From: an uncultured Spirochaetota bacterium
GTDB lineage: Bacteria; Spirochaetota; Spirochaetia; SZUA-6; Fen-1364
Assembly (NCBI GenBank): GCA_963781885.1
Contig: CAWAHW010000006.1
Coordinates: 1 to 64,000, forward strand
Direction of reading: 5' to 3'
Length of the DNA: 64,000 nt
Below the pieces are notes generated by a model. That model was not told the DNA's origin and did no database searches. It was given only the letters and a program-made list of their open reading frames with translations. Numbering within the stretch: position 1 is the first letter of the stretch; every line of letters starts with the position of its first letter. The position numbers were made by a program, and so were the translations under genes. Below are positions 1 through 64,000 of the stretch, piece after piece.

Positions 1-485
1 CTCTCGAATGCGACGAACGCGGCGCCGCTTCTTGACTAGGCCATAGCGTTTGAGCACCAAGGCGATCGTCGCCACCGAAGGCACCTTCCGCCGACCACCA
101 TACCTCTCCGTGAGCAGCTGAAAGATCTTCAGCGGACCCATGCGAGGCCACCTGCCTCGTATTCGTACGATTGCCCGCTCGATGCTCGGTGCAGTGCGGT
201 TCCACACCCGCCGCGGAGCCCGCGATTGCTCCTTGAGTCCCGCTACACCCCGCAACAGATAGCGCAGTATGTAGCGGTAACCTAAAGTACGGGAGATACC
301 ATAAGATTTGCACAGAGCAGTGAACGTGTGCTGGCCTGACTCCCACTCAAGAACGAAACTAGCCTTTTCGTCCATCGCTGACCGTTCCCTCCAGGGCATC
401 CCGCTCTCCTCTCGGAGAAAACGTCGCCCAAAAAAGTGTCAACGATGTGCTTAGAATTCTGTCAACGATGTGCTTAGACAGGACC
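1..485 (-). mobile_element. IS481-family element A, partial copy (transposase 5' end and terminal repeats)
   Basis: Matches the end of the full copies at 29687-31005 and 34262-35580; ends ...TTAGACAGGACC. Confidence 0.93.
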
Positions 486-651
486 TTGTTCCGCCTAACA
501 TAGAGTTCAGTACCCGGCCCGCATCAGAACAGCACCACACCGATTGGCACCGGCAGCGGGTCTATTCGACAAGATTTTAGCCCGGAGTACTGCAACGATT
601 TGTTATGATCATCCCGTACGAAAAGGAAGAAGTTCTGCAGCAAACTGCCCG

Positions 652-1353
652 CTATATTCTTCCATGCCATATAGCGGTTGCCTCTGGCACTACAGGCTCT
701 CCAATCTGCTTTGTTTCAGCACCAATCTCGTCACCAAAGAAAAACGTTACGAGATCCACGGCTTCCACTATATTGGAGAATCTGTAGTCGGTCCTGATTA
801 TTGCTTTCTTAAGGCCCAGATCTCTTTCAAAGTAGTCATACAGCAAAGCCGTTTGAGCAGGCACTTCATCCCAGATGTGCAGAGAACCCATTGTCTCAAT
901 TAGGACAATGGCCCCTCTGGGTCGCAGTATCCGTTTCATCTCGCGCAATATGGCCTCAAACTCGAAACGCCATTCGGGTTGCGCAATGTAGAACGCCCTC
1001 AGGAAGGCCCATCCCTCAATAATCAGATCTATGCTCTTGTCGGGGAGCGGTATGTCCTTATGTTCTCCCGGTAGAAAGTCCACATTCTTGACGCCAAGGC
1101 TCAGCTTTTTGGACTCTGCGACAAGTCGCATCCCGCCGACCGGTTCTATTCCATAGACGTGGCGTACAATCGGCGCAACGAGGAACGCAATTCTTCCGGT
1201 GCCGCTTCCCAAATCTGCGACGGCCTGCTCTCTGTTTAGACTGCCAAATTGCTTTATGCTGTGCAGAAGGTTTCCTTGGAAATCTTCTGCGGCGACAAAG
1301 CGATCATACTTTTCAGCATGATCGGCGAACATGGCATCATAGTCTGGCAGCAT
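652..1353 (-). CDS. Class I SAM-dependent methyltransferase
   Basis: VADLGSGTG motif I and ILRPRG; start refined to MLPDY. Confidence 0.85.
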   Translation of the reverse strand: MLPDYDAMFADHAEKYDRFVAAEDFQGNLLHSIKQFGSLNREQAVADLGSGTGRIAFLVAPIVRHVYGIEPVGGMRLVAESKKLSLGVKNVDFLPGEHKDIPLPDKSIDLIIEGWAFLRAFYIAQPEWRFEFEAILREMKRILRPRGAIVLIETMGSLHIWDEVPAQTALLYDYFERDLGLKKAIIRTDYRFSNIVEAVDLVTFFFGDEIGAETKQIGEPVVPEATAIWHGRI

Positions 1354-1729
1354 TCTTGCCTCTTCTTGCAGTAGAAATATATCCCCTATGCAAGGGAAAT
1401 ATCCTCGCAAAGAATTCTTGATTGATCATAACATAGAGTTGAGCACCCGGCCCGCATCAGACAAAAACCACAAAGATTGGCGCCGGAAGCGGGTCTAATG
1501 AACCAAATTCTAGCCCGGAGTGCTCCAACGATTTGTTATACGGCGCGTCTATCGACCCGCCCTGGATGTTTTCGAGAGAAATGTTCACAGCATCACACAG
1601 TCTAGTGAATCCCTTAATTTTTGGTCTTCAATGCCGCCTCTGATATTGAACCCTCTATGCCTTTCTTTTTTCGATCGTTTGTCTTTTCTTATTAGCGTTA
1701 GTATTTTGCGATCTTAAGGAGCAAAGGAG

Positions 1730-2194
1730 ATGTCATACATCGTTGATTATGAAAACGTTTCTACGGTCGGCCTTGAGACCTCACCTGTAGCTACAGCGCT
1801 CGCTGGGTTACGGGCGAATGAGGCACGATACTATAGGAACAAGTACAAACACGAGTTCGCTGTAGAGAAGGCATCGGCGAGCAAAGATGCACTGTCGTAT
1901 GTAAGCCAGATTCTCAAGAAGGAACGAGATATCGTTTTGGGCGCGAAGCCTCTGGAAACTGCCCGCTTTCAGGTTGAGGACATTCTAATGACCTATGTCT
2001 TTTACGAAAGCGGTCTTGCGGTCAATGTAATGTATACCCTTCATGATCCCAAAAAGCGGGCCGTTGGATTCAAGCTTTCTGAAGGGATGGAAGTCCCACC
2101 AGAGCTGGAAGGCAAGTTCAAGTTCGCCAAGCAGAAGTCCAAGCTTGCTGGAGCAATCCGGGGCTCGTTCTTCGTGATCAAGGGGGAATACTGA
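1730..2194 (+). CDS. Conserved hypothetical protein in a reverse-oriented cassette
   Basis: 154 aa ORF with AAGGAG RBS; sole ORF between the attC sites at 1426 and 2307. Confidence 0.75.
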   Translation: MSYIVDYENVSTVGLETSPVATALAGLRANEARYYRNKYKHEFAVEKASASKDALSYVSQILKKERDIVLGAKPLETARFQVEDILMTYVFYESGLAVNVMYTLHDPKKRAVGFKLSEGMEVPPELEGKFKFAKQKSKLAGAIRGSFFVIKGEY

Positions 2195-2414
2195 GACTCA
2201 GTTCAGTTTTCCAGAGAAAGCAACGGCCTACGTGCGCCTGCCAGTCCAGCTTTGCCTGCAAACAGTCGCAATAGAACACGATCAAAGCAATTGCTCAAGC
2301 AGCGCCGTATAACATAAAGTTGAGTACCCGGCCCGAATCAAAGAGCGAGATTGTGTACGAGGACGGCCCTGGCACTATGCAGTTGAAATCTCAGCCGGAG
2401 TACTCCAACGCTTT

Positions 2415-2697
2415 GTTATGTCCAAGGCAGAAATGGCTAGAATTCAAGACGATCCAAAGTCTATTCCTTTGTCAGGAATTGCGTTCCGCAGTCATAGCCG
2501 GAGCGGCCATGCCACGGTGCGCGCGAATGGTCAGACGGTGAGGCGCGGCAGAAAAGGTGCGGCAGTCGTCCCGAAAGCTTTCGGACCAATGGCCGCGTAG
2601 CTACAAAGGTTCCAGATAGACTTGAATTGTAGAAGACTCCGAAACCTTCCCCCGAGCCCACATGAAGGTGTAAGAGTCGAATTCCTTTGGACATAAC
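2415..2697. other. ORF-less cassette, diverged member of non-coding family 1 (candidate structured ncRNA)
   Basis: Shares ordered motifs with the 11744 family: AAGGCAGAA, ATTCCTTT, GAATTGCGT, GAGCGGC, TGCCACGGT, CTTTCGGACCA, GGCCGCG, GAAGACTC, GAAGGTG. Confidence 0.7.
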
Positions 2698-2824
2698 ATA
2701 GAGTTGACCAGCGCCGCCGCATCAACCAACCCCACCCGACGATTAGGAAAGCGTTGGGTCTAAACAGATAAAATCCCAGGCGACTGGTCCAACGATTTGT
2801 TAGGCTCTTCTGCTTTTCGGAGGC

Positions 2825-4195
2825 CTACTTGCGATTGATCCAATCTGCTATCGCGGTGACCACCTCTGCGGATACATGACCAGGGCTTTCGTATTCAGAA
2901 GGAGTGCTCATTCCTTTGCCAGCGATGAATAGATGATTCAGGTCTGGATAATACAGAAAGCTTACATTCCCCTGGGCTCCGAGGGCGTCCTTCCACCCGT
3001 TGAAATCTCTAGTGGTAACTTGGTAGTCTCGACCTCCCTGGAGAACAAGCAGTCGCTGTGTAAGATCCTTTGCGGTCGCGGTGGGGTTGTACGATCGCAA
3101 GTCCAGCCAATAGGCAGGTGCTGCGCCGAGAATCACCTCGTCCTTCGGATGATCAGAAAGGTGCGGATCCTTGACTTCGGCGACTTGTGCGGAGATTTCC
3201 GCCATTTGCTTCTTTTGGTCTTCAGTTGGCCCGCCGTTGAGGCTAAAGATGTAGTTCGTTTGTTCTACAACAAGGTCCTCCAACGGCCGGGTCGGTCCCG
3301 CAAGGATAACCAGGCCGGCGGCGTCTGGAAGGGCTTCTCCAATTCTGGGGATCAACATTCCTCCTAGGCTGTGGCCTAAGACATAGATAGCTTTTGGATC
3401 AACGTTCGGAATCATTTTCAGTAATCCAACGGCACTGACAGCGTCATCTATAACTTCTTCCTTTACGGTGAGATCCTTGATGAAATCAATCATTTTTGCG
3501 GCATATTGTTTTGTTCGCTTTTCGTACCGCAGCACAACGATTCCGCGCGAAGCCAACCCCCAGGCCATGTCTTTGAAAGGCTTATTTGGTCCAACAGTTT
3601 CATCTCGGTCGTTCGGTCCAGATCCAGCAACAAGTACAACTGCTGGAGCAGAAGTGACGCCATTAGGAATGGTCAGGGTTCCAGGAAGTGTCCATTCCCC
3701 GGATCCAACCAGAACATCTTTTTCCGAGAAGGACGCCGTGTTTATGTATGCGGGCGGTTTGTATACGATCGCAGCTTCCTGAGATTTACTAATCCAGAAC
3801 CCGCCTATCAACTTCTGACTGTCAAACACGAGCTTTATGTCAGCGTCCTGCTTGGAGAAGCGGCAGTGCACGATTACCGTCTTCTTTCCGGCTTCAATTG
3901 TGCTTGTTGTGCCGAGAACCTGCCTGAATTCCCCAAACATGGAAACGACTGTAGGCCATACTTGCTTGAACTTGTCTTCGGTGAGAGCCTTTTTCACGTC
4001 ATCATTGAAGTAGCTCGACAATCGCGGATAGTCATTTTGAGAGAAGATCGTCACGAATTGGATAGACGTAGACGTAAACTCGTCCGTGATCGCAGTAGAA
4101 GACGCGGCTTGCACTCCCGCAGGACTGCTGACGCAAGATAAGAAGCCGCAGACCACCACGGCTGCAATGGCGAAAGAGACAAACACACCTTTCAT
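2825..4195 (-). CDS. Lipoprotein alpha/beta hydrolase with DUF3887-like N-terminal domain
   Basis: Signal peptide with lipobox-like FLSC; GSGPNDRD, GHSLGG nucleophile, QGGRDYQV and LNHLF motifs. Confidence 0.88.
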   Translation of the reverse strand: MKGVFVSFAIAAVVVCGFLSCVSSPAGVQAASSTAITDEFTSTSIQFVTIFSQNDYPRLSSYFNDDVKKALTEDKFKQVWPTVVSMFGEFRQVLGTTSTIEAGKKTVIVHCRFSKQDADIKLVFDSQKLIGGFWISKSQEAAIVYKPPAYINTASFSEKDVLVGSGEWTLPGTLTIPNGVTSAPAVVLVAGSGPNDRDETVGPNKPFKDMAWGLASRGIVVLRYEKRTKQYAAKMIDFIKDLTVKEEVIDDAVSAVGLLKMIPNVDPKAIYVLGHSLGGMLIPRIGEALPDAAGLVILAGPTRPLEDLVVEQTNYIFSLNGGPTEDQKKQMAEISAQVAEVKDPHLSDHPKDEVILGAAPAYWLDLRSYNPTATAKDLTQRLLVLQGGRDYQVTTRDFNGWKDALGAQGNVSFLYYPDLNHLFIAGKGMSTPSEYESPGHVSAEVVTAIADWINRK

Positions 4196-4810
4196 GCTAC
4201 GCTCCTTTGCGTATCCAGTATATGTGCCCAAGAAGAGCCTAACATAGAGTTGAGCACCCGGCCCGAATCAGACAAAAATCACAAAGATTTGCCCCGGAAG
4301 CGGGTCTAATGGAACAAATTCTGGCCCGGAGTGCTCCAACGATTTGTTATGCGTTTTACAGTTCTCCGTCAATTGTATCAATAGATTTTGCCCAAGGAAT
4401 CCTCCCGATGCACGTCAATAAGCATGAAACGGAGCTCATGTTCGCCCGGTCGAGAGCCGCACCTTTGGCAACGGCCAGCTTGCATAGAGTTCATCTACAA
4501 CTCACTCCACCTTCTCCTCGAAGAGCTTCTCCATACTGCTCGGCTAGATGTGACGTAGGACGGACTCAGTGGAGCCGTTGACATGCGTAAAAGGGGTATA
4601 GGCGACCGTCGATTTACCCAATTGATCCGCATCTGCCAGATCGTTTTGCACAAAGAGATCAAGCAACAAACGGCATTATGCCAGCACGTATCAAGGTCAA
4701 TGCGAGACCTTGGGAGCAGGGCGTATTAGGATCCGGACGTTTGGAAGTAGAAAGTTTTGCCTGCGGTGATTCCGTCTGCATCTCCGGAGGCAAAATGCTT
4801 TGCCCTGCTA

Positions 4811-6182
4811 TCACGGCGCTGAATCAAGAGCCTTTAGGCGAGTTTGAATATCTGCGAGACGATCTTCGTTTGGCGCAGGCATGCTAGGGATCACGGCGAA
4901 TTGCAACGCGCCCAGTATTCCGACCAGGGCGCCGACTCCGAGCATGCCATACCCCTCATACTGGAAGACATTCGCGGTTATGGCACCTTGAGGGAACATG
5001 CTGCCAAGATAGACAAAGGCCCCTCCGATCGCCCCCCAGTAGAGAAAGTTGCCTAGAGCGCTCGCACCTCTGATCTTTGCGTCACCAATGTTTTTGCTTG
5101 CTAAAGCGATCTCCAGAGAAATCTTTGTTTCTTCTGATAGGAGCACAGCTCTCTGGGCAGCACGGCTGGGCTGAAGGTCCGGAGAGAAAACGATGATTCC
5201 CCCCGGGGTTCCCTCAATTCTTGCTGTATAGGGATCAAAATCCGGGTGCCTGAGCCCGATCTGGTGCGCTCCAGCGGGAAGACTCACCGACAAGGGGCTC
5301 ACGCCGATTTGCAGGCCATCAATGGAAACATCCATCCCGGCGACTTTTGTCTGGATGCTCAAGCTGAATGCATCTGCTGAAGCATTCGAGCTCTTTTTTC
5401 GATTCCTCAGCCGTCGGGGTGAAATAAAAGTTATCCGTCAATGAGCTTGAAACGAATGGGACCTGCAGTTCGCCTGTTGCGGAGGCCACGTCGCGTCTTA
5501 CCTGGTTGAGAAGTGAATTGATCTCCAGACCCTGGGTGCGGATGTACTTGAGAAGGGTCTCTGTGAATAAGCCATTGTGGCCAGCACCATCGCTTGCCAC
5601 TTGGCCGGGACCCGTTGAAAAGACAACCATTGTGGAGAGTTGCGTCTTTTGAATGGTCAGCCCGCGACTCATGGTCCGAGTCGTCCGCGTGAAAGGATTG
5701 TCCCTGCAGGCGTCCAGTATGAGAAGGGCGTTTTTGGGCCGGACGGCACTCACACGCCCAAGGATATCGTCCACTGCAACGCCCTTCGACTTGACATCCT
5801 CCGGCGTCTGGGGCGCAAGGTCGATAGGGATGATGTAATTTCTTCCTTCGATCTGAATTCCATGTCCGGCATAGAAAACCAGGGCTGTATCGCCGACCTG
5901 AATTGAGGCGGCAAAATCATCCAAGGCCTTGAGTATGGCTTTCTGCCCGCCGTTGACAAGAAGGGTGGCTTGGAACCCAAGAGATGTGAGGGTCGAGGCC
6001 ATATCCCGGGCGTCGTTTTCGGGATTGATGAGCGGGGCTGATGGATATGCAAAGTTGCCTATGACCAACGCCTTACGCCCTGAGTCAGCCCATCCGGCAC
6101 ATACGGCAGAAATGAGGACGAGCGCAATCACGATAGCCTTGGGGACGTACAGACCGTAACGATTCAAGCTGGCTATTCTCAT
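4811..6182 (-). CDS. Caspase-family (peptidase C14) protein with PEGA domain and C-terminal TM helices; frameshift at the A6 run near 5395
   Basis: Signal peptide, ALVIGN, FYAGHG and LDACR dyad (5319-6182); the PEGA/TM part (4811-5362) continues in the +1 frame. Confidence 0.8.
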
Positions 6183-7582
6183 TTGTTCTTCTCCAATTTG
6201 TCAAGCGCGGCATCAATTGCCGCCAATGGATCGTCGTAGGCCTTTGTGCTGGCTTTGGGGGCAAAGTATAGGTAGGCCAGCCCAGCGAGGGCGCCGATTC
6301 CCAAAGAGATACCTGAAGCAATTCCCATCTCGCTTGAAGTGACACCTCGAATCGGACTGCTGGGATCAGACGGATTTCCGTTTTGTTCTACGGTCCAGGT
6401 GATTCCTGTAAAGATAAGGAGGCTTGCGGATACCCCCATCCCACCCCAAAAGGTATCCTTGGAAAGTTCTTTCGCCGCGGCTGCCGGGAGTGAAGCGGCA
6501 GCAAAGGCGCTGCGCTTGCGAACCAGATCCTGCTTTTCGACGAGCAGCTCCGAGATCTGGAAGTTTCGATTAGGCAGCAATTGAGGGGTCGACACGACGC
6601 GTTGCAGAGGAGAACCCGTCACGTCTTCCTCGAGACTCTCTTTCAATGGGTGGCGATAGAGAACATGGTGAGGTCCTGAGGGGAGCTCTAGCTCGAAATG
6701 GGCGCGACACCTGCACGGACTCCATCAACGAAGACCTCGAGCCCTTCCAAACTGCTTTCAACGGAGAAGGAAAAGGTTGATCCGCTAAATGCGGCGTTGG
6801 CTGTTCCGGGCAGGAAATACCAGTCGTCAAGAAGTGCATTCGTCGCAACCGGAACCAGACGTGAGGTCGATAGTGAGGCTTTGCGAACGCTATTGATGAT
6901 TTGATTCAGCTCAAGGCCAGGAAACCTGAGCGCGCTTGCAAGCGTTTTGGTGAAGGTGCCGATCTTGCCGTCGAACGTCGCGACTTTCCCCTGCTCCGCC
7001 CGCGTACAGCATCAGGGTATTCGGAAGCCCTCCTGTGAGTGAAAAGCCCGCGCTGACCTTGTCGATCGAAAGGACGGGATGATTTCGGTTCCCATCGATA
7101 AAAACTGCAAGCGATACTCCCTTTGCTCCCAAGCCGGCGCAGAGTCGGTCGAGCGGCATGGCTTCGAACTCTATGTCCGCTGCTGACCGTATTAATGCAT
7201 TCGTCGGAAGGAGATAATTTACGCCCTCATAGGAAAAACCGACACCTGAATAATAGATGCAAACCCTGTCGCTTGAAGTTGGACGTTCCTCGAAGGTTTG
7301 GATAAGTTCGGCTAGCTCGCGTCGGCCTAGGTCCTGCTTGAAAACGACCTGAAACCCATCTTGAGTAAGGGCCTTCTCCATGAGTCGTCCTTCATCGAGG
7401 GCTTCGGGAATATTCAGGTCTGCGTACTTGCTCTCGACAATGACAAGGCCATAGTCCGCAGAATGCAACGGTGAAGCGCTGGCGATGATCAAGAGTGAGG
7501 CGAAGAAGAGGGAGAGCATGAATTGCGTGGTGCAAGATATTGTCCGATAGTTCCCAAATGAATTGCCACTTGTACCAATCAT
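6179..7582 (-). pseudogene. Paralogous caspase-like + PEGA + TM gene with degenerate catalytic dyad and multiple frameshifts
   Basis: YYSGVG and IDGNR replace YAGHG and LDACR. The shifted frame after ~6985 reads GKVATFDGKIGTFTKTL...LEVFVDGV (PEGA) and then joins 6179-6646. Confidence 0.7.
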
Positions 7583-8329
7583 AGGCTCTCCTCCGCTTCT
7601 GCTCCCAGTTTAGAGTGACGGAGCTGTTTGTCAAGGCAGATTGGAATCATACCCATCTCGAGATCCTCCTTCGAAGCCATTTTTCGCATTGCACTCGCGT
7701 CGCTTTTTCTGCCATGGGCGATAACATCCAACAGTACTCCCTCGTCCTCCACATATTCGGGACAGGCTCGGCTACCCAGTCGGCTCGACAAGAAGACGGA
7801 ACTGTCCTATCTTGCCGAAGATGGCCGCAAACAACTCGCGCGAGACCGGGACTTCGGGCATTTTGAAATGTAACGAGCATGGCAAATTGCCTTTGCCCCG
7901 GTTTTGATCACCTTCCACCAAGGTGCTGTCATCGTCAAAGGCTCCACGCTCTTCGGAAGCGTAGTCTAGCGGAAAAAGCTTCCCAGGTTGCATGCGAGAG
8001 CGAAGAACCTATTGGATGAGCCAAACGTCGCGGTGGTGATTATGCAAGTCAATGATTATGCGAGCCAAATAGTGGAAAACAGCGATCGTTTGGTCGAGGT
8101 CAAGCATTCCATCTATGTCATCTACAGATTTGGGCCCTTACGTCGCATAGAACTTGCGAATCCATCGAAGGACCATTTTGTGCAAAACGCATAACATAGA
8201 GTTCAGCACCCGGCCCGCATCAGACAGCACCACACCGATTGGCACCGGCGGCGGGTCAATTGGAGCAGATTCTGCCTGGAGTGCTGCAACGACTTGTTAG
8301 AAGGCGCCTTCACCAGCCGGCCTATTGCC

Positions 8330-9184
8330 CTATGCGCCAGTCCATGTGCTGATGTATTCAAGCCCTTCCACTTCTTTTCTTGAAGTATTTGTACTCCACC
8401 TACCGGATAGGCCAAGCTGGTTCGCTGCGAGTTGGAAATGGCACATAGCTATGCCCATGTCTAAATGCTGGATCTTGACTTCACCGAATGAGTTATTGTA
8501 CGCCCTGTTTTCCATTAAAAACAAATGGTAGATGCTTTTTCCAGGTTCCTTGATGACTCTCCAAGGCTGTCGATTTGACGCGGATGGTCCCCCGCGTACA
8601 CATTCCAGAACCTTTTCGTACCCGCCAATAGTGGCATTGTTAATTGGATTGGATGCGTCTCCCTCAAAGAAGAGTTCACCGAATGCTTTGCGCCTTCGTA
8701 TCCCCTTCTTCATGCCAAGGATGCTAACAATGGGGGAACTATTCCCTCCAAGATATCCTAACGGCGTCACAGCGGGAACAATTTCCTCATTCCCCACGCT
8801 TGCAAGCTCCGCGAACTTGCTTCGATTGAGCGATCCTCCTATCCAGCAAGTTCCGAGGCCGAGATCCGTTGCTTCAAGGATCGCCAACTCCATGCAGTAT
8901 CCTGCATCTTCCATGGCTCTAGGACCGCGCCCCACTATTGCTACAAGATACGTTCTAGCCCCTCGTATCATTCCGTATGTTCCAAGGCCCTTCAGTTCCC
9001 TAAGATCAAATCCCTCCACATCCACCATCATGAAGCGTACTGTGCCGCCAAACGGCCCGTCTTGATGTGCACGAGCTCGTCTTAAAAGCTCATCTTTGAG
9101 TTCCTGGTCTACAGGACGACTCGAAAACGCCCTAATTGACGTACGCTTTTGCATGGTTTGGATGGCAGAAGTTGTGATTGGCAC
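8330..9184 (-). CDS. Nitroreductase family protein
   Basis: RTSIRAF, GLGTCWIG and PSASNRQPW motifs. Confidence 0.9.
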   Translation of the reverse strand: MPITTSAIQTMQKRTSIRAFSSRPVDQELKDELLRRARAHQDGPFGGTVRFMMVDVEGFDLRELKGLGTYGMIRGARTYLVAIVGRGPRAMEDAGYCMELAILEATDLGLGTCWIGGSLNRSKFAELASVGNEEIVPAVTPLGYLGGNSSPIVSILGMKKGIRRRKAFGELFFEGDASNPINNATIGGYEKVLECVRGGPSASNRQPWRVIKEPGKSIYHLFLMENRAYNNSFGEVKIQHLDMGIAMCHFQLAANQLGLSGRWSTNTSRKEVEGLEYISTWTGA

Positions 9185-9475
9185 GCCCTTACCTCATCTG
9201 GATATGTAGTAATAACCGATTATACAATGCAGTCCTTCGCTACTGCTACTACACAGCCCACAAGTCACTTTCGGTATTCTACGCACAATTTGTTCCCACC
9301 CTGCAGAGTTTCCCTTGCGCCTTCTAACATAGAGTTCAGTACCCGGCCCGCATCAGAACCAAGGCACGCCGATTTGCTCCGGAGCTGGGTCTTTCCTACC
9401 AAATTCACGCCGGAGTACTGCAACGATTTGTTAGATGGCGTCTCTAAGAAACCGACGTAAGGTTACTTTTCCTAC

Positions 9476-10252
9476 CTATTTGTTGACGTGGTAGGCAGGA
9501 GACAAATCCAAGTAAGGGCTCGGTAAATTGACACTCTCGTTGTGGGACTCGACATCCCATTCAGGCAAAAAGACTTCTGGTATGATCAATTCGATGCTCT
9601 TGTTGGCAACCGAGATATTGAAATCATAAATTCCAGGGCCATTGAAGCCTTGACTGAACGTCGTGGTTTTTCCATCCCCAAAGGTCAAGGTGACCGAGCC
9701 TACGGCCACGACAGCATCCGTAAGGGCAATATTGCCTGGCTGTACAGTTCCAGACCACTGGCCTTCTGGAATACCGCGGATTTGAAGCACGACCTTTACC
9801 AAAGTATTGTCTTTGGTTCCTACACCATTGCCGTTGATGCTGTCGAATGCCACGATAAATCCATTTCCGCGAGTTACCCAAGATCCAGTTGGTCCATCCT
9901 TTGGTTTCGTGAGAGTCTCGGGTCCTGCCAAGACATGCTTGATTTGAAAATGAGTAGTCGTTAAGTCACTATCAGCGAATCCGGGCTTTTTCTGAACGAC
10001 GGTTACATCTACATCATCGATAAAGTATTGCGGAGTTTGAGGACTGTAGGGGACTATTTCCTTGCCGCCATCAAGCGAATAATACGCGGTAGCGCCCGGA
10101 TCCGCGGCGATGATGAGCTCAGCAGGCGACCTTCCGTCGTTGTTTACGCTAACCTCGGGTGGTTGAAGCTTCTTCGGGGCGCAGTTGGACAAGAGCAAAG
10201 TGACAGAAGCGACGGTGACAAAGGCATATGGGAGAGCTTTGCAACGAGACAT
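9476..10252 (-). CDS. Hypothetical lipoprotein
   Basis: Signal peptide ending LSNC, YYSLDG FN3-like segment, GGAGG RBS. Confidence 0.7.
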   Translation of the reverse strand: MSRCKALPYAFVTVASVTLLLSNCAPKKLQPPEVSVNNDGRSPAELIIAADPGATAYYSLDGGKEIVPYSPQTPQYFIDDVDVTVVQKKPGFADSDLTTTHFQIKHVLAGPETLTKPKDGPTGSWVTRGNGFIVAFDSINGNGVGTKDNTLVKVVLQIRGIPEGQWSGTVQPGNIALTDAVVAVGSVTLTFGDGKTTTFSQGFNGPGIYDFNISVANKSIELIIPEVFLPEWDVESHNESVNLPSPYLDLSPAYHVNK

Positions 10253-10439
10253 TTTCTACCTCCTTTTGTTAAAAACAGTATGTGCGCGGCCTTTGCGCCA
10301 TCTAACATAGAGTTCAGTACCCGGCCCGCATCAGAACGGCACCACACCGACTTGCACCGGCAGCGGGTCTTTTCGGAGGAATTCACGCCGGAGTACTGCA
10401 ACGATTTGTTATGCCCTTCCTCCATTTGCCGGCACTTTG

Positions 10440-10874
10440 CTATTTGTGCTCTACTATTTCATAGTTCCAGGTGATCTTTGTCGATGCCTTTAGCATTGCC
10501 CAGACGGGACAGAGTTTGTCCTCGGCCTCTGCGATGGCCTTTTCAACTACTGCCCCAGTCAGGTTGTTTCCAAAGAAGCGATAGTGCAGGTCGATAGCGG
10601 TCAGAACGGTTGGATGCGATTCAACTCGTCTCTGGCCAACGGCTTCTATTTCGATGTTTTCTACCTTCATTCCTTGCTTTGAGAACAAGTACAGCATGGT
10701 CTGCCCACTGCAGCTACAGAGGCTTGTCATTAGCAGCTCCAGTGAGGTGAAGCCATTTCCATCCCCCAAAGGGGGTGCATAGTCAATCGGCACTTCATAA
10801 AGACCCCGTACCGATCCGGTAAGTTGCATCTTTCCGGACAGTCCGCCGACCTTGACTTTGAGTTCAGTTGGCAA
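10440..10874 (-). CDS. OsmC family protein
   Basis: ELLMTSLCSC and CPVW cysteines; GAGGAGG RBS. Confidence 0.88.
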   Translation of the reverse strand: MPTELKVKVGGLSGKMQLTGSVRGLYEVPIDYAPPLGDGNGFTSLELLMTSLCSCSGQTMLYLFSKQGMKVENIEIEAVGQRRVESHPTVLTAIDLHYRFFGNNLTGAVVEKAIAEAEDKLCPVWAMLKASTKITWNYEIVEHK

Positions 10875-10899
10875 GATGGGCCTCCTCGGTGAATGTTAA

Positions 10900-11469
10900 G
10901 TGAGACTTGATAACCCACCGCCTATGGCGGTGGTGATGTCCTGATGGCTATGCCGTAAGACGGAATGCGAATAAAATCGAAACATGACGAAATGAAAAAA
11001 ACAATCGCACGTGGTCTACCAGTGCAGCTATCACATAGTATGGTGCCCCAAGTATAGATTTCGAATACTTGAAGGTGCTGTAGCGAAGTACGTCGAAGGA
11101 CGTATCAGGGCGATCTGCGAATGGAAGGATAGTGGAATAGAGGAACTGAATGTGATGAAAGATCATGTGCATCTGGTGGTAAACGTTCCTCCAAGGGTAT
11201 CGATATCAGAACTGATGGGGATTTTGAAGGGCAAGACAGCAATAGGAATATTTCAAAACTACAAGAGCTTGAAGCGGAAACCATACTGGGGAAATCATTT
11301 CTGGAGCCGCGGCTATTGCGTAACGACGATAGGGCTGGATGAAGAGAAGATACGTCGCTACGTACGATACCAGGAAGAAAACGAGCGGCTCGAAGAGAAA
11401 GAGCACGAAGAAGCAGGCCTCTTTTAGAGGCCGGGGTTCAAAACCACCTCCTCTGGAGGTCGATGCTTT
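10900..11469 (+). mobile_element. IS200/IS605-family element (tnpA only); ends approximate
   Basis: Subterminal hairpins CCACCGCC-TAT-GGCGGTGG (~10915-10933) and ACCTCC-TCT-GGAGGT (~11446-11460) flank tnpA. It is inserted upstream of the OsmC gene. Confidence 0.85.
11011..11427 (+). CDS. tnpA: Y1 HUH transposase
   Basis: YHIVWCPKYR, DHVHL (HUH), FWSRGY and YVRYQ motifs. Confidence 0.93.
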   Translation: MVYQCSYHIVWCPKYRFRILEGAVAKYVEGRIRAICEWKDSGIEELNVMKDHVHLVVNVPPRVSISELMGILKGKTAIGIFQNYKSLKRKPYWGNHFWSRGYCVTTIGLDEEKIRRYVRYQEENERLEEKEHEEAGLF

Positions 11470-11743
11470 ATTGGTTGTAGCAGCACTATAGAAGGTATCT
11501 GGCGGAAATCAAGTCCTTGGAGGTAGAAGCAATATGCTTCCTCCCTATAGAAATGACGTAGCGACAATAGCGCGTCTGCAATGGTTGGCAGTGGCCGTCA
11601 AGACGAGGCCTTTTACTCCAAAGGAATCTGGAATGGGCATAACATAGAGTTCAGCACCCGGCCCGCATCAGAATTGCACCACACCGATTTGCTTCGGAAT
11701 TGGGTCTTTCCTACAGATTCTGCCTGGAGTGCTGCAACGACTT

Positions 11744-12091
11744 GTTATGTTCAAGGCAGAATGGATTTGTAGTCTACGCTATGCAGAAGTCAATTCCTTT
11801 GGCCAGAATTGCGTCCGTAGGTTTTGCCAAGAGCGGCGTTGCCACGGTCTGCGGGGATTGAACAATAGGTACGAGCGCAAAGCCGAGCGCGGCTCTGTCT
11901 CCCGCTGCATCCGGACTGAACGGAGAGAAGAAATACTTGATCGTCCAGGCTTGGGACACCGGAAAGAAAAAGTCTTTCGGACCAGAGGCCGCGATGTTTC
12001 AGAGGTCCAAATGAACCTAACCTCTTGAAGACTCTTCAACTATCCAAAGATTCTGGAAGAAGGTGAAAGTTCAATTTCCTTAGAACATAAC
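11744..12091. other. ORF-less cassette, non-coding family 1 copy 1
   Basis: ~345 bp unit repeated at 45035, 51193, 54722 and 63612; frame-breaking indels between copies. Confidence 0.85.
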
Positions 12092-12214
12092 ATAGAGTTG
12101 ACCAGCGCCGCCGAATCACCCCAGCCCCACCCGACGATTAGGACCAAGTTGGGTCAAACCAGACAAATTCCTAGGCGACTGGTCCAACGATTTGTTAGAC
12201 GTTCTTTAGATTCT

Positions 12215-12853
12215 CTATGTGAACTTGGAGTGCCTTAGAAGTAGTCGATCCATTTGTCGTGGATTGAGATCAATTTTCTTACTTTCTATTATCATTCTTT
12301 TCAAGTTTACCATCTTATTGTAGAACTTACTGTATTCTTTATCACATTCCACATCCATTGTTTTTTGGAGTCTATGCTTGTCATCTTTAGTGAGCTCTCG
12401 AAGCCCAGAGAGTGCTCGATTGTCATAAAGGAAGAAATGATTCGGTAAATGAAAGTGAAGGTACTTGGAGGCAAGTGACCTTTTATTCGAGCGTGATAAG
12501 TTCGCGAATTTTATTGTAAGGTGCTTATGAATCTTGAGCGCAAGGCTGATCGCTTCTGTCGACATTGGCTTTAGGCTTTTTAGGTCATCAAGCCAATTGT
12601 CCATTTTTGGATCCTCTAGTGCAGGTACAACCATCTTTGTATAGAAGTCATCACCCCTTGGCTCATTCTCAATTGGCTTTCTTCTTTCAATGGCTGCAGC
12701 ATAGGATCTTCCGATTAGCCAGATTTTTGCAACAATCTCATCTTCTTTGGTATGGTGAGGGTGCTTTGCGCATAGATCATAAAGCACTTTGTTTCCTAAC
12801 GCCCACACGTCGTCCTTTTTGCATTCCTCAATGGCTGATCTATCCACTTTCAT
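12215..12853 (-). CDS. Hypothetical protein, possibly HhH/DNA-glycosylase-like
   Basis: SLASKYLHFH..P..F.LYDNRA motif; GGAAGG RBS before MKVDRS. Confidence 0.6.
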   Translation of the reverse strand: MKVDRSAIEECKKDDVWALGNKVLYDLCAKHPHHTKEDEIVAKIWLIGRSYAAAIERRKPIENEPRGDDFYTKMVVPALEDPKMDNWLDDLKSLKPMSTEAISLALKIHKHLTIKFANLSRSNKRSLASKYLHFHLPNHFFLYDNRALSGLRELTKDDKHRLQKTMDVECDKEYSKFYNKMVNLKRMIIESKKIDLNPRQMDRLLLRHSKFT

Positions 12854-13018
12854 ATTGCCTTCCAAGGAGTCATTCGTTTTTAGAACGTCTAACATAGAGT
12901 TCAGTACCCGGCCCGCATCAGAAATACACCACCCCGATTTGCTCCGACAGTGGGTCTTTCCTACAGATTCACGCCGGAGTACTGCAACGATTTGTTAGCC
13001 AGTCCGGGTATCCAATCG

Positions 13019-13762
13019 TCACTTAACTGCCAACAAGATCAATCGACTTGCATGAGTATCATAAGGAGTTCCCTGCAGCGAGCCATAAGCCCGCACGTTT
13101 GCGAATCCGGCCTGAGAAGCCAAGCCCAAAAGTTCTGCAGCAGAATAGAGCCTGTGCGATAGAGTGAACTCCGTTCGCTTAGCGCCGTCAATTCGGATCC
13201 AGCGAGTCTCTATCCAGCTCCAGCTGTCTGAAACCACTCTGTCCTCAAGGAAAAGAACTCCGTCCTCTTCAGTCCAATCATGCGGTCGAAACTTTCCGGC
13301 GAGCACTTCCTTGCCGAGTACGTCCAGTATGAGCTTGCCGCCAGCACGTAGCGAATCAAAGATGTTTCGTATTGCGCGACCGTCTTCCGTTTGATCCTTG
13401 AAGTAGCCGAATGAAGTGAACAAGTTCAATACTAGATCGAACGCCTCAGGTTCACGAAAACTTCTCATATCTTCGAGAACAAAAGTTGCTGATTTGAGTC
13501 CTTCCTCACGCGCCATGGCCTGCGCCTTTTCGATATAGGCCTTGGTGCGATCAACACCGGTGACCACAAAGCCTCTTCGAGCAAGCTCAAGGGAGTGCCT
13601 TCCCGGACCGCAGCAAAGGTCTAGCACTTTTGACCCTGGTGGCACTGAAGCGAGTGAAAGAATAGAGTTTACCTCGACGGTTGCCTGCTGCCACGCGGCA
13701 GGAGTAAACATTTTACTTGCCATTGTCTGCCAGAATGCATCCTGCTCATGCCACGGTTTCAT
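13019..13762 (-). CDS. Class I SAM-dependent methyltransferase
   Basis: VLDLCCGPGRH, EDMR and FTSFGYF motifs. Confidence 0.9.
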   Translation of the reverse strand: MKPWHEQDAFWQTMASKMFTPAAWQQATVEVNSILSLASVPPGSKVLDLCCGPGRHSLELARRGFVVTGVDRTKAYIEKAQAMAREEGLKSATFVLEDMRSFREPEAFDLVLNLFTSFGYFKDQTEDGRAIRNIFDSLRAGGKLILDVLGKEVLAGKFRPHDWTEEDGVLFLEDRVVSDSWSWIETRWIRIDGAKRTEFTLSHRLYSAAELLGLASQAGFANVRAYGSLQGTPYDTHASRLILLAVK

Positions 13763-14068
13763 TTGTGCAACTCTCTTTTGTAGGTACTTCGTAAACGTCG
13801 TTTGGGCAAAGACCAAGTTCCTGCCTGTGGGCGTAGCATTGCCGCAACAGCCAAAAGTGTCCGATAGCAATCGCTTTTTGCCAGTTCGGACTGGCTAACA
13901 TAGAGTTCAGTACCCGGCCCGCATCAGAACGGCACCACACCGATTTGCTCCGGAAGCGGGTCTTCCCCAAGGAATTCACGCCGGAGTACTGCAACGATTT
14001 GTTATGCTGTTCTCGCTCCAGAAGTGCCTTCGCGTCCAACGCCAACGTCCTCTATTGGTGGCGTGGTT

Positions 14069-14446
14069 TCAGACTTCCTTTCGACTTGAGACAACCTCTT
14101 TGAGAACCGCCATTCCGTTTAAGGCACTTGGAAATCCAGCATACACGGCCATTTGGATGATTGTTTCTACAATCTCTTCCTTGCTGCAACCAACATTCAG
14201 CGCGCCGTTAACGTGCACTCTCAGCTGCGGCTGGCAATTGCCCATGGCGGTAAGAGCTGCGACCGTTATGAGCTCTCTTGTGTTCAGATCCAGGCCCGGC
14301 CGCGAGTACACATCACCAAATGGAAACTCGATTAGGTACCTTCCGAGGTCAGGGGCGATATCTTGAAGGCTTTGGATGACATTTTCCCCTGCTTGTCCAT
14401 CTACTTCTTTCAGTCTTTCCCAGCCAGTCTCAAATCGGCTTTTCAT
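14069..14446 (-). CDS. Carboxymuconolactone decarboxylase family protein
   Basis: FGDVYSRPGL, RELITVAAL and YAGFP motifs. Confidence 0.9.
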   Translation of the reverse strand: MKSRFETGWERLKEVDGQAGENVIQSLQDIAPDLGRYLIEFPFGDVYSRPGLDLNTRELITVAALTAMGNCQPQLRVHVNGALNVGCSKEEIVETIIQMAVYAGFPSALNGMAVLKEVVSSRKEV

Positions 14447-14504
14447 AGAGATTCTCCCTTCTATGAGTTCTATGAAAAGCCTAATGGTTGGAGCTCACTC
14501 CAAG

Positions 14505-14873
14505 TCAAGAACTTTCTTTACGAGTCATTTCCAGCTTGTAGAAGGCCATCTTTTGTTTCAGCTTGTGCAGGTTCACGGAGTCGGCCTTGAGCCTATCCGC
14601 AAGTACCGCGGCGTGCTGCTTAAGCAAGCGATACCTTGCCTGCAAGGTTGATCGACCCCTCTCTCGAAGATCGGCGTACCGCTTGATCTCCGCGAGCGGC
14701 ATCCCAGTGTCCTTCAGGCGCTTTACGAACTCAATCCAAGCGAGGTCATCTGGCTTGAATAACCGCCTTCCGGCTGGATCGCGTTGAATCTGGCGGATAA
14801 GGCCGATCTTTTCATAGTACCGAAGTGTGTCTTCAGAGACGCCACACTGTTTGGCAAACGCGCCTATTGTCAT
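14505..14873 (-). CDS. MerR family transcriptional regulator
   Basis: TIGAFAK..GVSEDTLRYYEKIGL helix-turn-helix. Confidence 0.92.
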   Translation of the reverse strand: MTIGAFAKQCGVSEDTLRYYEKIGLIRQIQRDPAGRRLFKPDDLAWIEFVKRLKDTGMPLAEIKRYADLRERGRSTLQARYRLLKQHAAVLADRLKADSVNLHKLKQKMAFYKLEMTRKESS

Positions 14874-15082
14874 AGCTTATGCTACCTCAGAACAGCATAA
14901 CATAGAGTTGACCAGCGCCGCCGCATCATCCAGCCCCACCCGACGATTAGAAGGACGTTGGGTCTATCCAGACAAATTGCTAGGCGACTGGTCCAACGAT
15001 TTGTTAGCCACACCTGTCAGAAATCGACAGCAACAGGATGGGGTAGGGCAGTATTCCAACAGGGATTGTCTTGTTCTATGAT

Positions 15083-15373
15083 CTATGCTCCTAGCGCCTG
15101 AGCTACAGCATCCGGGTTAATAGAAGCCACCCTCAATAGGGCTTGTGCTGGGCCTTCCGGTTTGCGTCGTCCCTGTTCCCAGTTCTGAAGTGTGGCAATG
15201 CTTACCCCAATCATTAAGGCGAACTCACTTTGAGACTTATGTAGTTTCTCACGGATTGCCCGTACGTCTGCGGAGTTGAATACCGTTACCCTTGAAGGCT
15301 TAACTTTGCCGCGCTTGATTTTCCCAGCCTGCTTGATGCTCTGTGCAAGCTCCTTGAAATCCATGGTGTTCAT
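15083..15373 (-). CDS. Xre/HTH antitoxin (HigA-like)
   Basis: SQSEFALMIGVSIATLQNWEQGRR HTH; overlaps the toxin stop codon. Confidence 0.88.
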   Translation of the reverse strand: MNTMDFKELAQSIKQAGKIKRGKVKPSRVTVFNSADVRAIREKLHKSQSEFALMIGVSIATLQNWEQGRRKPEGPAQALLRVASINPDAVAQALGA

Positions 15374-15687
15374 TTGAACTCCCTTTCTACCAACTGCCTC
15401 AGGATCTTGGTCTGCTGGGCAGTGAGGTCTTCTTGTTCATTTTTCGGATACAGATATAGCATGTAAATAGCGTCTGACGGTCTGTCCCAATAGTAGATAA
15501 GTCGGTACCCACCACGTTTGCCGTGTCCCTTGCCGGCCCATCTCAGTTTGCGGAGACCACCCGTTCCAGGAATAAGTGCCCCTTGTTCGGGACGTAGCAC
15601 CAGTGCTGTTTGGAGCAGCCGATACTCATCATCAATCAGTTTTTGGTTGACGATCTTTGTAAATGTCGGCGTCTCCATGAACTTCAT
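15370..15687 (-). CDS. RelE/HigB-family toxin
   Basis: IPGTGGLRKLRW..GKRGGYRLIYY motif. Confidence 0.9.
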   Translation of the reverse strand: MKFMETPTFTKIVNQKLIDDEYRLLQTALVLRPEQGALIPGTGGLRKLRWAGKGHGKRGGYRLIYYWDRPSDAIYMLYLYPKNEQEDLTAQQTKILRQLVEREFK

Positions 15688-15692
15688 ATCTA

Positions 15693-15721
15693 AAAGTACG
15701 CCAATGGCGGATAGTTGTCAA
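15693..15721 (-). promoter_or_regulatory. Sigma70-type promoter of TA cassette with palindromic operator
   Basis: TTGACA-17 bp-TACTTT, 5 nt before the ATG; CGCCATTGGCG palindrome in the spacer. Confidence 0.7.
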
Positions 15722-15911
15722 GTGCTGTCTATAGCCAAATCTTTCTTGGTTGTGGCTAACATAGAGTTCAGTACCCGGCCCGCATCAGAACCAAGGCACA
15801 CCGATTTGCTCCGGAACTGGGTCTTTCCAACTAAATTCACGCCGGAGTACTGCAACGATTTGTTATACGCACAACCGTATTCTACGGCCCAACAGGCGAT
15901 AATCAATGAGT

Positions 15912-16580
15912 TCAGGCTTCAGATTGATTATTGTCTTGTCGTGAAGCTATTTCAAGATCGCGTGCAAAGCCGCATATGACGGTAAGAATAAGAACCAAAG
16001 CTCCAGATGAGAGAAAAGACCAGCAAATGTAGTGCATCGCAGTAGGCTGGCGTATTTCCCCTGGAGGTAGTACCAGAGACCAAATGCCAAAGCCCACGAC
16101 AAAGAGCCCAAAGCCTATTGAAAAGGCCATCGGCCACAGTTTGGACAGACTTCTTTTGGCTTGAACGGACAGTGTGTTATTCCACCAAGACAAAGGCCGC
16201 CTAATTCTGGTAGAAACGGCCCAAGCTAAGATGGAACCTGGAATCATCGCCACCCCGCCACCGACCAGAGTCAGAACCACGGAAAGCGACAGGTATAAGG
16301 TTGGCCCCCACCTCCGGTCTATTCTCGCTAAGGTCCATACCAGAATGCATGTTCCAACGACAACGGCACAAATGCCCGTGATCAAATAGTTGGGAATAAC
16401 TGTGAAAGCTCCAATTCTCAGTGCAATGTCTGTTGGCGGTCTGTTTCCTTGTAGAATCTCTGAGATGCCATGTAGCACGCCACCGACAGCGCCCAAGGCG
16501 GCGAGGACGATGATGTAGAGCTTCGTTGATGAGTTGAATGGTGGCCGTGTCGGGTTTCCCGGTATGGTTGCGTTTGTCAT
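15912..16580 (-). CDS. Hypothetical multi-pass membrane protein
   Basis: About 6 hydrophobic segments; fills the cassette. Confidence 0.75.
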   Translation of the reverse strand: MTNATIPGNPTRPPFNSSTKLYIIVLAALGAVGGVLHGISEILQGNRPPTDIALRIGAFTVIPNYLITGICAVVVGTCILVWTLARIDRRWGPTLYLSLSVVLTLVGGGVAMIPGSILAWAVSTRIRRPLSWWNNTLSVQAKRSLSKLWPMAFSIGFGLFVVGFGIWSLVLPPGEIRQPTAMHYICWSFLSSGALVLILTVICGFARDLEIASRQDNNQSEA

Positions 16581-16811
16581 GGTCTGAATCTGGCGGATGC
16601 GTTGACTCTGTATCTACAACGCCAATCGCCGCCTAGAAGGTCACCTGTTATTGGCAAAAAGCCATACCGCCGGCGGCAAATTTCTTGTGCGTATAACATA
16701 GAGTTGACCAGCGCCGCCGCATCAGCCGGCCCCACCTCGACGATCAGGATGACGTTGGGTCAAAACAGACAAAATCCTAGGCGACTGGTCCAACGATTTG
16801 TTAGGCGCACG

Positions 16812-17421
16812 TCAGTTGGGAAAAGCAGCCTCCGCGCGATTGACAAGATCAAGGGCAAAGTCTACCGAATCAATTACAGTGTCACGGTCAATTTTTCGTA
16901 ATATTTTTCCGCTTTTGCGCGATTTCATCCTATCTCCTTCATGGGAGATCTGGTTTCGACGTTCGAATCATGTAGTCAAACCTTTCGAGAAATGTCGACC
17001 GTGCTTGTTGATCGGGCACTATGGTGTCCCAAAAGGCTTCTATGCCGGCGAGCTTTAGCGCGTCAATGATTGCGGATCGACTCTGGAGGGGCTTGGTAGA
17101 AAGGTATTCGTCAATCCAGTTGCGCAAGACGTTTCCTTTTCTAGTTGCGCCTTCCCATTTCGACATATCTCGAATCGGAATCTGGAACTTGGCAAGAGCC
17201 GGGGGCATACTAGACAGGTCGAACTTGCCAATCCGATATTTCACTTTGTCGTGAAAGTAGGTGTCCAGCGCGGAGACGGCAAAGACCATCGCAGCACGCA
17301 GAATCCAATCGAGATCTACTGATTTCGGCTTGAGGGGTTTGATAGCATCGAAAAGCGCCAAGCAGTCACGGGCGCTTTCGATATTCATGTCGAAGAGACT
17401 TTTTGCCGAGTGTCCAGCCAA
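16812..17421 (-). CDS. HEPN-domain protein (frameshift near 16963)
   Basis: LRAAMVFAVSALDTYF. The shifted frame reads RRNQISHEG (R-x4-H) and stops at 16812 beside the attC. Confidence 0.72.
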
Positions 17422-18514
17422 GCGGAACCTCCTTTTTGGCTAATTAGGCACGCCATAGTTCCTATATGTCGCATAGCTAAAGAACCGCATTGTATTGGTG
17501 CAAGGGTAGTAGTGCCAACAGTTGAATCGAACCCTCTTGGCTATAGGTTGCCAGAGAGTCGACCTCGCTAGAATGGCCGCCATTTTGCGGCCGTTTGTGG
17601 CGCCTAACATAGAGTTGACCAGCGCCGCCGCATCAACCTGCGGCACCCCGACGATTAGGACAAAGTTTGGTCTAAGCAGACAAAATCCAAGGCGACTGGT
17701 CCAACGATTTGTTAGGCCTATCTTCTTATAAATGAAACCAGCCCTTTCCCCTTTGAACTATTTCGTTCGTCCATGCTAGAAGTAAACATAATCCTCTATT
17801 TTCAATACCCCATTTGCGTCTTTCACGGCCTCCATATCCGCCCAGAATATCTTTCATCTCATTGTGGTAGAATTTGGCAAATCCCGGATACGGACTATCG
17901 CCTATTATCAGTGACAAATCGACAATATCGGGGGCTAGGCTCTGCAGATACTGAAGCACCTCTCCTTTGTCGATCACTTCCTTTGCTTTCGTTACCGAGA
18001 TGTTATCAAATCTTCCAGTGTCCATAAGACTGTTTATCTCTAGAATTACGTAGGTCAACGCATGAAGCCGAGAGGTTGGAAATGTTTGAATGGATTCTAT
18101 CGCTGTAGATAAAGAAGAAACTAATTCAACAAAACGTTCTGCTTCATCTTGTGAGGGGCTGAAATCAGTACCATGCTCTATTTGATTCATCATTCCTTTC
18201 ATTCCGGAAAAGAGCATCTGAAAGAGACGGCCCAAGAGCACCTGAATAAGCGATATACATTATTGGATCCTTCAGAAACAACTCCGACGGTACGCTTTCA
18301 TTTTTTATCCGGTCGCATTTTCGTCTAGCAATAACCTCTATTGATCTCCATGCTTCATTTACGATCTGAGCTGGTGTATGCGTTTTCAATTTCTTTGGAT
18401 CCACTATGCGACTTGAATTGGATGCTTTGGACGCGTCCGCCGGCGCAACTACGGATTCAACCTGCCGCATTTGCTCAGAAAACAAGATGTCGAGCTTGCC
18501 ATATTGAATCTTAA

Positions 18515-20034
18515 CCCTAACGTTGCATAAAAAGATCGCTATGCAGAGGCATCCAGGGCTGCCAGATATGTTTGGAACTCTTTACGTGTGATTTCGTTGC
18601 CGCTCAGGGTAAGTCGTAGCCGCCCCTGCGGTCTGGTCAGTCGACCTGCCCTGTGGAGAAGCACCTGACGAATGGTCGTTGCCTCGCGGAAGCTCCATAA
18701 AGGTGACCGTTTCGCTGTCGTGGTCCGATCCTTTGTGCAGCTTTTGATATGAAGCTCACGAAAAAGATTATGCGCGATCACTGCCGAAAGAAAGTACCAC
18801 TGGTTGCCGGCCAGGCGACGCACGGGGACATAATCCATCTGGCACTGGTCCTTCAATTCTGAGAACATGTTCTCCTGCGACGCCCTCCCGTTGTGAAACA
18901 AGAGGATTCCCTTCGCCTTACCTCGCTTGTTGGTGACGATCACCTTGAACTCGTAGCCTTCTTCGTGAGGAACAAAGAGCTCCAACTGGACAGGTTCCTT
19001 TCGTTGCTTTTTCACCTTGTGGCGGAGGAACAGAAACCGATAGTGTTTGCTCCAGCAGTTCGGCGACCAGGGCAACTCGAAGTACGACCACTCGGAATCC
19101 AGGCGCTGCCACGTGCTCCTGGATTCAATGATCTCCTTCAACTCGGAGAATCGCTCGAAGGGAACGGAGATGCTAAACTCGACTTTCTGGGAGTCCAGAA
19201 AACTCACTGTTTCATCGCTGAAAAACGCTGAATCCTTACGCGACTCCACAATCACACCGGGCAGCTGAGCTCGCACCGCGGCCACGCACGCCCCAATGAA
19301 AGCAAGTGAGCCCTTGGAGTCGTGCACGTTGCCTGGCCGATGATGGGCATCCAGGACTTGACCGCTTTGCGCGACGGTGCAGAACAACGGGTAGTAGCTT
19401 CTGGCCCCCTTCTTTTTATCATTATACCCGATGGCCGTCCCCTCGGCGTAACGGCCGCTGGAGATCACCGAGCCATCGAAGTCCAAGGTGACCCGTGCCA
19501 GCCCCTGATGTTCAAGACGTTGCAGGACCAAAGCACGATTGAACTCTTGAAGGTTGGCAACGCTGTGCGCATCAGCCCGACAGAGCATCCGACTCACCGT
19601 ACAGACATGAGGCAGCCGCCGCAATCCCAGTGCTCGTCGAATCAGCGGGTCCTCTCGGTAGCGATCAATATCACGCAGCCGACGGTAGCCCAGCATCAAG
19701 TGCAGGATCATCAACAAGGCGACGCTGTGAAACCCTACCACGGAACCCTTCTTCCGATGGGTGAAGCATCGCTGTAGTTTGCCCGCGACATCCATGTTTT
19801 TGAAAAGGGCTTGTAGTACCACGGTCCCAGAAAAAGATGTCAAGCGTTGATCTTCGAAGCGAAGCTCGGGGAACTTGTAGACGCGGGAGTGGATTTGTGC
19901 TCTACTGGGTTTCACGTTTGGTGGCCTCCTGGTCGGTAGATCTGACTCTTGGCGGAATCAGGATTTGCCATATCAGGACGCCACTTTTTCATCTACACGT
20001 CAAGCGAATATCTGCCTTTTATGCATCTGTAAGG
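18515..20034 (-). mobile_element. IS1380-family element
   Basis: Inverted repeats CCCTAACGTTGCATAAAA / CCTTACAGATGCATAAAA; TTAA target duplication at 18511-14 and 20035-38. Confidence 0.88.
18539..19915 (-). CDS. IS1380-family DDE transposase
   Basis: LTSFSG, TLDFDGS, GYN..KKG..SYYPL, RPGNVHD, DSAF and HNGRASQEN motifs. Confidence 0.9.
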   Translation of the reverse strand: MKPSRAQIHSRVYKFPELRFEDQRLTSFSGTVVLQALFKNMDVAGKLQRCFTHRKKGSVVGFHSVALLMILHLMLGYRRLRDIDRYREDPLIRRALGLRRLPHVCTVSRMLCRADAHSVANLQEFNRALVLQRLEHQGLARVTLDFDGSVISSGRYAEGTAIGYNDKKKGARSYYPLFCTVAQSGQVLDAHHRPGNVHDSKGSLAFIGACVAAVRAQLPGVIVESRKDSAFFSDETVSFLDSQKVEFSISVPFERFSELKEIIESRSTWQRLDSEWSYFELPWSPNCWSKHYRFLFLRHKVKKQRKEPVQLELFVPHEEGYEFKVIVTNKRGKAKGILLFHNGRASQENMFSELKDQCQMDYVPVRRLAGNQWYFLSAVIAHNLFRELHIKSCTKDRTTTAKRSPLWSFREATTIRQVLLHRAGRLTRPQGRLRLTLSGNEITRKEFQTYLAALDASA

Positions 20035-20402
20035 TTAAGAGTGCGAGATAGCAACCGCACAAGTGTCTTTCGGAAGCCAAAGCCTAACACAAGTACGGAG
20101 ACAGGCCACACAAGAGCTTTTATGAGATCGATTATTTCGCTCACGCGAGCCTCCCTTTCTAAGATGGGCCTAACATAGAGTTGAGCACCCGGCCCGCATC
20201 AGACAAAGATCACAAAGATTTGCACCGGCCGCGGGTCTACTGGAGCAGATTCGGCCTGGAGTGCTCCAACGATTTGTTATGTTCATCCTCTTCCTTCAAT
20301 CAATGGCGTTCACGGGGCTGCAAAATCCACGGGTTCGGTCAAGATATGTGGGATCTGAGGACGGTGCCAATCTCTTTTTAAGAGATCGGCCGATTGGGAC
20401 AC

Positions 20403-20431
20403 TTGACATACCCTATTTAATAGGGTATATT
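20403..20431 (+). promoter_or_regulatory. Promoter with palindromic operator for the reverse-oriented TA cassette
   Basis: TTGACA-17 bp-TATATT; ATACCCTATT-T-AATAGGGTAT palindrome. Confidence 0.75.
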
Positions 20432-20442
20432 GCCGTTATCAC

Positions 20443-20769
20443 ATGAAGCGAATGTTCATTGAGACAAATGAATTCCGAAAGCGTTGGGCCAAGTTGGGAC
20501 TTAGCGAGGAGGATCTGCGCGAGCTCGAAGGTTTCTTGCTCGAACATCCTGATGCCGGTGATATGGTGCAAGGCACTGGTGGTGTTCGTAAGGTTCGTTG
20601 GGCCCGCCCCGGTCGTGGGAGATCAGGAGGGGTGCGAACCATTTACATGGACTTTGCAAACAGAGAGACGACATGGTTGATCACGGTCTTTGGAAAGAAC
20701 GAGAAAATGGATCTATCAGCCGAAGAGCGAGGAGAGATAAGGCTCTTCGTGAAACGAATCAAGGGGTGA
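20443..20769 (+). CDS. RelE/HigB-family toxin
   Basis: GTGGVRKVRW..GRSGGVRTIY motif. Confidence 0.9.
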   Translation: MKRMFIETNEFRKRWAKLGLSEEDLRELEGFLLEHPDAGDMVQGTGGVRKVRWARPGRGRSGGVRTIYMDFANRETTWLITVFGKNEKMDLSAEERGEIRLFVKRIKG

Positions 20770-20773
20770 GGTT

Positions 20774-21091
20774 ATGTCAAAAGCATATGAGAGCATCGCG
20801 AGAGGTCTTGCAGAAATCGAGGCCCACGCGAAGGGAAAGATCAAGCTGCAGACCACAGTCCTCATGGTAACACCAACGCCTCAGTACGATGCAAAGGCGG
20901 TGAAGAGGATTCGACAAAGTCTGAAGCTTCCTCAACGTGCATTTGCTAAGTTATGCGGCGTCTCGGACAAGACAGTAGAGGCCTGGGAATCAGGACGAAA
21001 CGTACCCAATGGAAGTGCACGAAGGCTGTTTGAGTTGATCGAGAAAGACCAAGGAATCCTTACGCGTGAAGGTGTGCTTGTGACGTTGTGA
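20774..21091 (+). CDS. Xre/HTH antitoxin
   Basis: QRAFAKLCGVSDKTVEAWESGR helix-turn-helix. Confidence 0.88.
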   Translation: MSKAYESIARGLAEIEAHAKGKIKLQTTVLMVTPTPQYDAKAVKRIRQSLKLPQRAFAKLCGVSDKTVEAWESGRNVPNGSARRLFELIEKDQGILTREGVLVTL

Positions 21092-21340
21092 TTGCGACCG
21101 CATTGAGGGCTCTGACATCCGCCCCAATGAGGCACCGGGCGGTTACAATCGATAGATGCAGTCTACAGATGGCAGCTATCGGAGGCGGAAACCGGACTTG
21201 GTTGAACATAACATAGAGTTGAGCACCCGGCCCGCATCAGACAAAGACCACAAAGACTTGCACCGGAAGCGGGTCTATTCAAGGAAATTCGGCCTGGAGT
21301 GCTCCAACGATTTGTTAGGCGTTTTCTTTGGCTTATGCAG

Positions 21341-21952
21341 CTATGCGTCAATGCCAACAATAATTAGTGGTACGGCGGGTACACCGCGCCCTTGCCTTAT
21401 AACATTGTAGAATTCACCCTCGAAGTACGGCACACCAGAACTCATGTGCTTTTGGAGGCTCTTCATTGGTAGAATTTCGACTCCAACATCGATGTGATCT
21501 CCGACGTAGAAAGCCAAATGCTTTACAAAGAGATCATATGCGACAAAAGCATATTTTCCAAACTGTACCTCAATTGCTACGCGTTCCTTTACGAAATCGG
21601 TTTGGTTGTAGCTGAATATAGGTTGCTCGCCGGTGTCCTCAATCTCTTTCTTTTGCTCCTCAGGAGGCATTGTAAGCGTTTTTCTAATCAGTTTTTCATT
21701 TTTTGTGACCCAATAGCTAACGCGACTTTCCTGCCACGCAACTTTGCGCAGAAGCCGCTTGAATTCAAGGTTCATCTGGATTGGGCTGTACAGCAATTTT
21801 CCCTTCATGCCCTTCTCTTTGGAAACCTTGGTTTTGCACTTTTCAGCATCGACATTCCGTATGACACTTTCAATCTCTTTCCATAATTGCGGTTTGTGAA
21901 CAAGAAGAAACTCGAGTCCGTTCAAATGAGAGTATTGCTGTGCGATTTTCAT
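21341..21952 (-). CDS. BglII/BstYI-family type II restriction endonuclease
   Basis: QTDFVKERVAIEVQFGKY (D..ExQ motif); translationally coupled to a DNA methyltransferase. Confidence 0.85.
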   Translation of the reverse strand: MKIAQQYSHLNGLEFLLVHKPQLWKEIESVIRNVDAEKCKTKVSKEKGMKGKLLYSPIQMNLEFKRLLRKVAWQESRVSYWVTKNEKLIRKTLTMPPEEQKKEIEDTGEQPIFSYNQTDFVKERVAIEVQFGKYAFVAYDLFVKHLAFYVGDHIDVGVEILPMKSLQKHMSSGVPYFEGEFYNVIRQGRGVPAVPLIIVGIDA

Positions 21953-22974
21953 TTGGACGCCAGCCCTTTTTCCTCATCTTGATTCGGGAACAAACGGCTG
22001 CTCTGGGAGTCCTTCCACGGAGGAATTGTAAGGCTATTGCCCGCTTTGTAGGGATCATATACGGGCCTATCCATTGGCCTAGTCCGGAGTGTGCCATCCA
22101 TAGCCATATGAATTCGGCGCTTCGCTAAAGAGACGTACTTTGGAACGATTTCTGCTCCGACGCCACGCCGATTGTGCAATATGGCCGCTATGATAGAGGT
22201 TCCAGTTCCTAGGAATGGGTCAAAAACCCAATCATTTTCATTCGTGAGAGACAACACCAGTCTTTCAATCAATTCAACTGGGAATTGGCAAGGATGATCT
22301 GTCTTTTCTATGTGGTTACTTTTAACATTGGGGATTATCCAAAGATCGCTTGGATTTTTCCCGAGCGGATTGCTGGAATATTGGCCGGCTTTCGGGCCTT
22401 TAAAGTGCTTTTTGCCTGGATATTTTTGCGGAACACGAACAGAGTCCAAATTGAAAGTGTATTCTTCGGTCTTTGTAAACCAAACAATGGTTTCGTATCT
22501 GCCTGAGAAGCGCTTAGTACAATGCAGGCCATGTTCAAAGTGCCAAATGATGCGATTCCGCATCTTCAGCCCAAGCTTGGTGAATACGGGATAGAGTATC
22601 GTATCAAGTGGGATTATGGAACTTCCCGCAACATAGTTCCCTACCTGCCAACACAGGCTGCCAGTTGGGGATAAGGCTCGATAGCATTCGGTAATTACCT
22701 TTTCTTGTTGGGCAAGATAGGTTTCTAGATCAAGTCTTTTTTCATATTCCTTTCCAATATTGTAGGGAGGTGAGGTGACAACCAGCTTGAGTGATTCACT
22801 GGGGATACCAGCCAGTAGTTCAAGACAGTCACCAAGGTGTACGACTACGCGTTCATTCTTGGCGAATTTGTCCGCGATCTTTTGGTGCTTAGCGAACATA
22901 TCCTGATAGTAGTACACGTCCGAATCAGGGTCAACTGACATGGAATGCTCCCAAATATGCCTGTTTTGGGGCAT
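21949..22974 (-). CDS. N4/N6 site-specific DNA methyltransferase (beta class)
   Basis: TSPPY precedes HPCQFP and DPFLGTGT. Confidence 0.92.
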   Translation of the reverse strand: MPQNRHIWEHSMSVDPDSDVYYYQDMFAKHQKIADKFAKNERVVVHLGDCLELLAGIPSESLKLVVTSPPYNIGKEYEKRLDLETYLAQQEKVITECYRALSPTGSLCWQVGNYVAGSSIIPLDTILYPVFTKLGLKMRNRIIWHFEHGLHCTKRFSGRYETIVWFTKTEEYTFNLDSVRVPQKYPGKKHFKGPKAGQYSSNPLGKNPSDLWIIPNVKSNHIEKTDHPCQFPVELIERLVLSLTNENDWVFDPFLGTGTSIIAAILHNRRGVGAEIVPKYVSLAKRRIHMAMDGTLRTRPMDRPVYDPYKAGNSLTIPPWKDSQSSRLFPNQDEEKGLASK

Positions 22975-23089
22975 CCCGACCCTATTCTACTGAAAAGTGT
23001 GATGCAAATGCCCAAGACAATCGTACGGGTGCGTTGTTCCCGCCGCTTGCAAAGTGGCTAATGGGTCTGCGTTTGGCCCATCCTTGAAA

Positions 23090-24409
23090 TGTCCTAACTA
23101 ACACATCGTTGACACTTTTCGCAGCACATCCTAACAGTTATCTCGCTGCCCTAACCAAGCGGCCGAGCTCATCCTGGATGCGCAGCTGCCGCTCGTCAAG
23201 ATAGCCTAACAGGGTGTCGCGGTAATACACGCGCCACTTGCCCTTCACGATCTGCTCCAGTCCGACGTACTTCTCGATCAGCGTTGTGCTGACGACGACC
23301 CACTTGCTGGAGCCCCAGCGGATTGCCCCGTTGCGGCAAACGTATTTCGTGCACATGCCTTCTGGATACTTCCAGGTCCTAGTTATGCGTGGAAGGCGGC
23401 GAGGGGAGTGGCGGTAGAACTCCTTGGGCCTCCTCTGTCCCAGCGTCTGATGAGGACGCTGCACGTTGTAGAAATGACGAAAGGCGTCGAACTTGTGTTG
23501 CTGCTGGACCAGGCTGTAGGCGGCCGGCTTTGTGGCCTCAGCCTTTAGCTCTTCGTGCATCCGCTCGTGACTACCGTTCTGCTCGGGGTGAGCCGGGTCA
23601 GAATAGACCGGCTGGATCCCCAGATCCATGAGCCAGACGGCAAGCCGCGTAAGCCGCGAGAGGCTCACCCCACTGGCGAAGGGCTCTCCGTTGTCACTGT
23701 GGATATCGTTTGGGCAAACCGTACTTCTTGAAAAGGGCCTCAAATACGGCCTTTGTGCCCTCATATGTGGGATTATGCATTCCCACCACCGCCAGCACAA
23801 AGCGGCTGTAGGCGTCCATGACGGTCAGCGGGTAGCAGTAGCGCCCGTCGCCCATGCGGAACTTCCCTTTGAAGTCCACGCTCCAGATCTCGTTGGGGGC
23901 CTTCGCCTCAAAGATCGGGTGCATCTCTCGAATGCGACGAACGCGGCGCCGCTTCTTGACTAGGCCATAGCGTTTGAGCACCAAGGCGATCGTCGCCACC
24001 GAAGGCACCTTCCGCCGACCACCATACCTCTCCGTGAGCAGCTGAAAGATCTTCAGCGGACCCATGCGAGGCCACCTGCCTCGTATTCGTACGATTGCCC
24101 GCTCGATGCTCGGTGCAGTGCGGTTCCACACCCGCCGCGGAGCCCGCGATTGCTCCTTGAGTCCCGCTACACCCCGCAACAGATAGCGCAGTATGTAGCG
24201 GTAACCTAAAGTACGGGAGATACCATAAGATTTGCACAGAGCAGTGAACGTGTGCTGGCCTGACTCCCACTCAAGAACGAAACTAGCCTTTTCGTCCATC
24301 GCTGACCGTTCCCTCCAGGGCATCCCGCTCTCCTCTCGGAGAAAACGTCGCCCAAAAAAGTGTCAACGATGTGCTTAGAATTCTGTCAACGATGTGCTTA
24401 GACAGGACC
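23090..24409 (-). mobile_element. IS481-family element A, copy with frameshifted transposase (~23705)
   Basis: Same as the other copies plus a net 1-bp insertion that splits the ORF into 23138-23800 and 23694-24323. Confidence 0.93.
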
Positions 24410-24536
24410 AAAACGCCTAACATAGAGTTGACCAGCGCCGCCGCATCAACCGGCACCACCCCGACGATTAGGACAAAGTTGGGTCTATCCAGATAAATTC
24501 CAAGGCGACTGGTCCAACGATTTGTTAGACGCATTC

Positions 24537-25619
24537 TCAATCCATATCAAATACGATATGTCCATTGCCAGGAGGTAGGACCCCCTTGGAGTACTTGTAG
24601 TGAGGCGGATACTCCTCCACTAGATCGAAGCGCTCCCCTGTGGGGATGTCAGCGTCTGTATCAAGCCAGTCAAGATAGGCGGCAGTCCAGTCAAAGAGGC
24701 GCTGAAACCAGGAGAGAATCCCTTCAAGGGACCACGCAGGAGGCGTCCTTCTCTTCCCAATGCGGAGAAGACTCAATCCGCCGAAGGTGAGGGTCAATCG
24801 AAATGCAGCTCCCTGCATGGTGCAATCCTTGTGGCCAGCGAACCGTCGGTCCCACGACGTGTAGGGGGCAGGGCTTCCGACCCCGCCAAAGGGTTCGATC
24901 CTGAACGACACGCCGTTGCCTGACAACTTTAGCATGGCTTGGTTCTTGTCGGTGAAGGCCAGCCTCATAGAGATCCCCTTCGGCAGATTGAACTGCAAAG
25001 ACGGGAAGTGCCGGCGAAGGAGTGCTGTGTCGAGAATCGAAGGCGCTATATCCTCGATCCCGTGTTTGGCGTGGTCAAGCGGGTGCCCCATTTTGCTGGA
25101 AATGAAAGGCCCGCGCTGAATGCTTGCAAGTACAGGTGCGAAGTCATCCATGGGGCCGAGCTTCTGGGATAGGGCGAGGAGGAGCGTGAAGATTGGCTCG
25201 AGGAACATGCTGTCAAAAGGCTGCTTTAGTTCCAAACCTATGAGCTGTCGGTGAACCTGATATATCATAATTGGAAACGGTCGCGGCTCTCCAATGAGAC
25301 GAGGGTGCATGCGCAAAACAAGAGGAACGGCGATCTTGTTTGTCGCGTGATTGATCACAACGGCGGTTGGAACCACCTTACTGACAGTCCGCGACGCTAA
25401 CTCGGCGGCTACCATCCGGATGAAGACGATGATTGCCACTGTCGCGGACAGACCTGCGATGGCCCAAACTAGGGGAGTGTTGGGCTGGGCAAGTGCAATC
25501 AGCGCGGACGCGAGGAGCCCTATGCAGCAGCCCAAGGCAAGGACACTAAATAGGAGGTTGGTGACGCGCGAGACGCTGGAGAAAGCCTGTTTTACCGGAT
25601 CGTCGCTTGCCATGTGCAA
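24537..25619 (-). CDS. Hypothetical protein with 2 N-terminal TM helices
   Basis: 360 aa ORF filling the cassette. Confidence 0.75.
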   Translation of the reverse strand: MHMASDDPVKQAFSSVSRVTNLLFSVLALGCCIGLLASALIALAQPNTPLVWAIAGLSATVAIIVFIRMVAAELASRTVSKVVPTAVVINHATNKIAVPLVLRMHPRLIGEPRPFPIMIYQVHRQLIGLELKQPFDSMFLEPIFTLLLALSQKLGPMDDFAPVLASIQRGPFISSKMGHPLDHAKHGIEDIAPSILDTALLRRHFPSLQFNLPKGISMRLAFTDKNQAMLKLSGNGVSFRIEPFGGVGSPAPYTSWDRRFAGHKDCTMQGAAFRLTLTFGGLSLLRIGKRRTPPAWSLEGILSWFQRLFDWTAAYLDWLDTDADIPTGERFDLVEEYPPHYKYSKGVLPPGNGHIVFDMD

Positions 25620-25793
25620 CTCTACCCGCCAACGAAAGAAAACACAATCTTGAATGCGTCTAACATAGAGTTGAGCACCCGGCCCGCATCAGACAAAAAC
25701 CACAAAGATTTGCACCGGAAGCGGGTCTGATGGACCAAATTCAGCCTGGAGTGCTCCAACGATTTGTTAGCTGGTTCCAGGGACGGACAGCCC

Positions 25794-27110
25794 TCAGGAC
25801 GACTTCATCAGTTGTTCGATCGTTTGGCGAAGCTTGCTTTCCATTTCTTTCATGCCCCTTGGGGTGAACTCGTACACGATGCACCGCAAGGCCTTCAGGT
25901 CAAAAGGAACGTCATCCATGGTCTGACTGACAAGGATTACATCTTTGCCCAGTGCATGGGCGAGCCCAACTTCATAGAAGACATTTGCGTTGCGCCCTGT
26001 AAGATCAGCAATGATTACTCGGGCACGGTTTATCCTCTCCCAAATTTCAAACACCACTTGGCGAGTGCCAAACACGTCATCGGCGCGGAAACATGACAGT
26101 CCAACTGACGAGACTGTTGGCTTGATATGATCAACGTACACAGCTTTCAGGTTCTCTGCAAACGGCATTAGGACGAAGCATAAATTAGGATCAAGACTAA
26201 ATGAGGCACCGCCGAATACTTTCCCTATTGTCTCAAGACTTTGGTGCCCTTTGCTCCCTTCCTCAACTTTCTTGCCCGATGCTGTCTTGGATTGCGTAAC
26301 GTTTCCTGACTTGGGCTCGATAGGAGCAGCTTGTTGAGGAGACTGTTTTGCAGTTGTCTGAGCGGTTGCTGGTGTCTTGAATATTGAATCAAACAGATTA
26401 TCGCCTTTGCCAAACATCCCGAATAGGTCGGTGTAAGTACTTTGCTGGGCAGCCTCTAGAAGCTTCTGAAGCTCATCCGCTTTCTGTTTCATGCCGTCAC
26501 TATCGCCGGCTTCAAGCAGCAGTCCCAAGTCAGCCAGGGTCTGCTCTACCCGCCGGTCACTCTCATTCATTGAATCTGATTCTTGCCGGGTTCTAAGATA
26601 CTTCTCTGCTTGATAGATCATCTCATTTGCGTGTGTATCATTTTCAATTTTACGAACTTCAACTACGTCGGCTTCCGAATCGTTTTTGGCCTGCTTTAAG
26701 AGTTCTTCGATCTTCTCATTTGTCAGGGTCTCGCTAGCGTTCGTTGTTTCCACCGTCATCTGTTGTTTTGAAAGCTTCTCAACTGCTGTAACCTTAACTG
26801 AAAAGTCGCGATCGATGTCAAAAGAAACAGAAATCTGTGGCTTTCCTTTCTCCATAGGCTCTATTCCGCGAAGGTCTGCTCTTGCCAGCTCCATGTTCTT
26901 ATTGGCAAGCTGGCTTTCGCCCACAAGTATGCGAATAGTTACGATTTCTTGATTGTCAGAAGCTGTTGAAAACGTGCAGGCCCTCTTGGTCGGAAGGGGT
27001 GTCCCACGCATTGCCAGCGGAGTTGAAATGCCACCTAACGTCTCAATTCCCACCGTTAGCGGTAGAAATTTGTACTCTTTAGATTCTTTGGGCATGCTTT
27101 CGCCTTTCAT
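25794..27110 (-). CDS. Hsp70 (DnaK) substrate-binding/lid domain fused to a TIR-like/nucleoside 2-deoxyribosyltransferase-like domain
   Basis: N-terminal PLTVGIETLGG..TFSTASDNQ..GKPQISVSFDID; C-terminal CFVLMPF..RADD..IADLTGRNANVFYEVGLAHALGK. Confidence 0.85.
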   Translation of the reverse strand: MKGESMPKESKEYKFLPLTVGIETLGGISTPLAMRGTPLPTKRACTFSTASDNQEIVTIRILVGESQLANKNMELARADLRGIEPMEKGKPQISVSFDIDRDFSVKVTAVEKLSKQQMTVETTNASETLTNEKIEELLKQAKNDSEADVVEVRKIENDTHANEMIYQAEKYLRTRQESDSMNESDRRVEQTLADLGLLLEAGDSDGMKQKADELQKLLEAAQQSTYTDLFGMFGKGDNLFDSIFKTPATAQTTAKQSPQQAAPIEPKSGNVTQSKTASGKKVEEGSKGHQSLETIGKVFGGASFSLDPNLCFVLMPFAENLKAVYVDHIKPTVSSVGLSCFRADDVFGTRQVVFEIWERINRARVIIADLTGRNANVFYEVGLAHALGKDVILVSQTMDDVPFDLKALRCIVYEFTPRGMKEMESKLRQTIEQLMKSS

Positions 27111-27257
27111 CGAGTCAATATACTACCATGTGGAGAGAATCTTAGAACCAGCTAACATAGAGTTCAGTACCCGGCCCGCATCAGAACCAAGGCACACCGA
27201 TTTGCCACGACGCCGGGTCTTTCCTACGAAATCACGCCGGAGTACTGCAACGATTTG

Positions 27258-27942
27258 TTAGGCATTTTCCTCTTGTATGGTTGCTACTATTCTTTCGAGA
27301 AATGGCTTCATGCGTCTATAACCCATTCTTGAGTCTGCTATTTCTACTTCTATCTGCTTCTGAGTTTCCGTTTCAATATGCGCAAGGTTTCTAAGCATAT
27401 ATGTAATTTTGATGTCCTCGGAATAGGCCACGTCCACAAATCCTATTCGAACCGCACAGTCGACTTTGTCCCGAAAAGCAATGCTGTTTCGTTCTGTCTT
27501 CTCATCCCGGGTAAACGCATGGGAAAACGTCTTCTTCGCCATACTTCATGGCCGTAAGATGAGCAAACGCACCGACCGGCTTATATGCTTTGTGCGTTTG
27601 GAGCAGCTTTACCTCGGGATGTGCCTTATAGCGGTTCCATAGAAGATGGGATATCACGGCTTCATATATTGATGCGTATTGGATGATTTGGAACTTCACA
27701 AACGCATGCAATTCGTCTCCCGTTGCAGACAGAGCCTCCATCAACTTTGCGATATACCGCGCCGAGTAGTAGGCTCGTCCCAGTCGTTTGCGGAGCTCTA
27801 CTTCCTCAATAAAGCCAAACTGGTCGACATGCCAGTCAAGGTTCCCAGGCAGGTGTTTGGTGCAGTACTCAAGCAACATCACTCTTGTCTCTTCATCGGT
27901 TGGCATTTGGAACCCTCTTTCGTAGTATCCAGCAGAAATCAA
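27258..27942 (-). CDS. Hypothetical, HEPN-like protein (frameshift ~27520)
   Basis: Two overlapping ORFs in one cassette; YASIYEA and LRNLAH motifs. Confidence 0.55.
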
Positions 27943-28171
27943 ACCGTTTCCTAACTACGCCAGCGTCATCAATCGGCGGCTAACGCAGCGAAGACATTTT
28001 GAAAACGCCTAACATAGAGTTCAGTACCCGGCCCGCATCAGACGGCACCACCCCGATTTGCGCCGGCAGCGGGTCTATCCAACAAGATTCTTAGTCCGGA
28101 GTACTGCAACGACTTGTTATGCGGACCCTCTTTCCCATAGTTCTTGGTTTCATTCTACGTGTTTGCCATAG

Positions 28172-28612
28172 TCATCTATTAAGACAATCATTCAACTGAA
28201 TTTCCATGTTCTTAAGATTCAAGTCATCGTTTCTTTTTAGTATGGAGGCTATCACGGCCTCCCGATGCTTGTTGTCTGCATCCAGTTCAAATTCGTTTGT
28301 CCACCTCAACAGTGATCCTTCACCACAGTCCGATAGTCTCTGAATAGACAGTTGGTATATGAAAGGAGGCATGGGCTGCCTTCGTTGGATGATTATGGCA
28401 AAAGTTTCTGGGATGGTAATCCTTTCTATCTCAACGTCACCTATTCCTTCCACCTTTGAAACAGATCGCATAAGTCGGTCATTGTGAAACAGTACGGCGG
28501 TGTTGCGTCCAAAGTTAGGATCAATGGCCTTCATAAAGTCAATTGACGCGATCTGTTTGAAAACTGCTTCTTTGGGAAAGCTAAATAGCACTTGTTCTTC
28601 AATTCTCGGCAT
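28172..28612 (-). CDS. SRPBCC/START-like protein (copy 1)
   Basis: Near-identical to 37829-38269; the fold call is a guess from the sequence pattern. Confidence 0.6.
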   Translation of the reverse strand: MPRIEEQVLFSFPKEAVFKQIASIDFMKAIDPNFGRNTAVLFHNDRLMRSVSKVEGIGDVEIERITIPETFAIIIQRRQPMPPFIYQLSIQRLSDCGEGSLLRWTNEFELDADNKHREAVIASILKRNDDLNLKNMEIQLNDCLNR

Positions 28613-28950
28613 AAAATCCTCCCGTTGGATTGTCTATGCCTTTCCTGGCGGACAACGTCTGCTATCTGGGAAGGCCATTATTATTACACGATTGGCCGCT
28701 TCTTGTCAATGCGCAAACGGTCGGGAGGAGTATCTGGCCTCGATTTGGCGCTTTTCGATATTACTTTCAGAGGTGAACTGGTGATCAACTCCGTCGGTAG
28801 ATCGGCACATTGGGGCCGCATAACATAGAGTTGAGCACCCGGCCCGCATCATGCTCCACCACACCGATTGGCTCCGGAAGCGGGTCTATTGAAGCAAATT
28901 CCAGTCCGGAGTGCTCCAACGATTTGTTAGATCCGCGTCCTTTTTTTGAG

Positions 28951-29292
28951 CTAAAGGGCAAACATTTCCTGGAGAACATCCAAAGTCTTTTCCAAAATGG
29001 CATTTGGCAGACGACCTAAGGGTCTTATTAGGCGAATTCTATCTACGGTTCTAATCTGATCGAGCACAATATGCCCGGACTTCCCTTTAAATCGGCATTC
29101 AACACGGAATGGGTAAGAATAGCTGCCTGTCGTCATGGGCGCTATAATAAAAGTGCGCAGATACTGATTCAATTCATCTGGAGACACTACGACGCATGGT
29201 CTGGTTTTTTTGATTTCTTGGCCCTTTGTGGGGTCCAAACTCACGAGCACAATGTCGCCACGCTTGATCTCCGTTGATTCTACCATTGCCAT
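28951..29292 (-). CDS. mazF: PemK/MazF-family toxin
   Basis: LDPTKGQEIKKTRPCVVVS and DQIRTVD motifs. Confidence 0.92.
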   Translation of the reverse strand: MAMVESTEIKRGDIVLVSLDPTKGQEIKKTRPCVVVSPDELNQYLRTFIIAPMTTGSYSYPFRVECRFKGKSGHIVLDQIRTVDRIRLIRPLGRLPNAILEKTLDVLQEMFAL

Positions 29293-29528
29293 TCAGTCTC
29301 ATCAAAAATGGTAGAGTTGTTGCTATCAATCAAGGCATCATCATTTCGATCATGCAGTAGCTTTGCTGAGTCGGCCCAGTCACTTCGCGGCTTCGAATTA
29401 GAGGTAATGACGATAGAGCCTTCCTTAACATGGATATCCACATCGTCATTTAGTCCAGCTTCTTCGATCATCGGTTTTGGCAACCTTACGCCGCGAGAGT
29501 TGCCAATTTGCACGAGTCTAGCCTTCAT
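29280..29528 (-). CDS. mazE: AbrB/MazE antitoxin
   Basis: IGNSRGVRLPK; upstream TTGACA-18-TATAAT. Confidence 0.9.
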   Translation of the reverse strand: MKARLVQIGNSRGVRLPKPMIEEAGLNDDVDIHVKEGSIVITSNSKPRSDWADSAKLLHDRNDDALIDSNNSTIFDETEWQW

Positions 29529-29686
29529 GAATCCGTCTCCGAGTGGTAATTACATTATATATACCAAAGTGGCGTTCTGTCAAGTCTTGCTTGGCGATGT
29601 ATAAAGGCCGCGGCGGTTCGGCTGTAAGCCAATTCATTTGTGTTCTGGTGATGCCAGCCTTGGACCCTAGAGACGAATTGATCTTG

Positions 29687-31005
29687 TGTCCTAACTAACA
29701 CATCGTTGACACTTTTCGCAGCACATCCTAACAGTTATCTCGCTGCCCTAACCAAGCGGCCGAGCTCATCCTGGATGCGCAGCTGCCGCTCGTCAAGATA
29801 GCCTAACAGGGTGTCGCGGTAATACACGCGCCACTTGCCCTTCACGATCTGCTCCAGTCCGACGTACTTCTCGATCAGCGTTGTGCTGACGACGACCCAC
29901 TTGCTGGAGCCCCAGCGGATTGCCCCGTTGCGGCAAACGTATTTCGTGCACATGCCTTCTGGATACTTCCAGGTCCTAGTTATGCGTGGAAGGCGGCGAG
30001 GGGAGTGGCGGTAGAACTCCTTGGGCCTCCTCTGTCCCAGCGTCTGATGAGGACGCTGCACGTTGTAGAAATGACGAAAGGCGTCGAACTTGTGTTGCTG
30101 CTGGACCAGGCTGTAGGCGGCCGGCTTTGTGGCCTCAGCCTTTAGCTCTTCGTGCATCCGCTCGTGACTACCGTTCTGCTCGGGGTGAGCCGGGTCAGAA
30201 TAGACCGGCTGGATCCCCAGATCCATGAGCCAGACGGCAAGCCGCGTAAGCCGCGAGAGGCTCACCCCACTGGCGAAGGGCTCTCCGTTGTCACTGTGGA
30301 TCTGTTTGGGCAAACCGTACTTCTTGAAAAGGGCCTCAAATACGGCCTTTGTGCCCTCATATGTGGGATTATGCATTCCCACCACCGCCAGCACAAAGCG
30401 GCTGTAGGCGTCCATGACGGTCAGCGGGTAGCAGTAGCGCCCGTCGCCCATGCGGAACTTCCCTTTGAAGTCCACGCTCCAGATCTCGTTGGGGGCCTTC
30501 GCCTCAAAGATCGGGTGCATCTCTCGAATGCGACGAACGCGGCGCCGCTTCTTGACTAGGCCATAGCGTTTGAGCACCAAGGCGATCGTCGCCACCGAAG
30601 GCACCTTCCGCCGACCACCATACCTCTCCGTGAGCAGCTGAAAGATCTTCAGCGGACCCATGCGAGGCCACCTGCCTCGTATTCGTACGATTGCCCGCTC
30701 GATGCTCGGTGCAGTGCGGTTCCACACCCGCCGCGGAGCCCGCGATTGCTCCTTGAGTCCCGCTACACCCCGCAACAGATAGCGCAGTATGTAGCGGTAA
30801 CCTAAAGTACGGGAGATACCATAAGATTTGCACAGAGCAGTGAACGTGTGCTGGCCTGACTCCCACTCAAGAACGAAACTAGCCTTTTCGTCCATCGCTG
30901 ACCGTTCCCTCCAGGGCATCCCGCTCTCCTCTCGGAGAAAACGTCGCCCAAAAAAGTGTCAACGATGTGCTTAGAATTCTGTCAACGATGTGCTTAGACA
31001 GGACC
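29687..31005 (-). mobile_element. IS481-family element A (1319 bp)
   Basis: Ends TGTCCTAACTAACACATCGTTGACA / GGTCCTGTCTAAGCACATCGTTGACA; tandem TGTCAACGATGTGCTTAGA at the transposase 5' end. Confidence 0.93.
29735..30919 (-). CDS. IS481-family DDE transposase
   Basis: MPW start, HTH, WSVDFKG, HSDNG and QNGSHER motifs. Confidence 0.93.
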   Translation of the reverse strand: MPWRERSAMDEKASFVLEWESGQHTFTALCKSYGISRTLGYRYILRYLLRGVAGLKEQSRAPRRVWNRTAPSIERAIVRIRGRWPRMGPLKIFQLLTERYGGRRKVPSVATIALVLKRYGLVKKRRRVRRIREMHPIFEAKAPNEIWSVDFKGKFRMGDGRYCYPLTVMDAYSRFVLAVVGMHNPTYEGTKAVFEALFKKYGLPKQIHSDNGEPFASGVSLSRLTRLAVWLMDLGIQPVYSDPAHPEQNGSHERMHEELKAEATKPAAYSLVQQQHKFDAFRHFYNVQRPHQTLGQRRPKEFYRHSPRRLPRITRTWKYPEGMCTKYVCRNGAIRWGSSKWVVVSTTLIEKYVGLEQIVKGKWRVYYRDTLLGYLDERQLRIQDELGRLVRAAR

Positions 31006-31150
31006 CTGGAGGCGCCTAACATAGAGTTCAGCACCCGGCCCGCATCAGAAATGCACCACCTCGATTTGCCCCGGAATTGGGTCTTGCCTACAAATTCAGC
31101 CTGGAGTGCTGCAACGACTTGTTATGGCTCAGCCAAAGCAGATTGGAGTA

Positions 31151-31910
31151 TCAGGCAATCTCACGTTCGAAGTATTTTTCTGCATCTTGTCTGAAATCAT
31201 CCAGGTCTGTGTATTGCTTATCTACGACGTTGGTAATGATTTTTCGATCCTTTTTAGAGAGTCGCTCGAAATCTTCGTGCACCGCTACACTTCTGAATGA
31301 GATGTTTTTCCTCAGATATTCGAGGCATGAGATGCTTACTAGGCGTGCTTTGGGGCTGTCCTTAACTGCAAAAAGATAAATATTCTTACTCTTACTTGGG
31401 AAAGAATAATCTACCTCGAGATCTTCTCTGTCGGGTATTGGTAGAAATGCATGAACTGGCTGGTACTTGGTAAGTTGCCCATCCACGAACTCCATTAGCT
31501 GCTCATAGAAGTGGCTCTGTATCAGCTCCCTTTTATAGAGTTGCATGTTTGTGATTTTTGATATGGCATGAGAAAAGGTGACAATCGTGTTGTACAAGAA
31601 CTCTTTCTCAGTATCGATGTAGAGATTGCCATTGCTCTTCTGACAGCCCATTTTCGGAGATAATCCTTTGGAATATCTTCTCCTTGTTCTGAGTATCGAT
31701 ATCAAACACATAGGAAAGCTTCATCAAGGTGAGGCCGTGATCACATACCCGTGCTTTCTCATTTGAGGCTGGCGCAGGCTCAACAAAGATATCGTACATG
31801 TCTCCGTCTTCATGGTAGAAGGGAGCGAAGAGTTGAAAGATACCCTTCTTCTTCTCGTGAAAGGCGACGCGGTTATTGAACTGCTTGCGAACTGTGTCCA
31901 GATAGTCCAT
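31151..31910 (-). CDS. DUF1828/DUF1829-like protein (frameshift ~31650)
   Basis: PFYHEDGDMYDIF..DHGLTL N-terminus and VDYSF C-terminus across two overlapping ORFs. Confidence 0.65.
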
Positions 31911-32411
31911 CTAGAAGAGCTCCATTTGTTTGGCGATGTCTGCGGTCACGTACTTAAAGTAGCTTTCTGCTCCCAAAATACTGCTGCGCCGGACAAAGTA
32001 AGCCAGGGCGTCTTGAAAGGTACCATACTCAGTTGTGATCTGAGCATTTCGTTCTGAACGAAGGCCAGCATCTATCGCTTCGGGCGTTGCCGTATGCACG
32101 TGATGGACATAGTGATGATCGGGAAGATCCACGAAGTTGACATGTGCTGCATGAGGGCCGTTGCATCGCAAAAGAATAATACTGCCGGAACCGTCTTGTG
32201 GCATGTATTCTAGTCCAATCGAAAAGTTTTCAGGAAAGTCCTCACTCTGCCGAATGAATACGTGAAATCGATGCTGGCCGTCGGTTGAAGTGACCATCAT
32301 ATCATTGCGATACGATCTGCGCTCGAGAGTCATACTTCTCTTTGGAGGTTCGGAAATACTTTTAGCACAAGTAATTAGGTTCTCAAGCTCACTTTGTGAG
32401 TATGAACGCAT
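31911..32411 (-). CDS. DUF6978-like protein, partner of the DUF1828 gene
   Basis: LLRCNGPH..H.H motif; its stop abuts the next ATG. Confidence 0.6.
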   Translation of the reverse strand: MRSYSQSELENLITCAKSISEPPKRSMTLERRSYRNDMMVTSTDGQHRFHVFIRQSEDFPENFSIGLEYMPQDGSGSIILLRCNGPHAAHVNFVDLPDHHYVHHVHTATPEAIDAGLRSERNAQITTEYGTFQDALAYFVRRSSILGAESYFKYVTADIAKQMELF

Positions 32412-32661
32412 GCTTGCCCTCTATCGCTCGTGGAATAGCATACTTGAATTCCTTGTTTGATTCTATATGCCCTTATCGGTCTAAACCGACAGATTCTGAT
32501 CATCAACCCGCCGTTTTGAAGTCTGCTGAGCCATAACATAGAGTTGAGCACCCGGCCCGCATCAAAGGGCAGATTGTGTACCGAGACGTTGGCGGCCGAT
32601 TCAGGCCAAATTCTTGCCCGGAGTGCTCCAACGATTTGTTATGCATTCAACCTTCTGGCTG

Positions 32662-33228
32662 TCAGTCATCATTATCTCTTGCTGAAATTCTATTTCCTTC
32701 CGTTGCCGGCTCAATCTGCGTTCTCAAGGCTGCAAGGCGTTCCTTTGCTGTTCCGGTTTCACGTAGGCCAAGACCCTTTCTCATCTGACCGCCAAAGCTG
32801 TAATTGTTGCTGGCGCTTCCGTTCAGCAGCGTTGCTTCCTCGTCGGAGAGTATCACTACTTCAGTTTGGCTCATAATCTCATGGATGACTGCTTGGGAGA
32901 CAACTTTGGCACTGGTCTTGGCCTTCAATAGCTCATTGAAAGTGGCCTCAATAGGCCATATGTGCTCATACATTACCTTCGCTGGTTCCTTTTGATATTG
33001 AATCCAGGCCCTCTTGGTAAAGCGAAAGTATCTTTTGTACAGGTCGAACACCTTATAAGGCTCCTGGCTATCCATGTCGAATTCCGGATAGTGTCTTATC
33101 AGAGTCTTTATGGTGACTTTGAATGCTGGCTTTGACAGCGTTTCGGCATCATAGCTATTCAGTATTTCAAGAAGCAGCCTTTCGCACAGACTCTGATACG
33201 GTGTAATGGACGAAGAGGCAGTTTCCAA
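32662..33228 (-). CDS. Hypothetical protein (YEHIWP motif), copy 1
   Basis: Homolog at 49545-50070; AGGAG RBS before a TTG start. Confidence 0.65.
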   Translation of the reverse strand: METASSSITPYQSLCERLLLEILNSYDAETLSKPAFKVTIKTLIRHYPEFDMDSQEPYKVFDLYKRYFRFTKRAWIQYQKEPAKVMYEHIWPIEATFNELLKAKTSAKVVSQAVIHEIMSQTEVVILSDEEATLLNGSASNNYSFGGQMRKGLGLRETGTAKERLAALRTQIEPATEGNRISARDNDD

Positions 33229-33479
33229 ATGGCGTTCTCCTTGCAAGTTGAATCAAGCAAATCAGGTTAGCAGGATTCAACTCCTCCTTAAAGGGGAAGA
33301 AAAGCGATGCAGTCTACGTGAGGAAATTGCAGCCTTTTAGCAAAAAGCGTCACCTACTTCACTCTTGAATGCATAACATAGAGTTGACCAGCGCCGCCGT
33401 ATCAACCAGCACCACCCGACGATTAGGAAGAAGTTGGGTCTATCCAGATAAATTTCGAGGCGACTGGTCCAACGATTTG

Positions 33480-34256
33480 TTAGCCATTTGGCGTCACCTT
33501 CGCGCCGCAAAGCTTCAGCAATGCAAAGTTGCCTTCATAGAAGTCCCCTGTCTGAGTTGCCGATTGAATTCGTGCAAGGCCTTTCCGATATTCCTTTTCG
33601 CTCAGGAGATTCAGCTGTGACATATCGCGGTTTCTAGCTTCTTCCAGCAACGAAGTCAAAGGAAAAGCCTTTTCGGTGATGGTCGTGGTCAGTTCCACGC
33701 TGAAGCCGCACTTTGCGAATGCCTTTCGCAGATGATCATTGCTCCAGAATCTCTGCCTATCAATTTTCCGTGCACCTTTGAAGTAGTGGTATACCCATGA
33801 CAGCGGCATCGCTTCGGGACAAATGTTCTTCATTTGGAAAACCCCACCTGGCTTCAAAATGCGGTGGAATTGGCTAATGCAGCTGACCTTACCTTGGAAA
33901 TGATGAAATGCAAAATTGCAGGTGACGAAGTCGAACTGCTCGTTGGGATATGGCAGATCCGCGGCATCAGCGGTTGTCAATTCGATACCATTTGCCAGCT
34001 TGGCCTTCGAAATAGAAAGCATGTCCAGAGACAGATCGCAGCCGTGCCACTTTATCCGCTTGTCGGGGAAATACTCTGTCTGGGCGAGGAGAAAGTTGCC
34101 AGTGCCGCAAGCAACATCCAGTATCAATATGGTTTTGTTTGTAGAAGAAAGAAGCCTACCTATGTGCGGCTCGGGGTCGTATTGAAGGCGAATGGGGTTC
34201 TTGTCGTAGACTTTTGCTATCGCCGAGTAGTCCGCAGTTTTCAAGAAGTTCTCCAT
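33480..34256 (-). CDS. Class I SAM-dependent methyltransferase (copy 1)
   Basis: ILDVACGTG, AFHHF and RILKPGG motifs. Confidence 0.9.
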   Translation of the reverse strand: MENFLKTADYSAIAKVYDKNPIRLQYDPEPHIGRLLSSTNKTILILDVACGTGNFLLAQTEYFPDKRIKWHGCDLSLDMLSISKAKLANGIELTTADAADLPYPNEQFDFVTCNFAFHHFQGKVSCISQFHRILKPGGVFQMKNICPEAMPLSWVYHYFKGARKIDRQRFWSNDHLRKAFAKCGFSVELTTTITEKAFPLTSLLEEARNRDMSQLNLLSEKEYRKGLARIQSATQTGDFYEGNFALLKLCGAKVTPNG

Positions 34257-34261
34257 TCCAA

Positions 34262-35580
34262 TGTCCTAACTAACACATCGTTGACACTTTTCGCAGCACA
34301 TCCTAACAGTTATCTCGCTGCCCTAACCAAGCGGCCGAGCTCATCCTGGATGCGCAGCTGCCGCTCGTCAAGATAGCCTAACAGGGTGTCGCGGTAATAC
34401 ACGCGCCACTTGCCCTTCACGATCTGCTCCAGTCCGACGTACTTCTCGATCAGCGTTGTGCTGACGACGACCCACTTGCTGGAGCCCCAGCGGATTGCCC
34501 CGTTGCGGCAAACGTATTTCGTGCACATGCCTTCTGGATACTTCCAGGTCCTAGTTATGCGTGGAAGGCGGCGAGGGGAGTGGCGGTAGAACTCCTTGGG
34601 CCTCCTCTGTCCCAGCGTCTGATGAGGACGCTGCACGTTGTAGAAATGACGAAAGGCGTCGAACTTGTGTTGCTGCTGGACCAGGCTGTAGGCGGCCGGC
34701 TTTGTGGCCTCAGCCTTTAGCTCTTCGTGCATCCGCTCGTGACTACCGTTCTGCTCGGGGTGAGCCGGGTCAGAATAGACCGGCTGGATCCCCAGATCCA
34801 TGAGCCAGACGGCAAGCCGCGTAAGCCGCGAGAGGCTCACCCCACTGGCGAAGGGCTCTCCGTTGTCACTGTGGATCTGTTTGGGCAAACCGTACTTCTT
34901 GAAAAGGGCCTCAAATACGGCCTTTGTGCCCTCATATGTGGGATTATGCATTCCCACCACCGCCAGCACAAAGCGGCTGTAGGCGTCCATGACGGTCAGC
35001 GGGTAGCAGTAGCGCCCGTCGCCCATGCGGAACTTCCCTTTGAAGTCCACGCTCCAGATCTCGTTGGGGGCCTTCGCCTCAAAGATCGGGTGCATCTCTC
35101 GAATGCGACGAACGCGGCGCCGCTTCTTGACTAGGCCATAGCGTTTGAGCACCAAGGCGATCGTCGCCACCGAAGGCACCTTCCGCCGACCACCATACCT
35201 CTCCGTGAGCAGCTGAAAGATCTTCAGCGGACCCATGCGAGGCCACCTGCCTCGTATTCGTATGATTGCCCGCTCGATGCTCGGTGCAGTGCGGTTCCAC
35301 ACCCGCCGCGGAGCCCGCGATTGCTCCTTGAGTCCCGCTACACCCCGCAACAGATAGCGCAGTATGTAGCGGTAACCTAAAGTACGGGAGATACCATAAG
35401 ATTTGCACAGAGCAGTGAACGTGTGCTGGCCTGACTCCCACTCAAGAACGAAACTAGCCTTTTCGTCCATCGCTGACCGTTCCCTCCAGGGCATCCCGCT
35501 CTCCTCTCGGAGAAAACGTCGCCCAAAAAAGTGTCAACGATGTGCTTAGAATTCTGTCAACGATGTGCTTAGACAGGACC
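34262..35580 (-). mobile_element. IS481-family element A with intact transposase 34310-35494
   Basis: CCAA target duplication; the empty site is visible in the paralogous cassette at ~57948-57962. Confidence 0.95.
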
Positions 35581-35697
35581 CCAATATGGCTAACATAGAG
35601 TTGACCAGCGCCGCCGCATCATCCAGCCCCACCCCGACGATTAGGACAAGGTTGGGTCTAAACAGACAAATTCTCAGGCGACTGGTCCAACGATTTG

Positions 35698-36369
35698 TTA
35701 TAGGGCGTCTTGATTCTGAAGATATCCAAGCTTTTCTAGACTGGACCGGTTGTTCTCAATATCTTTTAGGGTTCCATTCACCAATACATTGATCCTTGAA
35801 GATATGCCTTGGACGTTGAGATAGAGATGATCACTTATCAGGACTATCTTCCCGATACTGGCTTGGCGGATGCGATCTTGAAGTACTTCGCAATATAGCG
35901 GTTCTATCTGCGAAAAAGGTTCGTCCAATAGGTAAATGTCTCTATCCAAAGACAAAGCAATCAGACACTCAACGTACCGAATCTCGCCTACGGAGAGAAC
36001 GCGGGCACGTTTTTTCAATAGGAATCTGGCTCTTGAATCAGCTTCTAGAATGGACCAATTGCCGAGTCTGCCTAAAATCAGTTTTGCGCTCTGCTCAAGA
36101 CGTAGATCGAAAGGAAGAAAGCTGTTCTGTGGCAGATAGCCTATATGCTTTGGCGCAGCGTTCTTGTTGATATGTTTTCCATTAATACGCATCAAGCCGT
36201 TCGATGATCTATGCTGTCCAAGCAAACACTTGTAAAGGGTTGATTTACCGGAACCGTTTCGACCGAGAATGCCAATTATGTCACCGTCCCTTGCTTCGAG
36301 GTAGACATTTGAAAGTACCCTTCGTTGATCGAATGCTATTGATAAGCTGTCCACGTAGAGAGAGCTCAT
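35698..36369 (-). CDS. ABC transporter ATP-binding protein
   Basis: GRNGSGKST, LSVGE, LLDEP and SDH motifs. Confidence 0.88.
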   Translation of the reverse strand: MSSLYVDSLSIAFDQRRVLSNVYLEARDGDIIGILGRNGSGKSTLYKCLLGQHRSSNGLMRINGKHINKNAAPKHIGYLPQNSFLPFDLRLEQSAKLILGRLGNWSILEADSRARFLLKKRARVLSVGEIRYVECLIALSLDRDIYLLDEPFSQIEPLYCEVLQDRIRQASIGKIVLISDHLYLNVQGISSRINVLVNGTLKDIENNRSSLEKLGYLQNQDAL

Positions 36370-36704
36370 TGACGAAACAGCCCCATGAGGGTGGATCCAG
36401 CAAATCCAAATAGACTCGCAATCGGAACTATCAATAAGAAGCCAGATGCGAAAACAGTGTGAAAGTGCATTCCACGGACTATATAAATGGACAGTTCCCT
36501 TCTGCAGAGCCAAGTGTATAGCAATACCGAGAAAGCATAGCCAATAGTGCATGCGATAAGTAGGAAGCCAATGCCCACCTCAGATACAATCGTGGTCCAG
36601 TCTGTCCCCGAGCGGTGGGCAATCCATAGCAAAGAGGCGCCGGCAGCGGATACGGGCACGTCGTAGGAGAGAATACGCTTGATGTAATGCCAGATCAGCC
36701 GCAT
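36366..36704 (-). CDS. Small membrane protein
   Basis: 3 hydrophobic segments; ATGA overlap with the ABC ATPase. Confidence 0.7.
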   Translation of the reverse strand: MRLIWHYIKRILSYDVPVSAAGASLLWIAHRSGTDWTTIVSEVGIGFLLIACTIGYAFSVLLYTWLCRRELSIYIVRGMHFHTVFASGFLLIVPIASLFGFAGSTLMGLFRQ

Positions 36705-36875
36705 GGCTCAGTAACGCCCCCGATGTGACGCCCTATAACATGGAGTTGAGCACCCGGCCCGCATCAGACAAAAACCACAAAGACTGGCACCGGAAGCGGG
36801 TCTATTGGAGCAGATTCTTAGCCCGGAGTGCTCCAACGATTTGTTATGTCCAATCTATTTTCAAATGGCGTTAGG

Positions 36876-37292
36876 TCATCCGTTAGTTCGTTCTGTGTTC
36901 TTCATTATTTCCCAAAACTGTCTTGGCTGTATGATCGGAATGCCTTTGTGCTTCTTGAGTACTAGCAAGTCCTCATCCCCAGTAATGATGTAATCTGCCA
37001 ACGCTTGTTCAGCAAGGGCAATGATATGGTCATCATTTTGATCCCTTGAAATGCGTTTGCCTAGCGGTTTGACATGAAAAACAGTTGAATGCTCTTTTAG
37101 GTATTCAAGGGTGTCTTGGATAGTTTGAGGTGGAACTTTTAGCTTCCGTTTCAACGCGTCAGCTATCTCGTTAAGTATTTCCGAACTCAGGTATAGATCT
37201 TGCTGGTCCAGGCACATCTCAAATACAGCATGACATAGTCCCTGCGTGGCGAATGCTGCAACTATCACGTTTGTGTCTAGCACAACTTTCAT
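36876..37292 (-). CDS. PIN-domain toxin
   Basis: VVLDTNV, DDHII and ITGDEDLL motifs. Confidence 0.92.
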   Translation of the reverse strand: MKVVLDTNVIVAAFATQGLCHAVFEMCLDQQDLYLSSEILNEIADALKRKLKVPPQTIQDTLEYLKEHSTVFHVKPLGKRISRDQNDDHIIALAEQALADYIITGDEDLLVLKKHKGIPIIQPRQFWEIMKNTERTNG

Positions 37293-37507
37293 GATATGGT
37301 GCGAAAGACATCCTCGTCCGTAAGGATTCCTTGTGCTCCAGCAAAAGGTAGAACAGTGTTGCGGAGCCGCCGAAAGTTATAGACTGAGACAAATTTCTGA
37401 ATTGACTCCCGAACAAGGTCGCTTATGGGTTTAGCTTCGTTGTCGCTTATTTGCTGCAGTTCTTTCCGCAATTCATCGGGCAGCCGTACTGTAACCGCTT
37501 GTTTCAT
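37289..37507 (-). CDS. Ribbon-helix-helix (CopG-like) antitoxin
   Basis: VTVRLPDEL..SDLVRE; upstream TTGACA-17-TACGTT. Confidence 0.85.
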   Translation of the reverse strand: MKQAVTVRLPDELRKELQQISDNEAKPISDLVRESIQKFVSVYNFRRLRNTVLPFAGAQGILTDEDVFRTIS

Positions 37508-37828
37508 GGGTCACCTCGTACCCGTAACGTACTACGTTGTCATACATTTGTCAAGTATTCCAGCTTGCTTCCCGCCTATCGAGGTAAAGATATCAATCTG
37601 CCCGAAATGTATCAGAAAGGTGGTTTTCTCAATCAAATTTGTACGAAAACAGACTCTGATTGGACATAACACAGAGTTCAGTACCCGGCCCGCATCAGAA
37701 CGGCACCACAGAGATTTGCACCGGCCGCGGGTCTATTCGACAAGATTCTAGCCCGGAGTACTGCAACGATTTGTTATGCGGACCCTCTTTCCTATAGTTC
37801 TTGGTTTCATTCTACGTGTTTGCCACAG

Positions 37829-38269
37829 TCATCTATTCAGACAATCATTCAACTGAATTTCCATGTTCTTAAGATTCAAGTCATCGTTTCTCTTTAATAT
37901 GGAGGCTATCACGGCCTCCCGATGCTTGTTGTCTGCATGCAGTTCAAATTCGTTTGTCCACCTCAACAGTGTTCCTTCACTACAGTCCGATAGTCTCTGA
38001 ATAGACAGTTGGTAGATGAAAGGAGGCATGGGCTGCCTTCGTTGGATGATTATGGCAAAAGCTTCTGGGATAGTAATCCTTTCTATCTCAACGTCACCTA
38101 TTCCTTCTACCTTTGAAACAGACCGCATAAGTCGGTCATTGTGAAATAGTACGGTGGTGTTGCGTCCAAAGTTAGGATCAATGGCCTTCATAAAGTCAAT
38201 TGACGCGATCTGTTTGAAAACTGCTTCTTTGGGAAAGCTGAATAGCACTTGTTCTTCAATTCTCGGCAT
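37829..38269 (-). CDS. SRPBCC/START-like protein (copy 2)
   Basis: Duplicate of the 28172-28612 cassette. Confidence 0.6.
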   Translation of the reverse strand: MPRIEEQVLFSFPKEAVFKQIASIDFMKAIDPNFGRNTTVLFHNDRLMRSVSKVEGIGDVEIERITIPEAFAIIIQRRQPMPPFIYQLSIQRLSDCSEGTLLRWTNEFELHADNKHREAVIASILKRNDDLNLKNMEIQLNDCLNR

Positions 38270-38582
38270 AAAATCCTCCCGTGGATTGTCTATGCCTTTC
38301 CTGGCGGACGACGTTTGCTATCTGGGAAGGCTACTATTATTACACGATTGGCCGCTTCTTGTCAATGCGCAGACGGTCGGGAGGAGTATCTGGCCTCGAT
38401 TTGGCGCTTTTCGATATTACTTTCAGAGGTGATCTGCTGATCAACTCCGTCGGTAGATCGGCACATTGGGGCCGCATAACATAGAGTTGAGCACCCGGCC
38501 CGCATCAGACAAAGATCACAAAGATTGGCTCCGGAAGCGGGTCTATTGGAGCAAATTCAGCCTGGAGTGCTCCAACGATTTG

Positions 38583-39266
38583 TTAGGTGCAAAGGATTTC
38601 TGCGATGCAATTTAAGTGCTTTAGGACAAGAATAGTGGCTAAGGATGCAAAGGCAACGAACCAGACAAGCGATGCACCAAGTGCAATACCCATGTCGATC
38701 TTCATTAAGCCGCCGCGGACTTCGTTCAACTTATGAGCGCTGTGTATGGCACAGTTAGGCTCGGGATACCGCTCATTCCCAAAATATACAACTCCCTTGT
38801 CTTCCTCTAGAAGTGTAGCTCCGCCTGGGTATCTATCGACGTGCGGTGAAGGTTTGCCGAAGATATGAGATTCCAAAACAAAGTATTGGAGGGGAATGCC
38901 TTTTTGGGCGAGTTTGAATTCTATAGCCCGAAGGGATCGCCTGCAAAACTCAAGAAAGTGATGTTCCTTTCGAATAAGCCGGTTCCAAGTTATTGATATG
39001 AAGATCCCGATGACGGCAACGCCTGTCGCGATAAGGAGTTGATATTCTTCAATTGGGGGTTTTGATAAAGTTGCAAGGAAGCCGACAAAAAGCGCCGCTT
39101 GAATCCCCATCATTAGTATTTGGACTCTTTGGAAATAGACATCGGTCTGCTTTTTCCATATCTCCAAATTTGTGTTGTAGGCTTGTATAAGAACCTCCTC
39201 ATTACAGTCAGACTCATTCTGCATGCGCCTTCGTCTAATTTGAGCGCTTTTTGTCTTTGTGAGCAT
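38583..39266 (-). CDS. Hypothetical 3-TM membrane protein
   Basis: Two adjacent TM helices plus a C-terminal TM; stop codon in the attC core. Confidence 0.65.
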   Translation of the reverse strand: MLTKTKSAQIRRRRMQNESDCNEEVLIQAYNTNLEIWKKQTDVYFQRVQILMMGIQAALFVGFLATLSKPPIEEYQLLIATGVAVIGIFISITWNRLIRKEHHFLEFCRRSLRAIEFKLAQKGIPLQYFVLESHIFGKPSPHVDRYPGGATLLEEDKGVVYFGNERYPEPNCAIHSAHKLNEVRGGLMKIDMGIALGASLVWFVAFASLATILVLKHLNCIAEILCT

Positions 39267-39747
39267 AGGACAACTCCTTAGGTTTTTGGTTTCTCACATT
39301 AATTTGGAAGGCGCGTTTGTCCGCTATTGGGCGGCCTATGCGGCAGAAGCATGGGACATTGCGTTGCGAAATATTGGCTGGCGTAGTCGCTTGGCGGGAA
39401 TATGCAAGTTGCCGACTATTCGCCTTTGCACCTAACATAGAGTTGACCAGCGCCGCCGCATCAAACAGCCCCACCCGACGATTAGGAAAAAGTTGGGTCT
39501 GAACAGGCAAATTCCAAGGCGACTGGTCCAACGATTTGTTACACGCCCCTCTATTTTTTGCACCTTACTACTATTGAGGCTTGTATTTCCTGACACCTTT
39601 TAATAAACCATGGACAACTCCGCAAACAATGCGGTACGCTGTTTTCGCTCGTTTCGTGGCAAGAGCGCGCTAGTCTTACACGGATATTTAGCGAGCTTTA
39701 GTTGAGAGTGTCAAAAATGCAACACGACCCGCTGCTGACTGTGGTTC

Positions 39748-40125
39748 TTATAGTCCTTTTCGAAGGGCAATCTCAATTGCCTTAAGCACAACTTTGCTGG
39801 AGTACGAGGCGTCCGAAATGGCATCAACTTGTAAGGATTGTTGCGCTATCACTTCGGGAATAATGGCATCTGCGCCATGGTTCGGCCCATGGTTATGTTC
39901 TAGTAGTTGAATACTGTTTACTCTGCCTCCACTTACTGAGACACTGACCTTTGCAGTCACCATCCAGTTGTCTTGGAGACCTTCATATTGTCCATCCCTA
40001 ATAGTTGAAAAATCTAGATTTGCGATTTCAAGAGCCTTGATAGCTGCAAGATTCTTGCAGCTTGAAATCGAAAGGATTGTCAGAAGAGAAAGCAAGGAAA
40101 TTACTAGAGCTTTAGCCTTTGACAT
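39748..40125 (-). CDS. FMN-binding domain lipoprotein
   Basis: DGQYEG and VDAISDASYSS (variant of VD.xSGAT.SS); lipobox ISSC. Confidence 0.82.
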   Translation of the reverse strand: MSKAKALVISLLSLLTILSISSCKNLAAIKALEIANLDFSTIRDGQYEGLQDNWMVTAKVSVSVSGGRVNSIQLLEHNHGPNHGADAIIPEVIAQQSLQVDAISDASYSSKVVLKAIEIALRKGL

Positions 40126-40493
40126 ATGTCCTCCGGTGGTGCGACGCAATGTTTCGGTCTTCCTCATTGAGGCTTCTTGTCGGTGTCTACTAAATGTAAC
40201 ACCTCTTGCCAATGAATCTGTTTCCTCTCGAAGAATGCACCTCGGCGTGGTGTTTCCGCATTGAAAAAGGCGAACTTATGAGAAGGTACTATGTCCGGGG
40301 CAAAAGCGCTAGCTATTGCCGAAAGGGTGCATCTGACGATTCGAGGTATTTGGGGCGTGTAACATAGAGTTGACCAGCGCCGCCGCATCAGCCGGCACCG
40401 CCCCGACGATTAGGATGAAGTTGGGTCTATCCAGACGAAATTTTCAGGCGACTGGTCCAACGATTTGTTAGCGTCTTCAGAGATCCTTGGAGC

Positions 40494-41312
40494 CTATTGA
40501 AGTTGAGCATATAGATCTTGAAGGCAATAATAGAAGGCTCTATGGGCTTTGACCTTACCAATTGGCGTATCGAGAAAGCCAATATTGTTGCCGTCGTATC
40601 CAATCAGGACAATTTTGCCCGCAACGCTAGATTTGTCTGTGTTCTTTTGAACTAAGCTATAAAATGGTATGTAGTCAAGCTTGTCTTCGCGAGGATAGCG
40701 CACAGATATTTCACCGAATTCATTTATGCTTGCCTTTTTGTTTCCATTTGCCAGATATCTGCCATCTATTTGTAAGCTAGGCAAAGCATATTGAAGTACA
40801 GAGAGCCATAGGGTTTTGTAGATCCTGTTTTGGTATCTCTCAAACATTGGCACAAGATCAGCCTTTCGCATGTCAACAAAACCCACATCATACGCGTTTC
40901 TGCCGAATGCCTCTAGTGGCATCCAACCGCGATTACCAGCCATTGTTCTTTTGGGAACATTTGACAGCTGAATAGAGAATTTCGGGTCTATGGGATTTGG
41001 ATGCGCTTCAGAATCGTTAAGGCAAGCTTGCAGGAATACAGGTATGCCATTCATTGAGTTTGCAAAAGCATCATCCCCCACGGCATCTTTATGTTGATCC
41101 AGGAAATACTTCATTACGACGGCTTTGGCGCTATATTCTTTAAGAACGGATACCGCAGATGCCCATTGAGTCCTACTCGGCGGAAATGGGCCGAGATGGG
41201 TTTCGGTTTGGGCATCATACATGACCATGACGAAAGGGCTCTCGGCGAAAAGATAGGATAGTGACAAGAACGCGACTACTGTCGATAGAATCACTTTTAA
41301 AGACCTACTCAA
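40494..41312 (-). CDS. Secreted CHASE2-like domain protein
   Basis: Signal peptide; FPPSR..A, AKAVVM..F and GKIVLIG..TPIG motifs. Confidence 0.7.
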   Translation of the reverse strand: MSRSLKVILSTVVAFLSLSYLFAESPFVMVMYDAQTETHLGPFPPSRTQWASAVSVLKEYSAKAVVMKYFLDQHKDAVGDDAFANSMNGIPVFLQACLNDSEAHPNPIDPKFSIQLSNVPKRTMAGNRGWMPLEAFGRNAYDVGFVDMRKADLVPMFERYQNRIYKTLWLSVLQYALPSLQIDGRYLANGNKKASINEFGEISVRYPREDKLDYIPFYSLVQKNTDKSSVAGKIVLIGYDGNNIGFLDTPIGKVKAHRAFYYCLQDLYAQLQ

Positions 41313-41670
41313 TGGGAATCCTCCTTAGGTAAGATTTGGTCAGTTTTGAATGACGCTAACATAGAGTTGACCAGCGCCGCCGCATCAAGCGGCCCAAACC
41401 CGACGACTAGGAAGACGTTGGGTCTATCCAGAAAAATCTAAGGCGACTGGTCCAACGATTTGTTATGCGTTCATTTTTCTGGAGACATCATAATGCACGA
41501 TATCCTTGATTGACTATCTAAACGTAGGCCCTGCAAAAAAGCAATCTATTTACGTCTTAAGATCGCATTCGAGTCGCCGAAGCGCGGCTTCGTAGGAAAG
41601 CTGCGCCTACTTTCAGCCTAAATGATGTAGAGGAAGAGACGGATATTGCCGGATGTCTCTGCCTAAATCA

Positions 41671-42099
41671 TTAATGGCCAACAGGATTCGTAGTCCACGT
41701 TACGGACTTGAATTTGCCATCTTGAATGATGGTGATGATTTTTAGCAAGCCCCAGTTAGAAAAGCCGCCGTTGTCCTTAATTGCAAAGACTCCAGTCACG
41801 TTCACTCCACTAACATTCAATTCAAGAAGTGTTAATTGTGTTTTTAAAGGAAAAATTGTAGTGGTAAAGAAACTAAGCAACTTCTTGACTCCTTTGGGTT
41901 GGCCCCATGCAGTTATTAGCTGCCCGTCATCGGCAAAGTAGCTCGTTGCCTTTTCGGCTTGTGCGTTGTTGATGGCATCAAACAGCCCATTTACAATCGC
42001 AGTAGGATCAGTAGCTTGCGCTAACGCATCATCTGCGAACAAATGTACGGAAAAAAACGACGCAAGCAGTAGGATAAGAATGGTAGTGCGCTTTTTCAT
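41671..42099 (-). CDS. Secreted NTF2/SnoaL-like protein
   Basis: Signal peptide; FDAIN..YFADD. Confidence 0.65.
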   Translation of the reverse strand: MKKRTTILILLLASFFSVHLFADDALAQATDPTAIVNGLFDAINNAQAEKATSYFADDGQLITAWGQPKGVKKLLSFFTTTIFPLKTQLTLLELNVSGVNVTGVFAIKDNGGFSNWGLLKIITIIQDGKFKSVTWTTNPVGH

Positions 42100-42438
42100 C
42101 TGTCTTCTCCTTTTTTCTGACGTTTGGTTGTGGCCTTTGGAGTTCTGCTACAAGAAATTGTATGTCGATCTCTCTTAACGATGCAAGATCCCTATGAACG
42201 CATAACATAGAGTTGAGCACCCGGCCCGCATCAGAGCGCGACATTGTGTACGCGGACATTGGCGGCTTAATGAGGCAGATTCTAGCCCGGAGTGCTCCAA
42301 CGATTTGTTAGGTTGGCTGCGCATTAAGAGCGGCTCAACTTTTCGCTGGTTCACCTGCGTTGAACGGTATGTGCGAATGTCCATGGCTCTTCTACCCGCC
42401 CATTGACCCAACAGTCTGTAAGTCATTATGGTTGCTTT

Positions 42439-43014
42439 ATGATCTATGCAGTCATTACAGTTGCTTCCTGGGTCGTTTTCATTATCTTTTGGTTAGTCAA
42501 CGCTCCGAAAACTAAGAAGGACACTACCCGTCAAGGTTCATGGTTGACTGCACTTGCCATACGCGTTGGGATAGTCGTTGCAGTTATCTTGCTCCTCCGG
42601 GTGCCCGCCGGTCGTCAACTGCTGCAAAGGAGCCGTGTTCTATTTTCTTACTCAATCCCGGAATTTGGCATCGTGGGTGCGGCTTTGTGCGTCGTTGGCG
42701 TTGCCATTGCTGTTTGGGCAAGGGCCTGCCTGGGCGCTAACTGGAGCTCGCGACCGTCTTTAAAGGCCGACCATGTACTGATCACATCTGGTCCCTACCA
42801 CCTTATCCGTCATCCAATCTACACCGGAATGCTTTTAGCCGCTCTTGGGACGGCGATAGATGTGGGGATTATCGGTCTTGTGATCTTTGTCGTGGTAGCA
42901 GTTGTCTTAATTCGGCGCATCTCAGTCGAGGAGAAGCTGATGATGGGGCTTTTCCAAGAGCAGTACTCATCTTACAAACGCCGCACCAAGGCGTTGATAC
43001 CGTTTGTCGTGTGA
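42439..43014 (+). CDS. Isoprenylcysteine carboxylmethyltransferase family protein (reverse-oriented cassette)
   Basis: LGANWS, LITSGPY..IRHPIY and EEKLM motifs. Confidence 0.9.
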   Translation: MIYAVITVASWVVFIIFWLVNAPKTKKDTTRQGSWLTALAIRVGIVVAVILLLRVPAGRQLLQRSRVLFSYSIPEFGIVGAALCVVGVAIAVWARACLGANWSSRPSLKADHVLITSGPYHLIRHPIYTGMLLAALGTAIDVGIIGLVIFVVVAVVLIRRISVEEKLMMGLFQEQYSSYKRRTKALIPFVV

Positions 43015-43325
43015 TTGACCCGGTAGGTCCCCGTTTGCCTTTCACGACATCCTGAATACACTTGCCGAACGGCATATTACGCAAATTTCAGCCAACCTAA
43101 CATAGAGTTGACCAGCGCCGCCGCATCATCCAGCCCTACATTGACGATTAGGAAGACGTTGGGTCTATCCAGACAAATTCCTAGGCGACTGGTCCAACGA
43201 TTTGTTATACCCATCTTTGACCCAGATGCAACATCGCTATCCGGGGTTCAATGATACCCTAGGTACCGAGGAGAAAGACAGAGCCGACGCTTGACGGGTA
43301 CATACCATGCGTGGTATATTCCAGC

Positions 43326-43679
43326 ATGGCCTACAAAGTCAGACTCCTGCGGCCGGCGGCGGAATTCTTGGACGGTTTGCCTGACCGTCTGAGGGCAAAG
43401 GCCGGCCGAGCGATTGTACTGCTGCGCGAGTTTGGACCTTCCCTTAGGGAGCCCCATTCGAAGAAGGTGTCAGATTGGCCTGGCCTATTTGAGCTGAGAG
43501 TGATACTTGGTCGTGATGCGTGTCGGTTCTTCTACTTTTGGCACAAACAGCAGCTTTACGTCGTGACCTCAGGCTATCTTAAGAAAGGCATGAAATTGGA
43601 GCGAAAGGAGCTTGAAAAGGCTTCGGCGCTCATGAAGCGGTACATGGAGAGTACGGGAGGAAGCGATGAAGGCAATTGA
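43326..43679 (+). CDS. RelE/ParE-like (Gp49) toxin
   Basis: GPSLREPHSK..LFELR; TTGACG-18-TATATT lies 5 nt upstream. Confidence 0.85.
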   Translation: MAYKVRLLRPAAEFLDGLPDRLRAKAGRAIVLLREFGPSLREPHSKKVSDWPGLFELRVILGRDACRFFYFWHKQQLYVVTSGYLKKGMKLERKELEKASALMKRYMESTGGSDEGN

Positions 43680-44025
43680 TTTCGACAGATATCTTGAGAC
43701 TCAGATGAAAAATCCTGAGTTTAGGAAGGCCTACGAAGAGCTGGAAGACAAGTACGAGCTTGCGAAGCAGATCATCCGTTTCCGAATAGATCGCAACCTT
43801 ACCCAGGCACAACTGGCCCGTTTGGTAGGAACTTCTCAGCCGGCCATCGCGCGGTTGGAGTCCGGCAATCATAGGAATCTGACGCTGGCATTCCTCTTCA
43901 GGATTGCCAAGGCCCTTGATTTACGAGCCGAGTTGAAGTTCCTTCCGCTTAAGCCCCCGCCGCTGGCCCGTACGCGGGGAGGGCGCAAAAGCTTACGATC
44001 GTCGGCTGCCGCGAGAGCAATGTGA
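43666..44025 (+). CDS. Xre/HTH antitoxin
   Basis: LTQAQLARLVGTSQPAIARLESG helix-turn-helix. Confidence 0.88.
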   Translation: MKAIDFDRYLETQMKNPEFRKAYEELEDKYELAKQIIRFRIDRNLTQAQLARLVGTSQPAIARLESGNHRNLTLAFLFRIAKALDLRAELKFLPLKPPPLARTRGGRKSLRSSAAARAM

Positions 44026-44184
44026 GTCCAGTGGTCCATAGATGGGTATAACATAGAGTTGAGCACCCGGCCCGCATCAGAGCAAGACATTGTGTATTGG
44101 GACAGCGGCGACTGAATCAAGCCAAATTCTTGCCCGGAGTGCTCCAACGATTTGTTATGCCGTCCTCTTTTCTTACCCCAAATA

Positions 44185-44586
44185 CTATTCCCTTTTCCTT
44201 CTTTTGGAGCCAAGGTTTCTGAGGATATCTGAGATTTCGGTTTTGGTAGCTTTGCCTTGTGCCACTTTCATCATCATAGAATATAGAGATTCATTTGGAT
44301 CCTCTATCTGAATCCCATTCAAGTCTAGGAATACCAAAGCCGTCGCTAAGGCAGTCCGCTTGTTTCCATCTATGAAAGGATGGTTTTGGCAAATGTGGAA
44401 CGCGTAAGCCGCCGCTTGATCGTAGCGATCCGCATGCAGCAGCTTTCCTTCGAAGGTCGTAATTGGCATTGCCAGGGCGGAGCTAAGCAATGCGGCATCT
44501 CGCAGGCCGTAGCGACCCCCATACTGTTGAATTTGATCTTGAAGGATCAATAGTACCTCGGTCATGGTCAAGAAGCGGGGATTCAA
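44185..44586 (-). CDS. doc: Doc/Fic-family toxin
   Basis: HPFIDGNKRTA motif. Confidence 0.92.
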   Translation of the reverse strand: MNPRFLTMTEVLLILQDQIQQYGGRYGLRDAALLSSALAMPITTFEGKLLHADRYDQAAAYAFHICQNHPFIDGNKRTALATALVFLDLNGIQIEDPNESLYSMMMKVAQGKATKTEISDILRNLGSKRRKRE

Positions 44587-44589
44587 GTT

Positions 44590-44817
44590 CTACTGCCCCA
44601 GTTTTTTAAGCACGGAACCGTGTCTCTTATTTATTCTGTCCAGACTGTCCAAAAGAGTAGACTCGGCGTCTGGAACATCCTGAGGAGAAATGATGATGTT
44701 GCGGCCGTCGGTAGTAATCTCCAAAAGAGTATCCATTTTAATTTTGAGCAGATCGAGAAGTGCTTTGTCGAGCACGACGGCGGCGCTGTTCCCGTGCTGG
44801 ATGAGTTTCTTTGTCAT
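44590..44817 (-). CDS. AbrB-like antitoxin
   Basis: KLIQHGNSAAVVL; TTGACT-18-TACAAT lies 6 nt upstream. Confidence 0.85.
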   Translation of the reverse strand: MTKKLIQHGNSAAVVLDKALLDLLKIKMDTLLEITTDGRNIIISPQDVPDAESTLLDSLDRINKRHGSVLKKLGQ

Positions 44818-45034
44818 GAATCTATTGTATACACGGGGTGTATCCTCAGTCAAGTCCAAGCGCCGACTATCATTAACTATAGGGAAGACGGCAAAAGGTC
44901 GCCTATAAGAACCCATTTCTTGGGACGGCATAACATAGAGTTCAGCACCCGGCCCGCATCAGATTGCACTACGCCGATTTGCACCGAAAGCGGGTCTATT
45001 CAAGGAAATTCAGCCTGGAGTGCTGCAACGACTT

Positions 45035-45383
45035 GTTATGTTCAAGGCAGAATGGACTTGTAGTCTACGCTACGCAGAAGTCAATTCCTTTGGCCAGAAT
45101 TGCGTCCGTAGGTTTTGCCAAGAGCGGCGTTGCCACGGTCTGCGGGGATTGGGCAACAGGTACGGGCGCAAAGCTGAATGCGGCTCTGTCTCCCGCTGCA
45201 TCCGGACTGAACGGAAGAGAAGAAATACTTGATCGTCCAGGCTTCGGACACCGGAAAGAAAAAGTCTTTCGGACCAGAGGCCGCGATGTTTCAGAAGTCC
45301 AAATGAACCTAACCTCTTGAAGACTCTTTAGCTATCCAAAGATTCTGGAAGAAGGTGAAAGTTCAATTTCCTTAGAACATAAC
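45035..45383. other. ORF-less cassette family 1 copy 2
   Basis: Homolog of 11744-12091. Confidence 0.85.
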
Positions 45384-45497
45384 ATAGAGTTGAGCACCCG
45401 GCCCGCATCAGACAAAGACCACAAAGACCTGCTCCGGAATTGGGTCTGATGGACCAAATTCTTGCCCGGAGTGCTCCAACGATTTGTTAGGCAGGCC

Positions 45498-46559
45498 TCA
45501 CCAAAATGGAACACAGTGGCAACCAAGACAGCCACGCGATAGTGGAAACAATCTGAGGTCCCCGTTAGTGAAAGTACAGTAGTGGAAGTCAGAAATCGAC
45601 TTGTAGATAGGCGCAAGGTGTTCAATCAAATCTTTCCCTGTCGAGCTCACAACGTCCACGGAGTGAATTGCCCTTAGGTCTTGGTGCCAGTGTGTCCCAT
45701 GATGCGGCGATACTAGGATCAAGAAGTTGGTCCGATCCCTTTTGTTTAATTCCTGAACCACTTGCTGTATCTCCTTGGAATCAAGATCACCTAAAAAGAG
45801 CAATCTATTGTCCTCATGAAACGCCAGGCTAATGTGGTTGGCGGCTCTTTGCAGTGAGTCATTTGCCTTCGTCACTGCAGGACGCAGCTCTTTTCGACCC
45901 TTCGCAGACCACTTCTGGATGGTGCCAACAGGTTCGTACTCTTTGAACCCGTCCGCTTCCTCAAGCGAAGCGGACACATACCCGTCTAGGTCAAGGCGAT
46001 CGTGGATTTCAGCAAGCTCTGGGTCAGCACGTTTCGCATCGCCGAAATCGGCGATAGCGTGTTCTACGGCAGCTACGAAGTCAGCGTCTTGGTATTCGCT
46101 TGGCGGCCACAGAACCTCAAGCTTAACTCCTTCCACCATGACACTTTCGCCGGCGGAGAGTGCTCGGTACTTTGGTTTCCTGCCTGTGACCTGAAAGAGT
46201 AGTTCCAGAAGTTCCGCCTCCCTACTTCCAGTCATCTGTCCCATCAGAAAGCAGTTCATAGCAAATAGACAGCTCAAATACTCACGTCTTTGGGGAAAAC
46301 TGGGAACCCGAGGGAAACACACGACGCGAAGGCCATCCCATTCGTGGTTACTCGTTCGCAACGCGTACAGCAAGCCGTTATAGTGGTCGTAGTGAAAGTG
46401 CGAAAGCACGAACGCCTCTGGGTTCACTTCCCTCGGGCCTCGGTTGAACGCTGTCTCCGGCCTGTCCGCGCCGCAGTCGATTTGGATGTGGCTATGTTGA
46501 ACAGTAAGAATCCTCGCTGAAAGCCCACTGCCAACGTCGGGAACACTTAGCGCTATCAC
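45498..46559 (-). CDS. MBL-fold metallo-hydrolase (ComEC/Rec2-like)
   Basis: IDCG, SHFHYDH, FLGD and PHHG motifs. Confidence 0.85.
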   Translation of the reverse strand: MIALSVPDVGSGLSARILTVQHSHIQIDCGADRPETAFNRGPREVNPEAFVLSHFHYDHYNGLLYALRTSNHEWDGLRVVCFPRVPSFPQRREYLSCLFAMNCFLMGQMTGSREAELLELLFQVTGRKPKYRALSAGESVMVEGVKLEVLWPPSEYQDADFVAAVEHAIADFGDAKRADPELAEIHDRLDLDGYVSASLEEADGFKEYEPVGTIQKWSAKGRKELRPAVTKANDSLQRAANHISLAFHEDNRLLFLGDLDSKEIQQVVQELNKRDRTNFLILVSPHHGTHWHQDLRAIHSVDVVSSTGKDLIEHLAPIYKSISDFHYCTFTNGDLRLFPLSRGCLGCHCVPFW

Positions 46560-46807
46560 TTGCTATCTCCTTTGTTGCACTTAACATATTCTGGCCTGCC
46601 TAACATAGAGTTCAGTACCCGGCCCGCATCAGAACGGCACCACACCGATTTGCACCGGCACTGGGTCTCTCCAACAAGATTCTAGCCCGGAGTACTGCAA
46701 CGACTTGTTATGTCCATCTTCTCTAGGACGTCACAACTTCGATATCAAATGCTCATTTCTCCTATCCGGTTGCTTCAGCGACCTAGTTGCGACTCAAAGG
46801 GTCTATT

Positions 46808-47212
46808 TCAAGAGCCTTCCTGAGTGGCATGAGAACGGTTTGCTTTGGCCTCCTGCAGTCGATAAAATAGTAGGCCCAAAAGCAGAAGGGCAGGCAGCCC
46901 TACCGCGCAAAGCCAGCCAGCAGCGATAGTGGGCCAAGTCGTTGCGTTTTTGAAGGCGTAGATGCCGATCGCCAATGAACCTCCGGATAGCAGAATGGCG
47001 ATGATCCAACTTATGCGCTTCTTCCAAGCGTAGGTTGCAGGAAAGGCCACGGCGCCCCCGAAGATAAAGGACGGTATCCCAATGACGAGAATGACGGCGC
47101 TGGGAAAGCCGAAAATGCTAGTTGGATGGATAAACACATCAATTCCCACCGCAATGGAGACTAACGAAGCAATCCCGGCTACGATGATCATTCTGGCATT
47201 TCTGCTTTCCAT
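46808..47212 (-). CDS. Hypothetical 4-TM membrane protein
   Basis: Hydrophobic ORF with AGGAGG RBS. Confidence 0.72.
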   Translation of the reverse strand: MESRNARMIIVAGIASLVSIAVGIDVFIHPTSIFGFPSAVILVIGIPSFIFGGAVAFPATYAWKKRISWIIAILLSGGSLAIGIYAFKNATTWPTIAAGWLCAVGLPALLLLGLLFYRLQEAKANRSHATQEGS

Positions 47213-47517
47213 ATCTCAGCCTCCTTCGGTAGTTAAGCAATAGGAGTCAAGTTCTGCAAGCTCTGCCTTCTGTGGCACCTTATCCAAGCGATTGTGGGTT
47301 GGTACCTATCACGATCTTTTGATGGACATAACATAGAGTTGAGCACCCGGCCCGCATCAAAGGGCAGATTGTGTACAAGAACATTGCCGACCGATTCAAG
47401 CCAAATTCTTGCCCGGAGTGCTCCAACGATTTGTTATCTGGTTTCACTCTTTCTACATTTTGCTAGGCAGAAATACGAGCCAATTCTCTCTTGTTATTTG
47501 CCATAAGATTCCCTTTT

Positions 47518-47991
47518 TCAATTGATATCTCCGTGATAAATAGGGATAGAACTATTTCTAATGTCTTTGAAATACTTCCTCATAGCTAACGGATAGAGTC
47601 TGTGATCCTCAAGCTGGTCCAGCTCAAGCCATGCAACTCCATTTTGGCCTTTATCAGGCACGGCACCGATGCCGGGTACCTCTCCAGTACGTAGTTTGCA
47701 TTCAAACATAAACTCGATTTGATGGGCATCATAATCAATATTCTTGAATTCATGGTTGCCGGAAAAGTACTCACGAATGAATCTAAGAGGTCCTATTTCA
47801 ACATGTACATTCACTTCCTCGAGACATTCGCGAATCAGGGCTTCTTCTAACGTCTCATGGGGTTCCTGTCCGCCTCCTGGAAGGAGGTACCAATCACCTT
47901 CATCGTCTTTGGCACGCATCACCAGAATCCGGCCGCTGTCGATAATTATGGCCTTTGCGGAGTTTCTAATTGTTGTAGCCCTTCCGCTCAT
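47518..47991 (-). CDS. NUDIX hydrolase
   Basis: PGGGQEPHETLEEALIRECLEE Nudix box. Confidence 0.92.
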   Translation of the reverse strand: MSGRATTIRNSAKAIIIDSGRILVMRAKDDEGDWYLLPGGGQEPHETLEEALIRECLEEVNVHVEIGPLRFIREYFSGNHEFKNIDYDAHQIEFMFECKLRTGEVPGIGAVPDKGQNGVAWLELDQLEDHRLYPLAMRKYFKDIRNSSIPIYHGDIN

Positions 47992-48205
47992 TCTCTCTCC
48001 CCCCGCCCACTAGTGCCGGCCTCAGCCGTACGAAAGTTCTGCCCACTGTACGCCGCGTAGACGCTTTTTGTCACCACGATTTTGAAACCAGATAACATAG
48101 AGTTGACCAGCGCCGCCGCATCATCCAGCCCCACCCCGACGATTAGGAAGACGTTGGGTCTAAACAGAGTACATCCCAGGCGACTGGTCCAACGATTTGT
48201 TAGGT

Positions 48206-49021
48206 TCAAGATCTTGCCATGAAATCAATTGTCCGCGCGTACATTTCATTCATTTTTCTATCTTTGGAGAGCAGTCCATCATAATAAGTAGCATAGGCGA
48301 TGTACGTCATATCATCAACGTCGTTTTGAAGCTTCTCAATCGGCAAATTCGCATATCCTCCTTTTGCGATCCACCTCATCGCAAGCAAGTAGCCAGCTAG
48401 GGAGAATCTGAAAAGGTAATTGTCCTTCACCAGGCGTGCATCTTTCAGAAAGAACCCGTGCCCTTTCATGAGGCGTGCGATTGTAATCAATATATGCTTG
48501 AGCATCCTTTCGTAAAGCGCTTGGCTGTATCCGGCATCTGCGCGTAACTCCCTCAATTCGTCCGGCGGAAAGGCCTCACTGAATTCACCAATCGCCTTAA
48601 GTATCAGCTTTGTGGATTCCATTCGTTTCTGAATAAAATCATGTGCTTCGCGCCCCATCCGCTCGATCTGAGCGAGTTCAGGCGACAGCCGTTTAGGATC
48701 GATGCGGTAGATCTGTCCGCAAAAAGCGCTAAAGTTGGCGGTTTGTTTCCAGTCAATGAGAAGGCGCCGGAGCCGTTTGTTTCCGCGTTGCGTCAACCTT
48801 GCGACGGTCTGCGTCTTCTTGAGTATGACAACTTGCTGTGGATACTTCGAGATGATCTCCAAGGAGCGCTGAAGGTTTGTTATGGCGTTACCTTTGTACA
48901 TCTCCATTGCTGCATCGTCTGGGAACACCGCGAAGTTTCCGGCTGAAAGAAAGTTGTGGAGAGCCGGATTTGGTTCCCTGAGGAAGTTCTGGTCAACCAC
49001 TTTATAAGTTAATGCGCTCAC
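48206..49021 (-). CDS. Hypothetical protein, possibly PIN-like
   Basis: VVDQNFL at the N-terminus and D..D..Y..LLSKD near the C-terminus. Confidence 0.6.
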   Translation of the reverse strand: MSALTYKVVDQNFLREPNPALHNFLSAGNFAVFPDDAAMEMYKGNAITNLQRSLEIISKYPQQVVILKKTQTVARLTQRGNKRLRRLLIDWKQTANFSAFCGQIYRIDPKRLSPELAQIERMGREAHDFIQKRMESTKLILKAIGEFSEAFPPDELRELRADAGYSQALYERMLKHILITIARLMKGHGFFLKDARLVKDNYLFRFSLAGYLLAMRWIAKGGYANLPIEKLQNDVDDMTYIAYATYYDGLLSKDRKMNEMYARTIDFMARS

Positions 49022-49151
49022 TTCGGCAAACCTACATTCTTGAACCTAACATATAGTTGAGCACCCGGCCCGCATCAGAGCCGCATCACCTCGATTTGCT
49101 CCGGAATTGAGCCTATCCAGGAAAATTGAGTCCGGAGTGCTCCAACGTGTT

Positions 49152-49408
49152 GTTAGATTCAAGAAATCTTTTCAACCGAAGCAAGGCGGACATTGTGAAC
49201 GAGCGTGAACATCTCCAGAGCACAGGCATCTGCTGTAGACACGTATTTAGGCAGCAACTGAACTTACGGCGGATGGTCTAGTGAAGTGCAAGTCTGCTGT
49301 AGCGTTGCCATTAGCCATAGAATTCCAGAAACTTGAGAAAAGCGACGGTTGCACTTTGGAAAAGGAACGAGTGAAAAAGACAACTTCTAATTGAAGATTG
49401 AATCTAAC
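49152..49408. other. ORF-less cassette family 2 copy 1
   Basis: ~255 bp; homolog at 52456-52711 carries the same variant attC. Confidence 0.8.
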
Positions 49409-49544
49409 ATAGAGTTGACCAGCGCCGCCGCATTATCAAGCCGCACACCGACGATTAGGATAAAGTTGGGTCTAAGCAGATAAAATCCTAGGCGACTGGT
49501 CCAACGATTTGTTATGCATTCAACCTTCTGGCTGTCAGTCATCA

Positions 49545-50070
49545 CTATTCTCTTGCTGAAATTCTATTTCCTTCCGTTGCCGGCTCAATCTGCGTTCTCA
49601 AGGCCGCGAGGCGTTCCTTTGCTGTTCCGGTTTCACGTAGGCCAAGACCCTTTCTCATCTGACCGCCAAAGCTGTAATTGTTGTTGACGCTTCCGTTCAG
49701 CGGCGTTGCTTCCTCGTCGGAGAGTATTACTACTTCAGTTTGGCTCATAATCTCATGGATGACTGCTTGGGAGACAACATTGGCACGGGTCTTGGCCTTC
49801 AATAGTTCATTGAAAGTGGCTTCTATAGGCCATAGGTGCTCATACATTACCTTCGCTGGTTCCTTTTGATATTGAATCCAGGCTCTCTTGGTAAAGCGAA
49901 AGTATCTTTTGTACAGGTCGAACGCCTTATAAGGCTCCTGGCTATCCATGTCGAATTTCCGGATAGTGTCTTATCAGAGTTTTTATGGTGACTTTGAATG
50001 CTGGCTTTGACAGAAGAAGCAACCTTTCGCACAGACTCTGATACGGTGTAATGGACGAAGAGGCAGTTTC
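49545..50070 (-). pseudogene. Degraded copy of the 32662-33228 gene
   Basis: ~30 bp deletion near 50012 and a 1-bp insertion near 49957 relative to copy 1. Confidence 0.7.
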
Positions 50071-50345
50071 CAAATGGCGTTCTCCTTGCAAGTTGAATCA
50101 AGCAAGTCAGGTTAGCAGGATTCAACGCCTCCTTAAAGGGGAAGAAAAGCGATGTAGTCTACGTGAAAAATTGCAGCCTTTTAGCAAAAAGCGTCACCTG
50201 CTACATTCTTGAATGCATAACATAGAGTTGAGCACCCGGCCCGAATCAGAACAAAACCACAAAGATTGGCTCCGGAAGCGGGTCTATTGCACCAAATTCA
50301 GCCTGGAGTGCTCCAACGATTTGTTAGATCCGCGTCTTTTTGAGG

Positions 50346-50687
50346 TCAAAGAGCAAACATTTCCTGGAGAACATTTAGAGTTTTTTCTAGAATGGGATTG
50401 GGTAGACGACCCAGCGGTCTTATTAGGCGGATCCTATCTACGGTTCTAATCTGATCAAGCACAATGTGTCCGGTTTTTCCTTTGAATCGACACTCAACAC
50501 GGAAAGGGTAAGAATAGCTGCCTGTGGTCATTGGTGCCACGACAAAAGTACGCAGATGTTGATTCAATTCGTCTGGCGATACTACAACACATGGTCTGGC
50601 CTTTTTGATTTCCTGGCCTTTTGTGGGGTCTAAGCTTACGAGCACAACGTCGCCACGCTTGATCTCCGTTGATTCTACCATTGCCAT
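50346..50687 (-). CDS. mazF: PemK/MazF-family toxin (copy 2)
   Basis: Paralog of 28951-29292. Confidence 0.92.
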   Translation of the reverse strand: MAMVESTEIKRGDVVLVSLDPTKGQEIKKARPCVVVSPDELNQHLRTFVVAPMTTGSYSYPFRVECRFKGKTGHIVLDQIRTVDRIRLIRPLGRLPNPILEKTLNVLQEMFAL

Positions 50688-50923
50688 TCAGTCTCATCAA
50701 AAATGGTTGAGTTGCTGTTGTCAATCAAGACATCACCGTTTCGATCATCTAGTAGCTTTGCTGAGTCAGCCCAGTCGCTTCGCGGCTTCAGGTTTGAGGT
50801 AATGATTATAGAGCCCTCTTTAACGTGGATATCTACGTCATCATTGAGTCCGGCTTCCTCGATCATTGGCTTCGGTAGTCTTACGCCGCGGGAGTTGCCA
50901 ATTTGTACAAGCCTAGCTTTCAT
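50675..50923 (-). CDS. mazE: AbrB/MazE antitoxin (copy 2)
   Basis: Paralog of 29280-29528. Confidence 0.9.
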   Translation of the reverse strand: MKARLVQIGNSRGVRLPKPMIEEAGLNDDVDIHVKEGSIIITSNLKPRSDWADSAKLLDDRNGDVLIDNSNSTIFDETEWQW

Positions 50924-51192
50924 AGAAAATGCCTCCAGATGGTAATTACATTATATATACCGAGAAGGCAATTTGTCAAGCCTGCAAAAGAACGTGTACT
51001 AGCTATGACGGTACGCCTACTCTCCAATTCATTTGTGTACTGAAGATGGCAGCTTCTACTAAAGAGACAAACCGTTCTTGAGCGGATCTAACATAGAGTT
51101 CAGCACCCGGCCCGCATCAGATTGCACTACGCCGATTTGCACCGAAAGCGGGTCTATTCAAGGAAATTCAGCCTGGAGTGCTGCAACGATTT

Positions 51193-51541
51193 GTTATGTT
51201 CAAGGCAGAATGGACTTGTAGTCTACGCTACGCAGAAGTCAATTCCTTTGGCCAGAATTGCGTCCGTAGGTTTTGCCAAGAGCGGCGTTGCCACGGTCTG
51301 CGGGGATTGGGCAACAGGTACGGGCGCAAAGCTGAGTGCGGCTCTGTCTCCCGCTGCATCCGGACTGAACGGAAGAGAAGAAATACTTGATCGTCCAGGC
51401 TTGGGACACCGGAAAGAAAAAGTCTTTCGGACCAGAGGCCGCGATGTTTCAGAAGTCCAAATGAACCTAACCTCTTGAAGACTCTTTAGCTATCCAAAGA
51501 TTCTGGAAGAAGGTGAAAGTTCAATTTCCTTAGAACATAAC
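51193..51541. other. ORF-less cassette family 1 copy 3
   Basis: Near-identical to 45035-45383, including the attC. Confidence 0.85.
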
Positions 51542-51669
51542 ATAGAGTTCAGCACCCGGCCCGCATCAGAACAGCACCACTCCGATTGGCACCGGCCGCG
51601 GGTCTATTGGAGCAGATTCTGCCTGGAGTGCTGCAACGACTTGTTATGTTCCCCATGCTTTGGATAGAG

Positions 51670-51975
51670 TCATTTCCGATAGGAATCCTTCCGATTCTCG
51701 AAAGCAAGGATGTAGATGTACTTCTTCTCCGGATCAACAGTATAGAATAGGCGATAGTCTCCTATCCGATACCTGAATATTGACTTCAATTCCCCTTTGA
51801 GTCGCTTGATGTTTGGTCCGAAATACGGATTGCCGCGGAGTCGCGGGTAGACATCTTCAATCAGCTTCTTATAGTACCGTTTGTTGGTCGGAGTTTCTAT
51901 CCGCTTTCGAAAGGTAGCGGTTTCGGCTATTTGGAACTCACTGGACGAGGCGATAACCACCTCGCTTAATATCAT
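51670..51975 (-). CDS. RelE/ParE-family toxin (start uncertain)
   Basis: NIKRLKG..FRYRIGDYRLFY motif. Confidence 0.88.
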   Translation of the reverse strand: MILSEVVIASSSEFQIAETATFRKRIETPTNKRYYKKLIEDVYPRLRGNPYFGPNIKRLKGELKSIFRYRIGDYRLFYTVDPEKKYIYILAFENRKDSYRK

Positions 51976-52180
51976 CCATTGCCTTGGAGAGGGTCTGAAT
52001 GAGTTCCTTGTCTTCGGAAATGCCTTTCATCTCATCGTTGTCAACAAAGTTGCTTTGCTCCACATAAGACATGGTTGCATATTCCATAAAGTTCGATATG
52101 GTTCTCCGCTCTGATTCGGCGGCGGACTTAATCCTCTTGTAGGTCGCATCATCAATACGCACAGTAACGGTCTTTGCCAT
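51938..52180 (-). CDS. RHH antitoxin
   Basis: TVTVRIDD..RTISNF; upstream TTGACA-17-TACTAT. Confidence 0.85.
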   Translation of the reverse strand: MAKTVTVRIDDATYKRIKSAAESERRTISNFMEYATMSYVEQSNFVDNDEMKGISEDKELIQTLSKAMDDIKRGGYRLVQ

Positions 52181-52455
52181 TTGGGTCAGCCTCCGAGAGC
52201 AATAGTATTCTATTGTGTTCAGAATGTCAATTGGCTATTCAATCGAGCTGGCACCCCAGGGTCGGAATGTGGCATTGAGCGGCATGCCGTCCTACTGGCA
52301 CTCGATACGGCGCCTTGGAGTTTTTCGAAATTTGACTCCTCTGGGGAACATAACATATAGTTGAGCACCCGGCCCGCATCAGAGCCGCATGAGCACGATT
52401 TGCTCCGGAATTGAGCCTATCCAGGAAAATTGAGTCCGGAGTGCTCCAACGTGTT

Positions 52456-52711
52456 GTTAGATTCAAGAAATCTTTTCAGCCGATGCAAGGCGGACATTGT
52501 GCATGAGCGTGAACATCTCCAGAGCACAGGCATCTGCTGTAGACACGTATTTAGGCAGCAACTGAACTTACGGCAGATGGTCTATTGAAGTGCAAGCCTG
52601 CTATAGCATTGCGATCAACCATGGAATTCCAGAATCTCAGCAAGGCGGCGGTGGTTCTTTGAATCAGGAATGTGCGAAAAAGACAACTTCTAATTGAAGA
52701 TTGAATCTAAC
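52456..52711. other. ORF-less cassette family 2 copy 2
   Basis: Homolog of 49152-49408. Confidence 0.8.
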
Positions 52712-52907
52712 ATAGAGTTGACCAGCGCCGCCGCATCAACCAGCCCCACCCGACGATTAGGGCAACGTTGGGTCTATCCAGACAAAATCTCAGGCGACTG
52801 GTCCAACGATTTGTTAGGCGTTTTCTTTCCGTCTTTGCTTAAATAGTGGGATGCAGCGCTTGCGTTCTATCAGCCGGTTTGTGATTTCCCTCCTATGCTG
52901 ACGCAGA

Positions 52908-53552
52908 TCAGTTCTGATTCTGTTCGGAATTGTTTTGATATAGCTTTTGATCAGAGTTTTGAGGTGTCTTCTCTGAGCGTACGGTAACTTCAATCCTTAT
53001 TGCTTCGGCGGCGCACCATAGCGGAACGTATTCAAATTGGTGGAACTGATGAGGTTCGCTTTCTGAATCATTGTATTCAAAAATGTATCTCCATGATTGG
53101 AACAGATCCTTTGATCTTTCCAGAAGATCCGGAAGCGACATAGAAGAAGCGTAATCATTCCATTCTGGCTCAGTTGGAGAGCCTTTTGAAACGGTAATGC
53201 TTACCCGACCGTTAAGCAGACGCGCCTGTTCCGGTAAAAACACCTTATAAGAGTTTTCGATATAGGCTCTTATTGAAATAGGTACCAGCTCGTACAAGGC
53301 TTTGAGATCATGCACTTTAGGAATAGGGATATTTTCTCTGAGAAGCAATGCCTTTGTGAATAGTTCAATTGCGAATCCCAAATTTGTTGCGCAAGCAACA
53401 AGATCCGCTAATTCTTTTGACATCTCTGTTGAGGGAGATTCTTTCAACGCACCGATGCTATGGATAAACTTCTCGGCTAACCTTTGGAATGCTTCCCCGC
53501 AAGCCAGAGCCGACTGAGCACTGAAATCCTTTGCAATCGATAGCTTGCCCAT
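52908..53552 (-). CDS. HEPN-domain-like protein
   Basis: FAIELFTKALL..HDLKALY and WRY motifs. Confidence 0.65.
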   Translation of the reverse strand: MGKLSIAKDFSAQSALACGEAFQRLAEKFIHSIGALKESPSTEMSKELADLVACATNLGFAIELFTKALLLRENIPIPKVHDLKALYELVPISIRAYIENSYKVFLPEQARLLNGRVSITVSKGSPTEPEWNDYASSMSLPDLLERSKDLFQSWRYIFEYNDSESEPHQFHQFEYVPLWCAAEAIRIEVTVRSEKTPQNSDQKLYQNNSEQNQN

Positions 53553-53820
53553 GCTTTTGTCCTCATAACTCAGGGAATGACGGCATTGCGTCCTGATGAA
53601 GGCTTGAAAACGCCTAACATAGAGTTCAGTACCCGGCCCGCATCAGAACCAAGGCACACCGATCAGCGCAGGAATTGGGTCTTTCCTACGAATTCACGCC
53701 GGAGTACTGCAACGACTTGTTATGACCACTCTCGTCTATCAGTTGAATGCGCCCGAGCCAAGGATGGCGAGGGCGTGTTTGCCGGCCTCATACCCCTGTA
53801 ACGATCCCTAGTCTTGGATT

Positions 53821-54105
53821 CTATGAGATCGCAATCGTCAGCTCCTTACCGAGGGCTTCCGCTACTTTCTTCAGAGTCGATACACGAATGTCTTCGGCGT
53901 GGTTTTCAATTCGGGAAATGGCACTTTTTGTTGTCCGAAGCCTTCGTGCAAGTTCATCTTGGGTGATCCCGCTTTTATGCCGCGCATTGCGGAGAAGGTA
54001 CCCTATCTTGAACTCCTGGTAGCCAGCATCGAATCCTTCGGAGAAACGCTTATCAGTCTTCTTCCTGTTGTGGATGTATTTATCAAGATCGTCACGCACG
54101 TCCAT
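53821..54105 (-). CDS. Xre/HTH antitoxin
   Basis: ITQDELARRLRTTKSAISRIEN helix-turn-helix. Confidence 0.88.
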   Translation of the reverse strand: MDVRDDLDKYIHNRKKTDKRFSEGFDAGYQEFKIGYLLRNARHKSGITQDELARRLRTTKSAISRIENHAEDIRVSTLKKVAEALGKELTIAIS

Positions 54106-54448
54106 GCCTCCGTATGTAGTCGGCCTTCAGCCGTTCAGCTTGAGAAATCTCTGCACCGGGTGTCTTTTGCGTCTTTTTCATGAAACCATGGGTCAGAACA
54201 AGTCGGCTGCTTCCGTGAAAGAAGCACAGTATTCGATAGGTGTTTCCGCTGAAGACAATCCGGCACTCCCATATCCCGTCGGTGGTGCTCAGCTTCTTGA
54301 AGTACTGAGTAGGAAGCCCGTCTAGTTCCTGAATCAGCTTGAGTACCCAGGTCACTTTCTGGGCGACCTTTGGAGGCAAGGAATCAAGGAACTCGGCAAC
54401 CGGACAATGGCCTTTGTCGGTCTTGTAGAAGACGAGCACCCGTCCCAT
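54092..54448 (-). CDS. RelE/ParE-like (Gp49) toxin
   Basis: PVAEFL..IWECR..LTHGFMKKTQKTP motif. Confidence 0.88.
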   Translation of the reverse strand: MGRVLVFYKTDKGHCPVAEFLDSLPPKVAQKVTWVLKLIQELDGLPTQYFKKLSTTDGIWECRIVFSGNTYRILCFFHGSSRLVLTHGFMKKTQKTPGAEISQAERLKADYIRRHGRA

Positions 54449-54721
54449 AATCAATGTTCACATATTTGCTAACTTTCGTCAAGCTGAATTTGTATATCCG
54501 CCTGACTGTGCTAGACAAAAGCTCGAGGGGCGGGGGAGTCAGGCAGGGATGCCTGATCCCCGCCCCGAGACCGTGCATGCTATGCCCTGGGGCAATCAAT
54601 CAATTTCAGAGTGGTCATAACATAGAGTTCAGCACCCGGCCCGCATCAGAACAGCACCACACCGATTTGCTCCGGAATTGGGTCTTTCCTACAGATTCTG
54701 CCTGGAGTGCTGCAACGACTT

Positions 54722-55072
54722 GTTATGTTCAAGGCAGAATGGACTTGTAGTCTACGCTATGCAGAAGTCAATTCCTTTAGCCAGAATTGCGTTCGTAGGT
54801 TTTGCCAAGAGCGGCGTTGCCACGGTCTGCGGGGATTGAACAATAGGTACGAGCCCAAATCCGAGCGCGGCTCTGTTTCCCGCTGCATCCGGACTGAAGG
54901 GAAGAGAAGAAATACTTGATCGTCCAGGCTTGGGACACCGGAAAGAAAAAGTCTTTCGGACCAAGAGGCCGCGATGTTTCAGAGGTCCAAATAGACGTAA
55001 CCTCTTGAAGACTCTTCAACTATCCAAAGATTCTGGAAGAAGGTGAAAGTTTCATTTTCCTTTGAACATAAC
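54722..55072. other. ORF-less cassette family 1 copy 4
   Basis: Homolog of 11744-12091 with indels. Confidence 0.85.
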
Positions 55073-55489
55073 ATAGAGTTGAGCACCCGGCCCGCATCAG
55101 ACAAAAACCACAAAGATTTGCCCCCGAAGTGGGTCTATTGGAGCAATTTCAGCCTGGAGTGCTCCAACGATTTGTTATGAATGACTATTTTGAAAAGACT
55201 ATCTACTTCAGCATGGTCTTTTGATCGGAGGGAAATGGCGCTTGGGCGACAGCTTGCTCGACATCACTAATTGATACTTCTGCGCTAACAACTCTCGATG
55301 TTGTTGTTTCTTTCTCCTAACAGGCATTTCCGCTCACTCTTTTGGCGTTCATCCTGTACTATTAGTTTGGAACATATCCGAAATGCAGGAGAAAGCAGAG
55401 CACTTTCTGTATCTGTCATTTTCCGTTCGTTTCTCTTTGCACCTGCTGTTCACGTTGACGCGCATCAATTGGAGCGTTACTTTCTGCCC

Positions 55490-55981
55490 ATGTATAGCAA
55501 TACAAAAGAGTTTGTTGACCAATGGACCACGGAGAGCAACATCAGCCTAAAAGTGCTGAAGGTCATCAATGACCTCTCTTTGGACCAAAAAATCTACCAA
55601 GAAGGTAGAAATCTAGCCCATCTGGCATGGCACATGACGATGATGATCGGGGGAACAGGTTCAGCGGTTGGGCTTGAAATCGTTGCCCCACAACGAGGCA
55701 CGGAAATGCCAAATTCGGCTGCCGCACTCGTCGAAGTCTATGAGAAAGCAGCCAAGTCACTTGGCGAACAGGCTTCGATGAAACTTCAGGACTCGCAACT
55801 CGCAGCGGAAGTTACTTATTTCGGAAGATCCATGCCCGTTGGACGGATTCTTCACTCGCTAATCCTGCATCAGTGTCACCATAGAGGCCAGATGACGGTT
55901 TTGATTCGCCAGGCAGGACTTGTTCATCCAGGAGTCTATGGCCCAACTCGAGAAGAGGCTGCTGCGCGGGCAAAACAGTAG
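55490..55981 (+). CDS. DinB family protein (reverse-oriented cassette)
   Basis: LAWH and HQCHHRGQMTV..PGVYGP motifs. Confidence 0.9.
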   Translation: MYSNTKEFVDQWTTESNISLKVLKVINDLSLDQKIYQEGRNLAHLAWHMTMMIGGTGSAVGLEIVAPQRGTEMPNSAAALVEVYEKAAKSLGEQASMKLQDSQLAAEVTYFGRSMPVGRILHSLILHQCHHRGQMTVLIRQAGLVHPGVYGPTREEAAARAKQ

Positions 55982-56231
55982 AGCAATTCGCTGAGTCATT
56001 CGAGTTGAGTGGCCGCTACAAACCTCTGCTCGAATGGCTGCTCTATCTGTCAGTCTGACCGGTAGAGCTTCTCTTATGGATTCTGTCATTCATAACATAG
56101 AGTTCAGTACCCGGCCCGCATCAGAACCGTGGCACACCGATTTGACTTGGAACTGGGTCTCTCCAACGAAATCACGCCGGAGTACTGCAACGATTTGTTA
56201 TGCCTTTTTCCGCCTCTATGGCCTGATCAGT

Positions 56232-57023
56232 TCAGCTAGCTTTTTCTGCTTTGATTTGGAGGAATATAGCGGCATGCTTTCTCCACTTCTCAAGGGCGGG
56301 ATTGGCTTTGCAATCCTCCTCGGTTGGCCGAGGCTCTATCATCTTCTTCAGATGAAACCCTTCATCTACAAGAGGGTTGATGAAGTCTGAAAGCGTTCGC
56401 GGGAAGTATGGAATGTGGAACTCCGGGATTTTGTCTGCTTCTGGGCTCAGCGAGAACTTCCATTTGTCGACATAGGGCTTCTGCATGAAGTAGTTGCCAA
56501 TAGCGAGCCGATACGGCACTCCATTTTCATCATTTATCCACGTAAGCGCTTCCGGGAGGAAGCAAGGATGAGAGATGCTGAAGATGAGTTGACCCTTTGG
56601 CCTTAGAACTCGATAGAATTCATGAATTGCCTTCTCGTAGTCCGGCCCATCCATCAGCGACATAAACGCCACGATCATGTCAAACTGCGCGTTCGCAAAC
56701 GCCGGCATACTTGTAAAGGAGCCCTTTACATAAGAAATGCCCAACGGATGGAGGCTCTCTTCTTGCAGCGCGAGCTCAATCATTTTAGAAGACAGGTCTA
56801 TCCCTACTACTTTGGCTCCAGACGCCGCCAGTTTTCTGGTATTGTGACCTTCCCCGCACCCTGCGTCCAGAAGCTCCTTGCCCTGGATGTTGCCTATTAG
56901 CCCAAAGATTGATGGGTTGTTCAGTACTTCACGGTAGATATCGTACCCTTTCCGTACTTGGTCGGCCCATATGGAGCTGTTCTCATTCCAGTATTTGGAA
57001 ACATCCTGTTCGTTAAGATTCAC
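56232..57023 (-). CDS. Class I SAM-dependent methyltransferase
   Basis: LLDAGCGEG, RVLRPKG and HPCF motifs; GGAGG RBS before a GTG start. Confidence 0.9.
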   Translation of the reverse strand: MNLNEQDVSKYWNENSSIWADQVRKGYDIYREVLNNPSIFGLIGNIQGKELLDAGCGEGHNTRKLAASGAKVVGIDLSSKMIELALQEESLHPLGISYVKGSFTSMPAFANAQFDMIVAFMSLMDGPDYEKAIHEFYRVLRPKGQLIFSISHPCFLPEALTWINDENGVPYRLAIGNYFMQKPYVDKWKFSLSPEADKIPEFHIPYFPRTLSDFINPLVDEGFHLKKMIEPRPTEEDCKANPALEKWRKHAAIFLQIKAEKAS

Positions 57024-57170
57024 GATCGCCTCCGGCTTCCACAATTCGACACCAAAATAGGCATAACATAGAGTTGAGCACCCGGCCCGCATCAGACAAA
57101 GACCACAAAGATTTGCATCGGAAGCGGGTCTATTGAAGAAGATTCTAGTCCGGAGTGCTCCAACGATTTG

Positions 57171-57947
57171 TTAGCCATTTGGCGTCAACTTCACGCCGCA
57201 TAGCTTCAGCAAAGCAAAGTTGCCTTCATAGAAGCTCTCCGCTCGAAATTCTGATTGAATTCTTGCGAGGCCTTTCTGATATTCCTTTTCGCTCAGGAGA
57301 TTCAGCTGTGACATGTCGCGGTTTCTGGCTTCTTCCAGTAGCGAGGTCAAAGGAAAAGCCTTTTCAGTGATGGTCGTGGTCAGTTCCACACTAAAACGGC
57401 TTTTCGCGAATGCCTTTCGCAGATGATCATTGCTCCAGAATCTTTGGCTATCCATTTTCCGTGTGCCTTTGAAGTAGTGGTATACCCACGAAAGAGGCAT
57501 TGCTTCGGGACAGATGTTCTTCATTTGAAAAACCCCACCTGGCTTCAATATGCGGTGGAATTCGCTGATGCAGCTGACCTTGTCTTGAAAATGATGAAAT
57601 GCGAAATTGCAGGAGACGAAGTCGAACTGCCCGTCGGGATATGGCAGATATGAGGCATCAGCGGTTGTCAATTCGATAGCCTTTGTCAGCTTAGCCTTCG
57701 CCATGGAAAGCATGTCCGGGGACAGATCGCAGCCGTGCCACTGTATCCGCTTGTCGGGGAAGTACTCTGTCTGAGCAGGGAGAAAGTTGCCAGTACCGCA
57801 AGCAACATCCAGTATTGATATGGCTTGGTTTGTAGAAGAAAGAAGCCGACCGATGTGCGGCTCCGGGTCGTACTGAAAGCGAATGGGGTTTTTGTCATAA
57901 ACTTTTGCTATCACTGAGTAGTCTGTAGCTTTCAAGAAGTTCTCCAT
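57171..57947 (-). CDS. Class I SAM-dependent methyltransferase (copy 2)
   Basis: Paralog of 33480-34256. Confidence 0.9.
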   Translation of the reverse strand: MENFLKATDYSVIAKVYDKNPIRFQYDPEPHIGRLLSSTNQAISILDVACGTGNFLPAQTEYFPDKRIQWHGCDLSPDMLSMAKAKLTKAIELTTADASYLPYPDGQFDFVSCNFAFHHFQDKVSCISEFHRILKPGGVFQMKNICPEAMPLSWVYHYFKGTRKMDSQRFWSNDHLRKAFAKSRFSVELTTTITEKAFPLTSLLEEARNRDMSQLNLLSEKEYQKGLARIQSEFRAESFYEGNFALLKLCGVKLTPNG

Positions 57948-58156
57948 TCCAATATGGCTAACATAGAGTTCAGTACCCGGCCCGCGTCAGAAAGAAACCA
58001 CAAAGATTTGCCCCGGAATTGGGTCTCAGCAGGAAGATTCTAGCCGGAGTACTGCAACGATTTGTTAGAAGGTTTTCCTCTATGCGTTCAACCCTGACGC
58101 TTTTTGCAGAAGACCCTTTCGCTTTGACTATCTTCAATCTTCAAAACCATATTCCG

Positions 58157-58546
58157 CTATTTTGCATTGGGGCGGTTCTTGGCGGTTTTGGCCGGCCGCT
58201 TTGTGGCACGAGGTCGTTTATGCAGTGGTTCATAGACTTTCAATGGGCCGCCGCCTGGCAGCCTAATAGTGGTTAGCTTCCCCCAGGTAAGTGTTTGAAC
58301 TTTGTTGCATTTGACGTTGTGCTTTCTCGTTTGATTGACGAAGGTGACGATGTCGTCGCACAGCAGGTAGAACTCCTGACTCCCGTCTTTATCTGAAGGG
58401 TGAACCGCGAGTTCAGATGGTGGAAGTGCAAAGATGAGCCAGTTGTCTCCGATGTCAACGTAGGGGAACTCAAGGACGTCTCTGATGAATGCGCGATCCT
58501 TGTCAGGATTGGAACTGTAGATAATGGAATGGCTTCCAGTAATCAC
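58157..58546 (-). CDS. VOC/glyoxalase family protein
   Basis: ITGSHSIIYS..WLIFALPPSELAVHP..WG motif. Confidence 0.85.
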   Translation of the reverse strand: MITGSHSIIYSSNPDKDRAFIRDVLEFPYVDIGDNWLIFALPPSELAVHPSDKDGSQEFYLLCDDIVTFVNQTRKHNVKCNKVQTLTWGKLTTIRLPGGGPLKVYEPLHKRPRATKRPAKTAKNRPNAK

Positions 58547-58768
58547 TGGGAGAACGCTCCTTTAACAATAGATGCTGGCCCTGCAATATGACAGTGATGG
58601 TACTGCACATGGCGTCTTTTGAAAAGAAAGAAAATCTGAAAACCTTCTAACGTAGAGTTCAGTACCCGGCCCGCATCAGAACGGCACCACAGAGACCTGC
58701 ACCGGCCGCGGGTCTATTGGACAAGATTCTAGCCCGGAGTACTGCAACGACTTGTTAGCCTCATTCCG

Positions 58769-60116
58769 TGTACAGTCCAAAGACACGGGTAACACATTAT
58801 TCTAAAGACATCGATAACACCCTCGAAGTCAGATCCGCCCGGGGCTGACTGGTTGGCACCCGAGAGATAATATCCTGGATCTTGTTGGTGCGCAATTCGT
58901 AGCGACCAATCTGGTAGAAACAGAAGTATAGATCATAGACCCCGTCATCCACTTCCTCGAGACCCACGTACTCCTCATTGAGGGTTTGCGTCACAAAGAC
59001 CTGGTTGTGAAACACGCGAATGGTACCGCAGCGACTCACGCGCCGAACCAGGTAGTGGTGCGGATAGTCGTAGATGCCAACATGCTCAGGTAACGTTCGT
59101 CCTGAGGGGCAGTACACACTTGCAGGTTCGACCATGCCAAGAGCTTCGTGCGGGCGCTCGGTGTTGAACTCCTCCCTAAATGAATCAAACTTTTTCTGCT
59201 GCCCGCTCAGGCTGCTCGCCGGAGGTATGGTGGCCTCCTGCTTGAGGGTACGATGCATGCGCTCATGGATTCCATTTTGTTGCGGCTTTCCTGGTTCGAT
59301 CAGCTCTGGGTAGACCCCATACTTGATGAACATCACCTGTAGAGCCGAAAGCCGAGCCAAAGCGCAGGAGGCAAAGGGCACTCCGTTATCAGTTCGGATG
59401 CGGTTGGGCAGCCCATAAGTGCGGAAAAGGTGCATAAAATAGGCAATTGTGCGTTCCATGGAAACTGCGGGGTGTGCCTCACAGCCCAGCAGGAAGCGAG
59501 AATACAGATCGCTGACAGTTAGTGGGAAGCAGTATTGGCCGTTCTTCAGCCGAAACTGTCCCTTGTAGTCGGCCGCCCAGGTGTCGTTGGGAGAAGTAGC
59601 CACGTTCTTCGGGCATCCGGGATGTGCTCGGCGGTGTCTTCTGGGCTCGGCTATCAAACTCTCTCGGTCTAAAAGGTGCGCCACAGTGGACACAGCGGGC
59701 AACTCGAGATAGCGGTGGCGTTTCTGCAGCTTTTTCAGCAGCTTCTTCGGTCCCAAGCTGGGCCGCGCTCTTCTCATCGCGATGAGATCCGCCGCAATCC
59801 GTTCATCCATTTGCCAAGGGCAACTATGCGGCCGTCGGCTGAGTTCTTCCAAACCTTTCGAACCATCTGCCTTGAAGCGATTGATCCACTTGTGGACGGT
59901 CTTTCGAGATATATTGAAACGCTCGGCCAACTCGGTCTTGCTGTAGTAGCCGTCCAAATAGTCCCTGATGAAGTTCTGACGCTGCTCGCTCACTGTAACA
60001 CCTTCCCATGGCATGGCTGGCATCCTCCTTGCTGCAGAAGATGTTACCCATGTCCTTAGAATAAGTGTTACCTATGTCCTTAGAATGTTTTGTAACCTAT
60101 GTCTTTGACTCATTCA
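58769..60116 (-). mobile_element. IS481-family element B
   Basis: Ends TGTACAGTCCAAAGACA / TGAATGAGTCAAAGACA; CCG duplication; three TGT.ACC.ATGTC repeats at the transposase 5' end. Confidence 0.88.
58797..60023 (-). CDS. IS481-family DDE transposase
   Basis: MPW, WAADYKG, RTDNG and QNGIHER motifs. Confidence 0.92.
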   Translation of the reverse strand: MPAMPWEGVTVSEQRQNFIRDYLDGYYSKTELAERFNISRKTVHKWINRFKADGSKGLEELSRRPHSCPWQMDERIAADLIAMRRARPSLGPKKLLKKLQKRHRYLELPAVSTVAHLLDRESLIAEPRRHRRAHPGCPKNVATSPNDTWAADYKGQFRLKNGQYCFPLTVSDLYSRFLLGCEAHPAVSMERTIAYFMHLFRTYGLPNRIRTDNGVPFASCALARLSALQVMFIKYGVYPELIEPGKPQQNGIHERMHRTLKQEATIPPASSLSGQQKKFDSFREEFNTERPHEALGMVEPASVYCPSGRTLPEHVGIYDYPHHYLVRRVSRCGTIRVFHNQVFVTQTLNEEYVGLEEVDDGVYDLYFCFYQIGRYELRTNKIQDIISRVPTSQPRADLTSRVLSMSLE

Positions 60117-60230
60117 CCGCTTTTGTCTGAACTATTGGCAAGGTCTGGAACCCTCTTATTGTCAATTTGCTTTGGTCATTTGGAGTTGGGTCTTTACGGA
60201 TGTATTCACAAAGCTACGGCACATTCATTT

Positions 60231-60710
60231 TCACGACGTTGAATCGGCTATTCGATGGCAATCAGTCTGCAGATCGAATTCCATGCCCAAATCAAATCCC
60301 GAGTTTCGATAGAAAGCGGCCGCCGGCCTGTTGCCTTTTTCTGTTCCGACCTCGATCTCATCCATTCCGTCTTGCCTTGCTGCGAATACTGCGCGCTGAA
60401 CCAGCGCTTTTCCAATGCCTTGGTTCCGGTGGTCCGCTGCGACAATTAGTTCGTTTATCAGTGCAGTTCCGCCTTCGTGAAAGAAGCTGAGGTAGTAGAC
60501 AACGGATATGAAGCCGACAGCAACTTCATTCTTGCAAGCCACAAGGTTCTTGTAGCTTTGCGGACTGCTGATCATTTTTGAGTAGACTGAGCGCACGTGG
60601 TCGACATCCATTTCAAAGGTCGAATGCGCATGGTCCGCCAGTTGGCGAAGCAGATCCGCTATTGCGAGAAGATCCTTGTCTAATATTGGCCGAATCAGAA
60701 TTCCATCCAT
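60231..60710 (-). CDS. GNAT N-acetyltransferase
   Basis: VAADHRNQGIGKAL and AAFY..GF motifs. Confidence 0.9.
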   Translation of the reverse strand: MDGILIRPILDKDLLAIADLLRQLADHAHSTFEMDVDHVRSVYSKMISSPQSYKNLVACKNEVAVGFISVVYYLSFFHEGGTALINELIVAADHRNQGIGKALVQRAVFAARQDGMDEIEVGTEKGNRPAAAFYRNSGFDLGMEFDLQTDCHRIADSTS

Positions 60711-60925
60711 ACGGTTACCTACTCTTAATCCTTGGAATGAATGAGGCTAACATAGAGTTGAGCACCCGGCCCGCATCAGACAAAAACCACAAAGATTTGC
60801 ACCGGAAGCGGGTCTGCTGGACCAAATTCTAGTCCGGAGTGCTCCAACGATTTGTTAGATGCTCCGCGATTTCAATCGATGTTTGTCTATTCGTGTCAAT
60901 TCCTGCTAGTAGAAAGGAAAGCGCC

Positions 60926-61315
60926 TTAACGCCAGTCCTCCAAACTCAGCCCGGGAATGCGTTCAAAGTGCTTGGTGTTCCCGGTAATAAGCTTTTCTGC
61001 CTTTTCAAGCGTAGCTGAAGCTATAAGGATATCAGCATCCGCGATCGGCATTCCCGCATTCTGAAGCTGGGCCTTGATGGTTCCGAATCGTTTTAAGATG
61101 CTGAGATCGGACTGCACTATTTCAAGCGTTAGAAGAAGCCTTTCTACTGTGTCGATATTCCTGGAAGGGTCACTCGACTTTTGAGCTCCATAAAAGAGCT
61201 CGGCTATTGTCATGAAACAAACGCCTATTGGCCCATCATACTCTTCACGTCGGCGGAGGATCTTTTTGTTTCCTTTCAATAGGTCGATGCAGACATCAGT
61301 GTCTATCAGGATCAT
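60926..61315 (-). CDS. vapC: VapC PIN-domain toxin
   Basis: LIDTD, AEL, DILIA and TGNTKHF motifs. Confidence 0.92.
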   Translation of the reverse strand: MILIDTDVCIDLLKGNKKILRRREEYDGPIGVCFMTIAELFYGAQKSSDPSRNIDTVERLLLTLEIVQSDLSILKRFGTIKAQLQNAGMPIADADILIASATLEKAEKLITGNTKHFERIPGLSLEDWR

Positions 61316-61599
61316 AGCTGCACGTCACGGCCACCCGTTCTGTGGGTATAGATGTCTTCAATTATCTCCTTTGCGGATCGGCTATCCTCCCAGGTACCCG
61401 CCAAACGTTTCCAGATCTCAACCTGAGTAGCCTTTGAGAGATACTTGCGCTTTTGCAGTTTGTCCTCATACTCATCATATGTTCCCCGCTCGAGGATCAC
61501 GAGAATCTCGTTGTTGACACTGCGCTTCTCTATTGAAGAAAGTGCTTTGATCTTCCCAAGCACGTCATCAGGTATGTTGCGAACCGTAATGCTTGCCAT
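61312..61599 (-). CDS. FitA/Arc-like RHH antitoxin
   Basis: MASITVRNIPD..RSVNNEI; TTGACG-17-TATATT lies 6 nt upstream. Confidence 0.87.
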   Translation of the reverse strand: MASITVRNIPDDVLGKIKALSSIEKRSVNNEILVILERGTYDEYEDKLQKRKYLSKATQVEIWKRLAGTWEDSRSAKEIIEDIYTHRTGGRDVQL

Positions 61600-61825
61600 A
61601 GTTACAATATAGTTATATTTCAGCACCACGTCAAGAGAGACCGTTTACCCGCAAGTGAGAATGCTCCTTATCTTGGAGCATCTAACATAGAGTTGACCAG
61701 CGCCGCCGCATCAGCCAGCTGCACCCCGACGATTAGGACGAAGTTGGTTCAAATCAGATAAAATCTAAGGCGACTGGTCCAACGATTTGTTAGAAGGGCG
61801 CTCTTTTGCCGCCGTAAAGGATGAC

Positions 61826-62464
61826 CTACCACCTGTTGATGTGAATATGTTCTTTCGGATTCGGTTTGTGCTGTTTTATCCTTTTTGCGTTCTTGTCAGG
61901 ATAACCAAGTGCCAAGTAGCAAGGAATAGAGTAGTCTGCTGGGATTTCAAGTACGTCATGTAGAACGCGAATCTCCTTGTCAAAAGGAATTCGCGTCACG
62001 CCGTAGATACCTTCCGAAGCGGCCGCAAGAAGAATGTTTTCAATACAACACCACATTGAAGCGAATCCATTCAGTGATGATAAGCTTCTTGGCTTCAAAA
62101 GAGGCAGAGGTTGCTTATAGCACGGCACTATCAAAACAGGCGCGTTCAAAAGCATTTTATACTGCTTGGGAATGGCGTCAATGTACATTTCCCTTTGCTT
62201 AACGTCGGTCATTCCAGATTTGGAAAGAAAAGCTTCTGCCTGCTGCGGACTCAAGTCTTTTCTAATAGAAGAGATTGCTGATAGTCGAGTGTCCATATCA
62301 GTCAAGACCAAAAACTCCCACTGTCGAAGGTGGTAATTGGTTGGCGCGCGGAGGCCAGCAGCCAGAAGTCTTTGAAGAGCTGCTTTCGGTAACTGCTTTT
62401 TGGAGAAGTCACGGACAGTTCTTCGTTGATTGATTGCTTTGTAGAGGTCCATCCTTGTCCTCAT
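61826..62464 (-). CDS. Nitroreductase family protein
   Basis: RRTVRDF, APT..QWEF and ENILLAA..EG motifs. Confidence 0.9.
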   Translation of the reverse strand: MRTRMDLYKAINQRRTVRDFSKKQLPKAALQRLLAAGLRAPTNYHLRQWEFLVLTDMDTRLSAISSIRKDLSPQQAEAFLSKSGMTDVKQREMYIDAIPKQYKMLLNAPVLIVPCYKQPLPLLKPRSLSSLNGFASMWCCIENILLAAASEGIYGVTRIPFDKEIRVLHDVLEIPADYSIPCYLALGYPDKNAKRIKQHKPNPKEHIHINRW

Positions 62465-62687
62465 CTATATATGGTGGTTTGATGCAAATCCTTGGAATGG
62501 ATTTGATATTGCATCAGACAGCCACCCAACGCAATTGCGCAGAAGCCTGGAGGCAGGGAATCCTTGCGCCTTCTAACATAGAGTTGACCAGCGCCGCCGC
62601 ATCAGCCGGCCGCGCCCCGACGATTAGGAATACATTGGGTCAAGACAGACAAAATCTAAGGCGACTGGTCCAACGATTTGTTAGATT

Positions 62688-63491
62688 TCAGGCTCTTTTT
62701 GATGCCTTCTTGGGCTTGACGTAGAAATATTTTAATACCCTTTTTATCAAGTCTTCAAGAGTGTTGAAATCTGCTATTACTTGTGGATGAAGATATACAA
62801 AATGGGATTTCTCTGAGAAAGAGTGTACATAAAAAGGGCTAGCCTTACCTAATCCGACAAGCTCATCTATTGTTGCAGTATAGCGCTCTGAATAGCCCTG
62901 TTTCGACAGAACGGTCAGACTATCGCTAAGTTTCTTGAAGCGCCTTTGATCACGTTTGCCTAAACCGGACGGAGGAACATAGGGAGGTATACGGTGGGCT
63001 AAAGCATCTCGGAAGTTTTTTGCATAATCATTGTACCAGGATAACATCTTAGCGCCAGATAGGTAGGTCCTTAAGCGCGGGCTCAGTTTCTCTCTGAAAT
63101 CATTTTTGAAGAACCCAACCGAATATGTTGCCTGTCTCTCTGGCTTTGCACTTGAAACTAGCTCGTTTTCAAAGGCAAGTGACAAGGCTAGATTCTCTAT
63201 CACTCCATAGGTATTAATCAAAAAAGCATGTAAGCTGATCTCGAGATCTAATCTGTCTTCATTTGTCAGCTTTTCGGCCCTGCTCGGAGGAAAAAGCCGG
63301 AATATATTTTCGACGCATCTGTTTATGATAAACAAACGCCGAGTTACACCGTTGGATAGGTATTCGATTGCACGAGCATTATTCATTTTGCCTGAGAAGG
63401 CCTGAAGATTCATTACGAGATCATAGTGTTTGAATCTAAGGCTATGTATTTGCTGCTCGATTTTTGCCAGTGCGGTAGGCGTATAGTGCAT
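62688..63491 (-). CDS. HEPN-like protein (Cthe_2314-like)
   Basis: FRDALAHR (R-x4-H) in a helical protein. Confidence 0.65.
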   Translation of the reverse strand: MHYTPTALAKIEQQIHSLRFKHYDLVMNLQAFSGKMNNARAIEYLSNGVTRRLFIINRCVENIFRLFPPSRAEKLTNEDRLDLEISLHAFLINTYGVIENLALSLAFENELVSSAKPERQATYSVGFFKNDFREKLSPRLRTYLSGAKMLSWYNDYAKNFRDALAHRIPPYVPPSGLGKRDQRRFKKLSDSLTVLSKQGYSERYTATIDELVGLGKASPFYVHSFSEKSHFVYLHPQVIADFNTLEDLIKRVLKYFYVKPKKASKRA

Positions 63492-63611
63492 TGTCTCTCC
63501 TGAAATCTAACATAGAGTTCAGCACCCGGCCCGCATCAGATTGCACTACGCCGATTTGCACCGAAAGCGGGTCTATTCAAGGAAATTCAGCCTGGAGTGC
63601 TGCAACGATTT

Positions 63612-63959
63612 GTTATGTTCAAGGCAGAATGGACTTGTAGTCTACGCTATGCAGAAGTCAATTCCTTTGGCCAGAATTGCGTCCGTAGGTTTTGCCAAGA
63701 GCGGCGTTGCCACGGTCTGCGGGGATTGGGCAATAGGTACGGGCGCAAAGCCGAGCGCGGCTCTGTTTCCCGCTGCGTCCGGACTGAACGGAAGAGAAGA
63801 AATACTTGATCGTCCAAGCTTGGGCACCGGACAGAAAAAGTCTTTCGGACCAGAGGCCGCGATGTTTCAGAGGCCCAAATGAACCTAACCTCTTGAAGAC
63901 TCTTCAACTATCCAAAGATTCGAGAAGAAGGTAAAAGTTCAATTTCCTTCGAACATAAC
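63612..63959. other. ORF-less cassette family 1 copy 5
   Basis: Homolog of 11744-12091 with indels. Confidence 0.85.
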
Positions 63960-64000
63960 ATAGAGTTGAGCACCCGGCCCGCATCAAAGGGCAGATTGTG

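What the first reader, a model, noticed from the sequence alone, without database searches (positions are those of the whole stretch)
1..35594. IS481-family element A inserts only beside attC, always on the same side and in the same orientation
Seen: all four copies (ending 485, 24409, 31005, 35580) end 10, 8, 11 and 10 bp from the TAAC of an attC core. Each sits at the very start of a cassette, co-oriented with the array, next to both attC families and with different target sequences. One terminus is a non-canonical GGT rather than TGT. Established: attC targeting is known for IS1111-attC elements and group IIC-attC introns. I know no description for IS481 DDE elements. Inference: structure- or integrase-guided targeting of a safe site that lets the IS travel with the cassette.
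Basis: partly seen in the sequence, partly recalled or inferred. Interest (0 to 1): 0.7.

Follow-up and report, generated by a model that had tools for sequence, protein, structure and literature searches.

The report
IS481-type jumping gene that targets attC
A 1.3-kb insertion sequence of the IS481 type lands, again and again, about ten bases outside the recombination sites (attC) of a large chromosomal integron, and its relatives in other bacteria and metagenomes do the same, a targeting habit I could not find described for this kind of transposase.

Summary
IS A is 1319 bp and encodes a 394-aa DDE transposase whose best match is IS481. All four window copies end 10, 8, 11 and 10 nt from the TAAC of an attC. 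The four other scorable right ends in the genome lie 10-12 nt away. One further copy abuts a truncated attC.

Flanks differ between copies. Two empty-site comparisons and one metagenome contig show real insertions with 3-4 bp target duplications.

Relatives show the same geometry. One at 85% identity in a sister species and two at about 50% in a low-GC spirochaete sit 11 nt from an attC R box. So do 48 of 62 scorable metagenome loci at 40-75% identity (9-12 nt; about 1.2 expected by chance).

The GGT end is always the end next to attC. The side is specific to each lineage: IS A sits 3' of R', in sense. The low-GC relatives sit 5' of R'', antisense. A second IS481 lineage (element B) sits 11 nt 5' of R''.

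The mechanism is not shown. I favour transposase-intrinsic reading of the R-box and hairpin end of attC. Tethering by IntI is the main rival. Four literature searches found no description. Verdict: a new variant of a known kind (attC-targeting mobile elements).

The parts
1..485 (-). IS A copy 1, right-hand 485 bp only (cut by the contig start); the attC-proximal end ...GGACC is at 485
496..605 (-). attC beside copy 1 (TAAC of the R' core at 496-499; 10 nt from the IS end)
23090..24409 (-). IS A copy 2 (1320 bp; transposase split by a frameshift into ORFs 23138-23800 and 23694-24323)
24418..24527 (-). attC beside copy 2 (8 nt from the IS end)
29687..31005 (-). IS A copy 3; transposase ORF 29735-30919 (394 aa)
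31017..31124 (-). attC beside copy 3 (11 nt from the IS end)
34262..35580 (-). IS A copy 4 (reference copy, 1319 bp); transposase ORF 34310-35494; distal inverted repeat at 34262-34287 (TGTCC...); attC-proximal inverted repeat at 35555-35580 (reads 5'-GGTCC on the transposase strand); each end holds two direct sub-terminal repeats
35591..35700 (-). attC beside copy 4 (10 nt from the IS end)
34258..34261 (.). Left copy of the 4-bp target duplication CCAA of copy 4 (right copy at 35581-35584)
57949..57962 (.). Empty-site paralogue of the copy-4 target: ...attCCAAtatggcTAAC with a single CCAA; the flanking cassette is 89% identical
58626..58651 (.). Empty-site paralogue of the old IS A-like relic on contig C5 (C5:314441...318564): ...atctGAAaaccttcTAAC with a single GAA; the flank is 99.6% identical
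58769..60116 (-). Element B, a second IS481-type element (408-aa transposase ORF 58797-60023, 39% identical to that of IS A); its transposase-distal end ...TGTACA lies 11 nt 5' of the R'' TAAC of the attC at 58648-58757; boundaries approximate

Best explanation
IS A belongs to a large, old branch of IS481-type DDE insertion sequences that transpose site-specifically to the outer flank of integron attC sites. The transpososome docks on the R-box end of attC (the GTT/AAC core plus the adjoining stem). It joins the element one helical turn away, so that 9-12 nt (mostly 10-11) separate the core GTTA from the GGT-type end of the IS. The staggered cut leaves a 3-4 bp duplication just outside the 7-bp core, so the attC and the neighbouring ORF stay intact. 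I think the most likely guide is the transposase itself (two N-terminal HTH domains, RNase H core, C-terminal beta-barrel) reading the R box in the context of the attC hairpin or cruciform. Lineage-specific reading of attC asymmetry would then decide the side: R' in sense for IS A, R'' antisense for the G357 lineage. Shown here: the position rule, the orientation rule within lineages, independent insertions, the duplications, and the clade-wide spread. Inferred: what is recognised, that movement is by copy-out-paste-in as in IS3/IS481 relatives, and that the IS rides with, and may be read through into, the downstream cassette.
For: Own genome: 8 of 8 right ends with an intact attC lie 8-12 nt from TAAC, all in sense orientation. 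Spacers and left flanks all differ.

Empty sites: the window paralogue at 57949-57962 has a single CCAA, and a contig of run X3 reads ...CCAA-TATGGCTAAC with no IS. For the C5 relic, the window paralogue at 58626-58651 has a single GAA. A contig of run X2, from another study, shows an IS A end followed by a spacer not seen in this genome (11 nt) and then TAAC.

Relatives: G008 (85% aa) sits 11 nt from the GTTA of the same attC type. G357 has two elements (49-51% aa), each 11 nt from an attC R box.

Metagenomes: of the 80 best loci, 62 had at least 60 nt of flank, and 48 of those have GTTR 9-12 nt before the GGT end (22 at 10 nt, 22 at 11, 3 at 9, 1 at 12). About 1.2 are expected from the background rate in the same flanks. 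Their logo shows GTTAG plus an L'-box YT..AAC 5 nt upstream, which is the attC L'-R' architecture. In 11 loci by my reading (one search flagged 18 of 57, inverted self-hairpin hits included), the upstream site recurs elsewhere in the locus in the same orientation, as in cassette arrays. No attC-like signal lies beyond the other IS end.

Tree: IS A lies in a clade with 99% support in which 24 of 24 scorable rows are attC-adjacent.

Structure: the AlphaFold model (pLDDT 88.9) matches IstA, TnsB, MuA and retroviral integrases, including their C-terminal beta-barrel. The element has no accessory gene.

Non-attC relatives: among 9 non-attC flanks (7 metagenome, 2 plasmid), 4 have a short hairpin with z below -3.3 that ends 2-6 nt before the IS end. 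This fits structure reading, but these were picked by eye.
Against: No experiment or binding test was possible, so what is recognised is not shown.

Duplications are clean in only 4 of 7 full copies in the genome (a CCAA, two 3-bp repeats and a CTTG/CTGG near-match). They are absent in 3 copies, and my automated test in metagenome loci mostly failed to place right ends.

One 93% copy abuts a truncated attC.

14 of the 62 metagenome loci fail the automated rule. By eye, 2 of these are mis-set termini, 2 have a mutated core at 11 nt, 2 have 15-17 nt spacers, 1 has a possible degenerate attC, 4 lie beside other hairpins and 3 have nothing.

My hairpin and energy tests for attC identity in metagenome flanks were weak.

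The side assignment for metagenome loci rests on a recalled rule about bulged bases and on noisy ORF strands.

Related loci are not independent.
Confidence: 0.85

Rival explanations
1. IntI-tethered targeting. The transposase does not read DNA itself. It binds the integron integrase sitting on the R box of attC and inserts at the edge of its footprint, as Harmer, Pong and Hall proposed for IS1202-family elements and XerC at dif sites.
For: The spacing is fixed at about one helical turn from the R box across attCs whose sequences otherwise differ. The transposase fold is that of enzymes which normally take their target from a partner protein (IstB, TnsC/D, MuB, host factors), and no partner gene is in the IS. 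The XerC proposal appears in the abstract and Discussion passages of PMC10132070 that I read. intI genes are present in G000, G008, G015 and G357.
Against: Some relatives sit beside non-attC palindromes, where IntI has no known role. IntI binds attC mainly as a folded single strand (recalled), which is not a target for DDE strand transfer. No interaction was tested.
Confidence: 0.25
2. Pseudo-end targeting. The transposase mistakes the attC R' arm for one of its own inverted repeats and inserts next to it, as recalled for IS911 without OrfA and for IS30.
For: In IS A the distal repeat reads GTCAACGATGTGTTAG-TTAGGACA. One attC sub-family reads GTCAACTCTATGTTAG-GC..., with GTTAG in nearly the same register relative to the tip or junction (read). 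Near relatives L030 and L035 also carry TTAG motifs at that tip.
Against: The resemblance is not kept across the clade. GC-rich members end ...GTTACCTATCTCCCCGACCGTTCA, with no R'-like core in register. The attC-proximal end is the other repeat. No statistical test of the resemblance was run.
Confidence: 0.08
3. No targeting. Insertions are random and only those between cassettes survive, or the copies were spread by IntI-mediated cassette movement, segmental duplication or assembly error.
For: The integron is dispensable DNA, so IS copies may accumulate there. All copies lie at contig ends, which shows that the repeats troubled the assembly.
Against: Survival cannot produce a 5-nt window and a single orientation in 8 of 8 cases, when most of the array is dispensable ORF sequence. 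The spacers between the G|TT crossover and the IS differ in every copy, so the copies were not moved as one cassette. Flanks and SNPs differ, and the empty and occupied forms both exist. The same rule holds in unrelated assemblies.
Confidence: 0.03

Closest known systems
IS1111-attC group (ISPa21, ISPst6, ISKpn4; IS110/IS1111 family)
   Same: Insertion sequences found at one set position and in one orientation in integron attC sites. They form a monophyletic subgroup of their family (PMC3001079 Discussion passage; PMC11187229 passages).
   Different: Those elements have a DEDD transposase that picks its target with a seeker RNA (PMC11187229 abstract). They insert near the 5' end of attC, antisense to the cassettes. 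IS A has a DDE (rve) transposase of IS481 type. It inserts outside the attC, 3' of R', in sense, and makes a 3-4 bp duplication.
Group IIC-attC introns
   Same: A monophyletic subset of a mobile-element family that specialises on attC hairpins. Relatives outside the subset target other palindromes such as terminators (PMC3001079 Introduction passage). This parallels the non-attC hairpin neighbours seen here.
   Different: They are retroelements that insert into the bottom strand within attC, antisense. No reverse transcriptase or ribozyme is present in IS A.
IS1202 family, ISAjo2/ISAba71 group, beside dif/pdif sites
   Same: Single-gene DDE IS with a TnsB-like domain order (HTH, HTH, RNase H, beta-barrel) and extra internal transposase sites at each end. 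These elements are found a fixed few bp from a tyrosine-recombinase site, always in one orientation, with a short duplication (PMC10132070 abstract and passages).
   Different: The target there is the XerC side of dif (5 bp away, 5-bp duplication). The transposase is 441-457 aa and both ends are TGT/ACA. For IS A the best family model is IS481. I did not compare it with IS1202-family sequences.
IS1397 / ISKpn1 (IS3 family) in REP palindromic units
   Same: DDE transposases of the IS3 family (a family related to IS481; that relation is recalled, no call) that choose extragenic palindromes. The transposase itself sets the specificity (PMC1525189 passages citing Wilde et al. 2003).
   Different: They insert into REP/BIME loops, not beside attC. 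That survey lists REP-targeting in IS3, IS110, IS4, IS256 and IS5, and not in IS481.
Canonical IS481 family (IS481 of Bordetella, and the plasmid-borne members found here)
   Same: A single ORF with HTH plus rve domains, about 1.3 kb, terminal inverted repeats. NCBIfam IS481 is the best model. Plasmid relatives at 38-42% identity are annotated as IS481 family transposase.
   Different: IS A scores 210 bits, below the curated cut-off of 224. One end is GGT instead of TGT. The duplication is 3-4 bp. The target is attC. The two plasmid relatives I looked at are not beside attC.

Membership tests
IS481 family | DDE transposase with an rve (integrase core) domain preceded by HTH domains, encoded as one ORF without a programmed frameshift | tested here: met
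   Pfam rve 1.5e-19, rve_3 6.4e-15, with HTH_32/29/28 matches below their cut-offs; a single 394-aa ORF in 3 of the 4 window copies
IS481 family | Match to the curated IS481 transposase model above its cut-off | tested here: inconclusive
   NF033577 is the best model at 210 bits, E 4.9e-62, but below the cut-off of 224; IS3 is second at 120 bits
IS481 family | Terminal inverted repeats beginning 5'-TGT (recalled from ISfinder descriptions) | tested here: inconclusive
   The distal end is TGTCC. The attC-proximal end is GGTCC in every copy, and GGT in the relatives
IS481 family | Target duplication of about 4-15 bp (recalled) | tested here: inconclusive
   CCAA (4 bp) and GAA (3 bp), each proven by an empty site; 3 bp in two further copies; none in three
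IS1111-attC group | DEDD transposase of the IS110/IS1111 type with a non-coding region that encodes a seeker RNA | tested here: not met
   The transposase is rve/DDE
IS1111-attC group | Insertion near the 5' end of attC, antisense to the cassettes | tested here: not met
   IS A lies 3' of R' in sense orientation. The G357 relatives do lie on the 5' side, antisense, but outside the attC
Group IIC-attC introns | Reverse-transcriptase ORF inside a group II ribozyme | tested here: not met
   Only an rve transposase ORF was found; no Rfam scan was run
IS1202 family | Transposase of 441-457 aa related to TnpAjo2, with TGT/ACA ends | not tested
   No IS1202-family sequence was compared. The size (394 aa) and one end (GGT) differ. 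The domain order is alike
Sedentary chromosomal integron (the target) | intI gene next to an array of attC-bounded cassettes | tested here: met
   TIGR02249 match of 400.8 bits at C6:69485-70420; 65 attC on C6 from 496 to 68237, all in one orientation, and 100 in the genome

The most novel reading that the evidence does not exclude
A widespread, undescribed 'IS481-attC' assemblage. Several lineages of one DDE transposase branch each read an asymmetric structural feature of the folded attC site (or IntI bound to it). They insert one helical turn outside the R box, on a lineage-specific side. They thereby become passengers of gene cassettes without disabling them. When in sense orientation, they may supply transcription and a ribosome-binding site to otherwise silent cassettes far from Pc. 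This would be a third, mechanistically distinct class of attC-seeking mobile element, and a protein-only reader of a DNA hairpin site.
Probability: 0.5. Interest if true: 0.8.

Novelty: new variant of a known kind. Interest (0 to 1): 0.72.

Why it matters
Integron cassette arrays are the main store of mobile adaptive genes in many bacteria, and only two kinds of element are known to home in on their attC sites. A third kind, built on an ordinary DDE transposase with no guide RNA and no helper gene, raises an open question: how does such an enzyme find a site defined by shape more than by sequence? It also offers a simple system to test that, using one protein and one hairpin site.

Because the insert spares both the attC core and the neighbouring gene, and lies inside cassette boundaries, it could spread with cassettes between integrons. 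Homologous IS copies in direct orientation could delete blocks of cassettes. Sense-oriented copies could switch on silent cassettes.

In practice, genome annotation and integron-finding pipelines would gain a rule for recognising these 'transposase cassettes' as invaders. The fixed GTTA-N10/11-GGT junction is a handy signature for finding attC sites in metagenomes.

Tried and rejected
1. Energy-based attC calling in metagenome flanks. An arm-duplex test passed only 17 of 42 loci at a 5% control threshold. A constrained-fold z-score test gave a median z of -1.1. Both were too noisy, so I relied on the offset statistic, the L'-R' logo and repeated sites.

2. Automated placement of right ends and duplications in metagenome loci. 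Sub-terminal repeats misled the aligner. Only a few 3-bp duplications could be read by eye (L030, L041, L047, L053).

3. Close relatives among species-representative genomes: only one locus was found.

4. Plasmid collection: 89 records matched, all below 43% identity and none in the attC clade. The two I inspected are not beside attC.

5. Sigma-70 promoter scan of IS A: 0 sites. No terminator on the transposase strand between the transposase gene and the downstream cassette; the one terminator-like site is on the other strand, inside the ORF. An outward promoter is therefore not shown.

6. Pfam on the C-terminal 99 aa: nothing. The fold search explained this region as the usual beta-barrel.

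7. Neighbour-ORF strand as a test of side in GC-rich loci: mixed results, because of spurious ORFs.

8. Pseudo-end idea: considered and ranked low (see rivals).

9. Earlier notes of this scan: none on IS481 and attC.

10. Tetu and Holmes 2008 (PMC2447020) is not held, so its details come from citing papers only.

11. No complex prediction of transposase with IntI was run, because I do not claim that they bind.


Full report
**What is in the window.**
The window is the first 64 kb of contig C6 of a 4.64-Mb, 63% G+C genome in 7 contigs. Its nearest relative in the species collection is titled an uncultured Spirochaetota MAG. An integron integrase gene (TIGR02249, 400.8 bits) lies at C6:69485-70420 on the plus strand. 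From 68.2 kb down to base 496 I count 65 attC sites, all in one orientation, with cassette ORFs on the minus strand. Further attCs lie at the ends of C5, C4 and C1, and the genome holds 100 in all by my pattern. This is a large sedentary chromosomal integron broken up by the assembler.

**The element.**
IS A is 1319 bp (34262-35580). It encodes a 394-aa protein on the minus strand with Pfam rve and rve_3 domains, plus HTH matches below their cut-offs. Its best curated model is NCBIfam IS481 at 210 bits, just under the cut-off of 224. IS3 is a distant second at 120 bits. The ends are TGTCCTAACTAACACATCGTTGACA and, on the transposase strand, GGTCCTGTCTAAGCACATCGTTGACA. Each end carries a second internal copy of the inner motif. 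An AlphaFold model built on 64 aligned sequences (pLDDT 88.9) shows two helical DNA-binding domains, an RNase H core and a C-terminal beta domain. Foldseek matches IstA, TnsB, MuA and retroviral integrases.

**Check of the observation.**
BLAST over the genome finds these further copies:
- three more full copies: C5:311126 (10 nt), C4:798297 (11 nt) and C4:802318 (12 nt);
- a 93% variant, C5:320044, whose neighbouring attC lacks its R' end;
- the two halves of an older relative at 77-78% identity, C5:314441-315323 and 318273-318564, whose right end is 10 nt from TAAC.

So 8 of 8 right ends that face an intact attC obey the rule, and there is no copy anywhere else in the genome. With 100 attCs, a 5-nt window and one orientation, the target space is about 500 of 9.25 million states. 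That is my arithmetic.

**These are separate insertions.**
- Every spacer and every left flank differs.
- The cassette left of copy 4 has an 89% paralogue at window 57654-57952. That paralogue runs ...attCCAAtatggcTAAC without an IS, whereas copy 4 has CCAA on both sides.
- A contig from public run X3 reads straight from that cassette into TATGGCTAAC, which is the empty site in nature (tables 7 and 8).
- The old C5 relic has its empty site in the window at 58626-58651. The flank is 99.6% identical, with GAA single there and doubled around the relic.
- A contig from run X2, a different study, carries an IS A end followed by an 11-nt spacer not seen in this genome, and then TAAC.
- Among the 7 full copies, one has a 4-bp direct repeat, two have 3-bp repeats, one has a one-mismatch 4-mer, and three have none. 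Exchange between direct copies, or adjacent deletion, could explain those without a repeat. This is inference.

**Relatives.**
- A sister-genus genome, G008, holds an 83% DNA relative (85% aa) that sits 11 nt after the GTTA of the same attC type.
- G357 is a single-contig, low-GC genome of another family in the same class. It holds two different elements (49-51% aa), each beginning 11 nt after the GTTA of an attC on the transposase strand.
- A metagenome scan with a 4-sequence alignment returned the 80 best of 586 confirmed loci, at 40-75% identity.
- 62 of these loci had a recognisable GGT end with at least 60 nt of flank. Of those, 48 have GTTR starting 13-16 nt before the end, giving spacers of 10 nt (22 loci), 11 (22), 9 (3) and 12 (1).
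- The background rate of GTTR in the same flanks predicts 1.2 such loci.
- Aligned on GTT, the flanks show GTTAG and, 5 nt upstream, a YT..AAC box. This is the L'-R' layout of attC.
- In 11 loci by my reading (one search flagged 18 of 57, some only as inverted self-matches), the upstream site recurs elsewhere in the locus in the same orientation, as in arrays.
- Nothing comparable lies beyond the other IS end.
- Of the 14 loci that failed the rule, my reading by eye is as follows. Two have mis-set termini (L050, L079). Two have a mutated core at 11 nt (L093, L106). Two have 15-17 nt spacers (L059, L097). One has a possible degenerate attC (L082). Four lie beside short non-attC hairpins (L088, L107, L096, L104). 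Three have nothing (L087, L094, L103).
- On a quick maximum-likelihood tree of 88 proteins, IS A sits in a clade with 99% support where 24 of 24 scorable rows are attC-adjacent. The sister clade is mixed: 23 adjacent, 8 other, 10 unscorable.
- The big protein collection holds at least 120 clusters at 62% identity or more, named only 'transposase InsO family protein'.

**Side and orientation.**
In this genome IS A is 3' of R', co-oriented with the cassettes. In G357, intI (477453-478391, plus strand) and the cassette ORFs are on the plus strand while both transposases are on the minus strand. There the IS lies between an ORF and its own attC, 11 nt 5' of the R'' TAAC, antisense. The GGT end is proximal in both genomes.

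For metagenome loci I compared the two attC arms. By eye, 6 of 43 loci have the extra bases in the arm far from the IS, as in G000. Another 18 have them in the near arm, as in G357. The remaining 19 are unclear. Neighbour-ORF strands agree only roughly with this.

I conclude that the side is fixed within lineages but differs between them. This means each lineage reads some asymmetry of attC. This step is inferred. It uses the recalled rule that the bulged bases lie in the R''-L'' arm, checked here only on G000 and G357.

**A second lineage.**
Element B (window about 58769-60116, 39% aa identity) and its relatives in G015 and G021 place their transposase-distal end ...TGTAC(A/C) 11 nt (9 distinct sites) or 12 nt (1 site) 5' of the R'' TAAC, in sense orientation. 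The three sites in this genome have different spacers.

**How it probably works.**
The fixed one-turn spacing from the R box holds across attCs that share little beyond GTTRRRY and their fold. It argues for docking on the R-box end of attC, followed by strand transfer just outside it.

A 7-mer alone cannot explain 8 of 8 hits, because GTTRRRY should occur thousands of times in 4.6 Mb (arithmetic). More must therefore be read. The candidates are the adjoining stem (structure), IntI on the site, or host-specific flanking sequence.

For structure reading:
- Four of the nine non-attC flanks (seven of the metagenome loci above, plus plasmid relatives L110 and L111) end in a hairpin with z below -3.3, lying 2-6 nt before the IS. 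The other five scored between -1.6 and +1.0. These were chosen by eye.
- The precedent is IS1397/ISKpn1, where the transposase sets specificity for REP palindromes (PMC1525189 passages).

For IntI tethering:
- The closest behavioural analogue is the IS1202 family, found 5 bp from the XerC side of dif. Its authors suggest direct contact with XerC (PMC10132070).
- The transposase has a partner-dependent fold type.

I put intrinsic reading ahead of tethering, without a test.

The unequal ends (CA-3' only at the distal end) recall IS2-type asymmetric donor and acceptor ends. That is recalled, not tested.

**Consequences (inferred).**
The 7-bp core stays whole. The insert lies 3' of the G|TT crossover and so belongs to the downstream cassette. 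In copy 4 the IS ends 1 nt before TTGG-A-ATG of the cassette ORF and brings AGGA 8 nt upstream of the ATG. No terminator-like site on the transposase strand separates the transposase gene from that ORF (the one site found is on the other strand, inside the ORF), and no sigma-70-like promoter was found.

**Novelty.**
I ran four full-text searches: IS481 with attC; insertion sequence, attC, sedentary chromosomal integron and transposase; IS1111-attC, group IIC-attC and attC; and IS481 family, integron and gene cassette. I also read passages of eleven papers. None gave a description of IS481-type elements targeting attC. Recent integron papers cite only the IS1111 group for attC targeting. Earlier notes of this scan report other attC-seeking families (IS91 with a recombinase, IS110) but not IS481.

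**Verdict.**
This is a real, non-random and clade-wide targeting habit. It is a new variant of the known kind 'attC-targeting mobile element'.

Noticed in passing
window 58769-60116 (element B); also G000 C4:791246-792485 and C5:332196-332589; loci L004, L007, L008, L010, L012, L014, L018: A second IS481-type lineage (39% aa identity to IS A) always has its transposase-distal end ...TGTAC(A/C) 11 nt (9 distinct sites) or 12 nt (1 site) 5' of the R'' TAAC of an attC, in sense orientation. It appears to be an independent or mirror-image attC-targeting group.
   Followed up: partly
G000 C5:320044-321361: A 93%-identical variant of IS A abuts an attC that lacks about 35 nt including its R' core. 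This could be an adjacent deletion or an insertion inside the site. It is the only right end that breaks the spacing rule.
   Followed up: no
G000 C5:314441-318564: An older IS A-like element (77-78% identity) is split by 2949 bp of DNA that is unique in the genome. Its two outer junctions still show a 3-bp duplication and the 10-nt spacing.
   Followed up: partly
window, 92 unoccupied attC flanks genome-wide (positions -13 to -8 before TAAC): The first bases of cassettes show a weak shared T-rich/YTTG motif just where IS A makes its duplication (T in 54-56 of 92 sites at -11 and -10). It may be a preferred target or an unknown cassette-start signal.
   Followed up: no
L088, L096, L104, L107 (metagenome) and L110 (Cupriavidus taiwanensis plasmid NZ_LT984809.1, 157.9 kb): Relatives at 40-42% identity that are not at attC sit 2-9 nt after short GC-rich hairpins or a twice-repeated 12-bp palindrome. 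This hints at a general liking for palindromes in this IS481 branch.
   Followed up: partly
G000 C5:114967-115890: A second full-length integron-integrase match (316.9 bits, over the cut-off), far from the attC arrays found with my pattern. Weaker fragments lie at C5:41-46 kb.
   Followed up: no
G357 C1:477453-560000: In this low-GC relative, intI lies in the same orientation as its cassettes and upstream of them. This is the 'inverted integrase' layout that I recall for Treponema denticola.
   Followed up: no
window 11626-12130, 44917-45422, 51075-51580, 54604-54903, 63494-63998, and other repeat families D9-D14: Many cassettes recur as 76-97% paralogues within the array. This is what made the empty-site comparisons possible.
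   Followed up: no
G000 C2 (one attC-pattern hit on the minus strand); C2:1129190-1129398 and 1141332-1141540: A lone attC-like site lies outside the arrays. A 209-bp stretch identical to a cassette flank is present twice on C2.
   Followed up: no

Follow-up and report, generated by a model that had tools for sequence, protein, structure and literature searches.

A gene-less integron cassette family with site-specific sequence constraint in an uncultured Spirochaetota bacterium

The stretch of 64,000 nucleotides analysed here (positions 1-64000 of contig C6, hereafter the window) belongs to a 4.64-Mb genome of an uncultured Spirochaetota bacterium assembled in seven contigs. At positions 2415-2697 it holds a 283-nt element, which a preliminary description had singled out as a shorter and diverged relative of a repeated family devoid of open reading frames, and in which stems were thought to have been preserved in spite of heavy substitution. 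The question raised by this locus is therefore what kind of element it represents, and whether selection has acted on a nucleic-acid fold, as was then proposed, or on something else. The coordinates of all features discussed below are collected in Table 1.

The window is filled with repeats of approximately 100 nt, one every 0.4-4 kb (families D1, D2, D5 and D14), which start with ...YAACATAGAGTT and end with ...CAACGATTTGTTA. These repeats are attC sites, and 71 such motifs were counted in the genome. The integrase gene (C6:69065-70444, plus strand) is situated outside the window, 0.8 kb past the last repeat, and scored 403 bits with the integron-integrase model TIGR02249 (cut-off 265). The cassette direction was deduced to be the minus strand from three observations: intI, on the plus strand, is transcribed divergently from the cassettes; the minus strand holds the longest open reading frame in 66 of the 80 intervals between attC sites; and in copies of the long family described below the left attC (in plus coordinates) co-varies with the body, whereas the right-hand one does not. 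Positions 2314-2696 (383 nt, minus strand) make up a complete but gene-less integron cassette, the integrase end of the array being some 66 kb away. Its ends carry ACATAAC and GTTATGT, i.e. RYYYAAC / GTTRRRY core sites with complementary R boxes, and its attC contains the inverted arms 2309-2322/2406-2419 and 2322-2336/2391-2405. The 283-nt stretch that was initially described corresponds to the body of this cassette together with both 7-nt core sites.

Table 1. Positions of the short form (S), its parts and the copies of the long form (L); window coordinates unless a contig is named
Feature	Position	Strand	Remark
S, complete gene-less cassette	2314-2696	-	bounded by G|TT crossover points (minus-strand reading)
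S, own attC recombination site	2314-2421	-	repeat families D1/D2
S, non-coding body, 275 nt	2422-2696	-	no shared ORF, even codon-position substitutions, no Pfam or protein match
Extended R-box arm GTTATGTCCAAGG	2415-2427		pairs with 2684-2697
Partner arm CCTTTGGACATAAC	2684-2697		
Hairpin P3, ATTCCT/AGGAAT	2463-2479	-	L at the same place: CAATTC(T)/(G)GAATTG
Block GAGCGGC-NN-TGCCACGGT	2501-2518	-	all but NN invariant, 9/9 copies
Stem-closed central domain, GCGGC...GCCGC	2559-2596	-	contains hairpin 2568-2586; the 67-column gap versus L falls here
Hairpin CTACAA/TTGTAG	2601-2632		between GGCCGCG and GAAGAC; z approx. -1.4 in S
Invariant block GAAGACTC	2632-2639		9/9 copies
Nested stems GACTC/GAGTC and ACCTTC/GAAGGT	2635-2678		complete in S only
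L copy	11744-12091	-	body and core sites
L copy	45035-45383	-	body and core sites
L copy	51193-51541	-	body and core sites
L copy	54722-55072	-	body and core sites
L copy	63612-63959	-	body and core sites
L copies beyond the window	C6:66056-66404, C5:307479-307828, C5:312559-312908		

Nine copies of the family were recovered from the genome by BLAST, nhmmer and a covariance model alike, and nhmmer detected nothing in the same genome beyond these nine. Eight of them constitute the long form L, with lengths of 348-351 nt for body and core sites and 449-452 nt for the whole cassette; they are mutually 91-99% identical, three of them at the level of 99%. The remaining copy, S, can be aligned with L from end to end with the order of blocks unchanged and one internal gap of 67 columns, which explains the difference in length of 65-68 nt; 159 of the 254 aligned inner columns (63%) are identical to the L consensus. 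S is a diverged paralog of the L cassette, one branch shorter, and the preliminary description of it as keeping the motif order of the long family while being about 65 nt shorter and heavily substituted was accurate. The neighbours of the nine copies are mutually unrelated, and the similarity ends at the attC boundaries. No recurrent protein family was found in the neighbourhood of the nine copies, and their downstream neighbours have no family or orientation in common. The copies would thus have spread singly, cassette by cassette, through recombination at attC by the integron integrase.

Open reading frames of 60-106 amino acids can be called mechanically on both strands of the family members; they are different in each copy, because one-base indels in five columns of the alignment of the eight L copies shift the frames, and none is common to all copies. 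The 50 variable sites among L copies are distributed as 17/17/16 over the three codon positions, and the differences between S and L in the gap-free stretch as 17/14/14; in that same stretch, the amino-acid identity between S and L is 13-16 of 37 residues in all six frames. Five open reading frames of the family had no match in Pfam, and searches of a large protein collection likewise gave no homolog.

The evidence for selection comes from the comparison of the two forms. Exact runs of at least 7 nt shared between S and L number 10, versus 3.5 expected, and none of 2000 permutations reached 10. Among the columns in which S agrees with the L consensus, 15 of 159 vary between L copies, versus 25 of 95 where S differs (odds ratio 3.4, Fisher p = 0.0006). 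The sequence of the body is hence constrained in a site-specific manner, the same sites being kept at two evolutionary depths; neither neutral decay nor recent copying would by itself produce such a pattern. The motifs TGCCAC and GAAGAC, previously described as invariant, are indeed unchanged in 9/9 copies. The block at 2501-2518 could form, on the minus strand, a hairpin GUGGC-ANN-GCCGC whose loop would take up the two variable bases; taken alone, this hairpin folds no better than shuffled sequences. Selection on the family is seen mainly in sequence blocks rather than in a fold.

All inverted repeats named in the preliminary description are present in S at the positions given there, but the claim that the stems persist holds only partly for L: when the 31 pairs were followed over the nine sequences (alignment A2), 76.2% of the cells were standard pairs, and three pairs were changed on both sides. 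The 13-bp terminal stem, formed by GTTATGTYCAAGG with CCTTNGRACATAAC and showing one double change from T-A to C-G, is a generic attC R-box stem and not special to this family. Perfect complementarity of the cassette ends has a median of 12 nt across 77 cassettes, the R-box stems of this array being unusually long. As such a stem is common to the cassettes of the array, it must be set aside when the fold is judged.

Among the internal elements, hairpin P3 is strong in both lineages and scored better on the minus strand (z of -6.4 for the short form and between -2.9 and -4.6 for L) than on the plus strand (-2.8 and -0.7 to -2.0, respectively). L keeps four of the six pairs of ATTCCT/AGGAAT and extends the hairpin outward instead (CAATTC/GAATTG). 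The stem GCGGCCAT/ATGGCCGC has five invariant pairs, followed in L by a G.G mismatch and two more pairs; a second GCGGC (2559-2563) rivals GCGGCCAT for the partner ATGGCCGC. This second GCGGC opens the central domain, in which S and L have both the closing stem GCGGC/GCCGC and the terminal hairpin CCGAAAG/CTTTCGG in common (minus-strand z of -3.0 in S and -2.1 to -2.3 in L), and the 67 extra columns of L are inner branches of this domain. Further on, CTACAA/TTGTAG was said to replace the AGAGGT/ACCTCT of the long family: L does have a hairpin at the same place, but it is formed in another register (TTC-AGAGGT/ACCTCT-T-GAA), with three of the six CTACAA/TTGTAG pairs at matching columns. Of the nested stems, GACTC/GAGTC retains three of its five pairs in L and ACCTTC/GAAGGT five of six, and the fold of the 2635-2678 segment was no better than that of shuffled sequences. 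Three local hairpins can be considered credible, namely 2463-2479, the 2559-2596 domain and 2601-2632, the last of which is individually weak. Long-range repeats differ between S and L. In S, an 18-nt inverted repeat (2437-2454 with 2615-2632, 83% complementary, with no counterpart in L) joins the first variable segment to the 2601-2632 hairpin.

The statistics of a fold shared by S and L are less favourable once the terminal stem is set aside. Folded singly, S gave z values of -2.66 on the plus and -3.78 on the minus strand, and L -2.25 and -1.87, respectively. The shared fold of S and one L copy beats column shuffles as long as the attC stem is included (z of -2.7 on plus and -4.1 on minus); without the 13-bp stem, the values dropped to -1.1 on the plus strand, where 16 of 100 shuffles were as good, and to a borderline -1.8 on the minus strand (4 of 100). 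When the trimmed minus-strand fold was computed on four sequences, three of them L copies, z was -3.4 (0/100), a value that mostly measures L. Conserved stems with double changes numbered seven versus 1.6 expected if G.T was allowed on the plus strand (0/60 shuffles reached this number), and four versus 1.65 on the minus strand (7/60); it should be noted that several of these stems are mutually exclusive. We rejected the global minimum-energy fold of the L consensus as the fold of the family, as it is not kept in S: out of the 57 pairs for which S has letters, 17 are unchanged in S, three are double-changed and paired, 15 are of wobble type and 22 are mismatched. Variants of L copies at the pairs of this fold (nine wobbles on plus, eight wobbles on minus, seven mismatches and one compensated change) had no strand bias. 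For a 93-nt domain, a covariance model that took its sequences and stems only from L scored S at 40.9 bits versus 33.4 bits for sequence only, the structure adding 7.5 bits; 20 of its 26 pairs hold in S, and of the 12 pairs that are changed in S, six remain paired (three of them through double changes) and six break, a proportion near the random expectation of 0.375. Altogether, a fold shared by S and L is weakly supported, the power of covariation being low with two lineages only. The earlier proposal of selection on a nucleic-acid fold was partly right: selection is evident, some hairpins are shared and the deletion is modular, but the selection lies mainly on sequence blocks and a global fold is unsupported.

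Evidence on the strand that would carry the structure of S and L is mixed. The better z values of the shared fold and the scores of P3 and of the central domain favour the minus strand, and in several cases a change on one side of a pair in L copies leaves it paired only as G.U on this strand. The plus strand is favoured by one invariant T.G pair, by the GGCT/AGTC pairing in S, which fits this strand only, and by the stronger excess of double-change stems with G.T allowed.

Searches with L by BLASTN found no true homolog in 60 relatives or in a further 91 genomes from the same order, and in 400 genomes of the phylum only matches of 20-43 nt at E >= 0.001; the covariance model R1 likewise had no match in the 91 genomes of the order. 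An exact-pattern search of genome contigs produced 0 matches for pattern C+D and 46 for pattern D+E, the latter confined to the pattern itself and with no attC nearby, and the metagenome contigs, scanned by one exact pattern (F+G), yielded 18 matches, none similar beyond the pattern. However, only 0-2 attC-like sites occur in each of 24 family-level relatives of the bacterium, versus 71 here, and comparable arrays are not assembled there, so that the absence of homologs says little. Rfam 15 had no match in the window and nothing for S up to E = 10; a single chance match was obtained for L (12 bits versus a gathering score of 45). Consensus scans of S and L revealed no intrinsic terminator and, on both strands, no sigma-70-like promoter, the consensus possibly not being that of the host. 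A reading of the TGGCA motifs as sigma-54 promoters was rejected by eye on their spacing. With the attI/intI leader region, neither S nor L showed complementarity beyond chance matches of 7-10 nt.

Outside the genome, an S-like variant with approximately 90% identity was detected among the contigs of a freshwater-sediment metagenome (DNA run X1) that covers parts of the stretch; it has nine differences over 2457-2539 and seven over 2618-2705. No RNA run was found to contain the stretch. The S-like variant carries the L state at positions 2490, 2494, 2496 and 2497. Within the 2635-2678 region, four of its five listed changes fall in loops; the fifth, T2648>C, affects a stem and leaves a wobble there on the minus strand, in keeping with an RNA from this strand. 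A third lineage of the family is therefore represented in X1.

In large chromosomal integrons, cassettes without a gene account for a sizeable and unexplained fraction, and the integron-borne RNA of Xanthomonas campestris goes by the name of sRNA-Xcc1. One close parallel is provided by the paralogous non-coding cassettes of Vibrio, which are reported to have close homologs or none and to look selected, and for which selfish and regulatory roles were proposed (PMC1382264). Like these, S and L are bounded by attC and gene-less, occur as several paralogs per array, show full-length conservation but no codon pattern, and are matched elsewhere by close homologs or by none. They differ from the Vibrio cassettes in the type of integron and attC, in their provenance (an uncultured bacterium of a freshwater-sediment type of metagenome), and in the presence of two forms as far apart as 63% identity and set apart by an internal branch of 67 columns. 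As for the definition used by Boucher et al. 2006 (PMC1382264), the mechanical open reading frames of S and L exceed the 150-bp limit for ORF-less cassettes, none being common to the copies; in other respects the two forms agree with that definition, having no protein match, full-length homologs and no synonymous-site pattern. Regulatory RNA cassettes borne by the integron of X. campestris are mentioned in a review (PMC8876359); S and L resemble them in being gene-less and in their proposed RNA role, but have no match in Rfam. Promoter-bearing ORF-less cassettes have been reported from an oral metagenome (PMC6557892; summarised in PMC8876359) and are similar to S and L in that they have no gene, lie within an array and might affect their neighbours, but S and L, unlike them, have no recognisable sigma-70-like promoter on either strand (this may not be the consensus of the host). 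Finally, structured motifs detected elsewhere have included attC sites themselves (PMC5737381). In S, the terminal stem of 13 bp is the same kind of pairing as in the folded single-stranded attC of that report, whereas the 275-nt body of S lies outside attC and is not a simple hairpin. As it stands, gene-less integron cassettes are already known and S/L adds one more lineage-restricted family to them; the two forms in one genome, at 63% identity, show constrained blocks and a dispensable branch.

As for the mechanism, the leading candidate, which we put forward tentatively and at somewhat less than an even chance, is that the body functions as non-coding RNA, transcribed in cassette orientation (minus). 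It would form part of array transcripts from the minus strand, with local hairpins at a small number of sites (2463-2479, the domain at 2559-2596 and possibly 2601-2632), and a protein or a target RNA might recognise it by the invariant blocks (TGCCACGG, CTTTCGGACC..GGCCGCG and GAAGACTC). The negative scans for promoters, terminators and Rfam families speak against this reading, as does the L-consensus fold, which breaks down in S. If such a role is true, this would be a rare case of an integron spreading a non-coding RNA. A more far-reaching version, which we consider rather doubtful, is that the nine copies represent a mobile, modular structured RNA with a stem-closed core, recognition blocks and an optional 67-nt branch, amplified to about one-tenth of the >110-kb array to the benefit of the integron or the host; this structured RNA, if real, might process or stabilise long array transcripts or regulate targets in trans. 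Against any RNA stands the thought that the family is a selfish or neutral passenger with no function for the cell, which attC mobility and gene conversion keep in multiple copies and whose constraint serves its own excision, insertion and retention. Nine copies with unrelated neighbours, three of them 99% identical, would be expected of such a passenger, as would the lack of homologs outside its own genome in the searches and the weak evidence for a fold, and a selfish role has been among those proposed for the paralogous non-coding cassettes of Vibrio (Boucher et al. 2006, PMC1382264). We consider this unlikely on the whole, as neutral drift would not keep the same sites both between S and L and among L copies (p = 0.0006) in clustered blocks, and gene conversion cannot explain the conservation between forms that have diverged to 63% identity.

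The same conservation in short blocks rather than in pairing may also be read as that of a regulatory cassette acting as double-stranded DNA, i.e. as a promoter, an operator or a set of protein sites for neighbours far from the array promoter, with the repeats being binding palindromes (ATTCCT-N5-AGGAAT; CCGAAAG/CTTTCGG). The promoter activity reported for ORF-less cassettes from oral Treponema (PMC8876359, PMC6557892) offers a precedent. Such a cassette is nevertheless decidedly unlikely: the downstream neighbours share neither family nor orientation, some of the pairings need G.U or G.T, which would be meaningless in duplex DNA, and neither S nor L has a sigma-70-like promoter on either strand, a weak argument inasmuch as the consensus may not be that of the host. 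Improbable, too, is a single-stranded DNA structure, in which the body would fold on the recombining strand (the bottom strand, here plus), modulate the folding of attC or the access of the integrase and so set its own mobility. The excess of double-change stems, which is strongest with G.T on the plus strand (7 vs 1.6; 0/60 shuffles), and the closure of the body by the 13-bp attC stem would suit this structure, as would the known action of attC sites as folded single strands (PMC5737381); yet the trimmed shared fold on the plus strand was no better than shuffles (16/100 as good), the local hairpins score better on minus, and no complementarity of at least 10 nt between body and attC was found beyond the R boxes. 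A small protein gene, or a decayed one, to which the mechanical frames of 60-106 amino acids on both strands might point, is very improbable indeed, as no frame is common to the copies, frames shift, codon periodicity is missing at either depth, neither a Pfam match nor a protein homolog was found, and site-specific constraint would not be seen in a decayed gene.

Several features of the array surrounding the family were also recorded. The chromosomal integron spans more than 110 kb over three contig ends (window 1-64000 with C6 to 68234, C5:300582-334167 and C4:792460-808160). Beside the main class of attC sequences (…CACCCGGCCCGCATCAG…), a second class exists (…GACCAGCGCCGCCG…GACTGGTCCAACG…, repeat family D5), found at 2684-2802, 14888-15006, 33364-33482, 39423-39541 and 52698-52816. 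The cassette downstream of S, in cassette direction, has an inverted 154-aa open reading frame at 1730-2194 (+) with no Pfam match. Another, unrelated gene-less family is present at 49153-49511 and 52457-52813 (357-359 nt, approximately 94-96% identical); it is closed by an 11-nt attC end stem, and a longer cassette at C5:309190 has the same start, GTTAGATTCAAGAAAT. Inside the array, an insertion sequence occurs in identical copies at 23088-24224, 29685-30820 and 34260-35395 (and 1-300), the open reading frame at 29735-30919 (minus) encoding a protein of 394 aa with rve integrase-core and HTH domains and near-identical proteins being found on C5. Coding cassettes have been duplicated as well, with 96% identity between 28092-28391 and 37749-38048 (D18) and between 32675-32974 and 49549-49848 (D19).

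Follow-up and report, generated by a model that had tools for sequence, protein, structure and literature searches.

The window analysed here (64,000 nt, positions C6:1-64000) was almost entirely an array of integron gene cassettes. A repeat of 100-130 nt with ..TAAC and GTTA.. ends was revealed by repeat finding at more than 30 places in the window, and the attC motif occurred 71 times across the genome, with related repeats on further contigs. The integrase gene intI was identified beyond the window end (C6:69485-70420, + strand; TIGR02249, 400.8 bits against a cut-off of 265), and the last cassette before it ended at about C6:68131. Gene and array are divergent, which is the classical arrangement. 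Cassettes were delimited by cutting the attC boxes at the crossover TAA/C, which gave at least 77 cassettes from C5:300479 to C6:68131, and the array probably continues across contig breaks, being longer than the ~100 kb seen on C5 and C6. Its G+C content was 49.5%, against about 63% for the genome. Of 66 cassettes, with the small ORF-poor families left out, 59 had their longest ORF on the minus strand. Since intI is divergent, since these longest ORFs lie on the minus strand, and since each body moves together with the attC on its low-coordinate side (see below), the array is read along the minus strand of the window. The integron is chromosomal, large and sedentary. Among 60 relatives, 9 had a small number of attC sites of related type, so related integrons exist in the genus. 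In addition, attC sites of the same type but in opposite orientation were present at contig ends (C4:792460-807178 and C1:1613-2878), and a second integron-integrase gene, above the cut-off, was located distant from the array (C5:114967-115890, - strand; TIGR02249, 316.9 bits).

The array is a target of several mobile elements. An insertion sequence with a 394-aa rve-type transposase occurred in 3-4 copies of 100% identity (window positions 1-400, 23090-24320, 29687-30920 and 34262-35495), one of them apparently split into ORFs of 220 and 209 aa. An IS200-like Y1 transposase (11011-11427, +) was carried by a cassette and a DDE_Tnp_1_4 transposase (18539-19915, -) by another; the former adjoins copy 1 of the family described below. 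An unusually long cassette (4243-8194, 3952 nt) encoded two caspase-domain (Peptidase_C14) proteins and a PEGA-domain protein, and the match of a 438-aa cassette protein (25794-27110, -) was confined to the C-terminal region of Hsp70 (profile positions 390-598). Nine cassettes carried toxin-antitoxin genes of the RelE, PIN, Gp49/HigB-like, Doc, MazF and ParE types (14901-15759, 20174-21211, 36739-37669, 43101-44051, 44052-44933, 50221-51091, 51541-52353, 53618-54620 and 60751-61685), those at 20174 and 43101 with their genes on the + strand, against the array. There was also a second small family of two cassettes (49050-49407 and 52354-52710; 357-358 nt, 94% alike, longest ORF 51-52 codons), which is possibly another non-coding cassette; no relationship between this pair and the family studied here was found by nhmmer.

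The family under study is the most repeated cassette of the array, as the initial annotation had stated: other cassette repeats reached 2 copies and the insertion sequence 3-4. Eight copies were found in the genome, 90-99% alike. Six of them are on C6 and the other two close to the end of C5, a spread of ~90 kb provided that C5 joins C6. Identity to copy 1 was 91-100% (BLAST E 2e-132 to 3e-174 over the eight genome copies). Three copies were 99% alike and the remainder 90-97%, and the most diverged (C5:307485, 90-92%) is the one farthest from intI. The five copies earlier placed at 11744, 45035, 51193, 54722 and 63612 were recovered by repeat finding and alignment, the fifth running to about 63958. 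The unit had been drawn at 11744-12091, which corresponds to the body of copy 1; the cassette itself is larger. By TAA/C segmentation, and by the similarity among copies, which runs from TAAC to ..CATAA, the whole of copy 1 spans 448 nt (11643..12090, - strand), made up of its own attC on the low-coordinate side (11643..11750, -), which co-varies with the body subfamily, and a non-coding body of 49-51% G+C (11751..12090, -), recognised by its composition, flat codon phase and lack of a conserved ORF. Copy 2 (44934..45382, -) and copy 3 (51092..51540, -), the reference in most tests, were delimited by repeat finding, BLAST and segmentation. Copy 4, with two extra bases (54621..55071, -), was delimited by BLAST, alignment and segmentation, and copy 5 (63511..63958, -), close to the window end at 64000, by BLAST and segmentation. 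Segmented lengths ranged from 448 to 451 nt.

The low-side attC was identical in the copies at 45041, 51199, 63618 and 66062, and a second type was common to those at 11750, 54728 and C5:312565, while the high-side attC was different in each copy. Because the low-side attC travels with the body and the high-side one does not, each copy consists of a body plus its own attC. Similarity between copies stopped at the attC crossover points. The flanks differed on both sides at all eight copies, the adjoining cassettes encoding unrelated proteins, which means that the unit moves alone. The element is therefore a mobile integron gene cassette, bounded by attC, placed in an array near intI and moved as a single unit. 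In this respect the earlier proposal of an ORF-less sequence spreading as an integron cassette held good, with different neighbours for every copy and similarity ending at the crossovers.

The body ends of the family are inverted repeats that extend the R boxes. A terminal inverted repeat was considered as a special feature of this cassette and rejected, for a match of 9-14 nt between the two body ends is present in nearly all 77 cassettes, and the repeat of the studied family is interrupted by a bulge. Such a repeat is uninformative on orientation. Almost every cassette from C5:300479 to C6:68131 had inverted repeats of 9-14 nt at its body ends, well above the 7-nt core boxes, so the attC stems in this array are unusually long. 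A link with toxin-antitoxin cassettes was also considered. The five window copies have 10 cassettes as neighbours, of which 4 carry toxin-antitoxin genes (Doc, MazF, ParE and Gp49-like); for the other 51 cassettes of the window the figure is 9. The difference was not significant (binomial by hand, ~0.08), and the 43-55 kb region is rich in such cassettes anyway, with five of them alongside three copies of the non-coding cassette.

The cassette is non-coding. As first reported, the copies have no ORF common to all eight and differ by 1-bp indels, of which there were five columns, so that frames are shifted. The 50 variable columns among the eight copies were spread evenly over the codon phases (17/16/17), and differences between the family and its diverged paralog (see below), counted by phase, were 23/20/16 for the 5' half (~50 positions per phase) and about 12/13/15 for the 3' half (38 per phase), the three phases covering all six frames. 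A conserved small ORF, which the initial annotation named as evidence against an RNA, was not seen among the copies. ORFs of 80-118 codons did occur in single copies, several of them beginning inside the attC. A search of 5.8 billion proteins returned only two, both matching ORFs of the genome's own copies, and Pfam gave no family for the ORFs of the paralog.

A diverged paralog, w2300, was found within the same array by a low-stringency search of the genome against itself. This cassette of 384 nt (2313..2696, -; body 2424-2690) was detected by blastn (E 5e-5), tblastx and nhmmer (E 9e-13), and in alignments it was 62-64% identical to the family, with a deletion of 66-67 nt in the centre. A genome-wide nhmmer search with the family profile found nothing beyond the eight copies and this paralog. 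Family and paralog shared 11 identical runs of 7-11 nt (counting runs of at least 7 nt), which together made up 91 of 264 aligned positions. Permuting the matches gave 3.7 +/- 1.4 runs, and none of 5000 permutations reached 11. Outside the single large deletion the alignment has few gaps, so the identical blocks are not mainly an alignment effect. One pair of common blocks is GAATTGCGT and GAGCGGC-NNN-GCCACGGT, separated by a 16-nt spacer, and another common block is CTTTCGGACCA-NN-GGCCGCG. Conservation is thus blocky, and some of the cassette sequence is constrained.

Homologs were sought widely. BLAST with the family body gave no match in 60 relatives and only chance matches in 400 genomes of the class (22-42 nt, E 0.003-0.009), while BLAST with the paralog body gave only chance matches in 150 relatives; these sets of 60 and 150 relatives include all 24 other genomes of the taxonomic family. 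A covariance model, R1 (139 positions, 45 pairs), detected no homolog in 149 relatives, the best foreign hit having an E of 0.26. Exact-pattern scans of metagenome and genome contigs gave no match; the patterns had been chosen before the conserved blocks of the paralog were known, so these blanks are weak for diverged relatives. A 17-mer hit 91 loci in genome contigs, none extending past 19-36 nt around the seed, the only match in viral contigs was confined to the seed, and blastn against plasmids and phages found nothing. Cassette contigs of ~97% identity were present in two public DNA runs from different studies, one 494-nt contig from the second study having 16 differences over 479 nt; the runs listed for this stretch included no RNA run. 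Apart from these close metagenome contigs, no homolog was found outside the genome in relatives, class, plasmids, phages or pattern scans. The Rfam comparison that the initial annotation had called for (Rfam 15) gave no match at the gathering score in the whole window and, with E up to 10, only two meaningless hits at the studied locus (E 6.6 and 10). No intrinsic terminator was conserved in the family. A consensus scan for sigma-70-like promoters gave no site in copy 3 or in the paralog, though that consensus may not fit this host; copy 1 had one weak plus-strand site (9/12 match), created by a subfamily-specific change.

Folding was compared on the two strands. For single sequences on the minus strand, z was -2.59 for copy 3 (1 of 100 shuffles as good) and -2.35 for the paralog (5 of 200), while on the plus strand it was -1.63 (10 of 100) and -0.93 (34 of 200). 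When the minus-strand structure was derived from the family only, the paralog kept 59 of its 86 pairs, against 46.3 +/- 4.1 with random placement of the substitutions (2 of 2000), and 27-46% of pairs remained if partners were slid by 1-3 columns. The corresponding plus-strand structure kept 34 of 65 pairs, with 33-35 expected under both nulls. In the consensus of nine sequences, the minus-strand energy was -75.5 against -56.9 +/- 4.8 for column shuffles (0 of 150), with 61 of 87 pairs kept in the paralog (42.7 +/- 4.8; 0 of 150) and 10 pairs changed on both sides (4.2 +/- 1.8; 0 of 150). On the plus strand these values were -70.3 against -62.1 +/- 5.2 (10 of 150), 46 of 73 pairs against 42.6 (38 of 150), and 7 double changes against 4.4 (22 of 150). 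A separate count on the minus consensus gave 12 pairs changed on both sides, against 3.2 when shuffled and 1-4 when slid; both here and in the column-shuffle test the structure came from the very alignment that was then scored, for which the column-shuffle test corrects by predicting a new structure for each shuffle. The pairwise structure conservation index was only 0.41 (2 of 60 shuffles as good).

The difference between strands arises since G-U pairs become C-A on the opposite strand. The initial annotation described several pairs as G-U only on the + strand, which is true of the AGCUG/CGGCU stem variant; taken over all pairs, however, the minus strand gains more from G-U pairing. One minus-strand pair passed from C-G through U-G to U-A across the copies, a stepwise compensation that would be a mismatch on the plus strand. 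Several measures spoke against a constrained fold. The RNAalifold covariation term, proposed earlier as a check, was +0.6 among the eight copies on the plus strand, and it was +1.93, a penalty, for the nine-sequence minus consensus. With the set of changed columns kept fixed, the new bases had no advantage over permuted bases in fitting the family-only minus structure (414 of 2000 permutations as good). Within the family, 36 of 56 variable columns fell at paired positions, 66% of all positions being paired, and among the eight copies 27 deviating pair-cells were still paired and 30 broken, like the slid controls. The variation among the eight recent copies ignores structure on either strand, and all the comparative structure evidence comes from one diverged sequence, the paralog. 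As a whole, the results are moderate evidence, not proof, that the structure signal lies on the minus, array-sense strand.

Hairpins lie near both ends of the predicted minus-strand fold, which also contains a five-pair hairpin and a long-range helix round a central domain. In copy 1 one predicted hairpin (11791..11811, -) pairs CAATTC with GAATTG and is kept in the paralog as ATTCC..GGAAT by sequence and alignment. The predicted five-pair hairpin GCGGC-NNN-GCCAC (11833..11845, -; helix 12 of the minus consensus) has its five inner pairs unchanged in 9 of 9 rows. The paralog has the same stem with three different loop bases, and one pair of the hairpin, G-U on the minus strand, would be a C-A mismatch on the plus. 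The long-range helix (11889..11993, -; helix 5) would pair GCGGCTCT with AGAGGCCGC and enclose a central domain of ~66 nt, its arms in copy 1 being predicted at 11889-11896 and 11985-11993 (-). Eight of its 12 pairs never vary and one has changed on both sides. A further hairpin of copy 1 is predicted at 11959-11980 (-). The paralog is without the central domain and keeps the closing helix and the inner CCGAAAG..CTTTCGG hairpin, which also appear in its own MFE structure.

The initial annotation proposed an RNA transcribed antisense to the array, that is on the plus strand, or a bottom-strand DNA fold. All five stems that it named exist in copy 1: CAATTC 11791/GAATTG 11806, GCGGC 11833/GCCGC 11988, GGTCTG 11846/CGGACC 11978, AGCCG 11881/CGGCT 11890 and AGAGGT 12001/ACCTCT 12020. 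The paralog retains GCGGC/GCCGC and the CAATTC/GAATTG hairpin, pair 136-143 is CG in four copies and UG in three and pairs as U-G only on the plus strand, and the best-known cassette small RNA, sRNA-Xcc1, also lies against its array (bioRxiv 10.1101/2025.06.18.660453). Read by eye in the alignment of the paralog, however, two of the five stems are broken (AGCCG/CGGCT and AGAGGT/ACCTCT), one keeps 5 of 6 pairs, and two are unchanged or nearly so. With the weak plus-strand z values, a paralog that keeps pairs at chance level, a consensus energy and double changes within the null, and the positive covariation term among the copies, this interpretation is very improbable. A decayed or very small protein gene is just as doubtful. 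A + strand ORF beginning MQKSIPL was intact in two copies (77 and 82 aa), a 60-aa ORF of the paralog shares KSIPL..SG.ATV and K(A/S)FGP.AA with it, a second 1-bp indel restores the distal frame in the copy at 63618, and the plus strand is purine-rich. Against this, the start codon was lost in three copies and an in-frame TGA stood at codon 27 in three others, the C-terminal frames of the two intact ORFs differed, and the first 26 codons had 5 amino-acid-changing and 1 silent difference among copies by hand count. Third positions were not in excess in any phase, neither Pfam (paralog ORFs) nor the protein search gave a relative beyond the genome's own copies, and the minus-strand frame of copy 3 was without a start codon.

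A selfish or neutral non-coding cassette, abundant only through frequent excision and re-insertion by the integrase, is a more serious competitor, though still somewhat unlikely. The shared blocks would then be needed for mobility or be left from common descent. It agrees with eight copies that gather substitutions and indels free of coding or structural constraint, with the three copies 99% alike, which suggest recent bursts, with the greatest divergence (90-92%) in the copy farthest from intI, and with the restriction to one genome (0 of 60 relatives, no real match in 400 class genomes, 0 of 149 by covariance model). Boucher et al. 2006 (PMC1382264), faced with this pattern in Vibrio, likewise gave 'selfish elements' as one of two readings. 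Neutral drift nevertheless leaves both the block-wise conservation in the paralog (0 of 5000) and the strand-specific structure signal unexplained, and the attC and terminal inverted repeat of the family are unexceptional, an end match of 9-14 nt being near-universal and that of the family bulged. The blocks could instead be parts of a DNA element that works in cis, for instance a promoter, operator or other protein-binding module carried by the cassette. It would serve cassettes far from the integron promoter, which would account for copies spread along the array. Short blocks of 7-11 nt with no codon phase, split by free-running sequence, look like binding sites, and the copies do extend over the ~90 kb given above if C5 joins C6; promoter activity of ORF-less cassettes has been shown experimentally (Tansirichaiya et al. 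2019, PMC6557892), and intra-array promoters are known in Vibrio sp. DAT722 (PMC2945992). What makes such an element improbable is the scan that found no sigma-70-like promoter in copy 3 or the paralog and a single 9/12 match in copy 1, with a consensus that may not suit the host, together with the palindrome TTGAAGA-C-TCTTCAA of copy 1, which is absent from copy 3 and the paralog.

The reading preferred here, with a probability of about 0.4, is a non-coding cassette whose conserved content is a structured RNA of the minus, array-sense strand. The integron integrase would have copied the cassette repeatedly by excision and re-insertion, giving the eight copies and the old paralog. The conserved content would most likely be a folded RNA with the reading direction of the array, predicted as a chain of hairpins in which the long-range helix closes the central domain that is absent from the old paralog. 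This RNA may be made within array transcripts or from an unrecognised promoter, and it might be a trans-acting regulator or a cis element for the stability or expression of neighbouring cassettes, a role that is guessed. A bolder version, and an improbable one, is an undescribed class of integron-borne structured RNA, array-sense, with a conserved hairpin core and an optional central domain, that acts locally along the array. Its action at many separate places would then account for the number of copies, for example as an element for RNA stability, processing or insulation of adjacent cassettes; 4 of the 10 cassettes beside the window copies are toxin-antitoxin cassettes.

ORF-less cassettes were already known from Vibrio, as the initial annotation noted. 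Boucher et al. 2006 (BMC Evol Biol 6:3, PMC1382264) described paralogous non-coding cassettes that are bounded by attC and have no ORF signal and no synonymous-site pattern, with 6 copies in DAT722, while two V. vulnificus strains had 45 and 34. Any homologs were very close, and the explanations offered there were 'selfish elements' as against 'promoters or RNA molecules'. In Vibrio, 6-49% of an integron array consists of non-coding cassettes, and the question of what they do goes back to at least 2006 (PMC1382264). Michael and Labbate 2010 found coding as well as non-coding cassettes to be expressed in Vibrio sp. DAT722 (PMC2945992). The present family resembles those cassettes, as described there, in being bounded by attC, in having copies alike from end to end, no synonymous-site pattern and no protein match, in having several paralogs per array, and in having homologs that are close or none. 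It differs in the host (63% G+C genome, 49.5% array), in the type of attC and in having no sequence similarity to them, and also in that the 63%-identical paralog permits a strand-resolved test of structure. The rule of no ORF above 150 bp used by Boucher et al. does not describe it, as single copies carry longer ORFs (80-118 codons) by chance. The family is a further case of the known, still unexplained non-coding paralogous cassettes, with a new sequence and a new host.

A precedent for a cassette-encoded regulatory RNA is sRNA-Xcc1. It is reportedly a small RNA from an integron cassette of Xanthomonas campestris, said to have been described in 2011, and it has an Rfam model. It and the present family are alike in being ORF-less cassette sequence. 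It has been cited as a cassette-encoded small RNA (PMC6557892) and sits with symE, oriented against its array (2025 preprint, bioRxiv 10.1101/2025.06.18.660453). Unlike that RNA, the signal here is array-sense, with no accompanying gene and no Rfam match. Promoter activity was reported for some ORF-less cassettes from the oral metagenome and Treponema (Tansirichaiya et al. 2019, Sci Rep 9:8388, PMC6557892). These are similar to the present family in being ORF-less with a proposed cis role on neighbouring cassettes, whereas no conserved sigma-70-like promoter was found here by consensus scan.

The uncultured host is quite unlike Vibrio, and its array holds recent copies together with an old paralog, so that one can ask whether any of such a cassette is conserved, and which strand matters. 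Conservation is seen in short blocks, with a fold signal that is array-sense, which would make a sense rather than an antisense transcript the relevant target. A real RNA would found a new family and offer a way into the expression or maintenance of large arrays; if there is none, the cassette would be a clear example of one that spreads without serving its host. Should an RNA acting locally along the array turn out to be true, it would be the first function assigned to the paralogous non-coding cassettes known since 2006.

Follow-up and report, generated by a model that had tools for sequence, protein, structure and literature searches.

The window analysed in this study, a stretch of 64,000 nucleotides from an uncultured Spirochaetota bacterium, contains on its minus strand an intact open reading frame, P0001, that starts with ATG (Table 1). 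By eye, the ATG at codon 6 (27095), also in frame, is preceded by the better purine-rich stretch. The encoded protein begins 15 residues before an Hsp70 substrate-binding domain (SBD), which is followed by its lid, a disordered linker and a TIR/NDT-class domain. The Pfam HSP70 model matches residues 16-226, with its positions 390-598 of 599 only (E = 6.4e-37), and P0001 therefore lacks the ATPase domain. Likewise, the NCBIfam DnaK equivalog models match the same C-terminal part only, reaching 156 bits (cut-off 648) and 150 bits (cut-off 822), and P0001 scores higher with DnaK (156 bits) than with HscA (117 bits). An earlier note, made from the letters and the open reading frames alone, had described an Hsp70 SBD and lid without the ATPase, a low-complexity linker and a TIR/NDT-like domain with a conserved Glu, and this anatomy is borne out by Pfam, profiles, fold matches and structural models; the two motifs that it quoted are present at residues 311-317 (CFVLMPF) and 374-382 (NANVFYEVG). 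In the AF2 model of the full-length protein both domains are confident singly, with no confident packing between them (pTM 0.60).

Table 1. Positions in the window of the P0001 gene, its cassette and the parts of the encoded protein
Feature	Position	Strand	Basis
ORF P0001, 438 aa, stop codon included	25794..27110	-	ORF list and translation
Hsp70 SBD-beta sandwich, residues 16-122, conserved hydrophobic peptide pocket	26745..27065	-	Pfam HSP70; AF2; DnaK alignment; pocket conservation
Alpha-helical lid, residues 123-233, in a closed position on the beta domain in the model	26412..26744	-	AF2 helices 125-233; Foldseek
S/K/P/T/A-rich disordered linker, residues 234-293	26232..26411	-	pLDDT; homologue alignment
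C-terminal TIR/NDT (DrHyd)-class Rossmannoid domain, residues 294-438	25797..26231	-	Pfam below cut-off; PADLOC; profile; model; fold matches
Invariant motif N374-x-N376-V-F-Y-E380-x-G382-x-x-H385	25956..25991	-	117-member alignment; Rcl alignment; predicted interface
Integron gene cassette, 1,492 bp, single ORF	25664..27155	-	G/TT crossover of upstream attC to crossover of own attC (G/TT)
attC of the P0001 cassette (R'' TAACAAA about 25763-25769; R' core 25660-25672)	25660..25772	-	core matches, sequence, folding
attC of the preceding cassette, bounding the 5' side of the gene	27147..27262	-	core matches, sequence, folding

The P0001 gene is a horizontally acquired integron cassette. The two flanking attC sites, with the core AACTCTATGTTAG at 27152-27164 and 25660-25672 on the minus strand, both fold as imperfect R''/R' hairpins with weak z-scores (-1.84 and -1.69). 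Throughout the window, 62 matches to the attC core are found (61 of them on the minus strand), whereas 100 shuffles contain 1.03 on average, and an integron integrase (TIGR02249, 400.8 bits, cut-off 265) is encoded on the opposite strand at G000:C6:69485-70420. Inverse attC cores, hairpins, a co-oriented array and an adjoining integrase thus characterize the locus as an integron, and with one open reading frame between the two sites, the single-gene cassette that had been claimed before is confirmed. The cassette is located distally in the array, approximately 42 kb from the integrase end, and no promoter-like sites were found within it, compared to 2.0 expected in shuffles. Expression of P0001 at its present site is therefore doubtful and may be poor. 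The same array also holds stress-type cassettes, encoding OsmC, nitroreductases, CMD and DinB.

The beta sandwich has eight strands in the AF2 model and aligns with residues 395-497 of E. coli DnaK, in such a way that residue n of P0001 corresponds to DnaK residue n+379. In Foldseek, the full-length model matches DnaK SBD structures with E values from 5.5e-21 to 1e-16, TM(target) 0.81-0.86 and an rmsd of 2.4-3.0 A, and the best matches of the SBD with its lid are closed SBD-peptide complexes. The beta sandwich and lid are thus shared with the SBD of DnaK/Hsp70 (E. coli DnaK 389-607; PDB 1DKX, 4R5J), at 29-35% identity among the top matches. I22, T24, L25, F47, A50, Q54, V57 and I59 are identical to the aligned DnaK residues at 401, 403, 404, 426, 429, 433, 436 and 438, which I take to be the peptide pocket and arch positions. 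This pocket is kept in an alignment of 117 members, in which Q54 is present throughout, T24 in 115, F47 in 112, A50 in 111 and V57 also in 111 (the remainder being Ile), while position 22 is always I, L, M or V. The mean pairwise identity of SBD-beta among the homologues is 0.51. Arms-race sensors often diversify; SBD-beta is well conserved and undiversified, and a generic or host ligand therefore fits as well as a viral one. In contrast to DnaK, P0001 has no nucleotide-binding/ATPase domain and hence no ATP-driven client cycle, and its C-terminus runs into an enzyme-like domain. In addition, the hydrophobic inter-domain linker of DnaK gives way to an F/Y-x-F/Y stub, with an aromatic residue at position 13 in 114/117 and F or Y at position 15 in 99/117. 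The disordered linker behind the lid has a pLDDT below 50 for residues 245-298 and a pairwise identity of 0.18; its length varies from 33 to 76 amino acids among homologues, its composition is S/K/P/T/A-rich throughout, and aromatic positions mark its start (F240 in 110/117, F244 in 108/117).

By computation, the C-terminal domain falls into the TIR/NDT (DrHyd) class and keeps a glutamate that aligns with that of the YELG motif in Rcl/DNPH1. The domain opens with a family-specific junction motif, GK(I/V)FGGxxFxLD, at residues 294-309. The Pfam model Nuc_deoxyrib_tr (PF05014) yields 22.6 bits (E = 1.2e-4), under its cut-off of 28.8, and the nearest Atlas clusters carry the NDT family name (score 0.94). 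A profile of 65 sequences, compared against the PDB, recovers Rcl/DNPH1 (E = 5e-5), NDT (0.33) and MilB (0.78), and aligns the candidate catalytic residue E380 (25971-25973) with the YELG glutamate, presumably the nucleophile of Rcl. In the alignment of 117 members, N374, N376, V377, F378, Y379, E380 and G382 are each found in all sequences and H385 in 116; further invariant residues of the domain are K389, D404, R409 and Y413. The PADLOC profile PDLC00733 ('Effector TIR') matches partially, positions 286-357 of its 388 being aligned with P0001 residues 345-416 (E = 9.3e-10), whereas no Pfam TIR model (PF13676, PF01582; STIR clan) matches P0001 at E <= 1. The Foldseek search with the full-length model gave only Hsp70 substrate-binding domains, and the C-terminal domain was modelled alone (pLDDT 89). 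Its top Foldseek matches are NDTs (1.9e-5), followed by the TIRs of SPARTA, SfSTING and SARM1. With VIA-align, Z scores of 14.4 were obtained for the TIRs of both Hydra TRR-2 and SfSTING (for the latter with an rmsd of 2.0 A over 119 aligned residues), 13.9 for MilB, 13.1 for NDTs, 12.6 for SARM1, 11.8 for Rcl and 10.6 for TIR-SAVED, the TIR scores being tied with those of MilB and NDT within about 1 Z unit.

The C-terminal domain is predicted to form a homodimer with an ipSAE of 0.71, against 0.02 for the best control, a score which may reflect likeness to known structures, as NDT-type dimers have already been solved. Of 30 proteins whose solved structures are pairs of one chain, 20 attain this ipSAE mark, as does 1 of 23 that were solved as single chains. 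The contacts of the three runs agree to at least 73%, with a partner pLDDT of at least 85, and the predicted interface (residues 297-299, 352-356, 373-391 and 402-408) includes the invariant motif. A paired working unit would also fit the tandem double copy of the domain in 51 of the best 150 family representatives. I also considered the GK(I/V)FGG junction as a tethered pseudo-substrate of the peptide cleft; AF2 did not dock it there, and places residues 297-299 in the predicted dimer interface instead.

These properties relate the domain to two groups of enzymes. Like DNPH1/Rcl, the NDTs and MilB (Pfam clan Nribosyltransf, the 'DrHyd' of the Aravind group), it has a Rossmannoid fold (Z 11.2-13.9), the Y-E-x-G context of the glutamate and a predicted symmetric dimer with this motif at the interface. 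However, it remains under the Pfam gathering score, has invariant residues of its own and sits in multi-domain mobile proteins. Its fold similarity to the TIR NADase effectors (TIR-STING/Cap12, TIR-SAVED, SPARTA TIR-APAZ and SARM1) is as high as to the NDTs, and with these it shares the PADLOC TIR-effector match and the joining of a sensor to a predicted nucleotide-cleaving domain. It differs from them in the missing Pfam TIR match, in a predicted NDT-like two-fold dimer as opposed to a head-to-tail TIR filament, and in a putative sensor that is a chaperone client-binding domain instead of a nucleotide or nucleic-acid sensor.

The fusion of both halves is a conserved but rare design. Of 119 listed non-self matches, 117 cover at least 97% of P0001, with 39-49% identity, and source names among them include Syntrophorhabdaceae, Planctomycetota, Pyrinomonadaceae, Terriglobales and Symbiobacteriaceae. 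Full-length genomic copies are found in one Chthoniobacterales MAG and one Spirochaetia MAG, and the copies in other genomes lie outside cassettes. The fusion is thus a conserved family present in several phyla, and an assembly chimera, named in the earlier note among the findings that would refute it, is ruled out by end-to-end homologues and by the genomic copies elsewhere. Full-length matches were absent from 40 genomes of relatives, from 300 other genomes of the same phylum, and from 401 genomes of another phylum, in which part of the candidates was scored per genome. Among 283 matching plasmid records none covers 80% or more of P0001, the best-listed matches being dnaK, and none of 241 relatives of the C-terminal domain on viral contigs carries the SBD. 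In a metagenome scan with the N-terminal alignment, a pattern that also fits DnaK, none of 80 loci held an open reading frame of at least 150 amino acids with the NVFYE motif. Eight further metagenome loci proved to be canonical dnaK, and only one (L091), which is cut by the end of its contig, belongs to the fusion family. Downstream of L002, neither structure (z +1.61) nor attC-like repeats are seen; the region downstream of L001 folds as terminator-like hairpins. I did not find a fusion of an Hsp70 SBD with a TIR/NDT domain in the literature searched, a search that did not extend to supplementary files or to the likeliest place, Burroughs et al. 2015 (NAR 43:10633).

The C-terminal domain by itself has a great many relatives: a threshold of E <= 1e-3 gives 37,450 cluster representatives, one of E <= 1e-10 gives 24,400 and one of E <= 1e-30 gives 3,878. 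It is fused to TIR_2 in 4 of the 76 open reading frames scanned, and elsewhere to DUF4062 (L020), cNMP_binding, Clp_N (L006), REC-sigma54 AAA and FGE-sulfatase; six of 120 listed matches with 99% coverage combine it with Clp_N. Its closest relative (L004, 54% identity) is located directly upstream of SAVED (4.2e-17) and mCpol (3e-22) genes, an arrangement like that of Panoptes (PMC12657218). More distant relatives lie in a prophage lysogeny module and, antisense, within a replication module. The fusions to TIR_2, DUF4062 and cNMP-binding domains, the SAVED-mCpol neighbour and the prophage lysogeny modules give indirect support to an effector role of the family. The context of L091 is purely metabolic, with IF-2B/MtnA-like, PNP, amidohydrolase, thiolase and APH-like genes, and at the fusion loci I found no conserved partner gene. 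A recurrent dnaK/J-domain neighbourhood of the family was discarded, as it occurs only at L079 among 159 loci, and L079 was itself chosen partly for a dnaK match to the query; it is a lead only.

In a crude test with PADLOC, no enrichment in defence islands is observed. At four other fusion loci, PADLOC matches (E <= 1e-5) occur in 1 of 53 neighbouring open reading frames, and around 15 loci of the C-terminal domain in 11 of 150 neighbours, compared to 15 of 148 around 15 dnaK control loci. PADLOC-DB 2.0, which dates from 2023 and does not cover later systems, contains no full-length match to P0001, only the partial TIR-effector match. The earlier interpretation is thus supported in part, for the anatomy, the single-gene cassette and the conserved, non-chimeric fusion; a lack of defence-island enrichment, which it had named as counting against it together with a lack of phage protection, is what this crude test shows.

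Comparable elements have been described in several anti-phage systems. The NDT-like effector of retron Ec86 (Retron-Eco1) is proposed to need a dimer for activity (bioRxiv 2023.08.16.553469). It shares the NDT-like domain with P0001, but operates under a reverse transcriptase and msDNA in a multi-gene system, whereas P0001 combines the domain with a protein-binding one in one gene. Swarozyc, a DUF4062 TIR-like NADase, is reported to be activated by assembling with the phage portal (bioRxiv 2026.05.01.722283). It is TIR/NDT-related, and DUF4062 is the fusion partner of the same C-terminal domain family in L020; however, it has another domain family, another sensor and no relation to Hsp70. In CmdTAC, a SecB-like chaperone is reported to sense the new phage capsid protein (bioRxiv 2024.02.24.581662). 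CmdTAC and other toxin-antitoxin-chaperone systems share with P0001 a chaperone-type client-binding module, which serves as the sensor in CmdTAC. CmdTAC differs in being split over three genes, in its SecB-like chaperone and ADP-ribosyltransferase toxin and in a logic of antitoxin degradation, in contrast to one polypeptide of Hsp70-type and NDT/TIR-class domains.

I propose, at somewhat less than even chances, that P0001 is a self-contained homodimeric sensor-effector, in which captured client peptides switch on an NAD+/nucleotide N-glycosidase. As the ATPase domain is missing, the SBD should sit in a high-affinity, slow-exchange state. It would thus act as a trap for extended hydrophobic peptide segments, whose source could be proteins that unfold or aggregate, or viral structural proteins soon after their synthesis. 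The dimer would carry two such arms on tethers of 33-76 residues, and on binding of multivalent clients the catalytic dimers would be drawn into clusters or rearranged, so that N-glycosidic cleavage of a nucleotide, most likely NAD+ and alternatively (d)NMP, is switched on, with growth arrest or abortive infection as the outcome. However, the trigger step is not explained by this model, as the dimer is predicted as constitutive. A more far-reaching version, which I regard as possible though doubtful, is that the ATPase-less SBD serves bacteria as a pattern-recognition receptor that responds to exposed hydrophobic polypeptide, be it nascent or unassembled viral structural proteins or misfolding induced by infection, and directly gates the dimeric NDT/TIR-class glycosidase; P0001 would then be a one-protein chaperone-as-immune-sensor, spread by integrons and other horizontal transfer. 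The independent joining of the same effector domain to Clp_N hints at a wider class of effectors that are coupled to quality-control recognition domains.

The clients need not be related to phages. P0001 may be a proteotoxic-stress module, whose arms sense unfolded host proteins upon heat, oxidants or aminoglycoside-type stress and whose NDT-like dimer degrades the nucleotide pool, resulting in dormancy or a remodelled metabolism. The generic and strongly conserved peptide pocket agrees with this, as do the lacking defence-island enrichment, the fusions to Clp_N as another quality-control recognition domain and the OsmC, nitroreductase, CMD and DinB cassettes of the array. However, the very patchy and mobile occurrence of the gene (0/40, 0/300 and 0/401 genomes) is unusual for a general stress function, and relatives of the C-terminal domain accompany TIR, DUF4062, SAVED-mCpol and prophage lysogeny modules. 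I consider this explanation rather unlikely. It is quite improbable that the SBD is a strict decoy, which mimics the client site of DnaK and captures those phage proteins that must recruit the host DnaK, capture then triggering the effector. Guard and decoy logic is well established for sensors, the pocket residues equal those of DnaK at the aligned positions, and the NCBIfam scores favour DnaK over HscA; but the inter-domain linker region has changed to the aromatic stub, nothing separates a decoy from generic client sensing, and I know of no phage partner for the fusion protein.

Alternatively, the enzyme could be neither toxin nor immune protein, and act constitutively in nucleotide sanitising or salvage like DNPH1, MilB or NDT, with the SBD serving folding, localisation or regulation by host chaperones. 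The best profile matches are indeed housekeeping N-glycosidases (Rcl/DNPH1 5e-5, NDT 0.33, MilB 0.78), the L091 homologue lies downstream of nucleoside and methionine-salvage-type genes, and the dimer is predicted without any trigger. I nevertheless regard such a role as unlikely, as the invariant N374, N376, H385, K389, D404, R409 and Y413 do not merely repeat the NDT/DNPH1 pattern, the Pfam NDT score stays below its cut-off, the modules to which the domain is fused are those of signalling and immunity, and a core metabolic role fits poorly with the rarity and the cassette location. The order of sensor and effector could also be reversed, with the C-terminal domain as a non-catalytic nucleotide sensor and the SBD as the output, which for instance sequesters or releases a host client upon binding of a signal nucleotide. 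Pure sensors do occur in the TIR-DrHyd-SLOG class (PMC9503650), the conserved pocket at the predicted dimer interface could equally be a ligand site, and fusions to cNMP-binding and REC domains exist. However, this arrangement is highly improbable given a glutamate and surrounding motif that are invariant (117/117) and aligned with Rcl/DNPH1 YELG; moreover, in L004 the NDT-like domain is likelier the effector, because a dedicated SAVED sensor already adjoins it. A silent, functionless passenger cassette, or an artefact of annotation or assembly, has a negligible chance. The distal position in the array and the absence of a promoter-like site would suit a passenger, but the intact reading frame, matched over its full length by more than 100 homologues with both domains conserved, and the copies in other genomes that are not in cassettes speak against it; judged from the sequences, conservation of the whole architecture largely refutes this reading.

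In prokaryotic immunity, sensors are known to be fused to nucleotide-degrading effectors of the TIR or NDT class, whereas a chaperone client-binding domain is, to my knowledge, not a recognised sensor in such fusions. If the SBD of P0001 gates the enzyme, as the sensor-effector proposal holds, this would reveal a novel means by which cells directly read protein as foreign or unfolded, in a compact and testable single-gene system. It would also open a way into the function of a very large domain family (24,400 representatives at E <= 1e-10) that lies under the Pfam NDT threshold. The cargo of sedentary chromosomal integrons is still mostly unannotated, and the fusion is a concrete candidate among this cargo.

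The open reading frame in which the earlier note had recognised a DnaK substrate-binding domain (SBD) fused to a TIR/nucleoside 2-deoxyribosyltransferase (NDT)-like domain is present and uninterrupted, and the motifs quoted there, CFVLMPF and NANVFYEVG, lie at residues 311-317 and 374-382. The description of a single-gene cassette also holds, as two attC sites bracket the gene. Residues 16-226 match the Pfam HSP70 profile at positions 390-598 of 599 only (E 6.4e-37), and the NCBIfam DnaK and HscA models are matched in the C-terminal third alone, with scores far under their cut-offs. Residues 357-401 match Pfam Nuc_deoxyrib_tr at 22.6 bits, under the 28.8-bit cut-off, and the sole relevant PADLOC match is 'Effector TIR' PDLC00733 (residues 345-416, E 9.3e-10). 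The second ATG, at codon 6, may be the true start of the gene, since the purine-rich stretch upstream of it is better than that at the first ATG.

The window holds 62 copies of the attC core AACTCTATGTTAG, of which 61 are on the minus strand and which mostly lie 350-2,500 bp apart; 100 shuffles gave 1.03 on average. Both sites flanking the fusion gene form long imperfect hairpins in which TAACA is paired with TGTTA ends, with modest z values (-1.84 and -1.69). An integron integrase gene sits 5.5 kb past the window end, from which I infer that the array extends from the integrase through the window, with the fusion cassette some 42 kb away from its integrase end. A single co-oriented array, with cassettes of mostly 0.35-2.5 kb, fills the window, and a second integrase, also above cut-off, is found on another contig. 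Between 25500 and 27400, neither sigma-70-like promoters (0 vs. 2.0 expected in shuffles) nor intrinsic terminators (0 vs. 2.1) were detected.

In content the array is typical of sedentary integrons. It mixes many toxin-antitoxin pairs and several insertion sequences with caspase-like genes, a BglII-type restriction-modification pair, methyltransferases, nitroreductases, and NUDIX and GNAT genes. The BglII-type endonuclease (PF09195, 8.4e-36; PADLOC REase_II, 3.7e-93) and the N6/N4 DNA methylase (4.2e-54) of the same cassette seem to make up an entire type II restriction-modification system within the integron cargo, and one of the two caspase-like genes also matches the PADLOC 'caspase' model (4.8e-13). 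The toxin-antitoxin-type cassettes comprise two each of RelE with an MqsA-like HTH, MazF/PemK (one with MazE), PIN (one with FitA) and Gp49/HigB-like with HTH, besides Fic/Doc and ParE. Of the cassettes next to the fusion, one has two overlapping genes for 146 aa and 94 aa, perhaps a two-gene module, and the other encodes a 360-aa protein whose N-terminus includes a hydrophobic stretch. Two further PADLOC matches in the array are weak: LmuA for a 353-aa product (2.6e-6) and candidate system PDC-S07 for a NUDIX protein (4.6e-12).

Coordinates of the fusion gene, its array and related loci (positions in the window unless a locus, contig or phage is named)
Feature	Position	Strand	Remarks
Fusion ORF	25794..27110	minus	438 aa, no internal stop
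Fusion cassette	25664-27155		1,492 bp, one ORF; from G/TT crossover points
Flanking attC cores	27152-27164, 25660-25672	minus	core matches
Neighbouring cassettes	27165-28021, 24417-25660	minus	genes without Pfam or PADLOC match
BglII-type endonuclease and N6/N4 DNA methylase	21341-22974	minus	one common 2.57-kb cassette
Two caspase-like (Peptidase_C14) genes, PEGA-domain gene, unknown ORF	4811-7582	minus	3.7-kb attC-to-attC interval
Toxin-antitoxin-type cassettes	15083-15687, 20443-21091, 28951-29292, 36876-37292, 43311-44025, 44185-44586, 50346-50923, 51670-51975, 53821-54454, 60926-61629
Two apparently identical rve-family transposase genes	29735-30919, 34310-35494	minus	394 aa, equal Pfam scores
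Other insertion sequences in the array	58797-60023, 23138-24323, 18539-19915, 11011-11427		third rve gene; copy split over two overlapping frames; DDE_Tnp_1_4; IS200-like Y1 transposase
353-aa ORF	45498-46559	minus	LmuA match
NUDIX protein	47518-47991	minus	PDC-S07 match
Integron integrase, own genome	G000:C6:69485-70420	opposite	TIGR02249, 400.8 bits, cut-off 265
Second integron integrase, own genome	G000:C5:114967-115890		fragments at C5:41356-46514
Clp_N-NDT gene	L006:299-1222
Anaerolineales MAG operon	L004:7767-10305		NDT-like, SAVED (PF18145, 4.2e-17), mCpol (PF18182, 3e-22), unknown ORF, C39 peptidase
Bacteroidetes MAG locus	L079:205-3865		full-length dnaK, 369-aa protein ending in NDT-like domain, 150-aa J-domain protein, MazF-like gene
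Streptococcus phage Javan508 (L254)	3459-4238		lysogeny module, between integrase and Cro/CI regulators
Staphylococcus phage P630 (L255)	3492-4142		antisense within replication module

On sequence comparison, the fusion is a conserved family and not a chimera. Among 7,999 candidates scored from a large protein collection, 5,063 match at E<=0.001 and are mostly ordinary Hsp70s; in the best 120 listed, 117 of the 119 non-self proteins show at least 97% query coverage with 39-49% identity and lengths of 391-492 aa. The named sources, which call these homologues 'Hsp70 family protein', are MAGs of Syntrophorhabdaceae, Planctomycetota, Pyrinomonadaceae, Terriglobales and Symbiobacteriaceae. Two MAGs, one of Chthoniobacterales and one of Spirochaetia, also encode the whole architecture, and a Chloroflexota MAG carries a copy cut off by the contig end. 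The near-full-length homologues and the genomic copies elsewhere rule out an assembly chimera. The gene is nevertheless rare. Its own genome has one copy, and searches for the full-length fusion were negative in 40 relatives (same genus to same order), in a sample of 300 other genomes of its phylum, or in a sample of 401 genomes of a second phylum. For the family alignment I used 117 of the 120 listed sequences, leaving out P0055 (492 aa), P0062 (65% coverage) and P0095 (86% coverage).

The full-length AF2 model built on this alignment (mean pLDDT 85.2, pTM 0.60) places eight strands at residues 20-121, followed by long helices at 125-233. With this model, all Foldseek matches are Hsp70 SBDs, and the top ranks are closed, peptide-bound crystal forms of DnaK (E about 1e-20, TM(target) 0.81-0.86, rmsd 2.4-3.0 A). 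In a phmmer comparison with the PDB, fusion residue n corresponds to DnaK n+379 throughout the beta domain, so that I22, F47, V57 and I59 align with I401, F426, V436 and I438, which form the DnaK pocket, and L25 and A50 with the arch residues M404 and A429. F47 is kept in 112/117 sequences, A50 in 111/117 and V57 in 111/117 (Ile in the remainder); Q54 (117/117) and T24 (115/117) are also conserved. Because the aligned pocket and arch positions are kept across the family, the SBD seems capable of binding hydrophobic peptides in extended form. An isolated Hsp70 SBD is the high-affinity, slow-exchange form, and since the fusion protein has no ATPase domain, its SBD should act as a trap and not as a cycling chaperone. 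An aromatic stub takes the place of the hydrophobic inter-domain linker of DnaK (F/Y/W at position 13 in 114/117, F/Y at position 15 in 99/117).

Mean pairwise identity, computed over 1,500 random pairs, is 0.51 in SBD-beta, 0.35 in the lid, 0.18 in the S/K/P/T/A-rich linker of 33-76 aa, 0.66 in the junction (residues 294-309) and 0.65 in the C-terminal domain. The junction motif (G296, I/V298, F299, G300, G301, F304, D307) is specific to the fusion family, conservation in the broader C-domain alignment beginning only from F312.

The C-domain belongs in the TIR-DrHyd-SLOG assemblage, the assemblage defined by the Aravind group (PMC9503650), as its profile and structural matches are to NDT/DNPH1 and TIR domains. 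A profile of 65 sequences (the window copy and 64 translated genomic matches) finds Rcl/DNPH1 in the PDB at E 5e-5, followed by Cap12 (0.24), trypanosomal NDT (0.33) and MilB (0.78), and aligns F-Y-E-x-G with G-Y-E-L-G of Rcl. For the domain modelled alone (pLDDT 89.2, pTM 0.85), Foldseek gives NDTs as best matches (1.9e-5) and then the TIR domains of SPARTA, SfSTING, plants and SARM1, MilB and DNPH1, in agreement with the TIR/NDT-like reading made earlier from sequence. A scan independent of Foldseek scores Hydra and SfSTING TIR at Z 14.4, MilB at 13.9 and NDTs at 13.1, these top rows being tied within about 1 Z unit, with SARM1 (12.6), Rcl (11.8), the CRISPR-associated Cat1 TIR (11.2), TIR-SAVED (10.6) and ThsB (10.5) lower. 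The sequence is closest to NDT/DNPH1, and the fold is equally close to TIR. Invariant in 117/117 are W357, E358, R364, N374, N376, V377, F378, Y379, the candidate catalytic E380, G382, K389, F403, D404, R409 and Y413.

A two-copy prediction of the C-domain passed (ipSAE 0.71 vs. 0.02 for the best control), at a mark attained by 20 of 30 proteins solved as same-chain pairs and by 1 of the 23 that were solved as single chains; the runs share at least 73% of contacts, with pLDDT at least 85. The predicted interface (residues 297-299, 352-356, 373-391, 402-408) includes the invariant motif and supports, without showing, two-fold dimerisation of the NDT type, and the pass may reflect likeness to solved dimers. 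Junction residues 297-299 fall within this interface, which is a simpler reading of the junction than a tethered pseudo-substrate. Two tandem C-domain copies occur in 51 of the 150 best family representatives (P0243-P0282 and others), and may represent the predicted dimer within one chain.

Beyond the fusion, cluster representatives matching the C-domain profile number 37,450 at E<=1e-3, 24,400 at E<=1e-10 and 3,878 at E<=1e-30; lengths among the best 150 range from 128 to 1,349 aa, with the domain at either end or mid-protein. Scoring 76 genomic C-domain ORFs with Pfam gave as partners TIR_2 (L011, L016, L026, L048), DUF4062 (L020), cNMP_binding (L046), Clp_N (L006), REC with a sigma-54 AAA domain (L007), FGE-sulfatase (L063) and the Hsp70 SBD (L002, L003), and most other extensions had no Pfam match. 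A recent study describes DUF4062 as a TIR-like NADase assembling with a phage portal (bioRxiv 2026.05.01.722283). Clp_N, the Clp/Hsp100 N-domain, is joined without AAA+ modules to the same NDT-like domain at L006 and in P0121-P0125, P0165 and P0191; with 99% coverage in 6 of the 120 matches listed, one source-named 'nucleoside 2-deoxyribosyltransferase', Clp_N-NDT is by sequence a small family in its own right. Chloroflexota have many other ATPase-less Clp_N proteins with other C-terminal modules (phosphoribosyltransferase, ClpX-type zinc finger).

The closest C-domain relative (54% identity, 221 aa) is encoded at L004 in an Anaerolineales MAG, where the SAVED gene follows it directly. Operons of mCpol with SAVED or CARF partners are Panoptes-type anti-phage systems (PMC12657218), and the L004 operon resembles these nucleotide-signalling systems, its NDT-like protein being a possible effector. 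Over 38 helical residues, the N-termini of the L004 NDT-like and SAVED proteins are weakly similar (29% identity, E 0.001 in a single comparison), perhaps as a common adaptor. Temperate phages of Streptococcus, Staphylococcus, Lactobacillus and Enterococcus carry distant relatives (27-29% identity, 47 records); those of Javan508 and P630 are both annotated hypothetical, and the matching PHROGs families are without assigned function. A dnaK/J-domain setting was seen at 1 of 159 C-domain loci, in a Bacteroidetes MAG picked partly because its dnaK matched the query; the J-domain protein there has a hydrophobic tail.

No partner gene is common to the five known fusion contexts (the window, L001, L002, L003 and L091). 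A MazF toxin lies downstream at L001, an Mrr-like nuclease two genes downstream at L002, and at L003 the downstream genes include a FitA-PIN pair and DUF488; at L091 all genes upstream are metabolic. The earlier note, which proposed a chaperone-decoy anti-phage sensor, had named a lack of defence-island enrichment, together with a lack of phage protection, as refuting it, and such enrichment did not emerge: of the 53 ORFs neighbouring the four fusion loci outside the window, PADLOC matches 1 at E<=1e-5. For the first 15 C-domain loci with full flanks, taking the ten ORFs closest to each, 11/150 match, compared to 15/148 around 15 dnaK control loci, many of the matches in both sets being generic (kinases, ATPases, MotB-like), and the test is coarse, with ORF calls of my own and the C-domain family in place of the fusion. 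These neighbourhoods count against a defence role. A proteotoxic-stress module operating independently of phage is an unlikely alternative, and a strict decoy of DnaK is quite doubtful.

Computation has yielded the domain identities, a conserved pocket, a conserved Glu motif, a flexible tether and a predicted dimer. On this basis the fusion protein would be a dimer carrying two high-affinity peptide traps; multivalent clients would cluster or rearrange the C-domain dimers, which would then cleave the N-glycosidic bond of NAD+ or another nucleotide, leading to growth arrest or abortive infection. I hold this whole reading, a client-triggered dimeric nucleotide-cleaving sensor-effector, tentatively, at somewhat less than an even chance. 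It draws on three analogies: TIR/NDT-class effectors active on assembly, of which SARM1, TIR-STING, SPARTA and TIR-SAVED are fold matches of the C-domain; the retron Ec86 effector, which is NDT-like and has been proposed to act as a dimer (bioRxiv 2023.08.16.553469); and CmdTAC, in which a chaperone senses new capsid protein (bioRxiv 2024.02.24.581662). The protein could instead serve as a constitutive salvage or sanitising enzyme, which seems rather improbable, or as a nucleotide sensor devoid of catalysis, for which I see little chance; that the gene is a functionless passenger is very improbable.

In the literature searched, mostly outside subscription journals, I found no description of an Hsp70 SBD fused to a TIR/NDT domain. 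The design principle, a sensor joined to a nucleotide-degrading domain, is known; what is new is the sensor.
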